Virus record (IMG/VR): IMGVR_UViG_3300045988_177530
Span: 1-42,792 of that record
From: a virus
Direction: 5' to 3' (one strand)
Length of the DNA stretch: 42,792 nucleotides
Part shown: positions 1 to 42,792 of the stretch, piece by piece
Layout: each line of letters starts with the position of its first letter
Numbering within the stretch: the first letter of the stretch is position 1
The notes under the pieces: generated by a model
What the model saw: only the letters and a program-made list of their open reading frames with translations
Databases searched by the model: none
What the model was told of the DNA's origin: nothing
Made by a program: the position numbers and the translations under genes

Positions 1-55
1 CCGCGTGGACTTCAATTCAGGCGGCTATGCAACCCGTAGTTGAATGGATCTACAA
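1..55. repeat. Exact duplicate of 42738..42792; an assembly overlap that closes the circle
   Basis: The 55 nt ccgcgtggacttcaattcaggcggctatgcaacccgtagttgaatggatctacaa occur at both window ends. Removing one copy keeps the tape-measure reading frame intact. Confidence 0.95.
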
Positions 56-345
56 TATTGCATGGCCGTGGGTGGTCGATACATTCAACACGATCAAAGA
101 CACCGCATCGTCCCTGTGGGGTACCATATCGGCGGCGTGGAATGGTATTTGGGCCACCATTCAACCTGTCGTTGATTGGATCTACAATATTGCATGGCCG
201 TGGGTGGTCGGAGCATTCAACGCCATTAAAGACACGGCATCCATAATGTGGGGTTCCCTGTCGGCGACATGGAATGGTATCTGGGCCGTTATGCAGCCCG
301 TGGTGAATTGGATTCAAACCTACGCCGCACCCGTTATTAGTGTAG
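1..345 (+). repeat. 132-nt (44-aa) tandem repeats inside the tape measure gene; continuation of 41940..42792
   Basis: The repeat anchor (gtNgtNgaNtggatNtacaa-like, peptide PVVDWIYNIAWPWVVGAFNAIKDTAS) recurs at 36, 168 and 300, exactly 132 nt apart. Confidence 0.85.
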
Positions 346-1916
346 CCTGGGAAATAATCTCTACGGGTGCGAAAATTCTAGGCGGAATCATCGCGTTCGT
401 ATTCGCGTCCATCATTGCTGCGGTCACTATGGGGGTTGCCGTAATTCAAGGTGCGGCCACCACGATCAGCGCCGCCTGGAACACCATTGTTTCGTGGACC
501 AGCTGGCTGAAAAACATGGTCGTCTCCGCGTGGAACATTCTGAAAGGCGAAATCCAAATCGTTAAAGATTGGATCGCTAACACGCTTGTTCCCGCAATTA
601 CAAGCGCCTGGGACAGGGTCGTGGCCGCCGCCAATACCATGAAGGATGGTGTTAGGACGGCGTGGGACAAGATTAAGGAAGCCGCCGCCAAGCCTGTCAA
701 CTTCGTTATCGGCACAGTCTACAATAACGGGCTGCGGAAACTCGTAAACGGGATGATGGAGAAACTTTCTCTTGATCTTCGTCTTCCCGAGGCTCCCACG
801 ATTGGCGGGTACGCGTCCGGCGGTGTCCTGCCCGGATACTCTCCGGGCCGCGACATTTACCATTTCGTATCACCCGACGGTGGCGGCCGGCTCGCACTTT
901 CCGGCGGAGAAGCGATCATGCGGCCAGAATGGGTGAAAGCCATCGGCGGACCCGCAATGGTGAATGCCATGAACCGCGCCGCCGCACACGGGGATCGTAT
1001 TCCCGGTGGCGATGCGGGGTATGCCGCATTCGCTCCTGGCGGTATTTGGGACCCTGTCAAATCAACGGTAGAAAGGGGCGCGTCCGCTGCCCTTAATTGG
1101 ATCACCGGCGCGGCCGACGCGGTATCCTCAATATTCTCCGACCCGATCGGAGCCGTCGAGACTGTCATCAAGGCTCCAGTTCATAAGCTCCTTGATTCGT
1201 GGGGCGGCGACGGGGCGAAACCATTCTTCGACGCCGGAAAAGCTGGCGTTGATAAAACCATCGACGCGCTCGGCGACTGGATCAAGGATCACATGCCTGT
1301 GGTGAGCGGATTCGGTGGCGGAATCGGTGCTATTGGCGCCGCCGCCGGCGACCTCGTGAATACTGCGCGACGGGCTATCGGTACACCATATGTTTGGGGC
1401 GGCGTCTCCCCGGGAGGTGGGCTTGACTGTTCTGGTCTTGTCTATTGGGCGCTCAATGCTATGGGTATTCACGTGCCGCGTCTCACGGCGGCCGGATATC
1501 AAGCAATGTCATCCCCCGGTAATCCCATGGTTCCCGGAACGCTCCTTTTCTGGGGTTACCCGGCCCACCACGTTGCTATCGCCTCCGGTAACGGGATGAT
1601 GGTCGAGGCGCCGACTTTCGGCATTCCAGTGCGTGAGGTCCCGATCTATGGTGGCCCGTCCGCGGGGAATCTTCGCTACGACAATGGTGGATTCTTGCAG
1701 CCCGGACTCTCAACAATCGAAAACAAGACTGGCCGTCCGGAGCCCGTTTTCACGTCAGCCCAGTGGGAGAAAATGGATAAGCTGATCACCCTTCTGGAGA
1801 ATCGCGCACTCGGCCCTGACGTGCTCGAAATTCGAGACGTGGATAATGATCTTGTGGGGCGCATGCAAGTAGAGGCAACGTCAGCCATAGTAGACTATGA
1901 CCGAATGAACCGATAA
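1..1916 (+). CDS. Tail tape measure protein, C-terminal part, continuing in frame from 40223..42792 across the junction. Carries a C-terminal NlpC/P60-type peptidoglycan peptidase domain.
   Basis: Frame of ORF 27..1916 equals the frame of the open reading frame leaving the window end after overlap removal. W-rich 44-aa tandem repeats. Motif GTPYVWGGVSPGGGLDCSGLVYWA (Cys codon 1428..1430) followed by HHVAIASGNGMMVEAP. Confidence 0.9.
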   Translation, partial: AWTSIQAAMQPVVEWIYNIAWPWVVDTFNTIKDTASSLWGTISAAWNGIWATIQPVVDWIYNIAWPWVVGAFNAIKDTASIMWGSLSATWNGIWAVMQPVVNWIQTYAAPVISVAWEIISTGAKILGGIIAFVFASIIAAVTMGVAVIQGAATTISAAWNTIVSWTSWLKNMVVSAWNILKGEIQIVKDWIANTLVPAITSAWDRVVAAANTMKDGVRTAWDKIKEAAAKPVNFVIGTVYNNGLRKLVNGMMEKLSLDLRLPEAPTIGGYASGGVLPGYSPGRDIYHFVSPDGGGRLALSGGEAIMRPEWVKAIGGPAMVNAMNRAAAHGDRIPGGDAGYAAFAPGGIWDPVKSTVERGASAALNWITGAADAVSSIFSDPIGAVETVIKAPVHKLLDSWGGDGAKPFFDAGKAGVDKTIDALGDWIKDHMPVVSGFGGGIGAIGAAAGDLVNTARRAIGTPYVWGGVSPGGGLDCSGLVYWALNAMGIHVPRLTAAGYQAMSSPGNPMVPGTLLFWGYPAHHVAIASGNGMMVEAPTFGIPVREVPIYGGPSAGNLRYDNGGFLQPGLSTIENKTGRPEPVFTSAQWEKMDKLITLLENRALGPDVLEIRDVDNDLVGRMQVEATSAIVDYDRMNR

Positions 1917-1943
1917 AACCATTATGACGGAAAGCGCAAAATA

Positions 1944-2723
1944 ATGCCGATTACGGGATGGATTGCTACACACACGGGGCTACCGTCAATAATGGCCACC
2001 GGCAAGGAACCCGTCTACGCGGGGGACCGTCTTTTCGCTGTTCCTGGGATGGCTCGCGACAAAAGATCACTCACCGGGCGCGCGAAAATGATTCGCGAGC
2101 TCGAGGGCCCCAAGCTCACCGAGCCGGTGACAATGATCCTCTCAGACGCATACGCCGTGCCGGGCACCACAATAAAATACACTCAGGGTGACTCCTCGGT
2201 CACGCTGACTCGCCCTGAGGTGGAGTGGTGGCGCGGCATGGTGAGCGGCCTCAACGGCCGCACGGTGCCCGGTCTCATCTGGGAGGAGGCCCAGGATAAA
2301 AGAGAATGGTCTTCCCCAATTTCGAGATATAACTCACTTATCGCCAGGTGGCCGATGCTAGAAGCAGCTCGCACGGGCGGTGGACAGTTCGTCCTAGACG
2401 ACCCGTCCCACGTCAACGCCGTTTGGGAAATTCTACAGAAGCGTGAGCCTCTCATTCTCACGCCCGGCGCCCCCGCCGACGTTCTCCCATCGCGATTCAT
2501 CACCGTAGACAAAGTCGACAGCGCCAGGATCACAGGCGACGGTATCATTCGATGGAACGTGAAATGGCATGAACTCCCCGAGGACTCACCAATGCTTGTC
2601 GGCCCTCACGCCGGCTGGGGAGCAGCACCTTGCGTCACCTGGGGTGAATGGCGTGAGGGCGATAAAGTCTGGAAATCGCGCACATACATTGAGATTTGCA
2701 AAATGATTGCGGGTATGCCATGA
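1944..2723 (+). CDS. Minor tail protein in the distal-tail-protein position
   Basis: 259-aa ORF immediately after the tape measure gene. Its stop overlaps the next start (ATGA at 2720..2723). Function assigned by synteny only. Confidence 0.6.
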   Translation: MPITGWIATHTGLPSIMATGKEPVYAGDRLFAVPGMARDKRSLTGRAKMIRELEGPKLTEPVTMILSDAYAVPGTTIKYTQGDSSVTLTRPEVEWWRGMVSGLNGRTVPGLIWEEAQDKREWSSPISRYNSLIARWPMLEAARTGGGQFVLDDPSHVNAVWEILQKREPLILTPGAPADVLPSRFITVDKVDSARITGDGIIRWNVKWHELPEDSPMLVGPHAGWGAAPCVTWGEWREGDKVWKSRTYIEICKMIAGMP

Positions 2724-3793
2724 GAAACGGCCCCACGCTGGCCGCCCTTTCAGACGGCCTCAGCATCGGCGCAAGAATCGATATCATTCGCGGCGGCGAA
2801 GTCCTCAAAACGGGAATCCCCGCCTCCGAAGTAAAGGTCGAATGGTCCTCGACGAACCGCCAGGTTCCGGGCGCACTGTCTTACTCTTGCCCAATGTCAT
2901 GGGTCCCGGAATGGCCGTTAGACGCGCTCAACAATTTCGGACAGCGTTCCATGGTCACCGCACTTTACGAGAATCGGCGCGGCGATTACTGGGAAATTCC
3001 TCTCGGTGAGTTCGTCAACATGGAATGGTCCGTGTCGAAAGAAAGGGTAAATGTCTCGTGTAAGGATTTGACGCAGATTCTTGCTGATAATCCGAGGCCG
3101 TGGCCGTCCTCTCCGAGCGCTGGCGCCACTCTGCTCTCCGAGGCCAATGAGCTTGCGGAATATGTGCGAGTAAAACTGGAGGACGACGTCTGGGACGCGC
3201 CCATCCCGCGCACCACACAGTGGGGAAATTCGCGGATCGAATCAATCTATAAGCTCGTCGAATCGCGGGGCTGCGGTATTCGCAGCGGAGCCGACGGAAT
3301 GCTGCATATTTTCAAGCTCCGTGACAAGACGACGCCTAACGAGATTTATACGTACGAGTCCGGTTTCCTTTTGGAAGCTCCGCGCGCTCCGAGGTCAGGC
3401 GGACGGCGTCCGAACCGTTGGTACGTCACTGGCAGTAAGCAACAGCGGGCTCAGGGCGAGCAAGAGGAACGATGGACTGCAGAACGTGAAATCACCGATC
3501 CGCCATACGAACCAAGCGGTTATGGGTGGGTTACGTCGCACAAGGAATTCAGTGCCGCCAGCTCGGCGAGAGAGGTATCCGAGGCTGCGGACACGTACAT
3601 GATTCAGGATATCTCTTCCCGCTCTTCCCGTTCTTTGACAATTATTCCGGACGCTCGTATCGAGGTCGGGGATATTGTCGGTGCGATTACTGAACAGGGT
3701 GAGCATATTGCGGGCCGCGTCACGGCCTATAGCCTCCCATTGTCTGATCCGTCCGCTACAATGAGGGTAGACATAGAGGTACTGGGAGAATAA
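2720..3793 (+). CDS. Minor tail protein in the Tal-like position
   Basis: ORF 2696..3793. The ATG at 2720 overlaps the upstream stop (translational coupling). Second gene after the tape measure. Confidence 0.6.
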   Translation: MRNGPTLAALSDGLSIGARIDIIRGGEVLKTGIPASEVKVEWSSTNRQVPGALSYSCPMSWVPEWPLDALNNFGQRSMVTALYENRRGDYWEIPLGEFVNMEWSVSKERVNVSCKDLTQILADNPRPWPSSPSAGATLLSEANELAEYVRVKLEDDVWDAPIPRTTQWGNSRIESIYKLVESRGCGIRSGADGMLHIFKLRDKTTPNEIYTYESGFLLEAPRAPRSGGRRPNRWYVTGSKQQRAQGEQEERWTAEREITDPPYEPSGYGWVTSHKEFSAASSAREVSEAADTYMIQDISSRSSRSLTIIPDARIEVGDIVGAITEQGEHIAGRVTAYSLPLSDPSATMRVDIEVLGE

Positions 3794-3803
3794 ACGGGGC
3801 ATC

Positions 3804-5720
3804 ATGGTCAGACCGTCACTATTACTTGACACGGCGCCACGAAACGGCGGCGGGCGCAATAATAATAATGTTATTGTTCAGCAATCCTCAGTATCATGGA
3901 CATACGGGAAAATCACCGGCACATCCGCCACCGACAGTACACTCCCGTCCGGCTGGGTAGAAGTAGGCATCCCCTACAGCAACCCAACCTCCCATGCTGT
4001 TGGCGAATCCGACGGTATTGCCACATGGATAGGCGCCCGCGTACTCGTTATCATTGACTCGTCCGGCCGTGTAGTTAAAATTAGCGACCCTATTGCCGAG
4101 CCGCCCTCCGGCGCAAAAGTCGAGAACCTCGGGCATACCGGTAAAATTCTCAGCCAGGCAGCGAAAGACGCTGAGCGCGCTTTCAGGGAAGCCGACGCAA
4201 TTCGCGACCGAGCGAACAAAGCCGAAGGTGCCGCGAACAAAGCGGCAAAAGACGCTGAAAAAGCTGTCCAGATTGCGGAAGCCAACCGGCCGCCTGTAGT
4301 GTCCCAAACCGTGCCCGAGAATCCTGTCACAGGGTTGATTTGGTATGTCACTGACAATGCTGGGCACATTACCGATGTGCGTATTTGGGATGGTACACAG
4401 TGGGTGACCAGGACAATGGTCGCTGGCAGCATTCTCGTCCCATCATCCGTGGGAAACGTCTCACTCGCTGACGGTTCTGTGTCTGCACGTAACATTTACG
4501 CGTCCGGGGAACTCTGGGCTAAAATTGCTGCGTTCGCGTCCGTCACCACGGAAATGCTGACCGCCGGAAACGCAACATTCAACGCAGCAAAGGTCACCGG
4601 CGACCTCATCGGTAACCGGCTTATCGGTGGTGAACTTTCGCTCGTTGATACTGAGCCGACGTCGGGCGAGAAGAATATTCGATTCGGCCTCGGCAGCGAA
4701 TACGAGTTCTGGGAGTCTATTTGGTCTCCCAAAATCGCGACCGTCGAGGAACTTGAAGGCGGTACACGGTTCGTTCTGACGGACAGGGACAGGCCTAATC
4801 GTAACGATGGCGCGCAGATGGCAATCTACGACATCGCTGTCGCGAAACCCAAAACATATGGTATTGCCGGCGAGGGCGTCGGCAAGGTCGAGGGGTATAT
4901 TCTTTTCACCCCGTCATGGAACGGCCGCGCGATTCTCACAATCAACATTGGCAAGAATAGAATCATCAGAGTTGACGAGCAGGCGACTGCCGGGCAGAAA
5001 ATAAGATTTGATTTTACGCTCCCCGACGGCGCGTGGATCCAAGACACTGACACGCCCTTCTACATTAGTGCCCGCACGAACGATGTTTTCACACCAGGGA
5101 TGCAGCTCGGAATCATTTATTCCATGTACGTGTCATGGAAAATGAGCCGCTCCTCCGGTCTGCATATTTTCCGCGACGACGAGGGTGTCGCGAAAATACA
5201 GATCACCGACCGCCAGGGCGGCGAGCTCATCATGGACACGAATGGCGTGTCCTACGACCCGCCAGGGTCGGCTTCGCCTCACGCGTCGTCGTGGCGTACT
5301 TTCACGGAGCCGCCTTTCGCCCACATGGCAACAAACAACGCACAATTGTGGACTAAAAAAGACGACTGGACTAGGGTTCCTGTGGGTTCGCAGGAGAAAA
5401 TTGTTCGCGGCGGAATGCAAGTCGATGGTGCAGAAATCATTATCCCACAGAGCGGGCTCTACCGTCTAGACGGCACAACATGGTACAGATCATCATGGGC
5501 GGGGTACGTGGGTGGCACAAGGGTCGCTCGCAGCAACGATGTTGAGTACGGCGTTTACATGTATGCCGCGTTGAACCATGGCCTGTGGACGGCGTTGCAG
5601 GTGACTGGTGTTAGGCGTTTGAATGTTGGGGATCGGATCGCGCTTTATACGTATCAGAATATTGACGAGGGTACAATTATGGATTGGGGCGAGATGACGG
5701 TTAGCTGGCTCACCTACTGA
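3804..5720 (+). CDS. Minor tail or tail fibre protein with a coiled-coil segment; receptor-binding candidate
   Basis: 638-aa ORF in the tail module. Heptad-like segment AAKDAERAFREADAIRDRANKAEGAANKAAKDAEKAVQIAEA. Confidence 0.6.
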   Translation: MVRPSLLLDTAPRNGGGRNNNNVIVQQSSVSWTYGKITGTSATDSTLPSGWVEVGIPYSNPTSHAVGESDGIATWIGARVLVIIDSSGRVVKISDPIAEPPSGAKVENLGHTGKILSQAAKDAERAFREADAIRDRANKAEGAANKAAKDAEKAVQIAEANRPPVVSQTVPENPVTGLIWYVTDNAGHITDVRIWDGTQWVTRTMVAGSILVPSSVGNVSLADGSVSARNIYASGELWAKIAAFASVTTEMLTAGNATFNAAKVTGDLIGNRLIGGELSLVDTEPTSGEKNIRFGLGSEYEFWESIWSPKIATVEELEGGTRFVLTDRDRPNRNDGAQMAIYDIAVAKPKTYGIAGEGVGKVEGYILFTPSWNGRAILTINIGKNRIIRVDEQATAGQKIRFDFTLPDGAWIQDTDTPFYISARTNDVFTPGMQLGIIYSMYVSWKMSRSSGLHIFRDDEGVAKIQITDRQGGELIMDTNGVSYDPPGSASPHASSWRTFTEPPFAHMATNNAQLWTKKDDWTRVPVGSQEKIVRGGMQVDGAEIIIPQSGLYRLDGTTWYRSSWAGYVGGTRVARSNDVEYGVYMYAALNHGLWTALQVTGVRRLNVGDRIALYTYQNIDEGTIMDWGEMTVSWLTY

Positions 5721-5754
5721 AGATTGTGCAACAATATTTTTAGGAGAAAACAAT

Positions 5755-6456
5755 ATGCCTAACACTAGGTGGACCGGCGGTATCGTCCCCACAGTAGACG
5801 ACAATCTCATTGAAGCCTGGGACGCGTATGATGATTCCGCCGGCCGGGTCATGCCAGCGGCGTCCGTAGCGGCGGCGCGTGTTATGTTGGCGGCCGCACC
5901 GTCCGGGGCAGTCTCGAAAGCGCGCCCCGCCGTTTTCATCATTGACGACATTCTGTACACCGCCGACGGCTCCAAGGGCGGCGACGGGTCATTCAACATT
6001 AACCCAGCGAACTCGTTCAGTGGCGTGCTTTACAGGCACCGTGACAATACGAACGGCCGCGGGCGTTCGACCTCTGATCACGCCACTTACACGTGGGGTG
6101 ACGGTATTGTTACTCTGCCGATCAAGAGTCTCATGGAATTCTCGCTTGACGTGTGCGTGAGTATTGCGCACGAGGATTATCATTCCGAGGAGGAGAAGGA
6201 TAAGGCTGTCGGCTCGTACTTCTTCGGGTTTAAGCTTGATAACAGGGGTATTTGGCAGACCGAGATTCAGTACAATCGCACATTCATGACGCATCATATG
6301 CAGTGGCGTCTTTCCGTGGAGGCTGGCTCGCATAGGGTTGCTTATACTACGGCGGGTAGTTATGGTGCTGACCCGTACTGGCATTACGATGGCGGCGTGT
6401 TCCCAGGGACCGTGTTTACGGTGGCTACTCTTGGTGCGACTCGCGTTGACCTGTAA
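5755..6456 (+). CDS. Hypothetical tail-module protein
   Basis: 233-aa ORF preceded by aggagaaaacaat ATG. Assigned by synteny only. Confidence 0.6.
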   Translation: MPNTRWTGGIVPTVDDNLIEAWDAYDDSAGRVMPAASVAAARVMLAAAPSGAVSKARPAVFIIDDILYTADGSKGGDGSFNINPANSFSGVLYRHRDNTNGRGRSTSDHATYTWGDGIVTLPIKSLMEFSLDVCVSIAHEDYHSEEEKDKAVGSYFFGFKLDNRGIWQTEIQYNRTFMTHHMQWRLSVEAGSHRVAYTTAGSYGADPYWHYDGGVFPGTVFTVATLGATRVDL

Positions 6457-6497
6457 TCAACAAATATAGTTCACTATTAGAAATAGGTGATAATAAT

Positions 6498-6890
6498 ATG
6501 ACTAAGGTCATAGCTACGATTGTGAATGCCGCCGGCAAGACAGTCAACGCGACAATGAGCGTCCGCCCCGAAACCGTGTATACGTCCGATAGTATTACGA
6601 CAGTCCCCGCCCCAGTGCGTGGCGATGCTGACGACAAGGGTAGGATCGAGGTAGAGGTAGACGCCAGCCACGGCGGCCGATGGGCGATTGTCCTGAACGT
6701 CGCCGGCGTTTGGGCGCGTGAAGTCCGCGGTGCGGAGCTGCCCGCCTCGGGTGACGTGCAGGTGACCTCCCTGTCAGCGTGGAACGGCGGCACTCCCCCT
6801 GATCCCGGCAATCCTGGCGGCGGCGGCCAGGGCAACGGCGGCAAGATCACTGTCAGTGACGATGGTCTTACCTGGACTTACGGAGAGTGA
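6498..6890 (+). CDS. Hypothetical tail-module protein with a Gly/Pro-rich C-terminal segment
   Basis: 130-aa ORF. N-terminal half is beta-rich (KTVNATMSVRPE...GRIEVEVD), followed by PPDPGNPGGGGQGNGG. Confidence 0.55.
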   Translation: MTKVIATIVNAAGKTVNATMSVRPETVYTSDSITTVPAPVRGDADDKGRIEVEVDASHGGRWAIVLNVAGVWAREVRGAELPASGDVQVTSLSAWNGGTPPDPGNPGGGGQGNGGKITVSDDGLTWTYGE

Positions 6891-6899
6891 GAAAACACA

Positions 6900-7889
6900 A
6901 TGACAAACGTTACTGGGTACACTAAGGCCGGCGTTGACAGGCTGGTCGCACCGCTATTCTCCTCGATCTCACCTTTCACGGTCGGCGGACACTACTACTC
7001 CCCGATCACGTATTTCTGGCCCGATTTCTACAACGAGGGTCAGGCCGGAAAGATCTCAAAATGGGCCAAGACACTGGCTTACGGGAATACTCTCGGCTAC
7101 GTGATCATGAACCGTTCCACAGGCGATTGGTCTGCCAAGGATAATGACTTTCTTACTCAGGCTCAGCGCGCCCGGGCAGCAGGGGTAAAGAGGATTCTCT
7201 GGTATATTCCTACCCGCTACGGTGTCGCGTCGCTCGCCAAGAATGATGCCGCTAGGAACGGCGTGCCCGACCCGGACAAGTTCACGCGCGAATACATCAT
7301 GCAACTGTGCGCCAACCTACGCTCCCAGTACGATGGTCTTTTCCAGGGAGTATTCTTGGACGAGGTAATCAACGGCTGGGGGGCACAGTCCGGACGGGTC
7401 GGTTGGTATGGTGATCTCGTCGGCGAAATTCGACGCACCTATGGCAAGAATTTTACAATCGCTATCAACCCTGGTAGCAATATTACTGAGGCCGTGTGCG
7501 CGCTCGATTTCGACGTGTGCATGAGTTTCGAGAACACTGCCGCCAAGTACTTGATGGATGACCCTAATAATCCGATTGCGAATGATGTGATGCGTGCGCA
7601 GCCGTCCACCAAGTGGTGGCATGTCATTCATGGGGTTACGAAAGAGAATTTCCGACAGGTAATCGATCGTGCCGCATCATTCGGTGTTTCACATTTGTAT
7701 GTGACCGACGGCGAGCTGGTGCAGGGTGAGGGCGGCCAGTGGGTGCCTGAGAAGAACCCTTACCAGAATCCTCCGTCGGATTGGATCATGGAACGCGTGG
7801 TCGCTTGGCATGGCGGCTACCTCGGTTTGGCTGAGCGTGTTGCCGCGTTGGAGGCAAAGGCGACCCCATCGCCGCAGCCTGGCGCCTGA
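6900..7889 (+). CDS. Putative glycoside hydrolase, spherulation-specific family 4-like; candidate exopolysaccharide or cell-wall glycan depolymerase
   Basis: 329-aa ORF, last gene of the tail module. By eye, YVIMNRSTGDW, ILWYIPTRYG and GVFLDEV resemble the conserved blocks of the spherulin-4 family. Not verified by search. Confidence 0.45.
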   Translation: MTNVTGYTKAGVDRLVAPLFSSISPFTVGGHYYSPITYFWPDFYNEGQAGKISKWAKTLAYGNTLGYVIMNRSTGDWSAKDNDFLTQAQRARAAGVKRILWYIPTRYGVASLAKNDAARNGVPDPDKFTREYIMQLCANLRSQYDGLFQGVFLDEVINGWGAQSGRVGWYGDLVGEIRRTYGKNFTIAINPGSNITEAVCALDFDVCMSFENTAAKYLMDDPNNPIANDVMRAQPSTKWWHVIHGVTKENFRQVIDRAASFGVSHLYVTDGELVQGEGGQWVPEKNPYQNPPSDWIMERVVAWHGGYLGLAERVAALEAKATPSPQPGA

Positions 7890-7890
7890 G

Positions 7891-7906
7891 TGTTTCACGT
7901 GAAACA
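7891..7906. promoter_or_regulatory. Perfect chromosomal-type parS site (ParB/Spo0J binding consensus), copy 1
   Basis: TGTTTCACGTGAAACA, a perfect 16-bp palindrome that starts 2 nt after the stop codon at 7887..7889. Confidence 0.7.
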
Positions 7907-7945
7907 TTCCCCCTCACCACGATTTCTGTGGTGAGGGGGAATGTT
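7903..7945. terminator. Bidirectional intrinsic-terminator-like hairpin between convergent gene blocks
   Basis: 18-bp perfect stem aacattccccctcaccac / gtggtgagggggaatgtt with a 7-nt loop. The left arm overlaps parS by 4 nt. Confidence 0.7.
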
Positions 7946-7965
7946 TTCGCGTCCGACACAGGAGA

Positions 7966-8433
7966 CTATAGTCCTAGGCGTTGGTAGTTTCCTCCGTGCT
8001 CGCGAGCAATATCGTCTAGGACGCCCATGAGATCGGAACGCGCATCGTCCTGAACGTCGATCGACGGTGAGTTCAGGATCGAGTGAATCGTGTTATTGAT
8101 CTCTCGGAATTGACGAGCAGCGATTGCGTCGCATTCTACACTGTCCCATCGCCGTGCTAGACGGCGCGCAAGATAAGACGTATTCTCACCGCTTGTTTTA
8201 TGGTAAACGCCTACAACATTCAATGGCCAGCCCCAGATGATCCATTTACTGAAAGTACCGCCGTCACCGTTTTCTACAGTGACGTCAATTCCAACACCCT
8301 TATGCTGGTCGTGCCACTTCAGATGAGCGGCCATGTGTGCTTCGTCAATGTCACATGCGTCGGGCTTCGGAAGCCACAACTGTGTGAGGCTGATCTCGTG
8401 CTCAATCTCCAGCATTGAGTTATTCGCTGTCAT
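7966..8433 (-). CDS. Hypothetical protein
   Basis: 155-aa ORF. Its start overlaps the upstream stop (ATGA at 8430..8433). Confidence 0.6.
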   Translation of the reverse strand: MTANNSMLEIEHEISLTQLWLPKPDACDIDEAHMAAHLKWHDQHKGVGIDVTVENGDGGTFSKWIIWGWPLNVVGVYHKTSGENTSYLARRLARRWDSVECDAIAARQFREINNTIHSILNSPSIDVQDDARSDLMGVLDDIAREHGGNYQRLGL

Positions 8434-8684
8434 GAGACGCTCCGCAAAAGTATGCTACAGCGCACTGCAGAATGGTTGGGGCCTTCGGACTCTCTGTGAG
8501 TCCATCCTGCTGAGACACCGCGCTTCGTCGTCACCACAACGCCGTCATCGGTGACCTCGATCTTTCCCGGCAAGCACTCAACGGTGGTGACTTTGCCGCG
8601 GTCGGAAATGCGAGGCGACGGGGTGATATTACGCAATTCCTTAACAATCGCCAACGCGATTTCCTGACGATCAATCTTGTCCAT
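8430..8684 (-). CDS. Hypothetical protein
   Basis: 84-aa ORF, translationally coupled on both sides. Confidence 0.5.
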   Translation of the reverse strand: MDKIDRQEIALAIVKELRNITPSPRISDRGKVTTVECLPGKIEVTDDGVVVTTKRGVSAGWTHRESEGPNHSAVRCSILLRSVS

Positions 8685-9202
8685 TATTCCACCTCCATAG
8701 CCGATGGTGTGACACCGACCTGTCCCTGATAATGCGACCCCAGACCGCCGGTGCCGTACGGCATACTGGCAGGCCTATCCAGATCCTCAAAAGCAATCTG
8801 CGCAATCCTATCCCCCGGATGAAGAATGGCGGGCTTGGTGGAGTGCAGGTTAGCGATCTCCAGGGTCACGTTTCCTTGGAATCCCGGGTCAATGTATCCC
8901 GCAGACACATGGACGAGAATTCCGCGTCGCGCCCACGACGACTTGCCCTCCACCCTGGCTACTAGGTCGGCAGGCACGCTCACTTTCTCCTGGGTGGACG
9001 CGAGAATAAACTCACCCGGCAATAACTCGTAACCATTCTCACCGATGGTGACATTCTCGTCACCGTGACGGTAGACGATAATGTTCTCGTCTAACCGCAC
9101 TTCTACCGACGCCGGTTGAATGGACAGCGGCTTATGCCAGTCAGAGATGAGTTCACCCCAATCGATTCTGCGTCGGAGAGTGAAATCACTCAGTGTAGCC
9201 AT
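8684..9202 (-). CDS. dcd: dCTP deaminase (dUTPase-fold family)
   Basis: 172 aa. Blocks EGKSSWARRGILVHVSAGYIDPGFQGNVTLEIAN and LHPGDRIAQIAF match the conserved Dcd/Dut-fold motifs (GKSS-aRlGl, aG-IDPGF-G-TLE). Confidence 0.75.
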   Translation of the reverse strand: MATLSDFTLRRRIDWGELISDWHKPLSIQPASVEVRLDENIIVYRHGDENVTIGENGYELLPGEFILASTQEKVSVPADLVARVEGKSSWARRGILVHVSAGYIDPGFQGNVTLEIANLHSTKPAILHPGDRIAQIAFEDLDRPASMPYGTGGLGSHYQGQVGVTPSAMEVE

Positions 9203-9656
9203 TCTGGCAGCTCCCGTCTTCGTTTTCCTTGATCATATGAACCTTGTAACCTTTATCGCACAGAATTGCTTTGGCTTCAAGAGCAAGGGCAGTCTTCTCT
9301 CCCGGGATGATTCCTACCGTGCCTCTACCGCGCTCTGACAGTACGATCGCACAGACGTACGCATTATCGTCCGATGAGTCGCTGTAAGTGAGCACATGCC
9401 CGCCTATCTCATCCGAATATGTGCACCTAGTAAAAGTAACTCTCCCTTCCTGCCATGAACGCAAGACAAGTGTTACTATCTGAATATGCTGCACGGTACG
9501 CATAAGCTCGCGGATCGCGGTGGACGGATCGGTCGAATAATTTCTGATAGTGAAGTTGCAGTCGGTGGCATGCATAAACGCGGCCGCGCCCCACAGTTCA
9601 CCACATTTCGCCAAATCAAAGAAAACAATCTCAACAACGTTCCCCATAATGCTCAC
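9186..9656 (-). CDS. Hypothetical protein
   Basis: 156-aa ORF in a tightly packed operon, with 4-nt and 17-nt overlaps to its neighbours. Confidence 0.55.
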   Translation of the reverse strand: MSIMGNVVEIVFFDLAKCGELWGAAAFMHATDCNFTIRNYSTDPSTAIRELMRTVQHIQIVTLVLRSWQEGRVTFTRCTYSDEIGGHVLTYSDSSDDNAYVCAIVLSERGRGTVGIIPGEKTALALEAKAILCDKGYKVHMIKENEDGSCQNGYTE

Positions 9657-10654
9657 TTTTCTTCCGGGATATAGTTGCTAAGGTGATCGTGTGAAATGGC
9701 GGATACGAACTCTGTGAGCCGGTCTCGAACCTCCCTGGCGCGATCCGCTGGGGCGAGCTGTCTATCGATAGTGTCCCAGTAGACGTTTCGCAGAATTGCG
9801 ATCACCGTCTGACCTCCCCGCTCTGCGGCGAGTTCACGCAGATACCACGCCGCCTTCCCCATATCAACATTCTCGTCGACACCATTCTTGTGACCTGCCC
9901 TGAAAATATACTTCAGGGCACTCCCGGTCAGATAGTCTTTGTCGCGAATGAAAGTGATGGGCTCAGGGTCGAGGGTTGCATAGTGTGACGGGTGAGTTAC
10001 CTCATTCTCATACGCATTATCCTCGACACGCCCGTCATTCTTCTCTGTGATATAGAGAGTGTCATCACACAAGGTCAACTCACAGTGCTGCTCGTCGAAC
10101 GTGAGAAACGCTCCCTCACCATTCTCACCCTTATACCAAATGCACCATTCGCCAGTGAAATACCGACAAACCTTCCTGACGGGCGCATCATAATCGTCGG
10201 AGACGCGGAAACGAATCGGTTCGTCCGTGAACTTCAACTCACAGCCAGGATCAATCTGATAGCCTACGATTCGCCGCCGATACCAACCGTCGCTCTTGTG
10301 CTCCAAATAAACACAACGACGACTCCAACATTCAATACGCCATTCACTACTAAGATAGCGGCGGACGTGCACCTCCCAAAACCCACCATGTGGCACTACC
10401 TTCAAAACATACTCATACACGCCATTCGGGTAGTAAATCTTCTCATACTCATCATCTACAGGTGACACAACATAATCTCCTCTTTTCGTCCGCGTGATCG
10501 AATAGTCGTTGTACTTGAAATAGTGTCTCCGCTCTACAGCACCCTGAACGGAATCGAAACCAATCCCCTTACTGTCGCCGGTTTGCGCTATGATTCTCTC
10601 TTTACTACCGTCCGGCAAGTACAGCCAAGCCGTCTTCAAAAACACCGTGTCCAT
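9653..10654 (-). CDS. DUF3310 (SaV / T7 gp1.7-like) domain protein with a long aromatic- and Cys-rich N-terminal extension
   Basis: C-terminal HPSHYATLDPEPITFIRDKDYLTGSALKYIFRAGHKNG...MGKAAWYLRELA matches the DUF3310 signature (HPSHY ... KY--R ... KA--YL). Confidence 0.6.
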   Translation of the reverse strand: MDTVFLKTAWLYLPDGSKERIIAQTGDSKGIGFDSVQGAVERRHYFKYNDYSITRTKRGDYVVSPVDDEYEKIYYPNGVYEYVLKVVPHGGFWEVHVRRYLSSEWRIECWSRRCVYLEHKSDGWYRRRIVGYQIDPGCELKFTDEPIRFRVSDDYDAPVRKVCRYFTGEWCIWYKGENGEGAFLTFDEQHCELTLCDDTLYITEKNDGRVEDNAYENEVTHPSHYATLDPEPITFIRDKDYLTGSALKYIFRAGHKNGVDENVDMGKAAWYLRELAAERGGQTVIAILRNVYWDTIDRQLAPADRAREVRDRLTEFVSAISHDHLSNYIPEEK

Positions 10655-10672
10655 AGCCGTTTTCTCGCTATT

Positions 10673-11002
10673 TCAGTTGCCGAGAGTGCCGACCGTGGCA
10701 AAGTAGGCGAAGAATACTTGGAGCCACCAAAAAGCACGCCACGCCAGAGACAGTCCGATAACTCCGATGATGAGGGCGACTGCACCCATGACCATGCCTT
10801 CGCCAGTGGACCGCGGCTTGCGGAGCCATGTTACGAAACGATTCGTAGGGCGCGGCGGCGCCATCGCACTGAGCGGCACAGACCATGCGGGGGGCGCCGG
10901 GGTAGGCCGAGGCGGCGGAGGAGGTGCGGGGGTAGGCGCGCTAGTCGCGGGCGGAGGAGGCGCGGGAGTAGGCGCCGACGGGGCACTCGAAAAAGTAGAC
11001 AT
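10673..11002 (-). CDS. Pro-rich membrane protein
   Basis: 109 aa. N-terminal APTPAPPPP-type repeats, then hydrophobic helices GMVMGAVALIIGVIGLSLAW and WWLQVFFAYFATVG. Confidence 0.5.
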   Translation of the reverse strand: MSTFSSAPSAPTPAPPPPATSAPTPAPPPPPRPTPAPPAWSVPLSAMAPPRPTNRFVTWLRKPRSTGEGMVMGAVALIIGVIGLSLAWRAFWWLQVFFAYFATVGTLGN

Positions 11003-11014
11003 AATAGTTGTTCC

Positions 11015-11203
11015 TCACTTTCCGTTCAGTTCTGCCATGAGACGGTTAGTCCAACCGTCACTGTAGTTGAAATTCGTGCGCTTAGTGTGACGTGCGCTCT
11101 TGATTCTCTTCGCCCGATTCCTCTTGTGCTCTTGAAACTCGATCGTCTTGTGACGGACCTCGTTCTCGCGTCCGTCCATACGTTGAATAGCGGGGTATTT
11201 CAT
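11015..11203 (-). CDS. Small basic hypothetical protein
   Basis: The ATG at 11203 overlaps the upstream stop (ATGA). 62 aa, rich in K/R. Confidence 0.45.
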   Translation of the reverse strand: MKYPAIQRMDGRENEVRHKTIEFQEHKRNRAKRIKSARHTKRTNFNYSDGWTNRLMAELNGK

Positions 11204-11595
11204 GATTTGACCCACTCGATTCCGTCGCCGAGAAGCCCACGCAGATCATTGATCAGGTTATGCGCGTTCCCAAATTCCTCCTCGGCGATATCGAAAACTC
11301 TGTAAACGTTCCCTTCAGTGCAGACGACCAGGAAGGAATTGTGGGCGCATTCGGGGACGAAAACATTGCGGACGTTTCCGATGAGGGCGGGCCGCTGAAC
11401 AGGAATTGCCTGTACGAGGTCGGCCCCAGTGAGAACTGCGACGGCAGTCACCCGCTCAACCGGGATGCCCCGAAATTCGTTCTCACCTTTCTCATACCCC
11501 TTTGCGGGGAAGTGAATCTTGGTGCCCTTCAGATTGGTGAATATGGCACCTCCCGTAGTTTTGCATGATCCGTATCCGGTGCGACGGCGTGCCAT
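11200..11595 (-). CDS. Hypothetical protein
   Basis: 131-aa ORF preceded on the minus strand by GAGAAGAGGATTACT ATG. Confidence 0.55.
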   Translation of the reverse strand: MARRRTGYGSCKTTGGAIFTNLKGTKIHFPAKGYEKGENEFRGIPVERVTAVAVLTGADLVQAIPVQRPALIGNVRNVFVPECAHNSFLVVCTEGNVYRVFDIAEEEFGNAHNLINDLRGLLGDGIEWVKS

Positions 11596-11632
11596 AGTAA
11601 TCCTCTTCTCAAAATATGTGTGTGATGGTGGG

Positions 11633-11668
11633 TGGTGGTGGCCCGTCGCCCATGACGGGCCACCACCA
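11633..11668 (-). terminator. Hairpin downstream of the 98-aa acidic gene
   Basis: 15-bp perfect stem tggtggtggcccgtc / gacgggccaccacca with a 6-nt loop, 12 nt beyond the stop at 11680. Confidence 0.5.
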
Positions 11669-11679
11669 TTATGCGTGTG

Positions 11680-11976
11680 TCAGTGCTCCAGCCACTGTTC
11701 AGCCAGGTAGGCGATGGTCTCGTCAGTCAGGGCGGAAAGTCCTTCGTGGGCGATGGTGAATCCGTCGGCGTCGTACTGCCAGAGTCCCCAGGAGACGACG
11801 TCGTCGCACACGTGGAGTCCGAGCGCCTGCCCGCCGTCGGTGGTGCTTCGCTTGAGGCCGATGGTCTCGCCGGTCTCGTTCACCCAGTAGTCCGTGTCGC
11901 CCCAAGCGTTGGCGGCGGTGCCGACGGCGTAGGCGATGTCGGTGTCGGTGGTGATGCTCTCAATGGTGGTGGTCAT
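11680..11976 (-). CDS. Small, strongly acidic hypothetical protein
   Basis: ATG at 11976 preceded by GAGAGGACAAG. 98 aa with 17 D/E against 2 K/R by my count. The longer 201-aa ORF has no ribosome-binding-site support. Confidence 0.6.
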   Translation of the reverse strand: MTTTIESITTDTDIAYAVGTAANAWGDTDYWVNETGETIGLKRSTTDGGQALGLHVCDDVVSWGLWQYDADGFTIAHEGLSALTDETIAYLAEQWLEH

Positions 11977-12229
11977 TGTCTTGTCCTCTCTATCCCCGGC
12001 TGGGTGGCTTGTCCTCCCTGCCGATGTCTTAATCATGCTCCCCCGTGCGCCATGGGTCAACCCTACGCAACGGTGACCCATCCCACCAAACCAATGTTGT
12101 GCGGAGTATTGACAGACACTGGGCACATGTGGTACACGCGCACGCACGTACCTATATGTATCGAGAAGACACTCGGGCGTCCATGATAAAATTAAGCCAC
12201 CGAAAACCTTTACGAAAGGCGGTGCAAAA

Positions 12230-13678
12230 TTGGCAAATTCCGTCACAGAATATGCTGCGTCGGAAATGAAATATTGGTGCACCACAGGCGACTACGGGGG
12301 TACCGGTTATGCCCAGGATAACCGGTGGACCTGCTACTGGAATAGCAATGATGCCGGCTGGAAAACGGGCCCCGGCGACATGGATTGCAGTAGCGGCGTA
12401 GCGGGCGCCTACAATATTGCATTCCACAATGTCTGGGGAACCGGCTGGGACGACCCGATCATGTTCCCGCGGACCGGCGAAACATGGACAGAAACCCTGA
12501 ATTCCCTGGCCGCAAATCGCGGTTTCATGGATATCGGGGACACTTGGTATGGGTCCACTCCGTCGGGAGGATTCCATGTCGGCGACATGGTCCTGAAAAC
12601 TACCGGAGACGGCGGACATGTCGCAATGTGCGTGCGCGAAGACGACGGCTCATTCAACGCGGGCGATCCGCTTCTCGCTGAGGCGTGGATTAACGAGAAT
12701 GGTGACATTTCGGAAGGTCAGATGGGGGATCAGACCGGCTACGAAACTCACGTAGTCCGGTACAGTAGTCACCCGATGACTGTCGCGGCCTCATGGTCCA
12801 CATGCATCCGTTTCGGAAAGAGGACTGACTCCGATAACGGCCATGAGTCTGCCGGCTCGTACCGCCTTTCCTCTATTCAGGAGGCTGTTCTCAGGGCCGC
12901 CGATGCAGAGAATTGTCCGTGGTGGGCCGCCTTGGCGTGCTTGTGGATGGAGACCGGCGAACGTGGCGCGAACATTTATGGTCACGACGCCGGCGGTGCC
13001 GGGCCGCACGGTGAGGAAGTAACCGAGGAGAATTTCCGCGAATTCCTTGCGGCAATTCGAGACGGTGAAACCTCGAACGGCGTTGGTCCGCTGCAGATCA
13101 CGTATTCGGGCTATTTCTTGCAGGATCCGGATCGTGAATGGTGGATGCCGGAGAAGTCGGCTGAGGTTGGCTGCCGTATTCTTCGTGACCTTATTAACGC
13201 TGAAGGCGATTCTTATGAGGCTTTGAAGCGTGTTGGGTCGCGGTATAATTCAGGGAATCCGTATGACGCGTATGAGTCTTATGGGATTCTTTTCAGTAAT
13301 CGTTGCAAGTCTTGGTATGATTATGGTCGTCCGTCTGGGGGCGCCGGAGAGGAATTTTGGGATATGAGCGAGGGCGTTGATCTGCTCAGGGAGATTCGCG
13401 ATCTTTTCCGCAGTGGAAAGGCGGGGGATCATTTCGCGGGCGACATGAATTGGTACGCTAAGGCCACCTATGAGGAGGTCAAGTCCATTCACGCGTCCGT
13501 GGATCAGATTCTGCATTCTGTGACTCCGGGTCAGGAGAATGTTCGTGAGGCGGGCGCGATTTATGGTGCTGTGAACGAGATTCGTAAGGCCGTGTCGACG
13601 CCGTCGTCTTTGCAGGCGCATGATGGTGTTGTAGGGTCTCCCGTTCCCGAGTCTCCTGCCCCGGAGCAGAATTCCTGA
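12230..13678 (+). CDS. Endolysin with an N-terminal cysteine amidase/peptidase (Amidase_5/CHAP-like) domain and a central lytic-transglycosylase-like domain
   Basis: 482 aa. GDMDCSSGVAGAY ... GDMVLKTTGDGGHVAMC forms a Cys/His pair. LWMETGERGANIYGHD ... NGVGPLQITYSGY is SLT-like. Confidence 0.7.
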   Translation: MANSVTEYAASEMKYWCTTGDYGGTGYAQDNRWTCYWNSNDAGWKTGPGDMDCSSGVAGAYNIAFHNVWGTGWDDPIMFPRTGETWTETLNSLAANRGFMDIGDTWYGSTPSGGFHVGDMVLKTTGDGGHVAMCVREDDGSFNAGDPLLAEAWINENGDISEGQMGDQTGYETHVVRYSSHPMTVAASWSTCIRFGKRTDSDNGHESAGSYRLSSIQEAVLRAADAENCPWWAALACLWMETGERGANIYGHDAGGAGPHGEEVTEENFREFLAAIRDGETSNGVGPLQITYSGYFLQDPDREWWMPEKSAEVGCRILRDLINAEGDSYEALKRVGSRYNSGNPYDAYESYGILFSNRCKSWYDYGRPSGGAGEEFWDMSEGVDLLREIRDLFRSGKAGDHFAGDMNWYAKATYEEVKSIHASVDQILHSVTPGQENVREAGAIYGAVNEIRKAVSTPSSLQAHDGVVGSPVPESPAPEQNS

Positions 13679-13804
13679 CACGGAATGTTGGCATTTATCG
13701 CGGCCTGTTCGCTCGCTGTTATGCTGGGTGTCGTTCCACGATAGATGTAACATGCGGGGAGCTTCACTCTCTTCCCTCTCCGTGATCTCCTGTGGTAGTG
13801 GTAG

Positions 13805-13849
13805 AGCGAGTCTCCGGACGGCCAATGAATGATCGTCCGGAGACTCGCT
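13805..13849 (+). terminator. Intrinsic terminator after the endolysin gene
   Basis: 16-bp perfect stem agcgagtctccggacg / cgtccggagactcgct, followed by ttgttg. Confidence 0.65.
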
Positions 13850-13934
13850 TTGTTGCGTGCTATACTTCTCTACGTACCGCTTATTGGTTAATACACAAAT
13901 ATTTTCCTACGCGTTCCGACGGTGCAATAAGAGA

Positions 13935-14008
13935 ATCCTATCGCCCTCATGTTTTCCTACACACATTAACCCAACATGCTCTAGGAATCGGCATGAGGGC
14001 GATAGGAT
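13935..14008 (+). promoter_or_regulatory. 17-bp perfect inverted repeat whose 3' arm covers the likely ribosome-binding site of the next gene
   Basis: atcctatcgccctcatg (13935..13951) pairs with catgagggcgataggat (13992..14008). The downstream ATG is at 14021. Confidence 0.35.
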
Positions 14009-14020
14009 ACAATCCATCCA

Positions 14021-14251
14021 ATGAAAGTGAAAATTAGAGTGACTAAGTCGCTTTATGTTGCCATCATTTTTGCGGCCGTTATGGTGACGGCAAACACTGC
14101 GCTCATGGTGTACGAAGATTTCACCAATGGCACTATGAACGTGACTCGCGATTCTCTGTGGTGTGTTGGCGCGATTATTCTTTGGGTCAGCGTACGCACC
14201 GTACGGTTCATGCGGACCGTCGGCTATCACCCTGGCTTCCACAGAAAGTAA
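14021..14251 (+). CDS. Small membrane protein with 2 predicted TM helices; lysis-cassette member
   Basis: 76 aa. Hydrophobic segments LYVAIIFAAVMVTANTALMVY and LWCVGAIILWVSV. Confidence 0.5.
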   Translation: MKVKIRVTKSLYVAIIFAAVMVTANTALMVYEDFTNGTMNVTRDSLWCVGAIILWVSVRTVRFMRTVGYHPGFHRK

Positions 14252-14258
14252 CTAAAAC

Positions 14259-14305
14259 ATAACATTCCCCGCCCAGCAATGATGACGCTAGGCGGGGAAT
14301 GTTAT
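14259..14305 (+). terminator. Terminator-like hairpin
   Basis: 15-bp stem ataacattccccgcc / ggcggggaatgttat with a 17-nt loop. It shares the AACATTCCCC/GGGGAATGTT arms with the hairpin at 7903. Confidence 0.5.
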
Positions 14306-14363
14306 ATAATTCCTATTGCAGCCCCGCAAGGTAATCACAACAAAAGAGGACATTAGATATACG

Positions 14364-14732
14364 ATGCTTAATTTCTTGAATGATGTTCTCTCTGACGCCA
14401 CCCTAGTAGCTTTGGCCGCTCTCACCGGCACAATTTTCTCTAACGTAACGCAGCGCAAGAATGCTCGCGACCAGGAACAGATCTCAATCCTGGACATTAC
14501 CGTCCGATCTCTTTCCGAGAGAGTGACCGCCCTGGAGGCCAGTCTTGCGGCCGCCGAAAGAGCGGCAGACCTGGCAGAAGATGGCCGCCGTCGGGCTGAA
14601 GTGAAGTGGTGGGAGGCGGTCTCTTTCGCGCACACTGTCCTCGATTGGGGGCGGTCTCTGAAAATTCTGATACCATCTGATAAAGAGGACTCAATCCCTA
14701 CTGAGCCTCAAATTCCAGATTCCATGAGGTGA
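14364..14732 (+). CDS. Membrane-anchored coiled-coil protein in the lysis cassette
   Basis: ATG at 14364 preceded by aaagagga (the alternative TTG at 14316 is less likely). N-terminal ATLVALAALTGTIFSNV, then LEASLAAAERAADLAEDGRRRAE. Confidence 0.5.
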   Translation: MLNFLNDVLSDATLVALAALTGTIFSNVTQRKNARDQEQISILDITVRSLSERVTALEASLAAAERAADLAEDGRRRAEVKWWEAVSFAHTVLDWGRSLKILIPSDKEDSIPTEPQIPDSMR

Positions 14733-14741
14733 TTCATAAAT

Positions 14742-14978
14742 ATGTTTACTCCTGAGGTCCGCAAGGCCCTTTATGCCCTGCTCACCGCTGTTCTCGGTGT
14801 TTTCGCCGCTTTCAATGTTATTTCCGCGGACCAGGCGTCTCAGTACGCTGACGCTGTTACCCAGATTGTTGGTGCTCTGACTCTGGCGCTGGCTACGTAT
14901 CACACTCACCCCGCTGTGACGCCCGGCCGTCACGCCGCCGGTGATGGCGAGGCCGCCAACGAGGACAAGGTCGCCTGA
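14742..14978 (+). CDS. Putative holin with 2 TM helices
   Basis: 78 aa. ALYALLTAVLGVFAAFNVI and AVTQIVGALTLALATY, with a charged C-terminus. Last gene of the lysis cassette. Confidence 0.55.
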   Translation: MFTPEVRKALYALLTAVLGVFAAFNVISADQASQYADAVTQIVGALTLALATYHTHPAVTPGRHAAGDGEAANEDKVA

Positions 14979-14994
14979 CCTCCGCCGTTCATAG

Positions 14995-15040
14995 AACATT
15001 ACTGCCCCCTACCGGATAGTCGGTGGGGGGCAGTAATGTT
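14995..15040. terminator. Bidirectional terminator-like hairpin
   Basis: 20-bp stem aacattactgccccctaccg / cggtggggggcagtaatgtt with one G-T pair and a 6-nt loop. The right arm overlaps parS copy 2 by 4 nt. Confidence 0.7.
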
Positions 15041-15052
15041 TCACGTGAAACA
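15037..15052. promoter_or_regulatory. Perfect chromosomal-type parS site, copy 2
   Basis: TGTTTCACGTGAAACA. Confidence 0.7.
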
Positions 15053-15061
15053 CGGGAGACA

Positions 15062-15077
15062 TGTTTCACGTGAAACA
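15062..15077. promoter_or_regulatory. Perfect chromosomal-type parS site, copy 3
   Basis: TGTTTCACGTGAAACA, 25 bp centre-to-centre from copy 2. It ends 1 nt before the stop codon of the RuvC-like gene (15079..15081). Confidence 0.7.
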
Positions 15078-15078
15078 T

Positions 15079-15579
15079 TCACCTCCGCTCCGTGTCGTCA
15101 CCGATGATGCGGGCGATCACACCCTCGTCGTGGCGTTTAGTGACTGCCCACAGGAAAAGATGACGCCCCGCGTCCCGTGCGTCGTCCGCGTCCGGCTGGC
15201 CCACGTCAGTTCCTGTGGGCCAAAAACCAAGAATTTTCAGAACGTTATCGTGCATGGTTGTTTTTGCCATTGCGGGAGTCTGCCATACGATATCCCCGAT
15301 CTCCCATTCCAGTATAGAGTTGATTTTTACTGGGGTGAGGTCTGCGAGAAAATTGTTGCCAGGTCGAAGATCGAACTGTTCACACACGACAATGTCTGGG
15401 GCGAATTCGTTTCGTGTGGCCAGAATGTCGTAGGCGCTGGCCGTCCAATGCTCATACTTGAATTGCTGAACATGAATGATTGAGAATTCGCGGTCGTCGT
15501 GGAAGTCTCCGATGACGATTCCTGTTGACTTGCCGGGATCAACGGCCATCACCCGCTGCATCATACTTTTCCCCCTCAT
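15079..15579 (-). CDS. RuvC-like Holliday junction resolvase
   Basis: 166 aa. AVDPGKSTG, VVCEQF and DADDARDAGRH match the RuvC-fold acidic catalytic motifs. The start could instead be the internal MMQRV. Confidence 0.7.
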   Translation of the reverse strand: MRGKSMMQRVMAVDPGKSTGIVIGDFHDDREFSIIHVQQFKYEHWTASAYDILATRNEFAPDIVVCEQFDLRPGNNFLADLTPVKINSILEWEIGDIVWQTPAMAKTTMHDNVLKILGFWPTGTDVGQPDADDARDAGRHLFLWAVTKRHDEGVIARIIGDDTERR

Positions 15580-15580
15580 T

Positions 15581-16624
15581 TCAATTTCGCAGGCTTCGCC
15601 GCGACTTGTTCACGTTGACGATACTTTTCGTAGTGTCTGTGCGCACACCGTCTACTTCGAGCCACAACGCGCCCGGCATCACCGGCTCCCCGCGCCCTTT
15701 CTTGAGAGCCCACGGCGTACCCGGGTCGCTCGGGAAAGGCAGATGCTTGTAGCACCATATTGCGCAATCCTGCGTAGAATCGAAACAAAAGTCCTCTTTC
15801 GGCACGTATCTTCTCATGTCGTAAATGCGTCGCATGAGTTTCGGGATAAGCCATTCTGGTACTTCTCTGTACATGCGGATTGACGGGCTAGTGCACGGGC
15901 AGACCACAGTCCTACCGCCACTGAAATGTGAAACGCGAAGCCACTTGTTTTCCCCGCAATTCACACAACGCATGTGGAAATGCTTATGACCATCTCTCAT
16001 AATCTTCCATTCGGGGGACACTACTTCCCATTGCTGGAAGCGTCGCCCCACCATTTCCGGCTGCACGCCAGTCATCGTCTTATAGGTTTTGGCAGGGTGA
16101 AGAATAAGACGATCGTGAGCTTCCTTCTCGTTCTCGGCGCACACTACTGAAATCTCGCCGGGGCGGAATACTCCGTTCTCTGTGGCGAATTCCCAATCGA
16201 ACACGACTGAAGGTTTGAATTCTTTGTAACACCATTCGATAGCCGACATCATGCCGTCGAACTCGAAATTATCTATACCGTTTCGTTCCCGCCATTTCCA
16301 AATCTTAAGACGAATGTCATTGTAGGAGCGATACGGCATAAGCGTGTCATTCACCTCACAGTATTGATGTGAGTACGGCGCGTCTGGGGGACGATTCAGT
16401 ACTATGTCGAGATTGCATGGGGCGATCGGTTTAGTAATGTCGGGGCGCGTGAAACGCCACTTATTGTCCTCGGGGACTTCCAAATACTTGAAACACCATT
16501 CGATAGCGGCGTCAATCGAGGGAAAAAGGAAATTCTCGCTACTAGTGCGGTAGCTGAGCTGGGTGAGTCTGTTAGCGACTATCCTGTACTGCTCATATGA
16601 TGGTTGCGTCATTTGTGCTTTCAT
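15581..16624 (-). CDS. Hypothetical protein with three internal repeats and a Cys-rich putative zinc ribbon
   Basis: Repeats ENFLFPSIDAAIEWCFKYL, DNFEFDGMMSAIEWCYKEF and EDFCFDSTQDCAIWCYKHL. CVNCGENKWLRVSHFSGGRTVVCPC. Spacing to GGAAGAGAG suggests the ATG at 16612 may be the real start. Confidence 0.6.
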   Translation of the reverse strand: MKAQMTQPSYEQYRIVANRLTQLSYRTSSENFLFPSIDAAIEWCFKYLEVPEDNKWRFTRPDITKPIAPCNLDIVLNRPPDAPYSHQYCEVNDTLMPYRSYNDIRLKIWKWRERNGIDNFEFDGMMSAIEWCYKEFKPSVVFDWEFATENGVFRPGEISVVCAENEKEAHDRLILHPAKTYKTMTGVQPEMVGRRFQQWEVVSPEWKIMRDGHKHFHMRCVNCGENKWLRVSHFSGGRTVVCPCTSPSIRMYREVPEWLIPKLMRRIYDMRRYVPKEDFCFDSTQDCAIWCYKHLPFPSDPGTPWALKKGRGEPVMPGALWLEVDGVRTDTTKSIVNVNKSRRSLRN

Positions 16625-16640
16625 CTCTCTTCCTTATTGG

Positions 16641-16684
16641 GTTGAATAGCGGGGGCAACAATCATGTTGCCCCCGCTATTCAAC
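16641..16684. terminator. Very strong hairpin between two minus-strand genes
   Basis: 20-bp perfect stem gttgaatagcgggggcaaca / tgttgcccccgctattcaac with a 4-nt loop. Confidence 0.55.
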
Positions 16685-16701
16685 CTATGCGACCATGTGT
16701 G

Positions 16702-17292
16702 TCAGAAAACTACCGACCACGAGGTATCGGTATTCTTTTTGGCCTCGAAATCAATGGAAGAAATCTCCGCCCTAGGAGGCCAGAACGCGGGCTTCGGAGC
16801 GCCATCCTCACCGAGAACTGTGACACCGTTCTCGTCCTGCTCGTATGCGGGGCGACCATAATCGTCAAGACGAGGCCTGGGCTTGCTCATTCGCGTCACC
16901 AATGTTGCGTGAGCGCCCTCCAGATTCTCGCACACTTTCTTCACGGTCGTATCGATCTTCTGCGGTGAGAGAAGATCGGCCCTCTCCTTGGCGTCGGCCG
17001 GCCAAAGACCAGCGGCGCTGAAATACTTCGGAATATTGAAGTGAATGAAAGTCTTTCCATTCTTGTTGATAGTGAAAACTGTGCGGTCAGTGAGCGCCTT
17101 TCCGGCATCCTCATCATCGCCGTCAATCATCCAATCGGTGACAAGCATCGGCCTGCCACTCTTGGAAGTGGTCATTTCAGCCTTAGTGATGAATGCTGAG
17201 TGCTTTCCGGGCTTGGGCGGCTCGAAGTTACCTCCGCCGGTGGCGACTTCCAGTGATGAGAGGTCGGTTCCAAAGTTGAAGCCAGTTGCCAT
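16702..17292 (-). CDS. DUF669-like protein; putative ssDNA-binding partner of the Sak4-type ATPase
   Basis: 196 aa. The N-terminal NFEPPKPGKHSAFITKAEMTTSKSGRPMLVTDW resembles the DUF669 signature. AGGAG lies 10 nt upstream. Adjacent to the AAA ATPase gene. Confidence 0.5.
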   Translation of the reverse strand: MATGFNFGTDLSSLEVATGGGNFEPPKPGKHSAFITKAEMTTSKSGRPMLVTDWMIDGDDEDAGKALTDRTVFTINKNGKTFIHFNIPKYFSAAGLWPADAKERADLLSPQKIDTTVKKVCENLEGAHATLVTRMSKPRPRLDDYGRPAYEQDENGVTVLGEDGAPKPAFWPPRAEISSIDFEAKKNTDTSWSVVF

Positions 17293-17337
17293 AATTATTG
17301 TGCTCCTATAAGTCGGTGGTAAAGAATCGCGGTTGGA

Positions 17338-17451
17338 TCAGTTCTCGCTGTCGGTGGGCTTGCTACGGAGTGCTTCCCTGATCGCGTCGGCGGCGATAGT
17401 GAGAGTCTCAGCGGAGACACCACGGTCAGCGGTAACGGTGATCTTAGCCAT
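17338..17451 (-). CDS. Small hypothetical protein (37 aa), below the ORF-track cutoff
   Basis: Translates as MAKITVTADRGVSAETLTIAADAIREALRSKPTDSEN. Preceded by GGGAAGAGAGAAACATATT, the same Shine-Dalgarno-type motif as neighbouring genes. Confidence 0.45.
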   Translation of the reverse strand: MAKITVTADRGVSAETLTIAADAIREALRSKPTDSEN

Positions 17452-17479
17452 AATATGTTTCTCTCTTCCCATGTTTTGG

Positions 17480-18232
17480 TTAGTGGCTAGTGATGTAATT
17501 GTGAATCTTGGTCATGCTCGGATTCCCCATTGCCGGGGGGAACCCGCGTGACTGTTGCTTCGTCACAACGTTCGGCTTGCGAGTGTACAGTACTGGCACG
17601 GTGATTTCTTCCCCGTCCCCATTGTCCACGTTCGCCCATTCCATGTAGCCGACGAAATTGAACAGGGCGGGGATGCGCTGCCCAGACTTCTGTCCCTCAA
17701 AAGACGGAGCAATGAAAACCTCCCCAGTAACCTCACTGCTCTCACGTGCGGAATGCGTGATAGCAATGAATGAAATGTCGGGGGCGTTCAAGAATACGCT
17801 GATCGCCTTCAACAAGGAATCGTATACCGCCCGCCATTTCGTCCAAGTGTCATTCGACACGGCCTCGTAGTGGGTCAGAATGAGTTCCTGGCACTTATCC
17901 AACGTGTCGAACACTACTGTCTTGTAGGGGAATTCTGCACGATTGCGTGCGATATTGTCGCAAAGATTGGCGCAATCAAGCCACTTATCGCAATGCACGA
18001 CAGTAAGGTTTGCAGGGTTCCCCCAATCCCGTACCGGGAGCGTGCCGGATTCGAAATCAACATACAAAACGGGCGACATGTCGTCCACCTGTGACGCCGT
18101 GGCTGCGAGCGAAGTTTTGCCGACGCCACTCACGCCATGAATAAGCATATTGAAATAATTATTCTGTTCCGGGTTCACGACCGTCATTCCGAGACGGGCG
18201 AGAGTGTCTTCGAAAGTCATGTTATGTTTCAC
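17480..18232 (-). CDS. RecA-fold AAA ATPase (Sak4 / AAA_24-like recombination ATPase)
   Basis: 250 aa. Walker A MLIHGVSGVGKTS and Walker B-like TVVFDTLD. Confidence 0.7.
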   Translation of the reverse strand: MKHNMTFEDTLARLGMTVVNPEQNNYFNMLIHGVSGVGKTSLAATASQVDDMSPVLYVDFESGTLPVRDWGNPANLTVVHCDKWLDCANLCDNIARNRAEFPYKTVVFDTLDKCQELILTHYEAVSNDTWTKWRAVYDSLLKAISVFLNAPDISFIAITHSARESSEVTGEVFIAPSFEGQKSGQRIPALFNFVGYMEWANVDNGDGEEITVPVLYTRKPNVVTKQQSRGFPPAMGNPSMTKIHNYITSH

Positions 18233-18235
18233 CTC

Positions 18236-18985
18236 CTAACCGTTCATATTGTAATTTTTGAATGCCTGCGTGTGGCGCTCATGTGAACAGTACCAACATA
18301 GGGGGGACGATTGGAGGCTGTCAACCCCACCGTCATGTGACCTTGCTCTCTTCCAAATGTTTTGGAGTCTCTCCAGAGCCGCGAGCGCAACGTCCTGTCG
18401 CCACGGGAAAGAGAACTCACAAATACTGTTCGGCACTACCTCTACGCTGCAGTCCCTTGGGAGAGCAACAATAGAACAATGTGCTACCTCGTGTCCGATC
18501 TGCGCGAGACCGTACCCGTAGAGCATGATTTGAATATAGTATTTACGAAATTGGCTTCCTGCCGCCGTGTCGGCGAATCGCGGTAGACCATTGTCCCATT
18601 TAATGCCCTTCCGGAATGCGGAAATCTTTTTCCGTGAGAGCAGCTTCCAGTCTAGGACCGTCGCCGCCGCAATATCGAAGCGATCCACACTCCCAGAAAT
18701 ACGCCCATAGTCTTCAAGATCGCATACCCCTACTCTCTGTTCCACTAGAACATTCGGCTCGTTTTTTGTGCGCGATTCCGCGAAAGCATGAAATGCGGTG
18801 CCCAGGAAAGGCGCCAAAAAGGCGCCCGCATCCTTCGTGTCGTGCGGGATCCCGAGGAGTTTGTCGGCAATACAGCGCTCGCAATCGTCCCCGATTTCGC
18901 TCACGCCGATGCGCGTTTGTTTGTCACGCTCGGTCGGGGCGAAAACATTACTGACCGCTGTTGCGGCGGCCGGGCTCAAATTCAA
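18236..18985 (-). CDS. PD-(D/E)XK nuclease, Cas4/RecB-like, with four conserved Cys
   Basis: SEIGDDCERCIADK, GTAFHAF, VDRFD, LDWK, QIMLYGY and CWYCSH. Start uncertain. The full ORF reaches 19123 but overlaps the well-supported upstream gene, so a TTG at 18985 or 18979 is proposed. Confidence 0.65.
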   Translation of the reverse strand: MNLSPAAATAVSNVFAPTERDKQTRIGVSEIGDDCERCIADKLLGIPHDTKDAGAFLAPFLGTAFHAFAESRTKNEPNVLVEQRVGVCDLEDYGRISGSVDRFDIAAATVLDWKLLSRKKISAFRKGIKWDNGLPRFADTAAGSQFRKYYIQIMLYGYGLAQIGHEVAHCSIVALPRDCSVEVVPNSICEFSFPWRQDVALAALERLQNIWKRARSHDGGVDSLQSSPLCWYCSHERHTQAFKNYNMNG

Positions 18986-19214
18986 ATTTCTCCCCTTCCT
19001 GAATTGCGGCGATAGCGGCGAGCCTGACGTCACGCTGGACTTCAATGTCCCCGCTCGCAATATCTTCAATGAAGAATAGTCTTGCGTCGCCGGCCGGCAT
19101 GATTTCATAGACCGTACCGTCAATCTCTTCTGCTCGCATTGCGGCTTGCTCGAGATTCGAGTAGACCCGGTAGTCGCCTTTCTGCTGCGATTCCCATACT
19201 AGGTAGACGCCCAT
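18948..19214 (-). CDS. Hypothetical protein
   Basis: 88 aa, preceded by ATTTAGGGAAGAGAGAGC. Confidence 0.6.
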   Translation of the reverse strand: MGVYLVWESQQKGDYRVYSNLEQAAMRAEEIDGTVYEIMPAGDARLFFIEDIASGDIEVQRDVRLAAIAAIQEGEKFEFEPGRRNSGQ

Positions 19215-19260
19215 TAGTGTTTTTGCTCTCTCTTCCCTAAATGTTGATTAATGGTGTGTG

Positions 19261-19479
19261 TTATTCGACGACGGTTGCTGTGAGGCCGGCCCGCTCCTCA
19301 ATCGCCGTGGAAATGACGGCTGCATAGCATTGGATCCGCCAGATGTTTTCTGATCGAATGTTGGGCACGTGCAGTTGCATTGTCTTGACGCCGAACTGTG
19401 TTGGCCATTTCAAGATAATGGTGCGGCCGGCGATCTCGTCAATCGTGGTGCTCTGTGTGATGCGCATAATATCTTTCAC
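19261..19479 (-). CDS. Hypothetical protein
   Basis: 72-aa ORF. Its start overlaps the upstream stop by 4 nt. Confidence 0.5.
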   Translation of the reverse strand: MKDIMRITQSTTIDEIAGRTIILKWPTQFGVKTMQLHVPNIRSENIWRIQCYAAVISTAIEERAGLTATVVE

Positions 19480-19769
19480 CCCTCCGTCGTGATGAGTTCG
19501 TAAATGTCGAGACTGTTATTGGTGGCCATGCCGCGCATGATGTTAATGTTGTCCGCCGTGACATGGATGACATTAATGTCTGAGTGCCCATCGCTCACTG
19601 GGGAAACGATCAGGAAATTCCTGCCGACCAGCTCCACATCGTCGGATACAAGAATGTTTCTGATAGTGCCTGTCATGCGGCGTCGCACTAGGTGAATGTT
19701 CGAGCCGCGCTGTATTTCTGCCTTCATGGCATCTACTGTATTCGTGTGGTGGTGGTGTACGCAACCCAC
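19476..19769 (-). CDS. Hypothetical protein; start uncertain
   Basis: 97-aa ORF. The first codon is GTG, with an alternative ATG at MKAEIQ. Confidence 0.45.
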   Translation of the reverse strand: MGCVHHHHTNTVDAMKAEIQRGSNIHLVRRRMTGTIRNILVSDDVELVGRNFLIVSPVSDGHSDINVIHVTADNINIMRGMATNNSLDIYELITTEG

Positions 19770-19792
19770 GTGAGCGTGGCGTCTATCACAGC

Positions 19793-21187
19793 TTATATGA
19801 GGCCGCTCTCACGCAGACGCTCATACCCCGCCGCCAACCTCGGCTCCACGGCCGTCACGTCAACAGTATTCTCACACTGCAAAAGAAAGCGATTCACCCG
19901 CTTTGTTTGCCCCTTACGATTCAAACGAGCAGACGCCTGCAAATTCAAAATCACACTATTATCCTCACTCAACCAAACCTCAGTATTGCAAACATTCTGC
20001 AGACCGTCAATCCCTTCGGCGGCGGCCGCAATAACGGCGCAAAGAATCCTCGGCCCATCGGGCTTCAAAAACTGTCGCCACTCATCCCGATAATCGCTGG
20101 ACAATTCAACGCTCTGATAGCCAGCATCGGCCAGCCGCTTCCGCAACGGCGCCATGAATTTACGTGAGTGGCACCAAAAGATAACTCTCTCGTCTGACGG
20201 CAAATCAGACAGAATATCGAGGGCGGAGTCAATCTTCGATGACCCACGCTCTTCGAACTCGACACTATCGCCCACGATTTTCAACGGCCCGAGAGTAATC
20301 TGCCTGAGCCTCCCGTCGAGAACGGCGGCGGACGAAGCTACACTAGCCCCACCACCCATAATCGCCAAACGATGATCCACGAATTCCCGATACATTCTCT
20401 TCTGTTCACGCCGCATCCCACAGGCAATACGCTGAACATTTACGGGAGGTAGATCGCCGAAAACTTCACTCCCCCGCATCGCGGACCAATTGTCGCCCAC
20501 GGAATCGCGGAGAGCTCCAGGATCCTTCTCTCCACCGTAAATCCTGGCATACGGGTGCGCCGCAAAAGGATTGAACTGAGAAACGAAAAACTCGTCAGCA
20601 AACCGGTAGAAACTACAGTCGACACTGTCCGGGTTCAGGAATTTGAGTACCCCGTAAATGTTGACGGGCTTATTGCCGGCAGGCGTGCCCGACAGGCCGA
20701 GACGATATTTTGATTTCAACGCCTTCACGGCCCTGAAAGACTGAGTACGGTGATTCGCGATACGGTGCACCTCATCCACGACCACCATATCGAACGATTT
20801 CCTTGAGAAAGAAATGGTCGGCCACTTCCCCGCGTCTACCGCCTTTCCTAGGGAAACCAATAGCTCGAAATTAATGACACACCAACCGTCTTCACCGTCC
20901 AGCATGCTCTCAATGTTGGTGCGCCCCGCTTTAGTGGTGCGAGACAGTACCTTCGCTTCCCGGCCGGTGATGGTCTTGATGCTGGCCTGCCATGACGGGA
21001 TGACGCGCTTCGGACACACAATGATGACCCGTCTGGCCGCGTCGAGTTTTTGCGTGACCCAGATTGCGCCGTATGTTTTGCCGCAGCCGGGTTCCCACGC
21101 AAGTAAAGCACCGCCGCCGCCTCGAATCGCGGCGGCGGCGCGGTTGATTTCTCTTTCCTGCGCCCCAGTGGGGCGAATATTAATCAT
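19793..21187 (-). CDS. SNF2/DEAD-like superfamily 2 helicase
   Basis: Motif I WEPGCGKT, motif II VVVDEVHRI, motif III LSGTPAGN, motif VI QASARLNRKGQTKRV. ATG at 21187. Confidence 0.8.
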   Translation of the reverse strand: MINIRPTGAQEREINRAAAAIRGGGGALLAWEPGCGKTYGAIWVTQKLDAARRVIIVCPKRVIPSWQASIKTITGREAKVLSRTTKAGRTNIESMLDGEDGWCVINFELLVSLGKAVDAGKWPTISFSRKSFDMVVVDEVHRIANHRTQSFRAVKALKSKYRLGLSGTPAGNKPVNIYGVLKFLNPDSVDCSFYRFADEFFVSQFNPFAAHPYARIYGGEKDPGALRDSVGDNWSAMRGSEVFGDLPPVNVQRIACGMRREQKRMYREFVDHRLAIMGGGASVASSAAVLDGRLRQITLGPLKIVGDSVEFEERGSSKIDSALDILSDLPSDERVIFWCHSRKFMAPLRKRLADAGYQSVELSSDYRDEWRQFLKPDGPRILCAVIAAAAEGIDGLQNVCNTEVWLSEDNSVILNLQASARLNRKGQTKRVNRFLLQCENTVDVTAVEPRLAAGYERLRESGLI

Positions 21188-21271
21188 TGAAATTCGTCCA
21201 AACAATCACTAGAAGACAAATGGTGAGCGTGAACGCTAGTAGTGCCACTTGTTTTTCCTCTTTTCCGTACA

Positions 21272-21309
21272 ACGACCCCCGTCCCATTGCTCGGTGGGAC
21301 GGGGGTCGT
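21272..21309. terminator. Hairpin downstream of the 79-aa acidic gene
   Basis: 15-bp perfect stem acgacccccgtccca / tgggacgggggtcgt with an 8-nt loop. Confidence 0.5.
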
Positions 21310-21318
21310 TCTATCGCG

Positions 21319-21558
21319 TCAGTGGGCAATGGTGTGACGCTGCACGGCACTCCAGTAAGCGTCCTCGTCAACGTCCACCACATAGTAGGGGGTTCCCGTG
21401 GGGGAGAAATACTGTCCGATCACGTCGTCGGCGATCGCGGCGACATCATAGTCGTCCACCTGGTCAAGCGTGGGGATGATGTCGAACATGATGACGTCGT
21501 CCCGAGTGCTGCGGCGAGCGATGGTGTCCATAGTTTCCTCTTCTCTCTGTACTGTCAC
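21319..21558 (-). CDS. Small acidic hypothetical protein
   Basis: 79 aa rich in D/E. Preceded by CAGAGAGAAGAGGAAACT. Confidence 0.55.
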   Translation of the reverse strand: MTVQREEETMDTIARRSTRDDVIMFDIIPTLDQVDDYDVAAIADDVIGQYFSPTGTPYYVVDVDEDAYWSAVQRHTIAH

Positions 21559-21630
21559 CGTTCCTCGGTGACGGCTCTAGTATAGGCAGACCGTGCACAG
21601 CCTCGTCAACCCCGTGGGGCATGACCTGGC

Positions 21631-22530
21631 TCACATCTCCAGTTGGAGGAGAGACAACGCCTCACCCACGGCCGCACTCACATCACCGCCACACTCCAGC
21701 AACCTCATGCAATCGAAAGCTGTGTGCGCCCTGCCGTCCGCGAGCGGATCATCCACATGATGCGAGAAGACCAGACCACTGTCTAGCATCGTCACACCCG
21801 GGGCCGTGTTGCCGCCACGCACATACCGCCACCGCCGCCCCACCGACTCGTAAGGCCAGCCAAACAAACCGACAAGATCATTAAAACTATACTTTGAATT
21901 GAACTCCCCAATCACACCACCATAGCCGCCATCGGGCACAGAAACCGAAGAAACATCATCATTCCTCTCCTCATATCCTATGTTTCCCAACCATTTATCA
22001 ACATTCAAACGGGCGCCGTCAATAAGCCAATGACGCACCCTCAAACCAAGACGATGCGACGGCAGGAAAAAAGCTCGGGACGCCTCAGCGCACGACCCGT
22101 CCCACTGGGCCACCGGCCCCAACACACTAAAACACGTCCTGCCGATCGCCTCGCATTCCCTCACGGTCATGCTGCGAGTGCACGGCAGAACAACACGAAA
22201 TCGCGGGGACGGGAAAGACGACGACGCCGTCTCCCACACAATGCCGGCAAGATTCGCCGCCCGCATACGGTCCCCGACAAAATCTTTCCTCGACCCATGA
22301 TCCGCATCCAAAACAATCGCCGACCGGGACACGAAATTCCTTTTCTGCCGCCTCCCCCCTGAAAGAATGCCAGCAAAAAAAGCGGGAGCATCATATTTCT
22401 CGCATTTCGAGGGCGCCTCACACAAGGCAGCGAAATCGCTCAGGTTTACGCTAGTAGCACGCCACCCTGTGATAGAGCGAACATTGCCCGCTACCATCAC
22501 AGGGAAACGCGCCCCGAAAACATCACTCAC
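21631..22530 (-). CDS. Putative primase/polymerase-like (AEP-type) protein
   Basis: 299 aa. AIVLDADHG is a DxD-like motif, and RFRVVLP with FFLPSH resembles Prim-Pol / VirE-N-type proteins. Overlaps the DUF3987-like gene by 8 nt. Assignment made by eye only. Confidence 0.4.
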   Translation of the reverse strand: MSDVFGARFPVMVAGNVRSITGWRATSVNLSDFAALCEAPSKCEKYDAPAFFAGILSGGRRQKRNFVSRSAIVLDADHGSRKDFVGDRMRAANLAGIVWETASSSFPSPRFRVVLPCTRSMTVRECEAIGRTCFSVLGPVAQWDGSCAEASRAFFLPSHRLGLRVRHWLIDGARLNVDKWLGNIGYEERNDDVSSVSVPDGGYGGVIGEFNSKYSFNDLVGLFGWPYESVGRRWRYVRGGNTAPGVTMLDSGLVFSHHVDDPLADGRAHTAFDCMRLLECGGDVSAAVGEALSLLQLEM

Positions 22531-24094
22531 TGTACGATGGTTCCGCTATCTGATCCCGCAGAATCGCCTCCACGAGATCATTATCCACAATAGTCCCTTC
22601 CGTCCGGAACTTCACGCCCCGACGAAGAATATACTGCCGATACTCCTCGACACTCCGCGGAGACAAATTCTTCGCCTCCAAAACCTGATACAAACGCGTC
22701 TCAGTCGGCGGATTACTACTGAAATCATCCACCATACGCGTCAAATCCGGAACAAAAACATAGTCGATCATTTTCAACGCGTCAGGCAACCAGAAATCGG
22801 CGGCAAGGCTGAAAGCTTTCCTCACCGCAGACGATGACACGCTCATCTGCTGCTCGAAAAGAGACAGAATAGCGGCCACGCGCATAATATGATTCCCCAT
22901 GCGGTCAACGACCGCCTGCACCGCGCGCTGGAAAGGCGACTCGCGGGCCGCCTCCCAGCACCAAGCCCGCATCGTTTCTACCCAAACATTCCGCGCAGAC
23001 TCGGTCACGGTCATAGTCATTGGCGTGTTGACAGGCCAAAACTCGGTGGCACAAGTGACAGTGCCACGGAATTCGTGCTGCATCATGCCCAGCATTGTTG
23101 AAATGCGCTCGGAAGCACGCTCAACAAAACCATCGCCACCATGCGCGTTCCGGTCATTGTCGGTGACCCATCCGAAAGACGACGGATCAGACCGACGATT
23201 CTCCTCATCCAACGCGAAAAGAATACGCGGCCCCCAGCCCGTCTCAAACAAAGACTGTGGCATATTGTCGACTACGTCGCCGAGAATCCCGGTACCGCAG
23301 AAAGCAAGAGAATGAGGAACCCGCTCACTGTCCGCCCGCCTGACACCATCGTCACCGACACGCACAGACTCGACCGTTTTCCCCGAGTAGACGTCGGTCA
23401 GGAACCCGATGAGCCCGCTACGATAACCCTCCCCCTGTGACGCGGAGTACATGTTCTGCAGTTCGTCTACGAACATGATAGACGCCCCACCAGGACGCTG
23501 CGCCATCCGAAGATTCAAACCCTCAGCCGTAACATTCGACCCGAACAAAACATTCGCCATAAGAGACCGCTCGCACGGGCTATTCCCGATAGTATTCAGC
23601 AAATCCTTACGATCAGCCTCGAACTCGGTGATGCGATTATTGATGCCGTCCCGCTCAGTCCGGTACTCGTCAATATCAATACGCCCGCTTCTCTTTTCCA
23701 GGGATTCCAGGCGACGGTACAGCATGCGGAGTGCCGAATCAACCTCCTGCACCGCTGCCAAAGGCGCCAACGAATCCCACCTGAACGCGCCCACGCAATC
23801 ATCGAAAAAACTACGCACCAAAGACTGCGCCGTCGTTTTCCTCGACAGGGTAGACGCCCCCAGGCAGTGCGAGTACAAAGTCAACGGCACCATACTCTGC
23901 GCGCTCGCCGACAAATGAGTCCTCGCAGACAACGGCGCAGACACCATCGTCAAGAAAGTCGTCCACAAGAAACGGGACGGCGTCTCCGGAGACTTAGACT
24001 GCAAATAGTCAACAATCCTGTCGGCGAACCAATCATAATGCACACCCACATCCGGAGACGCGAACTCGTAATCCGCAATCCTCTCAATACTCAA
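22523..24094 (-). CDS. DUF3987-like putative replicative helicase
   Basis: 523 aa. Degenerate P-loop-like GASTLSRKT and Walker-B-like IMFVDELQ. Typical partner of Prim-Pol domains in actinophages. Confidence 0.4.
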   Translation of the reverse strand: MSIERIADYEFASPDVGVHYDWFADRIVDYLQSKSPETPSRFLWTTFLTMVSAPLSARTHLSASAQSMVPLTLYSHCLGASTLSRKTTAQSLVRSFFDDCVGAFRWDSLAPLAAVQEVDSALRMLYRRLESLEKRSGRIDIDEYRTERDGINNRITEFEADRKDLLNTIGNSPCERSLMANVLFGSNVTAEGLNLRMAQRPGGASIMFVDELQNMYSASQGEGYRSGLIGFLTDVYSGKTVESVRVGDDGVRRADSERVPHSLAFCGTGILGDVVDNMPQSLFETGWGPRILFALDEENRRSDPSSFGWVTDNDRNAHGGDGFVERASERISTMLGMMQHEFRGTVTCATEFWPVNTPMTMTVTESARNVWVETMRAWCWEAARESPFQRAVQAVVDRMGNHIMRVAAILSLFEQQMSVSSSAVRKAFSLAADFWLPDALKMIDYVFVPDLTRMVDDFSSNPPTETRLYQVLEAKNLSPRSVEEYRQYILRRGVKFRTEGTIVDNDLVEAILRDQIAEPSYSE

Positions 24095-24405
24095 TTGTCC
24101 TCCTCCTCCACATGGACAAGAAAACTATTGAACGCGTCAAGAATCTCGTCGCCGTCGAAAGTGTAGCCGACGTCGAACATAGGGCCCCAATAACGGTCCG
24201 TCTGCTTAAAAATCGTCGCCTTGTAACCGCGAACAGTATCCGCCTCGAAAATAAACCGGTGCCCGGGCGATGCGACGACAATGTGAATGCTGTTGTTCCA
24301 GGCGCTCACTTCCAGGCCGAGCGAATCATTCCCACCACTACTGGCGTAATTCTTGCACGCCTCGGTGACGTGCTTCAGGAATTCCCAATCGAACAGCTTG
24401 ATCAT
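24091..24405 (-). CDS. Hypothetical protein
   Basis: The ATG at 24405 overlaps the upstream stop (ATGA). 104 aa. Confidence 0.5.
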   Translation of the reverse strand: MIKLFDWEFLKHVTEACKNYASSGGNDSLGLEVSAWNNSIHIVVASPGHRFIFEADTVRGYKATIFKQTDRYWGPMFDVGYTFDGDEILDAFNSFLVHVEEEDN

Positions 24406-24719
24406 TTGTCCTCCCACAGTTTTGTCTTGATTTCGGCGAGCAGCTCCTGAAGCTCCCATACTTCTCTTCCTTTTACTGTTGTTATTGTTTCGTCCGTGTC
24501 GCGATCTCGAATGGTCACCGAATACTCGCCACCCACAATGTTGAGAATGCATCCGCATTGTTTCCCGGTGACGTCCAAATAGAGGACAGGCAGATCACCG
24601 CCCACCCTGGCGTCCTCGCCAGTATCTAATAGGATTGACTCGCAACGTGAGTCGTTGAGCATCTCCACGATGAACTCAGTCACGATGGGGCGCAGCTCAT
24701 CGTCATTCATGATTCTCAC
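24402..24719 (-). CDS. Hypothetical protein
   Basis: 105-aa ORF in a tightly packed operon. Confidence 0.5.
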   Translation of the reverse strand: MRIMNDDELRPIVTEFIVEMLNDSRCESILLDTGEDARVGGDLPVLYLDVTGKQCGCILNIVGGEYSVTIRDRDTDETITTVKGREVWELQELLAEIKTKLWEDK

Positions 24720-25041
24720 CCTCCACCATGCCGGCCAGCTCTGCGAAGCGATTCACAGCACTGACGACGATGCCCCGGTCGGCGTCACGCTCGTCCAAAA
24801 GAACATGATTCGACAGCTGAATAACACGAACCCGCCACACATCGTCTTTCGTAACAACAATCCTGAAGACAGTCCTATCGACGGGATTCCTGGCCGTCGC
24901 CTTGAACATAACCCCGGAAATACGGCCGCCCTCATTCCACCCTTGCAAAGCAGTGATCGAACATTGAGGCCACTGGACGAAATCGCCAACACAGCTGGCA
25001 AGGAAAGCGAACACCGCCTTGTCGACAGTAGAGTCACTCAC
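24703..25041 (-). CDS. Hypothetical protein
   Basis: 112-aa ORF. Its start overlaps the upstream stop by 4 nt. Confidence 0.5.
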   Translation of the reverse strand: MSDSTVDKAVFAFLASCVGDFVQWPQCSITALQGWNEGGRISGVMFKATARNPVDRTVFRIVVTKDDVWRVRVIQLSNHVLLDERDADRGIVVSAVNRFAELAGMVEGENHE

Positions 25042-25316
25042 TTGTCGGCCCCCTTACTGCGGTTCGCCGCAACAATCAAAGCGCGGCGCACAAACTCGCC
25101 AACACACTCCGGAGAAATCGCAATGCTCTTCCGCTTAACGTGTCTCGCCCTCACCGTGTTGCCAGCGACCACGATACGGCAAGTACTGCCGATAGTGATG
25201 ATGCCGCCATCGTAGACCTTACGGGCAGGCGCATGCACGTTGAATTCGTGGCGGCGCCCGTCACTGTTCCATTCGCGGACCGCCTGGGTGACAACCGTCT
25301 CAAAAACTGTACCCAT
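25038..25316 (-). CDS. Hypothetical protein
   Basis: 92 aa, preceded by ATATTTAGGAAGAGAGAAAC. Confidence 0.55.
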   Translation of the reverse strand: MGTVFETVVTQAVREWNSDGRRHEFNVHAPARKVYDGGIITIGSTCRIVVAGNTVRARHVKRKSIAISPECVGEFVRRALIVAANRSKGADK

Positions 25317-25383
25317 AGTAATGTTTCTCTCTTCCTAAATATTGTGATGGATACTATCGTTTACTGCCGAAGGGCGTGCGTGG

Positions 25384-25875
25384 TTAAATATCGGAGCCCA
25401 TCACCTCCTCCACACGCACACCCACCAAACCGCACAGATCAGCCAAACTGTCCTGCGCATCAGACCGAGCACACTTCCATGTCTCCGAATACCTGTCACT
25501 GCACTTCATTTCTTCCAGACAAAGAATGAAATCATGCACCAGACGGGCACTCTCCTTCTCTACCTCATGACGCTTAATGTGCTTGCGAATCCACCCAGCC
25601 CCAACGGCCGTATTCTCACCCTTGGTAAGAATCTTTCTCCACCACTCATCCATTTCTGTGTTATTCGGGGTGAAATACCAGGCTGTCGGCCTACCGTCGT
25701 CGAAAACATACGCTTCAACAGTGCCGGCCTTAGTGTCCCAAAAAATGACAGTGAAACCATCCTCATCGTGATAGCAGGATGTGGCAGGCGGCATATTCTC
25801 CCGAATGGACCTCATCTCAACATCCCGGTCAGTTACCCCTTCACTGTGAGGGTTATCACATTCAAACCATAGCAT
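25384..25875 (-). CDS. Hypothetical protein
   Basis: 163 aa, preceded by GGAGAAGAGAAT. Confidence 0.55.
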   Translation of the reverse strand: MLWFECDNPHSEGVTDRDVEMRSIRENMPPATSCYHDEDGFTVIFWDTKAGTVEAYVFDDGRPTAWYFTPNNTEMDEWWRKILTKGENTAVGAGWIRKHIKRHEVEKESARLVHDFILCLEEMKCSDRYSETWKCARSDAQDSLADLCGLVGVRVEEVMGSDI

Positions 25876-25912
25876 GATTCTCTTCTCCTATTCCTATGAA
25901 ATTACGGTGGTA

Positions 25913-26827
25913 TCAGACGATCCTACTGTCAAGAATCCGCCTGATCAGAGCGTAGAACCCTCCCCACGCCTCATCCGCGGCCCCCGACCGGTCAGGGGAA
26001 TCCAACCTGCCAGGGGCAAGCTCGATACCACTCCTACCCGCACCCACAGCAATCTGCCCAACAATCTCACCATTGAAATAGGCGACAATCAAAGAATCCC
26101 CCGCCATCGCAAGAGTAATACTACAAGAGGCCGCTACCGAAACTAGACTCTCCATGACCGTGGCGCCCACAACAAGACAATCTAACATTTCCTGAACTTT
26201 ACCCGCCATGTTCTCAGTGCGGGTCACACCAACATTGGTCCCCCACTGGAGAGTCCCAATACTATCCACGGTCAACGCAACCTCACCGGAAACAAACGTC
26301 ATCTCGCCCATCGGCTTCGTGTAAACGTGGAACCGCGTTGAATGCGTGAGCGGCTTCGCCCGCCTCACCCCAATAGCGTCCCCAACGGGAGTACGGGAAC
26401 ACGTAACAACAGGGTCATGGGTGAGATCATCCACGAACCTGTCCCAGATGGGGCACTTCGACTCGTCCTCCCCAGTGAACGGGTTAACGTTCAGCTCGGC
26501 GCCGCTTCGCCTCATAGCGACCATCATGGTGCCAATCTTCGCCCCGCCAGACGACACTGTCAGAGTCGAAAACTCATCCTCCTCAACATGGAGACCATGC
26601 TCCTCGGCCATAGTAAGAATGCGATCATAAATCCTCGCCACACCCACCATGGAAGCCAGTCCCTCATTAGCGGAACGACAATCATCCGGAAATTCAGGGA
26701 GGTAGACGGATACAAGACGGTCAGACAGAAGAATATCCTCCCGGTCCATTATCTGCATTGTGCCGTCCAACCAAATGCCCCTCGACCAATTCGTGACATC
26801 GACTGTGAAATGCGCGTCGTAAAACAC
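25913..26827 (-). CDS. Hypothetical protein
   Basis: 304 aa, preceded by GAAAGAAAGAGAGAGGG. No motif recognised. Confidence 0.6.
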   Translation of the reverse strand: MFYDAHFTVDVTNWSRGIWLDGTMQIMDREDILLSDRLVSVYLPEFPDDCRSANEGLASMVGVARIYDRILTMAEEHGLHVEEDEFSTLTVSSGGAKIGTMMVAMRRSGAELNVNPFTGEDESKCPIWDRFVDDLTHDPVVTCSRTPVGDAIGVRRAKPLTHSTRFHVYTKPMGEMTFVSGEVALTVDSIGTLQWGTNVGVTRTENMAGKVQEMLDCLVVGATVMESLVSVAASCSITLAMAGDSLIVAYFNGEIVGQIAVGAGRSGIELAPGRLDSPDRSGAADEAWGGFYALIRRILDSRIV

Positions 26828-26884
26828 GAGTGCGCCCTCTCTCTTTCTTTCCAGTGTTTGTGTTTGTCAGAATTGCGGGAGGGG

Positions 26885-27067
26885 TTACCGTACCCCCAGC
26901 GCGCCCCACAGGGTCCAAATAGCCGCCACGACACTAAGCGTCCCGATCACAGCGAGACACGATGCGGTCAGGTAGATGATGGCGGCGAGGATGATTTCGC
27001 TGCTCCTCTTCAAAGGGCGGCGGGTCGCAATGTTGGTGTTACGTGGGGCCGCATGCCTCATGGTCAT
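26885..27067 (-). CDS. Small membrane protein
   Basis: ATG at 27067 preceded by GAAGAAAGAGGAGACGCC. 60 aa with hydrophobic IILAAIIYLTASCLAVIGTLSVVAAIWTLW. Confidence 0.5.
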   Translation of the reverse strand: MTMRHAAPRNTNIATRRPLKRSSEIILAAIIYLTASCLAVIGTLSVVAAIWTLWGALGVR

Positions 27068-27428
27068 GGCGTCTCCTCTTTCTTCGTGATGGTCTTGGTG
27101 TGTTGTGGGGCGCCTTGCTTCGCCGATGGCCTTAACTCTAGACTCCTGACGTTCATCTGTCCACCCCCAAGGGTGTGACGGACGTCTCACCCCCGGGGTG
27201 GGTCTCCGACACGTCAGCCCATCACCCCCGGAACACCGCGAAAGGCGGGAGGCGGGGCCACATACGGCCACGTCCTCCACCCCATGCAATCACGAGACAG
27301 AGGACACGATGCCAGCCCGAGAAGCGGGCGCTCCAACTCACACGCACCGACCCGAGCCTAACGATCCACCCTTCATATCGGGCGAGTGGGTTGGTTGGTA
27401 TGTCGTTATTGACCCCTGTCGCACCGTC

Positions 27429-27866
27429 TCATATGAGATCAATGCCCTTCTCCTCCAGTACACACTCAATCTCCTCAACATTATCTACATCCGCGCCGGC
27501 AACGCTGATGCCGCAGTCGACATTGCCGTCACCGTGCTCAATAATTTCAAGCTCAAGCGAGACACGGTCCAAACCGAAGACGATTTGCCTGCCCAATAGT
27601 GCGACAGGGTGCACGTCCACATATCCTGCAGCGCGGAGAATGTCAAGGGCGCGGATCATCATGTCAGCGCCGCGCGCGACATTGGCGAGTAGTGTCGTCA
27701 TATATTCGGGCGTCTCTTTTTTGTCGACGACGCTCACCATGTAGCTCGTTCCGTCCATGTGCTCGATCATAATTGCGAACCGAGCCGGGATATCGTCTGA
27801 CGGCTTCGCGGCCCTACGCACGTCCATGTGTCGGATGAGCATTTCCTCGTTCAGTGTGTTACTCAT
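27429..27866 (-). CDS. Hypothetical protein; first gene of the leftward early operon
   Basis: 145 aa, preceded by GAAGAAGAGAGGACGCG. Confidence 0.6.
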   Translation of the reverse strand: MSNTLNEEMLIRHMDVRRAAKPSDDIPARFAIMIEHMDGTSYMVSVVDKKETPEYMTTLLANVARGADMMIRALDILRAAGYVDVHPVALLGRQIVFGLDRVSLELEIIEHGDGNVDCGISVAGADVDNVEEIECVLEEKGIDLI

Positions 27867-28110
27867 TTGTACGCGTCCTCTCTTCTTCGCGCACCGACCT
27901 TCGGTGGCGCGTCTACCATAGAACGGCGGAGGGTGATATTGTCAACCATCGGTGCATGTGAGATGCGTCTCAGTGGGCTACGGGAGCTCCCGTGGCTCCG
28001 AGACCCCAAGGTGTGACAGAGCACACTATCTGGGGGTCTTGCGCCATCCAAGTCCCGGAAGCATTCTTATACCAATAGAACAGCCCAACTGACCAGGAAG
28101 GAAAGAGAAA
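27867..28110. promoter_or_regulatory. Divergent intergenic control region containing the 14-bp palindrome ACGGGAGCTCCCGT (27980..27993)
   Basis: 244 nt between divergently oriented genes. I could not place promoters confidently. Confidence 0.4.
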
Positions 28111-28455
28111 ATGAACACCACCATCCACCGCACCGAGGACCTCGCCCTCGAGACCGTCGAGTTCGGCGTCATCTACCGGGTCCACGCCCCCCGCACCGGC
28201 GAACCCTGGACCCTCTACAAGGTAGACGACGACTGCGGCGTCGACTCCATTGAGCCGTTGGACGTCCCTGACGAATGGGATGACGCCTACGAGTATCCGA
28301 TGGGGTACAGGGGCATTTGGTTTCGTTTAGCTCGCCTCGCCATGGACGCCTATCTCGCTCACGCCATCCTTGAGGTGGCCCTCGTCCCCGTCGTCGACGA
28401 GGAGGTGGACGCCGACTCGCGCGCCCTGCTGTACCGCTTCACCTGGCCCTACTGA
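28111..28455 (+). CDS. Acidic hypothetical protein, monocistronic
   Basis: 114 aa with 23 D/E against 9 K/R by my count. RBS GGAAGGAAAGAGAAA upstream and its own terminator downstream. Confidence 0.65.
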   Translation: MNTTIHRTEDLALETVEFGVIYRVHAPRTGEPWTLYKVDDDCGVDSIEPLDVPDEWDDAYEYPMGYRGIWFRLARLAMDAYLAHAILEVALVPVVDEEVDADSRALLYRFTWPY

Positions 28456-28475
28456 CCCGACCGGTCCGAGGACGA

Positions 28476-28513
28476 CTGAGGCCCCACCCTCCACGACGAG
28501 GGTGGGGCCTCAG
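28476..28513 (+). terminator. Intrinsic-terminator-like hairpin
   Basis: 15-bp perfect stem ctgaggccccaccct / agggtggggcctcag with an 8-nt loop, 20 nt after the stop. Confidence 0.6.
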
Positions 28514-28583
28514 TGCGTCTACTGTGGAAGGGCGGTGTGCGATGGGGGGTGTCGGCCGCCACGGCGCCTATCTTTCACAGTTT

Positions 28584-28780
28584 CCGTTAACCTCCCGTTC
28601 ATCTTGTTTACCTTCCGTTTACTTTCTACGCATGCCGGTTGTTTGCTAGCAACTGGCCTTCTAGGGACAAAACACCCGTTTGTGTTACTACAATGTTGGT
28701 GCGTGTCGTCACACTTTCTACCCCTGTAACAAGGGTTTGTGTCAGTGTGTTTCGCGTGATTGCAACGTTTAGTCCCCGTT
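28584..28780 (+). repeat. Five copies of YCCGTTY in a G+T-rich non-coding stretch
   Basis: CCGTT at 28584, 28595, 28615, 28676 and 28776, all in the same orientation. Confidence 0.4.
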
Positions 28781-28943
28781 TCAAGTTGTTTTGTTGGCAG
28801 TGTTCGTAGCTGGGACTTTAGTCTATATGCTACACTCGAGTAGACGAATCGTCGAAGACGATCGGCGGCGTAGCCGCTGAGGAGCCCTAGCGACGCAAGC
28901 GAGCGTCAGCGCCGCCGGGTGTTTTCGAGGAGCTCGCCACTGT

Positions 28944-29014
28944 GTTGGGCCCAACCTATACTCTTAAAAGAGTACTAGAATTAGACACTGTCTAACACAT
29001 CTAGACAGTGTCTA
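28944..29014. promoter_or_regulatory. Cluster of operator-like palindromes
   Basis: GTTGGGCCCAAC (28944..28955). TACTCTT-aa-AAGAGTA just downstream. TAGACACTGTCTA (28982..28994) and TAGACAGTGTCTA (29002..29014) with centres 20 bp apart. Confidence 0.5.
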
Positions 29015-29204
29015 TTTAGGGAATACGTGTTATGACGTAATTAAGGGCACACAGTGTTCAATGTTGAGTACTGTTACCGTTGACAACGAACAGTGTGTGG
29101 TGGGAACAACAAACATTGTGTGATGGATGCAACAAGCATTACATATGATGCTGCACACACACCACCAAGTAAACACACACAAACACAAAGGCGCGTGTCG
29201 TGCT

Positions 29205-29237
29205 ACGTGTGTGCTCGCAGAGCTGCGCGCACACTAC
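29205..29237 (+). repeat. 33-nt hairpin-forming element followed by a polypurine tract, copy 1, upstream of the HNH gene
   Basis: acgtgtgtgctcgcagagctgcgcgcacactac. 29 of 33 nt are identical to 29851..29883. An A/G tract follows at about 29254..29296. Confidence 0.7.
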
Positions 29238-29393
29238 ACGACACACGCCAACCCAAAACAAAAAAGAAGAAAAACAAGAAAAGAAAAAAGAAAGAGTAGT
29301 GTTAGACGGTGGAGGCGCTCGTCTCGCTGACGCTGCGACGCGCCACCACCTAACACAAAACAAGAAAAGCGACAAGAGAAGAGGAGAATAACG

Positions 29394-29738
29394 GTGAGCA
29401 GAACAAGCACGCGAGAACACCGGCAATTCAGAAAACAAGTACTCGCCAGAGCACAAGCCATGGGCATCACACACTGCCCAGCATGCGGAGTCAAACTCCA
29501 ATACAACAATAACGGTAAACGCAAACCCAACAGCGCCGAAGCCGACCACATAATCCCAGCCTCGTTAGGCGGAACCAATCACCCAGACAACGGCAGAATC
29601 CTCTGCGCCAGATGCAACAGCAGACGAGGCAACGGACGAGGAGGCAAAGGAAGAGCACGCCACTACCAAAAAAACGAAGACGAACGAGACAGACTCCCTA
29701 TTGCTGTCATGCCCACCGAACACTCTGACACATGGTGA
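29394..29738 (+). CDS. HNH endonuclease, terminase-associated type
   Basis: GTG start preceded by GAGAAGAGGAGAATAAC. HCPACG ... ADHIIPASLGG ... DNGRILCARCNSRRGN. Confidence 0.85.
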   Translation: MSRTSTREHRQFRKQVLARAQAMGITHCPACGVKLQYNNNGKRKPNSAEADHIIPASLGGTNHPDNGRILCARCNSRRGNGRGGKGRARHYQKNEDERDRLPIAVMPTEHSDTW

Positions 29739-29850
29739 CCCCCCCGCCATTCCAAACACAGAAAGGCGGAACGCGAAAAAGCGAGGAGAAAGGAAGAGAG
29801 AATAGCAAGAGAGCAGCAAGAGACAAGAAACACAATGGTGTTCGGGGATA

Positions 29851-29883
29851 ACGTGCGTGCTCGCGGGGCTGCGCGCGCACTAC
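29851..29883 (+). repeat. 33-nt hairpin-forming element followed by a polypurine tract, copy 2, downstream of the HNH gene
   Basis: acgtgcgtgctcgcggggctgcgcgcgcactac. An A/G tract follows at about 29896..29935. Confidence 0.7.
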
Positions 29884-30585
29884 CCCGAACACCAACAAGA
29901 CAAAGAGAAGAAGAAGGAAAACAGAGAAAGACAAACAACAAGACCACCACACCTTCGCACACACCACCATTCCATCCAACACAAACCATCACCGCCATTC
30001 CACAATGACACAACCCTGTCACAAAACACGCCACTAAACCAACAATGCTGTGACAGCAAACACACTGAAGGGTGGGGTGATGCAAGAAGGCAGGACAATA
30101 CAAGGCGCCAGACCCAACCCGAACACGGGACATCACAACACACCCCCCGTCATTCAACACGGCCACCACGCAAACAGAAAGGGGACACCAATACTAAACA
30201 AGGGGGACACCACACGCAACGGGAGGGCCACCATCACAACACCCGCCCCTTCAACACTATGCCACCCCACCTCGCCATGCCCCCCGCCATTCACGATGGC
30301 CGCCCCCTCCACCACTATGAGGGGGGAGCAGACAAAGGACACCCGTCACACGAACACCACAGACACACACACCACCCACACACCACACACCCGACAGAGA
30401 ATAGTGCACGACACGACAACAGCACCGACGAATACTGCACTGGGAAGAGTAGGACAAGGGCCGGACTACACGCACTGGACGGACCAACAGCACACACCAC
30501 CGCCATTCCACACACCACACACGAGAGGATGGACACCATCCACCCACCCACTCTCACACTATTCACATTCACACAACCAACGAAC

Positions 30586-30685
30586 GATCACGATCAACAA
30601 TGATCAACGATCAATGTTCGATCAACAATCAACGAACAATGAACAATGAACATGATAATGATCAATGATGATGAACATGATCAAC
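30586..30685 (+). repeat. Seven GATC-containing heptamers (GATCAAY/GATCAC) within 100 bp, followed by GAT/ATG trinucleotide runs
   Basis: GATC at 30586, 30592, 30602, 30609, 30620, 30660 and 30679. ATGAACATGAT occurs three times. This is locally the most A+T-rich part of the region. Confidence 0.8.
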
Positions 30686-30749
30686 ATGATGAACATGATG
30701 ATGATTACAACGATGATGATGTGATGCATGACATGCATACCAATACCAT

Positions 30750-30765
30750 GCACCATGCATGGTGC
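30750..30765. promoter_or_regulatory. 16-bp perfect palindrome GCACCATGCATGGTGC
   Basis: Read directly from the sequence. Two further ATGCAT hexamers lie just upstream. Confidence 0.6.
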
Positions 30766-30806
30766 CAACACATGCCACAAAGGCAACACGCAACGCACAA
30801 ACGCAC

Positions 30807-30859
30807 AAAAACGCATAAAAACAAAAGAAATGTTACAAAAACATGCAAAAACATTCAAA
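30807..30859 (+). other. Six helically phased A-tracts; predicted intrinsic DNA bend
   Basis: A-runs start at 30807, 30817, 30828, 30837, 30847 and 30857, a spacing of about 10 bp. Confidence 0.7.
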
Positions 30860-31087
30860 GGCACGAATCAAACAATGGCGTTCAAAAAAACCATGGCAAC
30901 AAAACAAGGCGAACACAAGGGGGGCCCCAAGACAGTAAGGGATCCCTTAAACACGGGACCCATGTCACAAAACAAGACGAGGGTTGGACGAAACGAGACG
31001 CACACCACACAATTTACGTGATGGGGGCCACTCCCCCTCCCCCATCCGGCCACGAACACCCCGAAGGTCTGCCCATCCCTCCCTGCT

Positions 31088-31228
31088 TGTGGAAAACCCT
31101 GTGGATAACTCCAGTAACCCAGACCACAGTGTGACTGCCATCATGTGGAAAACTCCCCAACCTGTGGAAAACCCTGTGGAAAACTCAGACAGCTTGTGGA
31201 AAACCCTGTGGAAAACCCCGTGGGAACA
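31088..31228 (-). repeat. Array of seven DnaA-box-like 9-mers plus one degenerate copy, all in one orientation
   Basis: TGTGGAAAA (reverse complement TTTTCCACA) at 31088, 31144, 31163, 31175, 31195 and 31207. TGTGGATAA (reverse complement TTATCCACA) at 31100. Degenerate gtgggaac at 31220. Confidence 0.6.
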
Positions 31229-31258
31229 TGACGAACATCACAGCATATAATAATAAAC

Positions 31259-31540
31259 ATGACAACCCACACAAACACCACAATCACCGTATACGAACCA
31301 AACAGCCCCGCACCAATCACAGACGCCACAAACACAGGCAACCCAACACTCATCCGCCAAGCACTCGCACACAAAATCGCCACCGTCATAGACGACCCAC
31401 GAACAGGCGACACAGCACTCACAAAACTCACCGCACAACTCATACAAATCACAGACCAACTCGCCACAACACAAAACGAAAACACACAAACACCCCCCCC
31501 CGACATTCCAAACGAAACACAAACCTGGGACGGCATCTAA
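31259..31540 (+). CDS. Hypothetical protein; possible small terminase subunit
   Basis: 93-aa ORF ending 1 nt before the terL ATG, with plausible helical segments. It lies in a stop-poor region and has no clear ribosome-binding site, so coding status is uncertain. Confidence 0.4.
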   Translation: MTTHTNTTITVYEPNSPAPITDATNTGNPTLIRQALAHKIATVIDDPRTGDTALTKLTAQLIQITDQLATTQNENTQTPPPDIPNETQTWDGI

Positions 31541-31541
31541 A

Positions 31542-33035
31542 ATGAGCGAAAAACACCTAAGCGAAATCGCCGCCCACCTCACCCTCCCAGAAAACATCAC
31601 ACACACCGCCTGGCCGCCAGTCCAACGCCGCCTCCAAGAAATGCAATACCCCCTCGACGTCTGGCAACAAGACTGGCTCAAAGCAATCCTCGCAAAACGA
31701 AATGACGGCCACTACGCCGCCAGCATCGACGGAATCCAAGCCAGCATCCCCAGACAGGTCGGCAAAACATACACAATCGGCGGCCTCACATTCGCACTCG
31801 CCACCCTCCACCCAAATTACTTCGTCCTCTGGACCGCACACAGAACACGCACCGCAGACGAAACATTCAACGACATGAAAGGAATGGCCCAAATACCCGA
31901 CATCGCCCCGTACGTGAATAAAATACGGCAAGCAAACGGACAGCAAGCCATCCTCTTCAATAACGGATCACGCATTCTCTTCGGTGCCCGTGAAGGCGGA
32001 TTCGGGCGTGGATTCCACGGCGTAGACATGATCCTCTTCGACGAAGCCCAGATTCTCGGCGCAGCCGCACTAGACGACATGATCCCCGCCACAAACACGG
32101 CGCCCGACCCGCTCATCATCAAAATCGGGACACCACCAAAACCAAAAGACCCATCCGAAGCATTCAGCGAATTCCGTAACCTCGCCCTGCAAGGCGAAAT
32201 AAAAGACGGCCTCTACCTCGAACTAGCCGCCGACTACGACGCTAACAGCAACGACAGAAAACAATGGGAAAAAGCCAACCCATCATACCCGCGCCGTACG
32301 CCTGAATCCGCCATTCTAAGAATGCGGCGGCAGCTCGGAGAAGAATCATTCCGACGTGAAGGCCTCGGAATATGGGACCGCGCCAACGACAGGCTCGCAA
32401 TAGACCCCGTCGCTTGGAATACTGCCACAATACGGCCAGAAAACACCCCCGGTGGCATGCGGTGGTGTGCTGCGATCAGGTTCGCACCCGACGGATCAAC
32501 CTGCGCCCTAGCCAGGGCAGGACACAAGCCCAACACGCCCACACACGTCGAACTCTGTACACACCAAGGCGTGCGCCGCATGAGTGAAGGCACACAATGG
32601 ATAATCGACTACATTGCGGACACAAAAGACAGATGGGCACAAATCATTGTAGACGGAAAATACGGTGCCGGAGACACAATCGAAAGACTGAGAGCAATCG
32701 GAGTACGCCCGCAAGTCATCATCACGCCCACAATCACGCAAATCATAGACGCCTACAGCATGCTAGACGCCTCACTACGCGAAAACACAATCACCCATTT
32801 GGACGACATGCAATTGAGGACTGAGGCCGCCTCTGCGACGCCGCGCCCAATCGGAACGTCCGGAGGATGGGCTCTACAGGCGCCCCCTGGCGTCACCGTA
32901 GCCGGCCTAGAAGCCTGCACGCTCGCAATGTGGGCCGCACGCACAACAAAAAGAAGACCCCGTTACAGGCCCTATGATAAAATCGAAAACGCCAATAGTA
33001 ATAATGATCGCGGCGGCGGAGTATTGTTCCTATGA
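31542..33035 (+). CDS. Terminase large subunit
   Basis: 497 aa. Walker A IPRQVGKT and Walker B VDMILFDEAQ. Positioned upstream of the portal gene. Confidence 0.85.
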   Translation: MSEKHLSEIAAHLTLPENITHTAWPPVQRRLQEMQYPLDVWQQDWLKAILAKRNDGHYAASIDGIQASIPRQVGKTYTIGGLTFALATLHPNYFVLWTAHRTRTADETFNDMKGMAQIPDIAPYVNKIRQANGQQAILFNNGSRILFGAREGGFGRGFHGVDMILFDEAQILGAAALDDMIPATNTAPDPLIIKIGTPPKPKDPSEAFSEFRNLALQGEIKDGLYLELAADYDANSNDRKQWEKANPSYPRRTPESAILRMRRQLGEESFRREGLGIWDRANDRLAIDPVAWNTATIRPENTPGGMRWCAAIRFAPDGSTCALARAGHKPNTPTHVELCTHQGVRRMSEGTQWIIDYIADTKDRWAQIIVDGKYGAGDTIERLRAIGVRPQVIITPTITQIIDAYSMLDASLRENTITHLDDMQLRTEAASATPRPIGTSGGWALQAPPGVTVAGLEACTLAMWAARTTKRRPRYRPYDKIENANSNNDRGGGVLFL

Positions 33036-34633
33036 CTGAAATTTATCCTGACGACGGGCGACTCGTTAACGCTACGCCGCCCCCTCCCCGCATTTCTGGA
33101 CTCCCCGACGACGACCAGGTAACATTTCTGCAACTGTGGCAGAAATGGCAGCAGCACTCAAACAAAAACAAGCTGCTCTCCGTCTACTATGACGGCCACC
33201 GCGCTTTCCAAGACTTGGGCATCAGTATTCCGCCGCAAATGACGCGCACCAAGGCCGCACTCGGATGGCCTCAGAAAGTCGTCACCATGCTCTCCCGCCG
33301 GCATGTATTTGAGGGCTACTCGCTGAACGGAGCACCCGACGCTTTCGAAGCAAACGAAATACTCTCCGCGAATAACTATGATCTTGATCTCGCGCAGGCG
33401 ATAACGTCCGCGTACAAGCATTCTTTCTCGCTGCTCACAGTGACGCGCGGAGACGAGACCATTGGTGAGCCGCCTGTCGTAGTGCAAGCCCGTGACGCAG
33501 AATGGTCCGCCGCCCTTTGGGACACTAGGCGCCGTATAATCGAAGCCGCCCTCACAATTGACCAGACCGACAAGTATGGGCAGCCATCCGGCGCCATCAT
33601 GCACACCCCCACCGCTATTTGGCGAATCGATGCCCGCGAAAACGGCAGCGGATGGAAGGCCGAAAAGCTCGGAGACACCCCCAACCGTATTTTCGTTGAA
33701 GCGCTCACCTACGATCCGCAGCTGAACCGCCCGCTGGGGCACTCACGAATCACCCGTGAAGTAAGATATCTCACGGACGCGGCGGTAAGGACAATGGTCC
33801 GCGCAGAAACGTCCGCTGAATTCTTCTCTTCACCACAGCGGTACGTGCTCGGCGCGGAAAGAGCAGATTTCGCCGGCCAAGACAGGTGGTCCGCAATCAT
33901 GGCTCGCGTCCAAGTTCTGGAGCCGAACGAGAACGGTGACATCCCGTCGGTTGGGCAATTCTCACAAATGACCATGAGTCCCCACCTGGAAATGTACCGT
34001 CAGCTGGCGCAGAATTTGTGTGCAGCCACAAATTTGCCTCAGTCCGCTATCGGGGTATTCGCGGAGAACCCCGCCTCGGCCGAGGCGATGCAGGCAGCTG
34101 AGGCGGCGCTCGCGGACGAGGCCGAGTATCAGTGGCGCATTTTCACCGCACCATTGCGGCGCACACTGCAGAACATTATTATGGTTCGGGATAAGCTTGA
34201 CGAGCCGCCTGCCGAGTCATGGAAGACCTCGGTGAAGTGGACCCCCGCCCGCTATTCCTCACCCTCGTCTGCCGCCGATTTCGCGGTCAAAATGGTGTCC
34301 GCGTTCCCGTCGTTGCAGGAGTCGCAGACTCTCATGCGGCGTGCCGGGCTCACCGAGGACGATCTCGCAGATATCAACGCTGAGAACCGTAAAAAGAATG
34401 CGGTGTCGTTGCTTGATCGCGCTCTTGCCGCCACGAATAACGGGGGCACTGTGAGCGAGAATGGCGAGAACACTGATAACGGTGACGCGGCCAACAATAA
34501 TGGCGGCGACAGTGGTGATAACGTCAGCAACGGTGACAGCAATAATCTAAACGCTAATAACCCAATAAACACAAGGAACAGGGTTAAGCGCAACATTAAA
34601 CTGCCCGGCGGCACCAAAACACCAATAAACTAA
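33032..34633 (+). CDS. Portal protein (SPP1 gp6-like)
   Basis: 533 aa. Start overlaps the terL stop. Size and position are typical. Low-complexity N/G/D-rich C-terminus. Confidence 0.75.
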   Translation: MTEIYPDDGRLVNATPPPPRISGLPDDDQVTFLQLWQKWQQHSNKNKLLSVYYDGHRAFQDLGISIPPQMTRTKAALGWPQKVVTMLSRRHVFEGYSLNGAPDAFEANEILSANNYDLDLAQAITSAYKHSFSLLTVTRGDETIGEPPVVVQARDAEWSAALWDTRRRIIEAALTIDQTDKYGQPSGAIMHTPTAIWRIDARENGSGWKAEKLGDTPNRIFVEALTYDPQLNRPLGHSRITREVRYLTDAAVRTMVRAETSAEFFSSPQRYVLGAERADFAGQDRWSAIMARVQVLEPNENGDIPSVGQFSQMTMSPHLEMYRQLAQNLCAATNLPQSAIGVFAENPASAEAMQAAEAALADEAEYQWRIFTAPLRRTLQNIIMVRDKLDEPPAESWKTSVKWTPARYSSPSSAADFAVKMVSAFPSLQESQTLMRRAGLTEDDLADINAENRKKNAVSLLDRALAATNNGGTVSENGENTDNGDAANNNGGDSGDNVSNGDSNNLNANNPINTRNRVKRNIKLPGGTKTPIN

Positions 34634-34640
34634 TACCATT

Positions 34641-35366
34641 ATGCTGTCAACCGCAGAAATCGGGGCATACGGGCGAGCAATAGACTCGCTCACCGCCATC
34701 GCCCAAAACGATTTACACACACTCTGGTCCCACGCCGTACGGCAAAGGCCCCAGGAGGCCCGCGACCTTCTGCTCGAAATAATGCCCACCCTAGTAGACC
34801 AATACGGCAGTGCGGCCGCCGCGATCGCCGACGAATGGTACCGCGACATGCGCCTAGACCAAGACATTCCAGGCGATGCCCCCACAGTGCAAACATCACT
34901 CACACCACAGGGCGAAATAGATGACAGTGTCAGATTCAGTGCAGGCGCACTATACGCCGGAAACCCCGACATCGCCCTATCCTATCTGATCGGGGCGCTC
35001 ATCCGATACGTCAGCGACGGCGCCCGCTCACAAATCGCAGACATGACATGGGCCGACCCAGAAGCCATGGGCTGGGAAAGACGAACACGCAACCCTCAAG
35101 CATGCAATTTCTGCGTCATGCTCACAATGAACGAATGCTACTACCGCAGTCAGGGAACCGCATCATTCGGAGCACACGACAATTGCAAATGTGTCGCAGT
35201 CCCCGCATGGGACCCAACCTCTCGGGAAGTGCCTGTGAAAGCATACGCGCTTGCGGCCCGACACAAAACAGAGAAAGGTCGCAAACGCCATCGCGAACTC
35301 GTTTCATCGTGGATAGACACACACCAAGAGGAGCTCACGGAATGGCGCACCCGGCCAATTGAATGA
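34641..35366 (+). CDS. MuF-like minor capsid / head morphogenesis protein
   Basis: 241 aa. C-terminal CNFCVMLTMNECYYRSQGTASFGAHDNCKCVAVP is typical of MuF-like proteins. Confidence 0.65.
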   Translation: MLSTAEIGAYGRAIDSLTAIAQNDLHTLWSHAVRQRPQEARDLLLEIMPTLVDQYGSAAAAIADEWYRDMRLDQDIPGDAPTVQTSLTPQGEIDDSVRFSAGALYAGNPDIALSYLIGALIRYVSDGARSQIADMTWADPEAMGWERRTRNPQACNFCVMLTMNECYYRSQGTASFGAHDNCKCVAVPAWDPTSREVPVKAYALAARHKTEKGRKRHRELVSSWIDTHQEELTEWRTRPIE

Positions 35367-35369
35367 TTG

Positions 35370-35378
35370 TGCTACAAT
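35370..35378 (+). promoter_or_regulatory. Candidate extended -10 promoter element (TGCTACAAT) ahead of the scaffold and capsid genes
   Basis: TGn plus TACAAT, 4 nt after the MuF stop. No convincing -35 element. Confidence 0.3.
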
Positions 35379-35474
35379 GCATAAACAAAGGCCACTGAAG
35401 GAAGGCTGCAAAGCCCAAATTAGTTGCCTGAAAATATCATAATAACCGCACGGTCAAAATATAGGAAACGCCCA

Positions 35475-35960
35475 ATGAGCGATAACGCCGCAAGCGACAC
35501 GCCAGCTGACAACAGCGCCACTAACGACGGTAACGTCCCCAAGAATGAGGGCAATGCCGCCACCAACAAGCCTGAAATCGACTGGAAGAGTGAGTCCCGG
35601 AAGTGGGAGAATCGCGCCAAAGAGAACAAGCGCGCCGCCAACGAACGAGACGAGCTCGCCAAGGCCATCGGCGACAAAGACGCCACAATTGAGGCCCTAA
35701 AGGCCAAGGTGGCGGACTTCGAAACCGCCGCCAAAGTCCGTGAATGGTCCACCAACGCGGCCGCAGAGCATGGTATTAGCGCCGATTTGATTCGAGGGAC
35801 CACCGAGGATGAAATCAACGCTCATGCTGCCGCAATCGCCAAGGCGCTGCACGACGCTAAACCGTCCGTTGCCCCCGTGGTACCCCAGGCTGGGTCCACG
35901 CCCGACAATGACGGTGGCAATCTTGCAGAATTCGCTCGGAATGTTTTCGCCGGCGACTGA
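35475..35960 (+). CDS. Scaffolding protein
   Basis: ATG preceded by AGGAAA at 7-nt spacing. Charged, coiled-coil-like sequence (KRAANERDELAKAIGDKDATIEALKAKVADFE). Lies directly upstream of the capsid gene. Confidence 0.65.
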   Translation: MSDNAASDTPADNSATNDGNVPKNEGNAATNKPEIDWKSESRKWENRAKENKRAANERDELAKAIGDKDATIEALKAKVADFETAAKVREWSTNAAAEHGISADLIRGTTEDEINAHAAAIAKALHDAKPSVAPVVPQAGSTPDNDGGNLAEFARNVFAGD

Positions 35961-36020
35961 CACAAGTACCGCCGCTATTCTAAAAAGTAAAACACTAGAA
36001 AGAAACGGAAACCAACTAAA

Positions 36021-36953
36021 ATGGCCGTGTTCGATTCAGGCAAGGCGAAGGTCCTCATGCCTCGGCAGATCGCCGACGGGATCATCACTCGCACCCAGAC
36101 CCTCTCCACCGTCGCTAAGCTCAACGGTGGCATCCCCATGACTTTCGGTGATGTGGACATTATCACTTTCGATAACTTCCCGCGCGCCGAGTTCGTTGAC
36201 GAGGGCGCCGAAAAGGCACCCACCTACGGTGAATTCGGCTACGTGACCGCTAAGCCGCACAAGGCGCAGGTCACTATGCGATTCAACGAGGAGGTCCAGT
36301 GGGCCGACGAGGACTACCAGCTTGACGTCCTCAACCAGCTCGCACAGAAGGGCAGCGAGGCGCTCTCCCGCGCCCTCGACCTCGGCCTTTACCACCGTGT
36401 TAACCCGCTGACCGGTGCTGTTATCGACGCGTGGACCAACTACCTGACCTCCACCACCAAGAATGTCGAGGTCGGCACTACGGAGATGGACCAGGCGATC
36501 CGCCAGGCCGCCGGTCTGCTCATTAACGACAATGCCGCGCCGATTACGCCGACCGGCCTTGCGCTCGCCCCGTCCGCCGTTTGGGCGCTCGGTAGCCTCC
36601 AGACCAAGAATGCCGACGGGTCACCTTCGGGGACGCCGCGTTACCCGCAGATCGGCCTCGGCGTCGATATTGACAATTTCATGGGGCTCCCGGCCGCCGC
36701 TGGAAACACTGTTGCTGGTAAGCCTGAGGCGACCGCCGCCACCAATGTCGAGGGCATTGTCGGTGACTTTGTCGACGGCATTCGTTGGGGTATTCAGCGG
36801 TCCCTGCCGCTCGAGATTATCCGTTTCGGTGACCCGGATGGTCAGGGCGACCTGAAGAGGCGCAACCAGATTGCTCTGCGTCTCGAGATTCTGTACGCCT
36901 GGTATGTTTTCCCGGACAAGTTCGCGACAATTAAGACCAAGGCCGGCGCTTGA
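36021..36953 (+). CDS. Major capsid protein (HK97-fold type)
   Basis: 310 aa in the expected position after the scaffold gene, with a typical length. Confidence 0.75.
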   Translation: MAVFDSGKAKVLMPRQIADGIITRTQTLSTVAKLNGGIPMTFGDVDIITFDNFPRAEFVDEGAEKAPTYGEFGYVTAKPHKAQVTMRFNEEVQWADEDYQLDVLNQLAQKGSEALSRALDLGLYHRVNPLTGAVIDAWTNYLTSTTKNVEVGTTEMDQAIRQAAGLLINDNAAPITPTGLALAPSAVWALGSLQTKNADGSPSGTPRYPQIGLGVDIDNFMGLPAAAGNTVAGKPEATAATNVEGIVGDFVDGIRWGIQRSLPLEIIRFGDPDGQGDLKRRNQIALRLEILYAWYVFPDKFATIKTKAGA

Positions 36954-37016
36954 TAAAATCGCCGTAAACAAACACAACCCATCCAAACAAAATTTTTCCC
37001 AGGGGCGATTCCGGAA

Positions 37017-37232
37017 ATGCGATCTTACAAACATCGAGACCACGACATTGTTGTCCATCTTGCAGACGATCACAATGTGATGCTCGGAGACGAATATACC
37101 GAAATCGACCCTGAGAATGATGACGCTGGCGGGGCAGACGAGCCTACTTCCTCCTCTTCCTCCTCTCGTACTGCCCCGCCAGCACCCGCTCCCCGTCGGG
37201 GGCGAGGCCGTCCCAGAAAGACGGTAAAGTGA
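37017..37232 (+). CDS. Small hypothetical protein with an acidic body and an AT-hook-like C-terminus
   Basis: 71 aa ending in PRRGRGRPRKTVK. Weak ribosome-binding site. Confidence 0.4.
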   Translation: MRSYKHRDHDIVVHLADDHNVMLGDEYTEIDPENDDAGGADEPTSSSSSSRTAPPAPAPRRGRGRPRKTVK

Positions 37233-37714
37233 TACTGGACGATATTATCCCGTTCGCCACGGTCGAAGACCTGGAGGCCAGATGGCGGGCACTCTCGGAC
37301 AATGAGCGTATTCGCGCTGACGTTCTCCTCGCCGACGCGACCGATCTCATCGTGTCGAAATGCCCCCGGTGGGAGTCTGCCACACCTCGTACGCGGAAGC
37401 GTGTAGCGTGCGCTGTGGTGCGCCGCGCAATGCAGGGCGGCGATGCTATCGGCGGTGTCACAGACAGTGGCGGTGGAATCTACTCTGAGCCGCACGGGAT
37501 TATCGCGTCAGAATCGCACACGACCGGCCCGTTCTCCGATCAGTTCACGTATCAGAATCCTGAAGGCGGCCTCTACCTGAAACGCGAAGAAAAAGATGCT
37601 CTAGGAGGCTCTGGTGGCGCGTTCGAGGTGGACCTCCTGCAGGATTATGATGTACGGTCCGCTACGGATCAGCTGATCGAAGACATTAACGCGATCAGCG
37701 GGCAGGAGCCGTAA
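37229..37714 (+). CDS. Head-tail connector / adaptor protein
   Basis: 161 aa. Position and the N-terminal pattern (ATVEDLEARWRALSDNERIRADVLLADATDLI) are typical of gp6-like connectors. Confidence 0.6.
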   Translation: MILDDIIPFATVEDLEARWRALSDNERIRADVLLADATDLIVSKCPRWESATPRTRKRVACAVVRRAMQGGDAIGGVTDSGGGIYSEPHGIIASESHTTGPFSDQFTYQNPEGGLYLKREEKDALGGSGGAFEVDLLQDYDVRSATDQLIEDINAISGQEP

Positions 37715-38043
37715 TGCTTTCAGGGTACGTGCCCGTTATGCGGCGTAGGCGAGGCCCGGCGTCGAAAGATCAGTACGGGAATCCCGTGCCGGGGCAGTGG
37801 GAGAACGCTGCTTTGCCGCCCGCGGTGTTTGCGCCGGCCACGTCCACTGAGCCGATCAGTGCCGGGGCAATGCCCGTCACCGTCCCCGCCGCCCTTTACT
37901 GGCGGAACACCACAATCGACGTAACCGCCGAAGATCATCTCATCGTGGACGGCATAGAATACCGTGTCGAGGGGCGCCCTTCCCCTTATCCTAAGGGGAT
38001 GGTTGTGCAGATTCGCGCCAACGAAGACAAGGTGAGCGAATAA
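37714..38043 (+). CDS. Head closure / head-tail stopper protein
   Basis: 109 aa. Start overlaps the upstream stop. Assigned by synteny. Confidence 0.55.
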   Translation: MLSGYVPVMRRRRGPASKDQYGNPVPGQWENAALPPAVFAPATSTEPISAGAMPVTVPAALYWRNTTIDVTAEDHLIVDGIEYRVEGRPSPYPKGMVVQIRANEDKVSE

Positions 38044-38297
38044 TGCCGAAAGTAAAATTCCAGCTCAACAGGGACGGGGTCGCCGATCTTCTGCGCGGCC
38101 CCGACGTAGCCCGGACCGTCGCATTAGAGACCGGGCGTGTAGCCAACGCTGCCGGCCGTGGGTTCGAGGGTGAGACGACGCACGGAAATCGTACTCGCGG
38201 ATATGTTAGGGCGCGCACTATTGTCGCGATGCGTAGACAGATGAGAGAGCATACGTTGGAGCGTGCGATCGGCCTCACAATGGGTGGCGGGAAATGA
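38043..38297 (+). CDS. Neck or tail-completion protein (HK97 gp10-like position)
   Basis: 84 aa. Overlapping start and stop codons. Assigned by synteny. Confidence 0.45.
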   Translation: MPKVKFQLNRDGVADLLRGPDVARTVALETGRVANAAGRGFEGETTHGNRTRGYVRARTIVAMRRQMREHTLERAIGLTMGGGK

Positions 38298-38683
38298 CGC
38301 CCACGTATGATCGTGCCCCCACGGTGCCGGATATTAAGAAACGACTCATGGATTTCTTGTCTGCACACATGAGTGTGCCGGTCGTGGCTCGTCGCCCTGA
38401 GAGCCCGGATCGTCCCGCCGTATTCATTCGAGTCCTCTCAACAGGCGGTACCGGGGTAACGCAGAAAGCACTCTGCACCGCGCTGGAAACGATTGACACT
38501 TATGCGCAGTCGTCGGGTGAGGCTATGAAAATTGCGTGCGAGGCCGTGAATGTGGCGCACACTATGCCGAACTATCAGGATGGTATAGTGATGGTACAAT
38601 CATCCTATCCGATAGAAATGCCCGATCCGGACACGTCTCAGGCGAGGGCGACTGCAACATTAACAATTACAGCACACAGGTGA
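38294..38683 (+). CDS. Tail terminator protein, assigned by position
   Basis: 129 aa, immediately upstream of the major tail protein gene. Confidence 0.45.
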   Translation: MTPTYDRAPTVPDIKKRLMDFLSAHMSVPVVARRPESPDRPAVFIRVLSTGGTGVTQKALCTALETIDTYAQSSGEAMKIACEAVNVAHTMPNYQDGIVMVQSSYPIEMPDPDTSQARATATLTITAHR

Positions 38684-38690
38684 ACAAATA

Positions 38691-39275
38691 ATGGCTGTTA
38701 ACGCTGACAATGCACTCATTTTCTCGTCCGACAATGATGCGCTCTGGCTGGGCGACTACGTTGAAAAGTTCGGCGAGAAGGTCACGTCACTCACCCAGGA
38801 CCTCTCCGGCGTGACCGGTCTCACCAACGTTGGGTGGATTAGTGAGGACGGGTTCAAGCTTACCTCTGACGACTCCGTCACCAAGATTAAGGGACACCAG
38901 GGTCATGGTGTCGTCAAGACATTCCTTGACTCATCGGAGACGACTTTCAGCGCCACTCTTCTGGAGACCATGCTTGCTCCGCTCTCATGGTATCTTGACG
39001 CCACTAGCGAGAAGGTCGAGGATGGCGGTGCCACCAAGGGCGTGAAGATCACCGCAAAGTCCTCCCGCAAGGTCAAGCTTCTCTGCGGTGTCGCCGACTT
39101 TTTCGACGTGTCTGGCGTGGGTGCGCAGATTCGTATTGTTTTCCCGCGTCTGGAGCTCGGTGAGCGCGGCGAGATCACTTTCCAGCAGGCTGAGATTACC
39201 GGCTACGAGTACAATCTCTCCGTGCTGGGTGATTACATTATCTACTCCGACCACAAGGCCCTGTTCCCCGCCTGA
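38691..39275 (+). CDS. Major tail protein
   Basis: 194 aa. Lies upstream of the chaperone pair and the tape measure gene. A hairpin follows it. Confidence 0.65.
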   Translation: MAVNADNALIFSSDNDALWLGDYVEKFGEKVTSLTQDLSGVTGLTNVGWISEDGFKLTSDDSVTKIKGHQGHGVVKTFLDSSETTFSATLLETMLAPLSWYLDATSEKVEDGGATKGVKITAKSSRKVKLLCGVADFFDVSGVGAQIRIVFPRLELGERGEITFQQAEITGYEYNLSVLGDYIIYSDHKALFPA

Positions 39276-39284
39276 CAATAATAC

Positions 39285-39335
39285 TTCCCCGCTATTTCGT
39301 GTTTCGGATGGGTTGTCGCGGAATAGCGGGGAGGA
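39285..39335 (+). terminator. Attenuator- or terminator-like hairpin after the major tail gene
   Basis: 13-bp stem cttccccgctatt / aatagcggggagg with one G-T pair and a 25-nt loop. Confidence 0.4.
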
Positions 39336-39391
39336 TCCAAAACAAACACAACCCACCCACTTTATAAAACAAATTTTGAGGACAACCCATT

Positions 39392-39718
39392 ATGTCTGAC
39401 AAGACCGCGAAGAGCAAGGCAAAGTCGGCCGGCGCCAAGGTTCCGGCTGACAGGCTCGCCAAGGTGGAAGCCACGCGCGACCCGATTCATGTGGACTACG
39501 AGGGAATCGAGTTCGATATTCCTCCGGAGGCGTTGGAGGACTTCCGCGCGTTCGAGGCCCTCGACGCCGGCAATCCATTCCCGCTGTTCCGCCTTATCGT
39601 GGGCGACCATAAGGATGAGGTTTATGCTGCGTTGGAGGACGAGAATGGTCGTGTCCCGATTGACTCGGTGACCGACTTTATGCAGTCAATCGTGTCCGAG
39701 GTGGGCGCGGGAAACTGA
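39392..39718 (+). CDS. Tail assembly chaperone (gpG-like)
   Basis: 108 aa, acidic. Ends with the slippery heptamer followed by its stop codon. Confidence 0.75.
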   Translation: MSDKTAKSKAKSAGAKVPADRLAKVEATRDPIHVDYEGIEFDIPPEALEDFRAFEALDAGNPFPLFRLIVGDHKDEVYAALEDENGRVPIDSVTDFMQSIVSEVGAGN

Positions 39719-40113
39719 CAATTCTCCCACCACTACTCCGCGAGTATGGGTGGGAGATAGAAGCCGACCTGCAACGATACTACAACACAGATCTTCTCGA
39801 TCTATATCGAGGCAAAATAACGCCCAGGCGGGTAATGGCGCTCATTGGTGGCCTCCCGCCGGGGTCGACATTCGATAGGGCGCGAGGCGGAGACAGATAC
39901 TGGTCCGACGAAGTAGCCGCCACAATAATGTCAGCACATAACATTCAAACTACGCTACTCGCCGTCAATGGTGTCAAAAAGGATAAATGGCCTGAGGCGC
40001 CGAAACCTCCAGCCGAAGGGTACCGGGAAACCGGCAACCCCAAGGTATCAAGTAAGCACGCTAAGGCGCAGAAAGCTAAGGGTGAGAAATGGCTTGCCCG
40101 ATACGGCAGTTGA
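39392..40113 (+). CDS. Tail assembly chaperone frameshift product (gpGT-like), with the -1 shift at 39709..39715
   Basis: The -1 frame continues ...GKLTILPPLLREYGWEIEADLQRYYNTDLLDLYRGKITPRRVMALIGGLPPGS..., a pattern typical of actinophage gpT extensions. Confidence 0.7.
39709..39715 (+). promoter_or_regulatory. -1 programmed ribosomal frameshift slippery heptamer G_GGA_AAC
   Basis: GGGAAAC lies in zero-frame phase G GGA AAC TGA. The -1 frame is open from at least 39700 through 40113. Confidence 0.75.
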
Positions 40114-40137
40114 GCCGCGTTTCTAATCGGATAGTGT

Positions 40138-40194
40138 AAAATGGTTCACGCCAAGACAAACACGAAAAACGGTTTGATTGGCGTGAACCATTTT
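40138..40194 (+). other. 17-bp perfect-stem hairpin between the chaperone and tape-measure genes
   Basis: aaaatggttcacgccaa (40138..40154) pairs with ttggcgtgaaccatttt (40178..40194), with a 23-nt loop. Confidence 0.5.
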
Positions 40195-40222
40195 CGCTGT
40201 ACATGATTTCGGAGAGGTATCA

Positions 40223-42792
40223 ATGGCCGGATATGATCTCGGGACCGCATGGATTCAGATCAGCCCGTCCGTGCGAGGCCTCGCCCGAAGTATCAATAGC
40301 GAAATCGGTAACGTTGACACCGGGCCGGCCGAGAGAAAGATCACGTCCGGACTTGGTGGCGCATTCAAATCGGTAGCGAAAGTCGCCGGCGCTGCGCTCG
40401 GAGGACTCGCAATCGGCGGCATCGCAGTCGCGTTCGGCGGTGTCGCAAAAGAAGCATTCAACGCCGCCGACGCCACAATCAAATTCAAGCAGACGCTCGC
40501 ATTCGCCGGTAAAAGTGCGGACGAAATCAACGCGCTCACAAAGAGCACACGCTCCTACGCGGACCGCACGATTTATGAGCTTGACGATATTCAGTCAATC
40601 ACCGCGCAGCTCGCATCCAACGGCGTAAAAGGCTACGATAAGCTCGCCGAGGCGGCCGGTAACCTGAACGCCGTTGCAGGCGGAAACGCGCAGACGTTCA
40701 AAACGGTCGGCCTCGTCATGACACAGACCGCGGGCGCCGGAAAACTCACCACTGAGAACTGGAACCAGCTTTCTGACGCGATTCCTGGCGCGTCCGGTAA
40801 ATTGCAGGAAGCCATGAAAAAGAATGGCGCCTACACTGGCAATTTCCGGGAAGCCATGGAGAAAGGCGAGATCACCGCCGAGGAATTCAACCAAGCAATT
40901 CTAGACCTCGGTATGGAGGATGTGGCTATTGAGGCCGCTACATCCACCAAAACTCTGGAAGGTGCTTGGGGGAACTTCAAAGCGACCCTTGTGACTGGGG
41001 CACAGGAAATCGCTGAAAAAGCACTCCCGTGGATCACTGCATCCCTTGACGCCATGAGCAAAGGATTCGAAAAAGTATTCAACTGGGTAAGTAATTCGTT
41101 CATTCCTAGTATTACGAATGCTTTCAACGTTATCCGCAAGGGTGACTTCACTGGTCCGATCTTCTCGTTCGAGGAAGACTCGAGTTTCGTTGATTTCCTT
41201 TTCCGCATGCGTGATGCTGCTGCTGCCGCGGGGGAATGGATCAACAAGACGCTTGTCCCGTCGTTGAAGAATCTTAAAGATTTGCTTCTGTCCGGTGATT
41301 TCACGGGGACGATTTTCGGATTCGACAAAGACTCCGGAATCATCTCATACATCACCAATGTTCGTAACAGTTTCGTCGAGCTCGGCAAATTCATTGTCGG
41401 GACACTCGTCCCTGGCATCGCTACCGCTCTCAGCACCATCGCGAACAGCAGCCTCGTCCAATTCATGGAGAATCTCACCGTCGCTATTCTCAACAGCAAA
41501 GTGGCGGTTTACAGTATTGCGGCCGCGTTTACGGCATGGAAAGCCGTCATGGTCATGTCCTCAATGCAGCAATGGCTGAACGACATGGAAGGCGTAGCCG
41601 GTGTCGCCGGGCGCGTCACCACGGCCATTAACGCAATGACCGTGGCGAAGATCAAAGACATGGTTGAGACTGCGCAGCTCAACCTCATGTACGCCGGAGA
41701 ATTCCTGTCAAATATTGCACGTGCGACGACGCAAATTACGATGCAGGCGGTTGCTTGGGGTAGGGCCACAGCAATGATGGTCCTCCACAAGACGGCAACA
41801 ATCGCCTCGACCGCGGCACAGTGGGCATTCAACGCTGCAATGGACGCTAACCCAATCGGCCTTGTTGTGATCGCTATCGCAGCACTGGTCGCAGCAATCA
41901 TTGTGGCATGGCAAAACTCCGAAACATTCCGCAACGTCGTCATTTCTTGTTGGGAAGCAATCAAGACGGCCGCTGGGGCTGTGGCCGATTGGTTCGCCGC
42001 TAACGTATGGCCTCTCATGCAAGTCGCCTGGGACGGGATCGTGGCAGGCGCCCAGTGGATGTGGGGCGTCATGGTATCCGTATGGCAAGGAATGCAACCC
42101 ATTATTCAGGCGGTCATTGATTGGATCGTCGGCACAGCGTGGCCCGCACTTCAGGCGGCATGGGATGGGATCGTCGCCGGCGCCCAATGGGTATGGAACG
42201 GTATCGTCAGCGCATGGCAAGGAATACAGCCCGTCATTCAAGCTGTCGTCGATTGGATCGTGAATACTGCGTGGCCTAACCTTCAAGCCGCCTGGGACGG
42301 AATTTCCGCGGGCGCAATGATCGTCTGGAACGGCATGGTCGCAGCATGGCAGGGGATCAGCGACATAATCCGGCCCGTCGTCGATTGGATCGTCAACGTC
42401 GCCGCCCTGTATCTCACCACGGCATGGGATGCGATCAGCTGGGGTGTGAGCGCGCTCTGGTCTACGATTCAGTGGGCGTGGGACGCTATTTGGGCGGCAA
42501 TCATGCCCGTCGCCACACAAATCTACAACGATATTTGGCCCATGGTGGTAGGCGCCTTTAATGCGATTAAAGACACCGCTTCCATGATGTGGGCCGATAT
42601 TCAGATCGCATGGACCGCTATTCAATCCGCTATTCAGCCCGTCGCGGATTGGATTTACAACACAGTCTGGCCGTGGGTTGTAGGTGCGTTCAACGCTATC
42701 AAGGATACGGCCACTAACATGTGGGGCGATATTCAGGCCGCGTGGACTTCAATTCAGGCGGCTATGCAACCCGTAGTTGAATGGATCTACAA
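40223..42792 (+). CDS. Tail tape measure protein, N-terminal part; the open frame runs off the window end and continues at 1..1916
   Basis: RBS GGAGAGG. The N-terminus MAGYDLGTAWIQISPS ... TENWNQLSDAIPGASGKLQEAMKKNG ... ITAEEFNQAILDLG is typical of tape-measure N-terminal domains. There is no stop before the window end. Confidence 0.9.
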   Translation, partial: MAGYDLGTAWIQISPSVRGLARSINSEIGNVDTGPAERKITSGLGGAFKSVAKVAGAALGGLAIGGIAVAFGGVAKEAFNAADATIKFKQTLAFAGKSADEINALTKSTRSYADRTIYELDDIQSITAQLASNGVKGYDKLAEAAGNLNAVAGGNAQTFKTVGLVMTQTAGAGKLTTENWNQLSDAIPGASGKLQEAMKKNGAYTGNFREAMEKGEITAEEFNQAILDLGMEDVAIEAATSTKTLEGAWGNFKATLVTGAQEIAEKALPWITASLDAMSKGFEKVFNWVSNSFIPSITNAFNVIRKGDFTGPIFSFEEDSSFVDFLFRMRDAAAAAGEWINKTLVPSLKNLKDLLLSGDFTGTIFGFDKDSGIISYITNVRNSFVELGKFIVGTLVPGIATALSTIANSSLVQFMENLTVAILNSKVAVYSIAAAFTAWKAVMVMSSMQQWLNDMEGVAGVAGRVTTAINAMTVAKIKDMVETAQLNLMYAGEFLSNIARATTQITMQAVAWGRATAMMVLHKTATIASTAAQWAFNAAMDANPIGLVVIAIAALVAAIIVAWQNSETFRNVVISCWEAIKTAAGAVADWFAANVWPLMQVAWDGIVAGAQWMWGVMVSVWQGMQPIIQAVIDWIVGTAWPALQAAWDGIVAGAQWVWNGIVSAWQGIQPVIQAVVDWIVNTAWPNLQAAWDGISAGAMIVWNGMVAAWQGISDIIRPVVDWIVNVAALYLTTAWDAISWGVSALWSTIQWAWDAIWAAIMPVATQIYNDIWPMVVGAFNAIKDTASMMWADIQIAWTAIQSAIQPVADWIYNTVWPWVVGAFNAIKDTATNMWGDIQAAWTSIQAAMQPVVEWIY
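41940..42792 (+). repeat. 132-nt (44-aa) W-rich tandem repeats in the tape measure gene
   Basis: Anchors at 41981, 42113, 42245, 42377, 42509, 42641 and 42773, exactly 132 nt apart, continuing at 168 and 300 after the junction. Confidence 0.85.
42738..42792. repeat. Exact duplicate of 1..55 (assembly overlap)
   Basis: Identical 55-mer. Confidence 0.95.

Follow-up and report, generated by a model that had tools for sequence, protein, structure and literature searches.

Three chromosome-type parS sites on an oral siphovirus genome as probable loading sites for host ParB

The window, which is the whole 42,792-nucleotide stretch of viral DNA that was analyzed, carries three exact copies of a 16-bp palindrome that is the consensus binding site of ParB/Spo0J. 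These copies are probably loading sites for the chromosomal ParB of the host, kept by a phage without partition genes of its own. Their purpose is probably to let the host ParB handle phage DNA like a chromosome origin. This reading is drawn from the exactness and number of the sites, their near-complete invariance among relatives, and the recurrence of the same 16-mer in unrelated phage families.

The sites and their genomic setting

An end-to-end comparison of the window found positions 1-55 identical to positions 42738-42792; therefore, the window is a circularly closed assembly (~42.7 kb, 52-60% G+C). The 55-nt end overlap was probably introduced by the assembler, from a genome that is circular or circularly permuted. 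A long open reading frame (ORF), presumably the tape-measure gene, spans the end junction. Near-identical contigs originate from human oral metagenomes. Judged by its gene content, the virus is a siphovirus with actinophage affinities. The best relative of its large terminase (31542-33035) is that of Rothia phage Spartoi, followed by those of Arthrobacter and Propionibacterium freudenreichii phages; by this protein, Spartoi is also the nearest isolate, and at 50% amino acid identity it is too distant to name a host. A megablast search with 12 kb of the window returned no close DNA relative among GenBank phages. Rfam and tRNA scans revealed no RNA genes in the window.

The main features are collected in Table 1. 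The leftward replication block that starts at 15079 encodes the RuvC-like protein, an AAA_24 ATPase, an exonuclease, an SNF2 helicase, and a DUF3987 primase/helicase. A candidate receptor-binding protein (3804-5720, + strand) was labelled TNF-like by other annotators (TPA MAG records). The receptor-binding-protein cluster at 90% identity contains 1,547 member sequences, and the phage is therefore common in the human mouth. One of these members lies on a contig of 53,984 nt, which is longer than the phage genome.

The region before the terminase gene has several features of its own. From 29100 to 31540, over 2.4 kb, the + strand is strongly T-poor (AT skew up to 0.50, GC skew -0.30). Convincing genes are few there; short A/C-rich repeats are numerous (e.g., CCCCCCGCCATTC, with four copies), and ATGAACATGAT is repeated in a run. 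A small ORF in this region (29394-29738, + strand), approximately 1.8 kb 5' of the terminase gene, resembles an HNH endonuclease by eye (CPACG...HIIPASLGG...CARCN). The large terminase gene (31542) and a small ORF are closely preceded, at 31079-31230, by approximately seven copies of CTGTGGAAAAC (or CTTGTGGAAAAC) within 150 nt. This repeat array may be a terminase/packaging recognition array or an origin.

Table 1. Positions of the parS sites, adjoining hairpins, and principal genes and gene blocks in the window
Feature	Position	Strand or direction	Description
parS-1	7891..7906		Exact 16-bp ParB/Spo0J consensus palindrome TGTTTCACGTGAAACA
parS-2, tandem copy 1	15037..15052		Exact consensus TGTTTCACGTGAAACA
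parS-3, tandem copy 2	15062..15077		Exact consensus TGTTTCACGTGAAACA; ends one base short of the stop codon of the RuvC-like gene
Hairpin T1	7902..7946		19-bp stem (7902-7920 / 7928-7946), 100% complementary, 7-nt loop
Hairpin T2	14995..15040		20-bp arms, 95% complementary, 6-nt loop; between convergent genes
Inverted repeat of the tandem pair	15035..15079		18-bp arms (15035-15052 / 15062-15079); foldable as a second hairpin beside T2
Structural and tail genes	across window ends to 7889	rightward
Spherulin4-like gene	6900..7889	+	329 aa; closes the structural/tail block; PF12138, E = 5.6e-14
Block with dCTP deaminase and DUF3310 protein	7966-11595	leftward
155-aa protein	7966..8433	-	No assigned function; terminal gene of the dCTP deaminase block, converging on T1
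Lysis cassette	11671-14978	rightward	ELLD endolysin and holin
Endolysin	12230-13678	+	PF25309
Holin-like gene	14742..14978	+	End of the lysis cassette; PF23809, E = 3e-6
RuvC-like resolvase family gene	15079..15579	-	Terminal gene of the replication/recombination block; phrog_1981, E = 1.9e-24; phrog_159, E = 1.6e-5

A preliminary description of this DNA had identified the 16-mer at 7891 as an exact ParB/Spo0J consensus, and this identity was confirmed. TGTTTCACGTGAAACA is the ParB-site consensus as quoted in PMC10197239, it is the same palindrome as the chromosomal ParB site of mycobacteria (PMC2346475), and it matches the chromosomal-type parS consensus TGTTNCACGTGAAACA at 16/16 positions. 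That description had also counted three copies, more than chance would give, and both points hold. The window contains TGTTTCACGTGAAACA exactly three times, and dinucleotide shuffles of the window gave a mean of 0.17 sites, with 0/100 shuffles reaching three. No further TGTTTCACGTGAAACA-like site with up to three mismatches was found elsewhere in the window. On the strength of this match and this count, the 16-mers can be taken as genuine parS-type sites and not as chance occurrences. The site had been placed just behind a stop codon, as is indeed the case: the TGA of ORF 6900-7889 is followed by one base (G, 7890), after which parS-1 begins. Two things were left out of that description, namely the second locus with its tandem pair at T2 and the precedent of phi29.

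All three parS sites are intergenic and are confined to two places where genes converge, each beside a strong GC-rich hairpin. The tandem pair occupies the gap in which the holin gene (stop at 14978) and the leftward RuvC-like gene (stop at 15079) converge, 7.1 kb from parS-1. Transcription reads through parS-1 from the rightward tail block alone and through parS-2 and parS-3 from the leftward replication block alone. The genes neighboring the two loci encode the tail protein, the 155-aa protein, the holin, and the RuvC-like protein; parA and parB are not adjacent.

Conservation and adjoining hairpins

Relatives were collected as 61 loci anchored on the tail gene at 6900-7889 (89-96% amino acid identity) and 57 loci anchored on the primase gene. 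A search of relatives for the same 16-mer, which the preliminary description had put forward as a check, recovered parS-1 in 61/61 of them amid drifting flanks. In nine of these, a change confined to the outermost base spares the 14-bp core GTTTCACGTGAAAC. Of the 49 primase-anchored loci that extend to the tandem pair, 45 have both copies and 4 have one. No other parS-like site with up to two mismatches was found in 943 kb of related sequence.

Values of nucleotide diversity (pi) were obtained from 60 unique sequences for the parS-1 region and from 41 unique relatives for the tandem-pair region. The 14-bp core of parS-1 is invariant (pi 0), and the cores of parS-2 and parS-3 have pi of 0.004 and 0.007, respectively. 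The hairpin stems have pi of 0.07-0.09 (0.086 for the T2 stem), and the 24 nt 3' of T1 have 0.24. Higher values are found at third codon positions upstream (0.37), in the spacer between the tandem parS copies (0.43; 6-10 nt long), and in the hairpin loops (0.54 for T1 and 0.55 for T2). In the T1 alignment, the parS columns never change, unlike some pairs of the T1 stem, which are preserved in relatives through double changes (T-A to C-G, C-G to T-A, and A-T to G-C). Because the cores are invariant or nearly so while the loops, spacer, and third codon positions vary freely, the alignments indicate selection on the parS sequence itself and not on pairing, which is the signature of a protein-recognition site.

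Three relatives have an extra parS beyond T1 (L019 at 11043, L047 at 11048, and L050 at 7909), which produces the order parS-hairpin-parS and suggests that the palindrome can be copied across the T1 stem. No parS was found in the integrase-bearing relatives of the tail and lysin genes (L194 and L195) or in the temperate Rothia phage Spartoi. Likewise, none was found in the approximately 20 kb examined of distant endolysin-family phages (GC 60-68%) or integrase-bearing tail-gene phages. The sites are therefore specific to this lineage.

The hairpins are physically joined to the sites. The left arm of T1 contains the last 5 nt of parS-1 (AAACA), and the right arm of T2 ends in TGTT, the first bases of parS-2. 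The predicted RNA fold of T1 has an energy of -43.5 kcal/mol on the + strand (z = -8.8) and -40.0 kcal/mol on the - strand (z = -7.1). T1 lies between convergent genes and is likely a bidirectional intrinsic terminator. The full stem is followed by four U on the + strand and by zero on the - strand, and a simple terminator scan gave no call because the + strand has so few U; terminators of actinobacteria often have no U-tails. At the second locus, the tandem parS pair forms an 18-bp stem of its own because a palindrome repeated directly is at the same time repeated in inverted orientation. T2 and the tandem-pair hairpin fold together with -58.5 kcal/mol (z = -11.2).

In the preliminary description, the last 4 nt of the site were shared with the left arm of an 18-bp terminator stem. 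The sharing itself was found as described, whereas the overlap is 5 nt and the stem 19 bp. From this overlap, it had been proposed that ParB binding or cruciform extrusion competes with terminator folding, a proposal that is unsupported. An overlap of 5 nt gives no direct competition because an intrinsic terminator folds in the nascent RNA and ParB binds duplex DNA. Moreover, phi29 shares the layout, and adjacency to hairpins is not enriched in a broader sample of phage parS. In that sample of 160 exact parS on 120 unrelated IMG/VR contigs, 6% of the sites are next to a perfect stem of at least 8 bp versus 4% of random intergenic positions, by a hairpin measure that is crude. Terminator adjacency as a general rule for phage parS was rejected on this result.

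That parS lies beside terminators is best explained by economy of space in a compact genome. The sites fill two of the few sizeable non-coding gaps, each is crossed by only one of the converging units, and the ends of the palindrome, AACA/TGTT, double as the stem base.

Other hairpins are present in the genome. A third strong hairpin (14259-14305, 19-bp arms) lies within the lysis cassette; its stem base AACATTCCCC...GGGGAATGTT is similar to the bases of T1 and T2, and no parS adjoins it. The three hairpins may have a common origin. A degenerate parS beside this AACATT-based hairpin was considered and judged unconvincing. Four more perfect or near-perfect hairpins of 15-21 bp occur at 16640-16685, 21268-21313, 28475-28514, and 11633-11668. 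These are probably terminators, and none has a parS.

The presumed reader and the rival explanations

ParA, ParB (PF02195 ParBc), integrase, recombinase, and HTH repressor were not found among 40 ORFs compared with Pfam, 20 of which were also compared with PHROGs. The genome looks lytic, as judged from the absence of integrase and repressor matches in the scanned ORFs. Approximately half of the early ORFs, including some small ones, have no Pfam or PHROG match, and the three largest unannotated proteins have no relatives in the PDB. Homologues of the endolysin and receptor-binding protein are all on metagenomic phage contigs. Among 185,579 species-representative genomes, no relatives of the endolysin and large terminase, as would mark a prophage copy, were found. 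Sporulation is not known from oral actinobacteria.

The gene content is actinophage-like, and the actinobacteria that have been studied use exactly this 16-mer (PMC2346475, PMC7083940), which may not be the parS of this host. Corynebacterium glutamicum has ten B. subtilis-like 16-bp parS sites, which were confirmed by ParB ChIP-seq (PMC7083940). In this species, one parS is enough for loading of ParB and SMC, and a single parS gives a ParB zone of approximately 32 kb and SMC-dependent chromosome folding (PMC7083940). Since no phage ParB was found in the ORFs scanned and the 16-mer is the chromosomal ParB site of mycobacteria, the simplest reader of the 16-mers would be the host ParB. The same reading is supported by the fact that unrelated phage families, including phages of non-sporulating hosts, share the same 16-mer.

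The main rival accepts the same binding and gives it another purpose. The sites would bind host ParB in order to titrate it, with three sites on each of many replicating genomes, and would thereby disturb segregation, division, or SMC loading in the host, or they would recruit SMC to compact or resolve phage concatemers. The cis evidence for such a sink is the same as for partition by host ParB, the genome looks lytic with no integrase or repressor found, and the finding that one parS is sufficient for ParB and SMC loading in C. glutamicum (PMC7083940) suits it as well. Computationally, the two purposes are inseparable. Nothing, however, favors takeover over partition. Segregation is indicated by phi29, the one experimentally studied case (PMC2731898), and an episomal inovirus with six sites fits maintenance better. 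Takeover is therefore regarded as unlikely, while it deserves more weight than any of the explanations that follow.

The remaining explanations dispense with ParB. The 16-mer could be the operator of an unrecognized phage DNA-binding protein, with its parS identity coincidental or mimetic, and the half of the early ORFs that lack matches leave room for such a protein. Coincidence, however, is very unlikely to yield agreement with the universal parS consensus at 16/16 positions, and the sites are at the 3' ends of operons and not at promoters. No HTH or ParB domain was detected in the ORFs scanned, and the occurrence of the same 16-mer in phi29-like phages, an inovirus, and phage Voltaire points to a shared host factor, which makes an operator improbable. 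Still less probable is that the palindromes are mere structural parts of terminators or of RNA-stabilizing 3' hairpins. The sites do adjoin or extend strong hairpins, the tandem pair folds into a stem, and a T-run follows the tandem pair of Voltaire. Against this, purely structural stems covary, while the parS columns never change even though some T1 pairs do; a hairpin arm needs no palindrome of its own; five other strong hairpins in the genome have no parS; and a lone parS 16-mer folds weakly (-3.9 kcal/mol), the same as its shuffles. A neutral relic, that is, host DNA acquired by chance or a chance occurrence, has in its favor only that phages can acquire host DNA. It is contradicted already by the conservation data, with invariant cores amid variable flanks, by the presence of three copies at two loci that none of the 100 shuffles reproduced, and by the independent gain of an extra parS beyond T1 in L019, L047, and L050, and it can hardly be entertained.

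Loading of host ParB for the partition of phage DNA thus remains the preferred reading, and the following course of events is proposed. ParB-CTP dimers of the host would load on intracellular phage DNA at 7891 and at 15037/15062 and would then spread. Spreading could cover much or most of the 42.7-kb genome because the ParB zone per parS in C. glutamicum is approximately 32 kb (PMC7083940) and the window sites are 7.1 kb apart. The phage DNA would then be treated as a chromosome-origin region, with ParA determining its position and segregation and with possible loading of SMC. As a result, unintegrated phage genomes would be kept by both daughter cells whenever lysis is put off, for example in a carrier state or in biofilm cells that are slow or dormant. 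By analogy with phi29, the benefit is likely the retention and inheritance of unintegrated genomes.

A broader and more tentative hypothesis is that host-type parS without par genes represents a general, unrecognized persistence strategy of phages in non-sporulating bacteria. Host ParABS would actively partition the oral actinophage as an unintegrated episome, so that a carrier state would be inherited although lysogeny genes are absent, and siphoviruses, phi29-like podoviruses, myoviruses, and filamentous phages would each have come to the strategy independently. In this general form, the hypothesis is possible and rather doubtful. The question addressed is the persistence of phages that lack lysogeny genes in dense communities of slow growth, dental plaque among them, and the host centromere conserved on this abundant oral phage gives a concrete and testable way into it. 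The sites of the window also take the idea derived from phi29 and Spo0J beyond spore-formers and podoviruses. For ParB biology, such phages provide natural experiments in which parS is located on small, heavily transcribed replicons.

Comparison with other known systems and with phi29

A BLAST search with an extended palindrome returned 340 GenBank phage records with a parS-like 17-20-mer. They include relatives of phi29, Clostridium perfringens podoviruses, Lactobacillus plantarum phages of ~140 kb, and phages of Microbacterium, Gordonia, and Arthrobacter. One of the phages with exact sites is Glutamicibacter phage Voltaire, whose actinobacterial host is presumably non-sporulating. Voltaire (OV696617.1) has an exact tandem parS at 8742 and 8761, with the copies 3 nt apart, intergenic and followed by TTTTT, and this pair could itself be a terminator hairpin. 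Like the window, it has an intergenic tandem of exact parS; it differs in being a phi29-like phage with a 3-nt spacer and a single locus. Bajarodino virus 6 (PQ006135.1), a member of Inoviridae with a 5.9-kb genome, has six exact parS at 635, 662, 1414, 2857, 4096, and 5628. Three of the six lie directly after stop codons, and the record annotates no par gene. Nine unrelated low-GC IMG/VR contigs have 2-4 exact parS each and are mostly phi29-like podoviruses; ParB is not among the matches listed for these nine contigs (25 of 27 matched families). In the literature searched, no description was found of host-type parS on actinophages without par genes, and the parS of Voltaire and other GenBank phages are undescribed there, so they serve as parallels and not as characterized systems. 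These occurrences suggest that parS is much more widespread on phages than the literature searched describes.

P1, N15, Cluster A mycobacteriophages, and A15 Gordonia phages are temperate, with repressors, and have partition cassettes in which ParA, ParB, and the parS sequence are all the element's own. They share with the window a centromere-like site on the phage genome (PMC7157519, PMC5559632, PMC8612146). In the parABS phages, this site is central, where integrating relatives carry the integrase, and its presumed role is extrachromosomal inheritance, as proposed for the window. In contrast to these cassettes, no parA, parB, or repressor was found in the window phage, and its site is of the host-chromosome-type consensus. 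The parS clusters near oriC on the chromosomes of B. subtilis, mycobacteria, and C. glutamicum consist of the same 16-bp palindrome, with several copies within a few kb that are mostly intergenic (PMC2346475, PMC7083940). The window sites differ from them in being on a virus, away from oriC and parAB, and fused to terminator hairpins.

The closest parallel is phi29. Its genome is reported to have five parS sites (PMC2731898, citing Meijer et al. 2005; PMC9437464), and published evidence indicates that, with the lytic cycle suspended by Spo0A, the phage uses the host Spo0J to bring its genome into the prespore (PMC2731898; PMC9437464). A scan of the phi29 genome (NC_011048.1) found TGTTTCACGTGGAACA at 10445, 15903, 17243, and 18760, i.e., four sites, three of which are inside genes. 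The site at 17243-17258 starts directly behind the stop codon (TAA) of the last late gene, gene 16, and ends 3 nt before the bidirectional terminator TD1 (17262-17301). No mention of this adjacency was found in the passages of phi29 literature examined. The order of stop codon, parS, and terminator is the same as at parS-1 of the window, and economical placement is therefore suggested here too.

Like the window phage, phi29 is classed as lytic, has no partition genes of its own, and carries multiple host-type parS sites whose presumed reader is the host ParB homologue. The retention proposed for the window phage parallels the way in which host Spo0J and phage parS help to trap the phi29 genome in the prespore. 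The two phages are otherwise very different. The host of phi29, a protein-primed podovirus of 19 kb, is a sporulating Firmicute, whereas the window phage comes from the human mouth and is a siphovirus of 42.7 kb whose genes are of actinophage type. In phi29, the sites have the B. subtilis form TGTTTCACGTGGAACA and are mostly genic; in contrast, the window sites are perfect palindromes, all intergenic, and two of them are in tandem. The benefit to phi29, entrapment in the spore in combination with Spo0A boxes, cannot carry over unchanged to a non-sporulating host. By analogy, the window phage belongs to a known kind, that of phi29-type use of host ParB, and the idea itself is not new. What is probably new is its occurrence in an unrelated siphovirus with actinophage-type genes, in the human mouth and in a host that probably forms no spores.

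Follow-up and report, generated by a model that had tools for sequence, protein, structure and literature searches.

Predicted host-type parS sites and DnaA boxes in the genome of a virulent-type cos siphovirus with a human-associated actinobacterial host

The virulent phage phi29 carries five host parS sites that are bound by host Spo0J, and boxes for host Spo0A are located at its promoters and genome ends (PMC2731898). In phi29 and Nf, phage DNA is segregated by the ParB homologue of the host as part of an 'alternative infection strategy' with spore entrapment (PMC2731898; PMC9437464), and CtrA sites occur in virulent phages (PMC9437464). In T5-like lytic phages, about eight consensus or near-consensus DnaA boxes lie in non-coding DNA close to one genome end, away from the replication origin; they are paired, with 3 bp between the two boxes of a pair (bioRxiv 10.1101/866236). 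Extrachromosomal mycobacteriophage prophages are reported to use parABS (PMC7157519). SGI1 is reported to be a parS-carrying element that relies on the ParAB of an IncC plasmid (PMC10954446).

Like phi29 and Nf, the phage described here is of the virulent type, has neither ParAB nor an integrase among its recognised genes, and carries several consensus host parS sites as well as, at promoters and close to genome ends, predicted sites for a master regulator of the host. However, phi29, a protein-primed podovirus of 19 kb, infects a spore-former and has Spo0A as the regulator, whereas our phage, a cos siphovirus of 43 kb, has an actinobacterial host; its second host factor would be DnaA, and its parS sites are fused to bidirectional terminators. 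An earlier note on this DNA regarded reliance on host ParB and DnaA as an undescribed arrangement. This does not hold, as phi29 carries host parS together with host-regulator boxes and T5-like phages carry paired DnaA boxes.

Genome, gene content and host

The window, i.e. the whole stretch of 42,792 nucleotides analysed, is a complete phage genome of ~42.7 kb, circularly assembled with a 55-bp assembly overlap. Judged from its sequence, the phage is a virulent-type cos siphovirus. The host, in all likelihood a human-associated actinobacterium, is probably not a spore-former; the nearest isolate phages, Schaalia phage LC001 and Rothia phage Spartoi, share only 50-59% amino acid identity.

Table 1 Features of the phage genome discussed in the text
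Feature	Position	Strand	Evidence or remark
parS1, exact host-type predicted ParB site	7891..7906		exact 16-mer match
Bidirectional terminator hairpin T1	7903..7945		folding: -51.9 / -46.2 kcal/mol on two strands, z ~-8
Bidirectional terminator hairpin T2	14995..15040		folding: minimum free energy ~-58 kcal/mol, z ~-8
parS2, exact host-type predicted ParB site	15037..15052		exact 16-mer match
parS3, exact host-type predicted ParB site	15062..15077		exact 16-mer match; 25 bp start-to-start from parS2
RuvC-like resolvase	15079-15579	-	Pfam, PHROGs
DUF669	16702-17292	-	Pfam, PHROGs
AAA_24 / Sak4-like ATPase	17480-18232	-	Pfam, PHROGs
Cas4-like exonuclease	18236-19123	-	Pfam, PHROGs
SNF2 helicase	19793-21205	-	Pfam, PHROGs
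Primase-polymerase-like protein	21631-22530	-	phrog_256, phrog_9765, phrog_10514, phrog_3228 (primase / helicase-primase) for the 21631..24094 pair
DUF3987 helicase/primase	22523-24094	-	Pfam DUF3987, E=2.7e-14; primase / helicase-primase phrogs
HNH endonuclease	29394..29738	+	Pfam, PHROGs; 52% aa identity to LC001 HNH
AT-rich 7- and 9-bp tandem repeats with GATC cluster	30583..30731	+	0.80-0.87 identity among relatives
10-bp phased A-tracts, fit intrinsic bend	30799..30859	+	~210-270 bp left of cos
Conserved cos element (ACGTGATGGGGGCCACTCCCCCTCCCCC..GAACACCCCGAAGGTC)	31015..31069	+	contig starts; conservation; LC001 likeness
Array of 7 consensus DnaA boxes (predicted sites)	31088..31215	-	motif match, simulation, conservation
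TATAAT -10 hexamer	31246..31251	+	7 nt ahead of ATG 31259; just downstream of last DnaA box
Small ORF, 93 aa, upstream of TerL	31259..31540	+	putative small terminase from position only
Large terminase	31542..33035	+	Pfam Terminase_6N; 50% aa identity to Rothia phage Spartoi terminase

Profile searches of the ORFs, which the earlier note had proposed, were run with Pfam and PHROGs and reveal a purely lytic-type gene content; many ORFs have no annotation. In agreement with the note, these searches of all ORFs found no ParA, ParB, integrase, excisionase or protelomerase (telomerase-type resolvase). They also found no repressor or immunity gene for silencing the lytic genes, and a motif scan of the ORFs found no ParB box-II motif (GERR). 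Neither of the two host proteins for which the phage has predicted sites, ParB and DnaA, is encoded by it. The note's further claim that an initiator is missing is wrong, because a primase-helicase replication module is among the phage's own genes. The primase-polymerase-like protein and the DUF3987 helicase/primase are predicted to be initiator-type replication machinery of the phage itself, and the RuvC-like, DUF669, Sak4-like, Cas4-like and SNF2 genes form the remainder of the replication/recombination module.

The small ORF ahead of the large terminase has no Pfam match, and its gene order agrees with that of related actinophages (gene 1 or 2 ahead of the terminase). The HNH endonuclease near the terminase is typical of cos phages with HNH-terminase pairing.

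The exact MCP of the phage is present in 71 assembly blocks, in none of them on a contig >50 kb (0/71). A stable plasmid-like lifestyle is no more than conceivable. No copy of the phage was found among the isolate-genome matches examined, a limited sampling, which argues against a carrier state, as this predicts copies there.

parS sites at the convergent-transcription junctions

The three perfect parS sites reported in the earlier note are present and far exceed chance expectation. The 16-mer TGTTTCACGTGAAACA occurs in three exact copies; with up to two mismatches 0.03 matches are expected, and the observed count was reached in no shuffle. No further degenerate copies were found in the genome.

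parS1, fused to T1, begins 2 nt past the stop codon that closes the last late gene (6900-7889). T1 separates the convergent late (plus) and leftward (minus) operons and has the arms AACATT-CCCCCTCACCAC...GTGGTGAGGGGG-AATGTT. A second, decayed parS half-site lies 3' of T1; at this place, ~50 bp downstream, some relatives (L139, L167 and L170) have a perfect fourth parS. T2 separates the lysis operon (plus) from the early/replication operon (minus), and its right arm shares the first 4 nt of parS2. parS3 ends 2 nt short of the stop codon of the RuvC-like gene. Both convergent-transcription junctions carry parS fused to bidirectional terminators.

The 14-mer core of parS1 is found in 61/61 related loci, with invariant core columns and a variable hairpin loop and flanks. 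Among the 40 relatives whose sequence reaches the parS2/parS3 region, the tandem pair is kept in 35, while four have a single site and one has none. The spacing of the pair ranges from 22 to 26 bp with the sites themselves intact. In 60 unique relatives the parS columns are invariant, in contrast to the variable neighbouring intergenic bases. Overall, parS and the DnaA boxes alike are conserved in ~60 related genomes, all metagenomic.

The parS sites are transcribed, in 3' UTRs, and RNA folding indicates that in RNA form they extend the terminator stems or pair parS with parS, which makes a purely RNA or terminator role conceivable. A third hairpin (14259-14305) exhibits AACATT/AATGTT arms as in the terminators, without parS.

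DnaA boxes inside the left cohesive end

Virion DNA has its physical left end at 31070 (TGCCCATCCC). At least nine independent contigs begin at TGCCCATCC, and in L226 an Illumina adapter is joined to TGCCCATCC. The cos element is the most conserved non-coding stretch (0.98). Actinomyces phage LC001 has a similar cos-like element but no DnaA boxes, indicating that a cos of this type does not by itself entail the array.

The DnaA-box cluster of the earlier note was confirmed, with an exact count of seven TTWTNCACA 9-mers, all on the minus strand (31088, 31100, 31144, 31163, 31175, 31195 and 31207; TTATCCACA once, TTTTCCACA six times). Seven boxes in 128 bp are far beyond chance, given a maximum of two per 150-bp window in 500 first-order Markov simulations. 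The boxes form three tandem pairs 3 bp apart (31088/31100, 31163/31175, 31195/31207) and a single box at 31144; an eighth, at ~31220, is degenerate. The array spans 18-145 bp from the physical left end inwards and directly precedes the terminase/late operon promoter. From what is known of Actinobacteria, we take the TATAAT hexamer to be this promoter, of the leaderless type; the hexamer, a 7-nt variable spacer and the ATG are kept among relatives. Next to the boxes are cos and the putative TerS gene, a location where terminase-binding repeats are classically found.

Box number varies from 5 to 9 across 31 relatives. Within the 10-mer TGTGGA[A/T/c]AAC, these relatives differ only at box position 3 (A 155, T 53, C 2), the position at which DnaA tolerates change; the variation thus obeys DnaA-box rules. 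Exact copies of a box pair, the 22-mer TGTGGAAAACCCTGTGGAWAAC, occur in at least 120 bacterial genome contigs that span many phyla. Of these loci, 39 contain five or more boxes per 400 bp, and among the five whose flanking ORFs were scanned, two have the 22-mer directly upstream of dnaA. In sequence, the parS sites and DnaA boxes of the phage are genuine host-type cis elements.

The earlier note took these elements for the signature of a bacterial origin region. The array does resemble the basal unwinding system (BUS) of bacterial oriC in its tandem co-oriented consensus boxes 3 bp apart and in the 22-mer that also occurs upstream of dnaA. In contrast to a BUS, it has no DnaA-trios, as no box pair has (NAN)≥3 on its correct side at a distance of up to 16 bp. 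That side is GC-rich cos and offers no AT-rich unwinding element (DUE) in the 16 bp of spacer allowed, and a dnaA/dnaN context is lacking. The boxes are located at a cohesive end and a late promoter, and the array was rejected as an oriC unwinding module for want of DnaA-trios and an adjacent AT-rich DUE.

The GATC/AT-rich element that the note placed next to the boxes is real, with seven GATC in ~100 bp (30586-30679), but it lies 370-490 bp from the boxes, across cos; the repeat region as a whole is 340-490 bp left of cos. These GATC stem from the tandem repeats (AACGATC, ATGATGAAC); genome-wide, GATC is as frequent as expected (188 vs ~164). The repeats are possibly phage iterons or an unwinding region. 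The phased A-tracts fit the intrinsic bend that the note placed near the boxes.

Possible roles of the host-type sites

The parS sites and DnaA boxes most likely serve this phage in the way that Spo0A boxes and Spo0J/parS of the host serve phi29. We put this forward tentatively, giving slightly less than an even chance to the explanation that host ParB and DnaA, two universal chromosome proteins, are co-opted for phi29-like persistence and coupling to the state of the host. Host ParB-CTP clamps loading at phage parS would link the phage genome to ParA, and possibly SMC, of the host segregation apparatus. With development delayed in slow-growing cells, the tethered genome would be positioned and inherited instead of being lost. 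DnaA on the array would link the initiation status of the host with late transcription and packaging, or else with the onset of phage replication. As the host is probably no spore-former, the spore-entrapment rationale of phi29 is not directly transferable. A database survey of the two motifs, suggested in the earlier note, met parS arrays and also DnaA-box arrays in other, unrelated phage contigs: host-type parS arrays recur in phi29-like (with tandem pairs in L006, L013 and L070), SU10-portal and HK97-capsid phage contigs, and DnaA-box arrays in intergenic DNA of late regions. Both parS and DnaA arrays are lacking in Spartoi, in LC001 and in seven further phage lineages that have related endolysins, so the trait is not required for infecting this host group.

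The earlier note also offered a decoy role in lytic growth. In such a decoy or take-over, hundreds of replicated parS and box copies would soak up ParB and DnaA or recruit SMC, blocking host initiation and segregation or condensing phage DNA, with no role in persistence. Consensus sites of a seemingly high-affinity type, present in multiple copies per genome, and the purely lytic-type gene content would fit, and a box number that ranges from 5 to 9 is more in keeping with a dosage-type function than with a precise architecture. However, there are only three parS per genome, their placement at terminators is precise and conserved, the boxes hold a strict paired layout beside a promoter, and the benefit is not obvious for a phage that brings its own replication genes; we consider this explanation unlikely. 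Somewhat less likely still is the note's main idea, a plasmid-like episome with stable non-integrated carriage, for which boxes and AT-rich repeats, joined by cos ligation, would form a DnaA-dependent origin and parS would serve partition by host ParAB. Iterons and DnaA boxes are often found together in plasmid origins, and in the circular form the 7- and 9-bp repeats are 370-490 bp from the boxes; the absence of an integrase and of any contig >50 kb carrying the phage agree with such a state. P1, which has a par centromere and DnaA boxes at oriR, and actinobacteriophage parABS prophages resemble our phage in having a par centromere in the genome, but they possess their own ParA/ParB with private parS, a Rep or RNA origin, and repressors, none of which was found here. 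SGI1 is a reported precedent for a parS-only element hijacking the ParAB of another replicon, although it is an integrative element that exploits a helper plasmid and not a phage that exploits the chromosomal system (PMC10954446). The failed BUS comparison, the phage's own primase-helicase, the lack of a detected repressor and the lack of copies among the isolate-genome matches examined all speak against an episome.

It is a little less probable again that the motifs serve the phage's own machinery and resemble host sites incidentally, the boxes being cosB-type TerS repeats and parS being RNA 3'-end/terminator parts or operators for an unrecognised phage protein. The boxes begin 18 bp from the physical end ahead of the putative TerS gene, parS joins very stable predicted RNA structures, the third hairpin has the terminator arms without parS, and many ORFs lack annotation. 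Lambda cosB combines terminase R sites with an IHF site, and a host DNA-binding protein helps; it shares with our phage the repeated protein-site motifs and a bend, both just within the terminase-proximal cohesive end. In our phage, however, the repeats are consensus DnaA boxes and not private terminase sites, are absent beside the cos-like element of LC001, and vary in number from 5 to 9 among near-identical phages; their sequence variation among relatives follows DnaA-box rules. Three exact copies of a 16-bp consensus and an exact 22-bp chromosomal box pair would be unexpected for unrelated functions, and the same motifs occur at other positions in unrelated phages. By analogy with T5, membrane-associated DnaA might catch the array near the genome end and pause or anchor incoming DNA, which we find highly improbable. 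Packaging of lambda-type cos phages starts with the terminase-proximal end, which would be the last to enter. The eight boxes of T5-like phages lie in the first-step-transfer region near the genome end, in pairs with the 3-bp geometry seen in our array, but the T5 model is itself a hypothesis (bioRxiv 10.1101/866236). Moreover, the T5 boxes are embedded in large inverted repeats of a 10-kb terminal repeat, in phages of a Gram-negative host that carry no parS, whereas ours are co-oriented beside cos and the late promoter, and the IRC/IRD inverted-repeat architecture and A1/A2-like genes are absent.

If host ParB and DnaA are co-opted, as we prefer to think, the novelty relative to phi29 would reside in the phage group, an actinophage, and in the addition of DnaA boxes, the exploitation of host sites as such being already known.

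A complete genome of a non-integrating siphovirus

The first and last 55 bases of the window are identical, which is the signature of a circular assembly and indicates that the window holds a complete genome of ~42.7 kb. We therefore treat this direct repeat not as a biological feature but as the overlap of a circularly assembled genome, whose tape-measure gene (1476 aa) spans the window junction. Pfam and PHROGs searches, with the ORFs submitted as concatenated queries, reveal the gene content of a siphovirus. The structural and packaging genes encode a putative small terminase (TerS), TerL, an SPP1-type portal, a VG15/MuF-like protein, an HK97-fold capsid, the tape measure, tail proteins and a Spherulin4-like protein, and lysis genes for an endolysin and a holin are present. 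An HNH endonuclease gene lies upstream of the terminase region. The leftward early module contains genes for a dCTP deaminase, DUF3310, a RuvC-like resolvase, DUF669, an AAA_24/Sak4-like ATPase, a Cas4-like exonuclease, an SNF2 helicase, a primase-polymerase-like protein and a DUF3987 helicase/primase. By their predicted domains, the last two are a phage replication initiator-helicase pair, contrary to the earlier note, which had recognized no initiator. Its observation that ParA, ParB, Rep, integrase and excisionase are missing is borne out: neither these nor a repressor were found by Pfam or PHROGs over all plausible ORFs, and in a motif scan the ParB box-II GERR motif is absent from every real gene. 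Scans of the window for tRNAs and Rfam families gave no match. The divergent intergenic region between a 145-aa leftward and a 114-aa rightward ORF has a layout resembling a genetic switch; neither ORF has a recognizable HTH or repressor domain.

At the DNA level, no close relative was found among GenBank phages. The proteins are best matched by those of Actinomyces (Schaalia) phage LC001 (portal 55%, capsid 59%, HNH endonuclease 52%) and, for TerL, by Rothia phage Spartoi (50%). IMG/VR contains at least 60 near-identical genomes (89-99% amino acid identity), several of them from HMP samples, and tblastn points loosely to oral Actinomycetota as hosts. Contigs that encode the exact capsid protein (MCP) come from 71 assembly blocks and never exceed 50 kb in length, which argues for an abundant, non-integrating, human-associated actinophage. 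On this distribution, and with the 55-bp repeat explained as assembly overlap, we reject a prophage or integrated state.

Host-type parS sites at two bidirectional terminators

Chromosomal-type parS is bound by ParB, nucleating CTP-dependent clamps. The three perfect copies of this 16-bp palindrome, tGTTNCACGTGAAACa, that the earlier note had reported are indeed exact, with an expected count of 0.03; no degenerate additional copies were found in the window. The first site, parS1, starts 2 nt past the stop codon of the final late gene and runs directly into a very stable bidirectional terminator (hairpin 1), which also ends the convergent leftward operon. The tandem sites parS2 and parS3 have on one side the stop codon of the RuvC-like gene, with which the early leftward operon ends, and on the other another bidirectional terminator (hairpin 2), that of the lysis operon. 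The terminator arms AACATT...AATGTT extend the parS flanks. Some related metagenomic genomes carry a fourth perfect parS on the side of hairpin 1 opposite to parS1.

The 14-bp core of parS1 is invariant in 60 unique relatives, whereas the hairpin loop and flanks vary. The parS2/parS3 pair is present in 35 of the 40 genomes that reach the site, with a spacing that drifts from 22 to 26 bp. The invariant core between variable segments and the retention of the pair indicate that purifying selection acts on the parS sequence itself, not only on the hairpin.

Two further features are found in this part of the genome. A third strong hairpin (MFE -30.7 kcal/mol) lacks parS, has arms common to both parS-associated terminators (AACATTCCCC...GGGGAATGTT) and is directly followed by TATAAT. 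Two genes from parS2 and parS3, a 347-aa ORF with three internal repeats containing a W-C-[FY]-K motif and a Cys-rich segment matches no family; it could encode a DNA-binding protein.

A DnaA-box array beside the cohesive end

At least nine independent contigs start exactly at TGCCCATCCC. Illumina adapter sequence is fused directly to the phage left end in L226 (1-20), and the starts of L209 and L237 are snap-back inverted copies of the phage end; these are assembly artefacts that mark a physical terminus. No other non-coding DNA of the region is as conserved as the 55 bp that precede this terminus; they have a similar counterpart in LC001. The shared contig starts, the conserved segment and its counterpart together identify the physical left end (cos).

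The DnaA-box cluster reported in the earlier note lies immediately inside this end, with its first box at a distance of 18 bp. Seven 9-mers, all on the same strand, fit the Schaper-Messer consensus TTWTNCACA and form three tandem pairs, with 3 bp between boxes, and one single box; none of 500 Markov simulations produced a 150-bp window with more than two boxes. As in cosB-type elements, the repeats are placed directly inside the terminase-proximal cohesive end. About 30 bp beyond the array is a conserved TATAAT, a putative leaderless promoter, followed after 7 nt by the ATG of the first late gene.

Arrays in 31 relatives contain 5-9 boxes, and the box 10-mer TGTGGA[A/T/c]AAC varies at a single position that DnaA boxes tolerate (A 155, T 53, C 2). 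With the rare C the box reads TTGTCCACA, which matches the consensus of high-GC actinobacteria. Exact copies of the 22-mer box pair TGTGGAAAACCCTGTGGAWAAC are present in at least 120 contigs of bacteria belonging to many phyla; the matches listed include no copy of the phage, and 39 of the listed loci hold at least five boxes per 400 bp. In one Microbacteriaceae and one Pyrinomonadaceae locus the 22-mer lies directly upstream of dnaA, beside yidC. With exact copies in chromosomes, including upstream of dnaA, the phage repeat is, by sequence, a canonical chromosomal DnaA-box pair.

The earlier note had taken the cis elements together as the signature of a bacterial origin region, and the array does contain a consensus box cluster with a tandem co-oriented pair, as oriC does. 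The side on which DnaA-trios are expected follows from the E. coli DUE-R1 arrangement. In an oriC unwinding module (BUS), the box pair needs at least three such trios (NAN) no more than ~16 bp away and then an AT-rich DUE (PMC8287927). Here, every TGTGGAWAA box has a GC-rich 5' flank without a NAN run; for the first pair this flank is the cos site itself, and the sole NAN run is on the wrong side. With the E. coli orientation, this trio and DUE geometry rejects a BUS. The array is adjoined by cos, the putative TerS gene and TerL rather than by dnaA or dnaN.

The GATC/AT-rich element and bend described in the earlier note exist as a GATC cluster and phased A-tracts. The GATC excess is local, arising from 7- and 9-bp tandem repeats, and the genome-wide GATC count is as expected. 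These repeats lie 370-490 bp from the boxes, on the other side of cos, and may represent either an origin of the phage itself or part of its packaging region.

Other features left of cos are recorded here in their own right. A 2.4-kb stretch with the HNH gene, ~1.3 kb that appears to be non-coding and the putative TerS gene is strongly T-depleted on the plus strand (AT skew ~0.5) and contains the 13-mer CCCCCCGCCATTC four times; the ends of the LC001 record have a similarly T-poor composition. Three long GC-rich hairpins in this stretch are conserved at 0.94-0.97 in 18 relatives, compared with only 0.54-0.58 for the A-rich spacers between them. Lying between the early region and cos and matching no Rfam family, they may represent structured elements at the RNA or DNA level. 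A highly conserved non-coding block further left (0.94) contains the near-perfect palindrome TAGACACTGTCTA...TAGACAGTGTCTA at the switch point of strand composition; it is a candidate origin of the phage itself or a candidate early control region.

Coordinates of features in the window and of parS sites and DnaA-box arrays in other phage contigs (L-numbers)
Feature	Sequence	Position	Remark
Terminal direct repeat	window	1-55 / 42738-42792	assembly overlap
parS1	window	7891-7906	
Hairpin 1	window	7903-7945	terminator
Third hairpin	window	14259-14305	without parS
Hairpin 2	window	14995-15040	terminator
parS2	window	15037-15052	
parS3	window	15062-15077	
347-aa ORF	window	15581-16624	minus strand
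Divergent intergenic region	window	27866-28111	
Conserved non-coding block	window	28821-29020	
Near-perfect palindrome	window	28979-29017	
T-poor stretch	window	29100-31540	
GC-rich hairpins	window	29190-29249, 29305-29350, 29836-29894	
Physical left end (cos)	window	31070	
First DnaA box	window	31088	
DnaA-box array	window	31088-31215	minus strand
parS pairs	L013	5526/5552, 12131/12155	phi29-like podovirus
parS sites	L061	10536-11448	SU10-type portal phage
DnaA-box array	L544	1765-1944	directly upstream of TerL
DnaA-box array	L460	2737-2835	between late genes
DnaA-box array	L474	6817-6895	between replication and late modules
DnaA-box array	L537	5380-5683	

Host ParB and DnaA as proposed readers of the sites

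Both motifs were looked for in other phages. Exact host-type parS arrays are found in phi29-like podovirus contigs (L006, L013, L070), in an SU10-type portal phage (L061) and in an HK97-fold capsid phage (L023). The sites are often tandem pairs, 24-34 bp apart, and no ParB was found among the ORFs checked in these five contigs. In unrelated bona fide phage contigs, oriC-like arrays of 5-10 consensus DnaA boxes occupy late or packaging intergenic DNA. This side survey suggests a recurrence of the two motifs among several unrelated lineages of phages, so that it could be worth carrying out a systematic census. Within the stretches readable, both are absent from nine other actinophage lineages (seven with a shared endolysin family, Spartoi and LC001). 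We therefore reject them as a general trait of endolysin-family or Rothia/Schaalia phages; in this lineage the pair of traits is a specific, maintained acquisition.

Virulent phages that read host factors are known. The genome of phi29 contains five parS sites of host type, by way of which host Spo0J (ParB) segregates it into the prespore; in addition, transcription and replication are suspended through Spo0A boxes located at the phage promoters and the ends of the genome (PMC2731898; PMC9437464). The present phage resembles phi29 in combining several host-consensus parS sites with the absence of integrase, repressor and ParAB. Its candidate regulator sites are DnaA boxes at the left end, adjoining the putative late promoter, and the regulator would thus differ from Spo0A. 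The phi29 genome is trapped in spores; the nearest isolated relatives of this phage infect the non-sporulating genera Schaalia and Rothia. Virulent alphaproteobacterial phages carry sites for the host cell-cycle regulator CtrA (PMC9437464), and SGI1 is reported to hijack plasmid ParAB via parS sites of its own (PMC10954446). For actinophages, the literature searched yielded no report of host parS, or of DnaA boxes at cos, in a lytic phage. The earlier note considered the arrangement undescribed; given the sites of phi29 and the DnaA-box pairs of T5-like phages, it is not categorically new. What is new is that an abundant human-associated actinophage, virulent and without ParB, carries host ParB sites together with a DnaA-box array close to cos. 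The observations of the earlier note stand, and its interpretation is partly supported.

The most economical reading, which we favour tentatively, is that host ParB and DnaA would bind the phage sites to the phage's benefit. All functional steps are our inference; what the data show directly is sequence, position, conservation and gene content. If the analogy with phi29 holds, parS would link the phage DNA to the segregation machinery of the host whenever phage development slows down or is suspended. Placed beside cos and on the putative late promoter, the DnaA array would tie late transcription and packaging, or the start of replication, to the initiation state of the host. The same binding could instead serve to titrate or take over host ParB and DnaA during lytic growth, which we regard as unlikely. 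Somewhat less likely is a real plasmid-like origin-plus-centromere; the array lacks the unwinding geometry. A self-contained parABS or plasmid locus as in P1 or cluster A mycobacteriophages is rejected, since Pfam and PHROGs found no ParA, ParB or Rep over all ORFs.

It is improbable that the sites have private phage functions, with the boxes as TerS sites and parS as RNA hairpins. The parS RNA does fold into, or extends, the terminator stems, but RNA folding cannot explain the exact identity of the parS sequence; LC001 shares a cos-like element with this phage and has no boxes, but its TerL is only 30% identical. Close to one end of their genomes, T5-like phages have about eight DnaA boxes, paired at a spacing of 3 bp (bioRxiv 10.1101/866236), and the array of this lytic phage is similar in number, spacing and location. 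In T5, however, the boxes are part of inverted repeats (IRC/IRD) within a long terminal repeat, and injection proceeds in two steps; here there are cos ends and no such inverted repeats around the array, making a T5-like role in DNA entry very improbable.

A broader proposal builds on the reading that host ParB and DnaA act on the phage sites. Virulent-type phages of non-sporulating bacteria, the present very abundant actinophage among them, might adopt a heritable, cell-cycle-coupled carrier state through cis-acting host parS and DnaA boxes alone, without a phage maintenance protein, and the scattered arrays in unrelated metagenomic phages might be signatures of a widespread third lifestyle. 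We consider this unlikely. If host ParB and DnaA do act here, the host-factor hitch-hiking of phi29 would extend from one Bacillus podovirus family to an abundant human-associated actinobacterial siphovirus. The replication initiator DnaA would then join the host regulators read by virulent phages, and the sites would provide a mutable cis-element handle on the persistence of "lytic" phages in slow-growing biofilm communities.

What the first reader, a model, noticed from the sequence alone, without database searches (positions are those of the whole stretch)
14995..15077. Tandem pair of perfect parS sites fused to the terminator between the lysis cassette and the early operon
Two further exact copies of TGTTTCACGTGAAACA (15037..15052 and 15062..15077) lie 25 bp apart centre to centre. 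They sit in the 100-nt gap between the holin stop and the RuvC-like gene stop. Copy 2 shares 4 nt with the right arm of a 20-bp hairpin, the mirror image of the arrangement at 7891. So all three parS sites lie at convergent-transcription boundaries and are physically merged with terminators. I recognised no ParB (no GxRRxRA-type box) or ParA in any translated ORF, so any bound ParB would have to be the host's. Possible roles include loading host ParB/SMC onto phage DNA, positioning or partitioning an episomal phage genome, or titrating ParB away from the host origin.
Basis: partly seen in the sequence, partly recalled or inferred. Interest (0 to 1): 0.85.

Follow-up and report, generated by a model that had tools for sequence, protein, structure and literature searches.

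The report
Host centromere sites on a phage
An uncultured phage of human oral bacteria carries three perfect, strongly conserved copies of the bacterial chromosome's centromere sequence (parS) but no gene for the protein that binds it, so it most likely borrows the host's segregation protein, a trick so far shown only for Bacillus phage phi29.

Summary
TGTTTCACGTGAAACA occurs exactly at 7891, 15037 and 15062, against 0.17 matches expected even with 3 mismatches allowed. Each locus abuts a strong hairpin in a gap between convergent genes.

The window is a complete circular siphovirus genome of about 42.7 kb from human oral metagenomes. Its host is probably Actinomyces or a relative. In relatives averaging 87% nucleotide identity, the sites are exact in 45/48, 42/52 and 37/40 cases, against about 11% expected if neutral. 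The spacer between the tandem sites varies freely in sequence and length. The hairpins change by compensatory substitutions, whereas the 16-mers stay fixed. That pattern indicates a sequence-specific DNA site, not an RNA structure.

No ParB, ParA or integrase was detected in any ORF. The best reading is that these are loading sites for the host's chromosomal ParB. Binding itself is untested.

The idea is not new. Phage phi29 carries five host-type parS sites that host Spo0J uses for spore entrapment. I also found tandem exact parS pairs in at least 26 unrelated groups of viral contigs and in a cultured Glutamicibacter phage.

Verdict: a new member of a known kind. The function in a non-sporulating host remains open. 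Interest is moderate to high, about 0.6.

The parts
7891..7906 (.). parS site 1, an exact canonical 16-bp palindrome. It lies 1 nt after the stop codon of the tail gene 6900-7889.
   Evidence: It is present in 40/40 relatives that hold this region and exact in 37. All 3 variants change only position 1.
7903..7945 (.). Bidirectional terminator-like hairpin T1: 18-bp arms and a 7-nt loop. Its first 4 nt (AACA) are the last 4 nt of parS site 1.
   Evidence: Sequence. The RNA fold gives -53.4 kcal/mol with z = -8.9. In relatives the loop varies and the stem changes are compensated. Three relatives carry a second parS on the far side of the hairpin.
14995..15040 (.). Bidirectional terminator-like hairpin T3 between the lysis cassette and the early operon. 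Its last 4 nt (TGTT) are the first 4 nt of parS site 2.
   Evidence: The folds have z = -8.5 and -7.5. Seven stem pairs show double-sided compensatory changes across 47 distinct relatives.
15037..15052 (.). parS site 2, the hairpin-proximal copy of the tandem pair.
   Evidence: It is exact in 42/52 relatives, with pi = 0.026. Most variants affect the outermost positions 1 and 16, and a change at position 16 is compensated in the other hairpin arm.
15053..15061 (.). Variable spacer between the tandem sites.
   Evidence: In relatives it is about 6-10 nt long, has no invariant column and has pi = 0.384.
15062..15077 (.). parS site 3, the distal copy. It lies 1 nt from the stop codon of the RuvC-like gene.
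   Evidence: It is exact in 45/48 relatives that have it, with pi = 0.005. It is cleanly absent in 4 relatives, which have a single site.
14742..14978 (+). Holin-like gene, the last gene of the lysis cassette. It converges on the tandem pair.
   Evidence: Pfam Phage_holin_9, E = 3e-6.
15079..15579 (-). RuvC-like resolvase gene, the last gene of the minus-strand replication and recombination operon. Its transcript reads through sites 3 and 2 before reaching hairpin T3.
   Evidence: PHROG 1981 at E = 2e-24 and PHROG 159 (RuvC-like) at E = 1.6e-5.
6900..7889 (+). Tail-module gene (Spherulin4-like), the last gene of the plus-strand structural operon. Its transcript reads through site 1 before reaching hairpin T1.
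   Evidence: Pfam PF12138, E = 5.6e-14.
7966..8433 (-). Last gene of the minus-strand block 7966-12285, which includes a dCTP deaminase and a DUF3310 protein. It converges on site 1.
   Evidence: ORF map and coding score. The same gene is called in relatives.

Best explanation
The three 16-mers are real centromere-type parS sites. Selection keeps them on a phage genome that encodes no ParB, so the host's chromosomal ParB must be what binds them.

Proposed mechanism:
- A host ParB dimer recognises each palindrome.
- ParB binds CTP, closes into a clamp and slides onto the flanking DNA. In the actinobacterium C. glutamicum, one site supports spreading over about 32 kb. Three sites would therefore coat most of this 42.7-kb genome.
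- The phage DNA then looks like an origin-proximal partition complex to the host's ParA, polar-scaffold and SMC machinery.
- That machinery positions the phage DNA and hands it to daughter cells. This would pay off when infection is slow or stalled, for example in a carrier state in biofilm. It parallels phi29's use of Spo0J-parS to get into spores.

The two tandem copies act as independent loading sites, because their spacing drifts between 22 and 27 bp.

The sites sit beside bidirectional terminator hairpins for two likely reasons. These convergent junctions are among the few non-coding, promoter-free gaps in the genome. The AAACA/TGTTT ends of parS also double as the A/U-rich base and tail of the hairpins.

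What is shown: presence, exactness, enrichment, purifying selection on the sequence itself, absence of a detectable phage ParB, and the published precedent.

What is inferred: ParB binding, spreading and the benefit to the phage.
For: Identity. The 16-mer equals the canonical parS of B. subtilis and M. tuberculosis and matches the 16-bp consensus used by C. glutamicum ParB.

Non-randomness. There are 3 exact sites against 0.17 expected. In IMG/VR the enrichment over composition-matched palindromes is at least 10- to 60-fold.

Selection.
- 59 related contigs average 87% nucleotide identity to the window.
- The sites are exact in 45/48, 42/52 and 37/40 relatives, against about 11% expected if neutral.
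- pi is 0.005 and 0.026 in the two sites, against 0.384 in the spacer between them.
- The spacer varies in length while both 16-mers stay exact.
- The commonest variants fall at the outermost positions 1 and 16 (12 of 30 mismatches, 21 of which are in the hairpin-proximal site), which spares the 14-bp core.

Not an RNA-structure constraint. The neighbouring hairpin has 7 pairs with double-sided compensatory changes. The 16 possible parS-parS pairs have none.

No phage ParB, ParA or integrase. No copy was found in 185,579 species-representative genomes.

Precedents.
- Phage phi29 carries five host-type parS sites, and host Spo0J segregates its genome into the prespore (PMC2731898).
- SGI1 carries orphan parS mimics that hijack a plasmid's ParABS (PMC10954446).

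Recurrence. Tandem exact pairs occur in at least 26 unrelated viral-contig clusters, including phi29-like podoviruses and other tailed phages. They also occur in the cultured Glutamicibacter phage Voltaire, which has no annotated ParB.
Against: - No binding data exist.
- The host is not identified. It is only inferred to be an oral Actinomyces-like bacterium. The inference rests on a 55% portal match to Actinomyces phage LC001, a 61% endolysin match to A. israelii, and the human oral sample source.
- There is no sign of a dormant or episomal state. I found no repressor or partition gene and no copy in bacterial assemblies. The benefit of being partitioned is therefore conjecture.
- Actinomyces do not sporulate, so the demonstrated phi29 benefit cannot apply as such.
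- The sites are dispensable in some lineages. One relative (L146) has both tandem sites decayed, and four have only one of the pair.
- LC001 and three sister phage families with the same endolysin type have no parS in the regions examined.
- Both flanking operons are transcribed towards the sites. That orientation should oppose outward movement of SMC or ParB rather than help it. This point is inference from published work on SMC and transcription.
Confidence: 0.62

Rival explanations
1. ParB sink. The first step is the same: host ParB binds. The benefit differs. Hundreds of replicating phage genomes, each with three high-affinity sites, drain ParB from the host origin. This dissolves the host partition complex, stops SMC loading on the chromosome, and so arrests host segregation or division during lytic growth.
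For: - The phage looks strictly lytic. It has no integrase or repressor, and no prophage or episome copy was found in the genome collection.
- The sites are perfect consensus and duplicated, which maximises affinity and dose.
- SGI1's parS mimics destabilise the plasmid whose ParB they borrow, in a dose-dependent way.
Against: - No direct evidence.
- In most bacteria loss of ParB is a mild, slow phenotype. According to the literature read, C. glutamicum parAB deletions give about 20% anucleate cells. That is hard to turn into a benefit within one lytic cycle.
- A pure titration role does not explain why only 2 to 4 sites are kept rather than many.
Confidence: 0.18
2. Self-marking or anti-defence. 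ParB or SMC loaded at parS makes the phage DNA resemble chromosome. That would protect it from systems that attack small foreign replicons, such as MksBEFG/Wadjet-type condensin defences or nucleases excluded by ParB coating.
For: - In C. glutamicum, SMC is loaded through ParB-parS on the chromosome, while the MksBEFG condensin acts only on plasmids.
- The motif recurs convergently in many unrelated phage lineages, as counter-defence traits often do.
Against: - Nothing in the papers I read shows that parS protects DNA from any defence system.
- No PADLOC family matched any of the 10 unannotated phage proteins I tested.
- The idea is pure inference.
Confidence: 0.08
3. RNA-level element. The tandem palindromes pair with each other into a perfect hairpin of about 17 bp at the 3' end of the early transcript. 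Together with the neighbouring hairpin this would terminate transcription or stabilise the mRNA. The match to parS would then be incidental.
For: - The fold of 14975-15085 on either strand predicts the tandem pair as one long hairpin stacked on T3, at -58.5 and -58.9 kcal/mol with z of -8.5 and -7.5.
- parS supplies the UGUUU tail and AAACA base of the adjacent hairpins.
Against: - A structural constraint allows covariation. The adjacent hairpin shows it in 7 pairs and the parS-parS stem in 0 of 16.
- Each arm is itself an exact palindrome and equals one specific 16-mer out of 65,536 possible palindromes.
- Site 1 is single, and four relatives have a single site at the tandem locus.
- The same 16-mer recurs in unrelated phages in other contexts, including inside genes.
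Confidence: 0.05
4. The palindrome is the operator of an unrecognised phage-encoded DNA-binding protein, for example a regulator acting at operon ends. That protein either mimics ParB specificity or competes with ParB.
For: About half of the ORFs have no family assignment. The two largest unknown early proteins could not be modelled (pLDDT 35 and 45).
Against: - No HTH, ParB or other DNA-binding domain was detected in any ORF.
- Unrelated phages with entirely different gene sets carry the same 16-mer. The shared factor must therefore be something common to their hosts, and chromosomal ParB is the obvious candidate.
Confidence: 0.05
5. Neutral passenger. The sites arrived with a piece of host DNA, or arose from terminator flanks, and have no function.
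For: parS ends (AAACA/TGTTT) fit the A/T-rich base that all three strong hairpins of this phage share. That includes the hairpin at 14259-14305, which has no parS.
Against: - Near-perfect conservation at 13% mean genome divergence, while adjacent non-coding bases are saturated with changes.
- No homologous host locus was found.
Confidence: 0.02

Closest known systems
Host-type parS sites of Bacillus phage phi29 (five sites, bound by host Spo0J/ParB, used for spore entrapment; Meijer et al. 2005 as summarised in PMC2731898)
   Same: - A virulent phage with no ParB of its own carries several copies of the host chromosome's centromere sequence.
- The host segregation machinery is proposed, and for phi29 supported by evidence, to move the phage genome.
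- Uncultured phi29-like podoviruses and the phi29-like Glutamicibacter phage Voltaire carry tandem exact pairs like the one here.
   Different: - This phage is a 42.7-kb siphovirus with a circularly assembling genome, not a protein-primed 19-kb podovirus.
- The probable host, an oral Actinomyces-like bacterium, does not sporulate, so the demonstrated benefit cannot be the same.
- I did not look for Spo0A-box-like companion sites.
- The sites are perfect consensus and sit against bidirectional terminator hairpins.
Chromosomal parS of Actinomycetota (M. tuberculosis, M. smegmatis, C. glutamicum)
   Same: - The 16-bp sequence is identical.
- The sites are clustered and intergenic. In C. glutamicum 9 of 10 sites are intergenic.
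   Different: - The sites are on a phage, not near oriC, with no adjacent parAB operon.
- Flanking transcription converges on the sites.
SGI1 parS mimics that hijack the IncC plasmid ParABS (PMC10954446)
   Same: A mobile element without its own ParB carries two copies of another replicon's parS. It gains stability from them and titrates the donor system.
   Different: - The victim there is a helper plasmid, not the chromosome.
- The element is an integrative island in Gammaproteobacteria.
- The sequence family differs.
Plasmid-prophage partition cassettes (P1 parABS; actinobacteriophage parABS, Dedrick et al. 2016, cited)
   Same: Phage DNA uses a ParB-parS complex for inheritance.
   Different: - Those phages encode their own ParA and ParB next to their own, non-chromosomal parS, and they are temperate.
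- This phage encodes neither protein, and its site is the chromosomal consensus.

Membership tests
Chromosomal-type parS (ParB/Spo0J binding site) | 16-bp palindrome matching the consensus TGTTNCACGTGAAACA | tested here: met
   Three exact matches to TGTTTCACGTGAAACA. This sequence is identical to the published B. subtilis and M. tuberculosis site.
Chromosomal-type parS (ParB/Spo0J binding site) | Specific binding by ParB, with CTP-dependent loading and spreading | not testable with these tools
   This needs EMSA or BLI with purified ParB, or ChIP-seq in infected cells.
Chromosomal-type parS (ParB/Spo0J binding site) | Sequence itself, not structure, is under purifying selection | tested here: met
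   pi is 0.005 and 0.026 in the sites against 0.384 in the spacer. The sites are exact in 124 of 140 instances in relatives. There are no compensatory changes, unlike in the adjacent hairpin.
Chromosomal-type parS (ParB/Spo0J binding site) | Lies near oriC and a parAB operon of the same replicon | tested here: not met
   No ParA or ParB domain in any ORF. The sites are orphan sites on a phage.
phi29-type orphan host parS on a ParB-less virulent phage | The phage encodes no ParB of its own | tested here: met
   Pfam and PHROG scans of all sizeable ORFs, plus the precomputed Pfam hits of relatives' called genes, are negative. A very divergent binder cannot be excluded.
phi29-type orphan host parS on a ParB-less virulent phage | The sites match the parS of the phage's own host | tested here: inconclusive
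   The host is not identified. It is inferred to be Actinomyces-like. The consensus is shared by the Actinomycetota studied so far. The host genome itself was not examined.
phi29-type orphan host parS on a ParB-less virulent phage | Virulent (non-integrating) lifestyle | tested here: met
   No integrase or repressor was detected. No related locus was found in 185,579 species-representative genomes. This is negative evidence only.
phi29-type orphan host parS on a ParB-less virulent phage | Works with host sporulation (spore entrapment, Spo0A boxes) | not tested
   The probable host group does not sporulate (established knowledge). I did not search for Spo0A-type boxes. If the host is Actinomyces-like, this feature cannot be met.
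Plasmid-prophage parABS cassette (P1, actinobacteriophage parABS) | parA and parB genes adjacent to the phage's own parS | tested here: not met
   The genes flanking the sites are holin-like, RuvC-like, a tail protein and an unknown. There is no ParA or ParB anywhere in the genome.
Intrinsic bidirectional terminator (for the adjoining hairpins) | Stable G+C-rich hairpin between convergent genes, maintained by compensatory changes | tested here: met
   Fold z-scores are -7.5 to -8.9. Seven pairs show double-sided changes. The loops vary among relatives.
Intrinsic bidirectional terminator (for the adjoining hairpins) | U-tract after the stem | tested here: inconclusive
   The tails are only UGUUUC or UGUUUU. 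The consensus scan did not flag these two hairpins. Termination itself was not measured.

The most novel reading that the evidence does not exclude
Copying the host centromere is a widespread, convergently evolved phage strategy that is not tied to sporulation.

Under this reading, ParB-less 'lytic' phages of non-sporulating hosts use orphan consensus parS sites in one of two ways. This oral siphovirus family, Glutamicibacter phage Voltaire and other tailed-phage lineages would be examples. Either the sites turn the infecting genome into a host-partitioned episome during stalled infection, or they commandeer or drain ParB and SMC to reorganise the infected cell.

The mirror-image placement of the two loci may add a timing element. 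Early transcripts read through sites 2 and 3, and late transcripts read through site 1. One locus could therefore always be free of RNA polymerase traffic.
Probability: 0.3. Interest if true: 0.8.

Novelty: new member of a known kind. Interest (0 to 1): 0.6.

Why it matters
If host ParB loads on these sites, a phage with no partition genes can plug into the chromosome-segregation and condensin-loading machinery using 16 bp of DNA.

The phi29 case has been treated as a sporulation-specific curiosity. Three results here suggest a general phage-host interface instead:
- A strongly conserved example exists in a phage family of non-sporulating human oral bacteria.
- Tandem pairs occur in at least 26 unrelated viral-contig groups.
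- A cultured actinobacterial phage carries the same arrangement.

That would bear on carrier states and phage persistence in biofilms. It would also bear on how ParB-CTP clamps and SMC deal with foreign DNA. It offers a very small cis element for tagging or stabilising DNA in Actinomycetota.

The natural variants give ready-made comparisons: genomes with a single site, with four sites, and with decayed sites.

Tried and rejected
- Near-identity search of 13500-17500 against GenBank phages found no match.
- Exact look-up of the RuvC-like protein in the assembly index found nothing on record.
- The first scan of species-representative genomes, using the RuvC-like protein, found no relative. So there is no prophage or episome evidence, and the host could not be read off directly.
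- The second scan used an endolysin-family alignment. It gave only distant hits, the best being A. israelii at 61%. This suggests the host but does not prove it.
- Rfam and tRNA scans of the window found nothing.
- The consensus terminator scan did not flag the two parS-adjacent hairpins, because their U-tails are weak.
- Pfam, PHROG and PADLOC scans of unannotated ORFs found no DNA-binding or partition domain.
- PDB sequence searches with three unknown proteins found nothing.
- Single-sequence AlphaFold models of the two largest unknown early proteins were unusable (pLDDT 35 and 45). I ran no fold search on them.
- I tested whether the trait is ancestral. Actinomyces phage LC001 has no parS-like sequence in its whole record. 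Three sister phage families sharing the endolysin type have none within 10 kb either side of that gene. The trait is therefore specific to this family among those relatives.
- Literature searches for phage-borne host parS beyond phi29 found nothing in the held library. One search was badly phrased and useless.
- The 'passenger' and 'RNA hairpin' readings were considered and rejected on the conservation and covariation pattern.

Full report
**1. The observation**

The window contains exactly three copies of TGTTTCACGTGAAACA, at 7891-7906, 15037-15052 and 15062-15077. No further copies appear even with three mismatches allowed. The expected number is 0.17, and none of 100 shuffles reaches three.

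- The tandem copies are 25 bp apart, with a 9-nt spacer.
- They lie in the 100-nt gap between the stop of a holin-like gene (14742-14978, +) and the stop of a RuvC-like gene (15079-15579, -).
- The copy at 15037 shares TGTT with the right arm of a 15-bp-arm hairpin at 14995-15040.
- At 7891 the arrangement is mirrored. parS follows the stop of the last tail-module gene (6900-7889, +) by one base and shares AACA with the left arm of a hairpin at 7903-7945. That hairpin is followed by the end of a minus-strand gene (7966-8433).

Both regions fold far better than shuffled sequence, with z between -7.5 and -8.9.

**2. What the window is**

The two ends of the window overlap by about 55 bases, and G+C is 55%. 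The window is therefore a complete, circularly assembled genome.

The gene content is that of a siphovirus.
- Structural genes: terminase, SPP1-type portal, HK97-type capsid and a 1520-aa tape-measure protein that runs across the window ends.
- A lysis cassette.
- A minus-strand replication and recombination operon: SNF2 helicase, DUF3987 primase-helicase, an AAA_24 ATPase, an exonuclease and the RuvC-like gene.

No GenBank phage is close at the DNA level. The best portal match is Actinomyces phage LC001 at 55% amino-acid identity.

Near-identical endolysin and capsid proteins lie on 42-43 kb contigs from human oral metagenomes. The nearest endolysin in a bacterial genome is in Actinomyces israelii, at 61%. 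I therefore infer an oral Actinomyces or Schaalia-like host. This is not proven.

No ParB, ParA, integrase or repressor domain was found in any ORF I scanned, nor in the precomputed Pfam hits for the called genes of relatives. No related locus exists in 185,579 species-representative bacterial genomes. The phage looks virulent, or at least non-integrating.

**3. Are the sites selected?**

A search with the RuvC-like protein recovered 59 related IMG/VR contigs. They average 87% nucleotide identity to the window, with a range of 84-89%. Almost all of them keep the same three sites.

| Site | Present in relatives | Exact |
|---|---|---|
| Distal tandem copy (15062) | 48 | 45 |
| Hairpin-proximal copy (15037) | 52 | 42 |
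| Site 1 (7891) | 40 | 37 |

At 87% identity a neutral 16-mer would stay exact in about 11% of relatives.

Nucleotide diversity is 0.005 and 0.026 in the two tandem sites. In the spacer between them it is 0.384. The spacer has no invariant column and varies in length, so the start-to-start distance ranges from 22 to 27 bp.

The commonest variants change position 1 or 16 (12 of 30 mismatches), and most of the remaining changes fall in the hairpin-proximal site. This leaves the 14-bp core intact.

Natural variants exist.
- Four relatives have cleanly lost one unit of the pair.
- Three have a fourth site on the far side of hairpin T1, giving parS-hairpin-parS.
- One (L146) has both tandem sites decayed.

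**4. DNA site or RNA structure?**

Because each copy is a palindrome, the tandem pair can also fold as one long hairpin in RNA. The pattern of variation decides between the two readings.
- In 47 distinct sequences, the neighbouring hairpin T3 has seven pairs with changes on both sides. One of these is the pair that involves position 16 of parS: when A becomes G, the partner U becomes C.
- The 16 potential parS-parS pairs show no double-sided change at all.

The hairpins are therefore conserved as structures and the 16-mers as sequences. That is what a protein recognition site looks like.

The overlap between parS and the hairpins has a simple explanation. The ends of parS (AAACA and TGTTT) supply the A/U-rich stem base and tail. 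All three strong hairpins of this phage share that feature, including the one at 14259-14305, which has no parS.

**5. What binds?**

The sequence is the canonical chromosomal parS. It is identical to the B. subtilis and M. tuberculosis site (PMC2346475) and matches the 16-bp consensus used by ParB of the actinobacterium C. glutamicum. In that species a single site supports ParB spreading over about 32 kb and SMC loading (PMC7083940).

The phage has no detectable ParB. Phages with unrelated gene sets carry the same 16-mer. The common factor is therefore most plausibly the hosts' chromosomal ParB. This step is inference, since no binding data exist.

**6. Precedent and breadth**

Phage phi29 carries five host-type parS sites. 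Evidence supports that host Spo0J uses them to segregate the phage genome into the prespore (PMC2731898). SGI1 likewise carries orphan parS mimics that hijack a plasmid's ParABS (PMC10954446). The principle is known.

What I did not find in the held literature is any report outside the phi29 group. Yet the motif is common.
- It occurs in 286 GenBank phage records, including Microbacterium, Gordonia, Arthrobacter, Clostridium and Bacillus phages.
Two composition-matched control palindromes give 12 and 2 stretches.
They fall into at least 26 unrelated sequence clusters with G+C from 27% to 73%.
- The largest other clusters are phi29-like podoviruses. Others are HK97-capsid and Mu-portal tailed phages.
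- The cultured phi29-like Glutamicibacter phage Voltaire, whose host is a non-sporulating actinobacterium, has a tandem pair in an intergenic gap and no annotated ParB.

The trait is not universal. LC001 has no parS-like sequence in its whole record. Three sister families sharing the endolysin type have none within 10 kb either side of that gene.

**7. Mechanism and rivals**

My preferred reading is that host ParB loads at the three sites and spreads over much of the genome. The host segregation apparatus then positions and partitions the phage DNA. This would be useful when infection stalls, and it parallels the phi29 case.

The main alternative keeps the first step but places the benefit in draining ParB from the host origin. 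A more speculative one is protection from defences that target small foreign replicons.

The RNA-element, phage-operator and passenger readings are disfavoured by the data in sections 3 to 6.

One further inference is worth testing. The early operon reads through sites 2 and 3 before reaching T3, and the late structural operon reads through site 1 before reaching T1. The two loci would then be swept by RNA polymerase at different times.

A point against an SMC-loading role is that transcription converges on the sites from both sides.

**8. Verdict**

The finding is a new, very well conserved member of a known kind: orphan host-type parS on a ParB-less phage. It occurs in a new setting, a siphovirus family from the human mouth with a probably non-sporulating host. 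The evidence also shows that the strategy is much more widespread than the literature I could search suggests.

The function is open. Interest is 0.6.

Noticed in passing
window 31088-31215: Seven same-orientation copies of TGTGGAWAA lie within 128 bp, against 0.53 expected in the whole window. TGTGGAWAA is the complement of a DnaA-box-like TTWTCCACA. The copies are arranged as repeats of CTTGTGGAAAACCCTGTGGAAAAC, just upstream of a small ORF (31228-31545) and the large terminase gene. They could be packaging-recognition repeats for a small terminase. Alternatively they could be DnaA boxes or iterons, which would make them a second set of host-factor sites.
   Followed up: partly
window 28455-31500: Relatives have about 1.6 kb with no called gene, corresponding to window 28455-30080. 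The stretch 29000-31500 is extremely strand-asymmetric: AT skew is about +0.5, GC skew falls to -0.36, and the plus strand is A+C-rich with CACACACC-type repeats. No Rfam family matches. The function is unknown and could be an origin, a packaging region or a non-coding RNA.
   Followed up: partly
window 14259-14305: A third strong hairpin (20 pairs) lies upstream of the gene at 14316. It has the same AACATT...AATGTT stem base as the two parS-linked hairpins but no parS. This suggests a shared terminator design or duplicated terminator modules.
   Followed up: no
L122, L150, L157 (about 17600-17690 in locus coordinates; corresponds to window 7945-7960): Three relatives carry an additional exact or near-exact parS on the far side of hairpin T1, giving parS-hairpin-parS. 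The window has a different sequence at that position (TGTTTTCGCGTCCGACA), which may be a decayed copy.
   Followed up: partly
L146 3975-4035: One relative has both tandem sites decayed (TGTTATTTTCTCGTGAGACG and TGTTTCACGTAAACCCA) while the hairpin is intact. This is either a natural loss-of-site variant or a poor assembly.
   Followed up: no
L306 (Glutamicibacter phage Voltaire, OV696617.1) 8742-8776: This cultured phi29-like podovirus infects a non-sporulating actinobacterium. It has two exact parS copies 19 bp apart in the gap between the amidase and major tail genes, and no annotated ParB.
   Followed up: partly
L006, L013, L193, L200, L227 and their clusters (IMG/VR): Large groups of uncultured phi29-like podoviruses (G+C 27-38%) carry tandem exact parS pairs, and so do other tailed phages (G+C 52-56%). 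Each cluster has its own characteristic spacing (26, 30, 34 or 42 bp). L013 has a second pair about 6.6 kb from the first, which echoes the two-locus layout of the window.
   Followed up: partly
L181 (Microbacterium phage OneinaGillian) 2502-2517: An exact parS lies inside an annotated protein-coding gene (gene 86) of a cultured Microbacterium phage. About 50 Microbacterium and 23 Gordonia phage records match the motif.
   Followed up: no
window 40203-42792 joined to 1-1916: The tape-measure gene (1520 aa in relatives, with an NlpC/P60 domain) runs across the arbitrary start of the circular contig. ORF lists for the window therefore show only its last 629 codons, plus spurious minus-strand ORFs at 40831-42625.
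   Followed up: yes

Follow-up and report, generated by a model that had tools for sequence, protein, structure and literature searches.

In phage lambda, cosB is located between cosN and Nu1 with its sites in the order R3-I1-R2-R1, and an IHF site lies among the R sites. Dense groups of consensus-type DnaA boxes outside the origin are known from bacterial chromosomes, including the E. coli datA locus, which acts via IHF-dependent hydrolysis of DnaA-ATP, and the clusters of B. subtilis. In P1 oriR and the origins of iteron plasmids, the boxes are found within tens of bp of iterons and an AT-rich region. Amongst phages, the injection-stop (iss) region of T5-like phages carries eight DnaA boxes, with pairs separated by 3 bp (bioRxiv 10.1101/866236). 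These boxes are situated in the inverted repeats (IRC/IRD) of the long terminal repeat, at several kb from the terminus of a genome that has no cos, and lie away from the replication origin; the role given to the region, that membrane DnaA arrests injection, is a proposal (bioRxiv 10.1101/866236). Literature searches on DnaA boxes together with cos or terminase found only this preprint. No description of a box array between a genome end and the first packaging gene was found in the searchable literature, the T5 proposal being the nearest.

The locus analysed here is an array of seven direct repeats resembling DnaA boxes, which lies between the physical end of a phage genome and its putative small terminase gene. 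Its surroundings, its conservation and its occurrence in an unrelated phage lineage are described below, followed by the functions that may be considered for it.

Genome organization and the physical end

The window is the whole stretch of DNA that was analysed, 42,792 nucleotides of the IMG/VR record IMGVR_UViG_3300045988_177530. It represents a phage genome of about 42.7 kb that was assembled as a circle, as a 55-bp direct repeat at the termini indicates. On the plus strand are the structural genes, starting with terS (31259), terL (31542) and the portal gene (33032) and continuing past the window end to about position 7889. The genes and genome ends needed for the comparison are as follows.

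17480-18232, minus strand: AAA_24 protein, early/replication genes
18236-19123, minus strand: exonuclease, early/replication genes
19793-21205, minus strand: SNF2 helicase, early/replication genes
21631-22530, minus strand: primase, early/replication genes
22523-24094, minus strand: DUF3987 helicase, early/replication genes
29394-29738, plus strand: HNH endonuclease (Pfam HNH/HNH_5, E 2.5e-10), last gene before the right genome end
31040-31069, no strand: right-end side of cos, CCCCATCCGGCCACGAACACCCCGAAGGTC, homologous to the Spartoi right end
31070-31087, no strand: first 18 nt of the physical left end, TGCCCATCCCTCCCTGCT
31259-31540, plus strand: putative small terminase subunit (TerS), 93 aa, matching PHROG 1459 'terminase small subunit' (E 1.2e-4)
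31542-33035, plus strand: large terminase subunit (TerL), Terminase_6N

Position 31070 is the exact start of nine independent IMG/VR contigs, which come from at least four metagenome datasets, and several further contigs begin within a few nt of it; the other contig ends are scattered or inside repeats. The sequence just left of this position, CCCCCATCCGGCCACGAACACCCCGAAGGTC, is homologous to the determined right end of the Rothia phage Spartoi (CCCCCATCGGCGGGCCAGACGAACACCCCCCGGCGAT), and the right-end cos sequence is conserved in about 35 relatives. The contig starts and the Spartoi homology together place the cos junction at 31069|31070, and the genome ends are of the cos type rather than terminal repeats. 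Full-length contigs that start at 31070 extend 15-37 nt beyond it at their other end, which indicates that cos-bridging reads are present. One contig opens with a 103-nt fold-back copy of 31059-31161, and some contigs break inside the array, at 31141, 31157, 31178 and 31195. It was considered whether the contig ends are assembly breaks at repeats; this was rejected, as the modal start at 31070 is upstream of all the repeats and matches the Spartoi end. The gene order HNH-cos-terS recurs in relatives, HNH being a typical partner of such cos terminases, and the 1.5 kb 3' of the HNH gene contain no credible gene.

The TerL is 42-50% identical to those of several cos-type actinophages, namely Rothia phage Spartoi, Arthrobacter phages MrSmee and AbbyDaisy and P. 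freudenreichii phage G4, a range that also takes in the mycobacteriophages TM4 and ZoeJ. The best-matching TerL group (57-63% identity) includes prophages of Actinomyces bowdenii and Schaalia hyovaginalis, which suggests that the host probably belongs to the Actinomycetaceae. About 60 near-identical genomes with TerLs 94-99% identical are present in IMG/VR, the TerL cluster at 90% identity has 1765 members, and no near-identical phage was found in GenBank. The phage is abundant and human-associated. Its TerS is an outlier of the family, with only 15-23% identity to relatives; the conserved RDLAALSRR motif is missing, there are four K+R residues compared with 9-17 in the relatives, and T, N, Q, P and H make up 51% of the protein.

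The box array

Seven exact matches to TGTGGAWAA, all in the same orientation, are located on the plus strand at 31088-31215. These and the neighbouring elements are listed here.

31088-31096, plus strand: DnaA-box match 1, TGTGGAAAA, exact site, conserved in relatives
31100-31108, plus strand: DnaA-box match 2, TGTGGATAA, the perfect consensus (CCTGTGGATAACTC), exact site, conserved
31125-31133, no strand: small palindrome CACA-G-TGTG between boxes 2 and 3, CACAGTGTG in the window
31144-31152, plus strand: DnaA-box match 3, TGTGGAAAA, exact site, conserved
31163-31171, plus strand: DnaA-box match 4, TGTGGAAAA, exact site, conserved
31175-31183, plus strand: DnaA-box match 5, TGTGGAAAA, exact site, conserved
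31195-31203, plus strand: DnaA-box match 6, TGTGGAAAA, exact site, in a copy-number-variable pair
31207-31215, plus strand: DnaA-box match 7, TGTGGAAAA, its end 30 nt 5' of the -10 hexamer
31219-31227, plus strand: degenerate eighth copy, CGTGGGAAC, 6/9 positions, 12 bp after box 7
31246-31251, plus strand: putative -10 hexamer TATAAT of a leaderless terS mRNA, kept in 40 relatives

Eight TGTGGAWAA sites were found in the window in total, the seven clustered ones and an unrelated one at 22581 on the minus strand. In 100 dinucleotide-preserving shuffles of the whole window the motif occurred 0.53 times per window on average and four times at most, and a count of eight was reached in 0/100. The array is strongly non-random. 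With one mismatch allowed, 18 matches were observed genome-wide against 14.7 expected; the rest of the genome is thus at background and 31088-31215 is the only box cluster. All seven sites are exact for TTWTNCACA / TTATCCACA, one of them being the perfect consensus. No inverted repeats carrying the boxes were found in the array, and tRNA and Rfam scans of the region gave no match.

The original prediction of seven same-orientation DnaA-box matches was borne out (seven exact sites against 0.53 expected), as was their position upstream of the terminase genes, given the PHROG 1459 match of terS and the TerL downstream. The three 12-bp head-to-tail pairs that it had noted, which are located at 31088/31100, 31163/31175 and 31195/31207 with 3-bp spacing, and the degenerate eighth copy were both recovered. 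Some of its figures need revision: the cluster is present but the seven boxes span 128 bp instead of 129, and the array does not end 30 nt before the terS start, since the last perfect box ends 43 nt and the degenerate copy 31 nt before the ATG. The repeat had been described as a 9-mer; the full unit is longer, C-Y-TGTGGA(A/T)AA-C-Y-C. The degenerate eighth copy falls at about the expected place of a -35 element, and this stretch is not kept as a box in relatives.

Box 1 begins 18 nt inside the physical left end, so that the order is genome end (31069/31070), boxes (31088-31215) and terS (31259), which is the position of a cosB. Neither the cos end nor the terS promoter had formed part of the original prediction.

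Conservation within the lineage

Conservation was counted over 263 boxes in 40 relatives. The only variable position in these boxes is the known degenerate one, with A in 197, T in 64 and C in two (0.75, 0.24 and 0.01, respectively), and the mean top-base frequency is 0.985 in box columns compared with 0.923 in non-box columns. In the flanks, 100% of the boxes have C at position +9 and none has G at -1. The spacers that separate the pairs are hypervariable, and the boxes remain intact.

The number of boxes per genome is five (11 genomes), seven (22), nine (two) and six or eight (five). Boxes 1-5 and the small palindrome are conserved, the latter as TCACAATGTGA in the relatives and kept in all but one (L022), and further pairs are gained or lost. 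The array changes in length by about 31 nt at a time, or roughly three turns of the helix, and cos and the -10 hexamer are mainly 143/144, 174-176 or 205/206 nt apart, with a few genomes at other values.

Boxes are absent from the four closest terminase relatives examined (TerL 59-62% identical; Actinomyces/Schaalia prophages and related contigs), which have a cos end of the same kind. In these genomes the gap between cos and terS is 50-110 nt, and terS is preceded by a Shine-Dalgarno sequence and no TATAAT. The joint absence of the boxes and TATAAT suggests that the array and the promoter arrived together. On comparison of these genomes, the array appears to be an accessory module which was acquired recently by this phage lineage at the cos/terS junction.

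Resemblance to chromosomal DnaA boxes

For the 22-mer TGTGGAAAACCCTGTGGAWAAC, one genome of each bacterial species was scanned, a sample without any Actinomycetaceae origin, and at least 120 loci were found amongst many bacterial phyla. Among the matches listed, 30 of the 120 loci, each of 8 kb, contain a Walker A motif of the DnaA type (GxGKTHL), and in 25 of these 30 the pair is co-directional with dnaA, mostly 100-180 nt upstream of the dnaA start (range about 40-180 nt); these counts are not fully independent, because many of the loci come from one family, Pyrinomonadaceae. The other boxes in the listed dnaA-linked loci have C at +9 with a frequency of 0.61 and G at -1 with a frequency of 0.08, and a 12-bp spacing is common. 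The flanks, pair spacing and tolerated variation of the phage boxes agree with those of the dnaA-linked chromosomal clusters. High-GC actinobacteria are generally reported to prefer TTGTCCACA, a variant which is rare in the phage lineage (2/263 boxes).

The same 22-mer was also found in about 60 unrelated viral contigs with GC contents from 30 to 68%. Some of these copies lie beside iterons within replication genes (L090, L117, L125 and L170), others belong to box clusters with both orientations, and a few are in coding sequence (PVENPVEN). Eleven tandem copies of TGTGGAAAACC are found in Microvirus mar31, and Microbacterium phage Blab has GTTATCCACAGGATTTTCCACAGGG within its non-coding left end.

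By all the sequence tests applied, the repeats look like DnaA boxes, and the array probably binds host DnaA. The identification made beforehand is in keeping with these results, as the consensus, flanks and 3-bp-spaced pairs all match and the 22-mer adjoins dnaA in many bacteria.

A putative terS promoter

Among otherwise variable flanks, CATATAAT, which contains TATAAT, is kept in 40 relatives. The hexamer precedes the ATG of terS by 7 nt in 39 of the 40 genomes, and no usable Shine-Dalgarno sequence is present, a combination that is the signature of a leaderless mRNA. Leaderless mRNAs are common in actinobacteria. A sigma-70 scan does not call TATAAT as a promoter because there is no -35 match. 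We infer from these features that the element is a terS promoter giving a leaderless transcript.

In 38 of 40 relatives, 29-30 nt separate the end of the last box from TATAAT, regardless of whether five, seven or nine boxes are present, and the bases between the two diverge although the distance is fixed. The boxes thus hold a fixed position relative to a putative core promoter element, as would be expected of a DnaA-regulated promoter. It could also be that the fixed spacing of the last box just reflects the gain and loss of pairs inside the array.

The fixed spacing between the boxes and TATAAT, together with the co-directional pairs found before dnaA, leads to the preferred reading of a DnaA-responsive control region. 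This reading, which is tentative and put forward as a possibility short of an even chance, holds that a host-DnaA-binding module controlling the packaging/late operon was recently acquired. The array and a new promoter (TATAAT, leaderless terS) would have been inserted together into the short non-coding stretch that separates cos from terS. Host DnaA would occupy the boxes and assemble head-to-tail on the phased, co-directional sites, as it does upstream of bacterial dnaA genes, and this assembly would set the output of the terS promoter 30 nt downstream. Our guess is that the promoter is repressed when free DnaA is plentiful and relieved as replicating phage genomes dilute DnaA; activation by DnaA would fit the data equally well. 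DnaA binding, promoter activity and the direction of regulation are all inferred. Each genome copy would also withdraw 5-9 DnaA molecules from the host, and such titration is an unavoidable side effect of every reading considered here.

A second lineage with the same arrangement

A similar array was found in L068 and about 20 relatives from many metagenomes, whose TerL has no detectable similarity to that of the window. The TerS of this lineage is a protein of 142 aa from another family (Terminase_7-like, E 4.9e-4, below Pfam's cutoff). At least eight contigs of the lineage begin at one nucleotide (CCCTTCTCGCT...), and longer contigs read through. Starting 32 nt inside this physical end are 7-12 same-orientation TGTGGA(A/T/C)AA boxes of mixed types (TGTGGAAAA, TGTGGATAA and TGTGGACAA), all directed away from the end, and about 25 nt separate the last of them from the ATG of terS. 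On the far side of cos, at 45-115 nt, a small number of further boxes were observed in either orientation. About 12 GGGACGCG iterons are present 570-820 bp from cos, after a RepA-like gene.

As with the window, the boxes come and go among relatives of L068. None was found in those with 80-82% TerL identity (TerS 53-55%), in which the cos end is shared, and none within 1 kb upstream of terL in about 45 relatives at 34-50% identity. The last box of L068 abuts the Shine-Dalgarno sequence and ATG, which leaves no room for a downstream promoter, and the regulatory geometry therefore differs between the two lineages. It appears that an unrelated phage lineage has built the same arrangement, and this looks like a recurring, undescribed link to host DnaA.

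Alternative explanations

The two lineages share only the closeness of the boxes to cos and terS, which makes a role in packaging or at the genome end a serious rival, improbable as we judge it to be. Host DnaA bound beside cosN would be an architectural or recognition partner of the terminase, much as IHF and the R sites are at lambda cosB, or, in a variant of the proposal, would hold or protect the left end; as a part of the packaging machinery it might supply the recognition or bending that the degenerate, almost uncharged TerS has lost. In two unrelated terminase systems the boxes are located where cosB would be, between the end and terS and 18 nt (window) or 32 nt (L068) from the end, and they have the same orientation; L068 has boxes across cos as well, and the window TerS is without the basic motif of its family. 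Pairs of DnaA boxes spaced by 3 bp are also found in the non-coding terminal regions of T5-like phages (bioRxiv 10.1101/866236) and in the terminal region of Microbacterium phage Blab. However, there are no boxes in relatives whose terminases are homologous and whose cos end is the same, and literature searches gave no precedent for DnaA in packaging. If the proposal were true, at least two unrelated lineages of phage would use the bacterial replication initiator as a cofactor when cos is recognized or cleaved. That the repeats are instead recognition sites of TerS itself, a classical cosB with only an outward likeness to DnaA boxes, is distinctly improbable. Direct repeats between cosN and terS are what lambda cosB has, and the high divergence of the window TerS could mean a changed specificity. 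A single TTTTCCACA is present 19-21 nt from the left end of each of Spartoi, MrSmee, AbbyDaisy and G4, in the opposite orientation; as a rule for cosB in the family this motif was rejected, because closer relatives and cluster K keep only T5-7CC. It is this element and not the box that the family conserves, the left end having the form AGCGnnATCTCTCCCC-N3-4-T5-7CC with variable bases after the CC (CCACC in cluster K, CCCAA in Rando14, and CCTCG, CCCGA, CCCAA and CCGCT in the four closest relatives). The repeats do not go with the terminase family, since the closest relatives have none, and in a lineage whose TerS and TerL are both unrelated the motif turns up at the corresponding place; relatives 80% identical to that lineage are without it. 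Moreover, the motif equals the chromosomal DnaA-box pairs down to flanks and spacing, and the presence of only four basic residues in the window TerS is suggestive in the same sense. The alternative named in the original prediction is thus disfavoured by the box-less relatives and by the same boxes in an unrelated terminase lineage. Independent evolution of DnaA specificity by two unrelated small terminases is very unlikely, and a shared host factor directly explains the same boxes in both. Operators for a phage-encoded regulator that shares the specificity of DnaA are highly improbable, even though many early ORFs have no recognisable family. No DnaA-like or HTH regulator was found among the 48 window proteins with Pfam and PHROGs, no scanned phage protein matches the DnaA C-terminal domain, and the sole HTH-type match is HTH_28 in a small-terminase-like ORF of locus L072. 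The genome has no second box cluster, for example at early promoters, and the motif is common to unrelated phages and bacterial dnaA regions.

The remaining two explanations concern replication. A host-DnaA-dependent origin and a DnaA sink had both been proposed, and the latter is unlikely as the main job of the array. Under it, the boxes would titrate host DnaA as phage genomes multiply and so stop initiation on the host chromosome, their position being incidental, in a non-coding spot tolerant of insertions. The 5-12 consensus-type boxes per genome with their variable copy number, the dispensability of the array in relatives, and the dense same-orientation arrays of very different phages, such as the 11 tandem copies in Microvirus mar31, are all in agreement with a sink. 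Titration needs no fixed place, orientation or phasing, yet the array begins 18 nt from cos, ends 29-30 nt before the -10 hexamer and grows by about 31 nt at a time; the other 1.3 kb of non-coding DNA in the genome is without boxes, and the same slot is used by two lineages. The sink stays as a rival that leaves the fixed spacing to the terS promoter unexplained. An auxiliary role at an origin is likewise unlikely. After circularisation, the boxes would form a DnaA-assisted origin with the AT-rich repeats and the A-tract bend on the far side of cos, which is the model of the original prediction. A zone of AT-rich repeats (GATCAAY/GAACAAT/GATGAACAT, 30580-30720) is fast-evolving but persistent, an AT-rich zone is found 190-490 bp left of cos in all relatives (GC 0.30-0.37 over 30600-30900), and both the iterons after the RepA-like gene of L068 and the tandem pairs beside iterons in other phage replication genes would suit such a role. 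However, an AT-rich unwinding element is missing from the tens of bp around the boxes, where GC-rich cos DNA and the terS promoter (GC 0.48-0.72) flank the array, and the nearest stretch with GC of 0.37 or less lies 190-490 bp off, beyond cos. The GATC/AT-rich patch that had been tied to the array is situated across cos, 370-500 bp away. An essential origin element would not be absent from close relatives, and the boxes are not kept among related replicons, either in the four closest relatives or in about 45 relatives of L068. A primase, the DUF3987 helicase and accessory replication proteins are encoded by the phage itself, and the cumulative GC skew has no extremum at the array, a mapping that is confounded by strong local A+C bias. 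A classical DnaA-dependent origin is not upheld for an array 18 nt from a genome end with no adjacent unwinding element and no counterpart in close relatives.

Phages repeatedly place DnaA-box arrays in one slot, which has the physical end of the genome on one side and the first packaging gene on the other. DnaA is a DNA-binding protein common to nearly every bacterium, which would make a cis-element that reads it portable between hosts. If DnaA occupancy gates late genes or packaging, the array would be a simple sensor of host replication status or phage copy number and at the same time a built-in way of starving the host origin of initiator. The natural variants with five, seven, nine or no boxes provide ready-made controls.

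Comparison with known systems

None of the described systems coincides with this arrangement, and each shares a part of it. The datA locus and the B. subtilis clusters are likewise dense groups of consensus-type boxes which are not at an origin, but the phage array is tied in its position to cos and a promoter. With P1 oriR and iteron plasmids the locus has in common DnaA boxes on a phage replicon with repeat or iteron-like zones within a few hundred bp; unlike in P1 oriR, these repeats are 370-700 bp from the boxes and beyond cos, and in the L068 lineage an HNH gene separates the two. The T5 iss region similarly has 3-bp-spaced pairs of consensus or near-consensus boxes in non-coding DNA near a genome terminus. 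The window boxes differ from it in having all one direction, in adjoining terS, in the lack of inverted repeats of the IRC/IRD type and in the cos ends.

The layout of lambda cosB is closely paralleled, as cos is followed by a block of about 150 bp of repeated sites with another element among them (here the palindrome) and by terS about 190 nt from the end. In contrast to lambda, the repeats are host-initiator sites by their sequence, are absent from close relatives and are shared with an unrelated terminase lineage. The clusters upstream of bacterial dnaA genes differ in their setting, as in the phage the downstream gene is terS, the genome end abuts the array, and there is no unwinding element and no dnaA/dnaN context. 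They resemble the phage array in the 9-mer, the flanks, the 3-bp-spaced head-to-tail pairs and the co-directionality with the downstream gene.

Non-coding DNA on both sides of cos

The non-coding DNA at the right end of the window phage genome, immediately before cos, carries a repeat block, a palindrome and a series of A-tracts, and a further small palindrome lies on the left-end side, among the seven predicted DnaA boxes that precede the gene for the putative small terminase subunit (TerS). Their positions on the given strand are as follows.

30580-30720: AT-rich block built of the units GATCAAY, GAACAAT and GATGAACAT
30750-30765: perfect 16-bp palindrome GCACCATGCATGGTGC
30790-30890: phased A5 tracts, 3' of the 16-bp palindrome
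31125-31133: palindrome separating boxes 2 and 3, TCACA-A-TGTGA in relatives and CACA-G-TGTG in the window

The AT-rich repeat block was found in every relative, with the units arranged differently in each, and GATC occurs 4-10 times across the relatives in the 620 nt before cos, compared with about two copies expected. This block could represent the iterons of the real origin, or else a packaging-termination element. The phased A5 tracts form a probable intrinsic bend. The palindrome between boxes 2 and 3 is kept in all relatives but L022, where an extra pair of boxes takes its place.

The left end of cos follows the consensus AGCGnnATCTCTCCCC, then 3-4 nt, then T5-7CC, drawn from the left ends or cos regions of relatives in the large terminase subunit (TerL; L182-L187, L195 and L318-L321). 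It is common to phages of Rothia, Arthrobacter, Propionibacterium and Actinomyces/Schaalia and, more loosely, of Mycobacterium.

Strand composition and early genes

Between positions 29000 and 33000 the top strand shows an extreme excess of A and C over G and T, with an AT skew of about +0.5 and a GC skew falling to -0.36; the non-coding stretch 29739-31258 contains 563 A, 476 C, 302 G and 179 T. The bias is common to coding and non-coding DNA on both sides of cos, and because of it the residues T, N, Q, P and H make up 51% of TerS. The A+C excess might, for example, stem from a strand-specific mutational bias close to the genome ends.

A scan of the minus-strand and small plus-strand ORFs showed that the early genes encode a protein resembling dCTP deaminase/dUTPase (Pfam DCD, E 1.8e-33) as well as a RuvC-like resolvase.

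Comparison with other phages and bacterial contigs

In the second lineage, whose TerL and TerS are unrelated to those of the window phage, iterons were found near the cos end, and DnaA-box arrays or pairs also occur in other phages and in bacterial contigs.

L325 and L326 (second lineage), 570-820 nt before the cos end: about 12 GGGACGCG iterons, in the 3' end of a RepA-like helicase gene and just beyond
L317 (Microvirus mar31, MZ089777), 1494-1614: 11 perfect tandem TGTGGAAAACC with an 11-bp period, and one isolated box
L316 (Microbacterium phage Blab, MZ322018), 344-364: 3-bp-spaced DnaA-box pair GTTATCCACAGGATTTTCCACAGGG
L072 (unrelated phage contig), 1700-1960: about 11 DnaA boxes clustered in both orientations between Sf6-type terS and terL
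L268 (Clostridia MAG contig), 7458-7750: same-orientation DnaA-box array with a 21-bp period
L269 (Myxococcales MAG contig), 5600-7200: same-orientation DnaA-box array

The GGGACGCG iterons, separated from cos by an HNH gene, probably serve as the second lineage's replication origin. The bacterial arrays comprise 13-19 same-orientation boxes, and that of mar31, a 5.2-kb ssDNA phage, is intergenic. The Blab pair falls within a 575-nt non-coding left end and recurs at the same position in four sister phages. The L072 cluster is another association of DnaA boxes with packaging genes.
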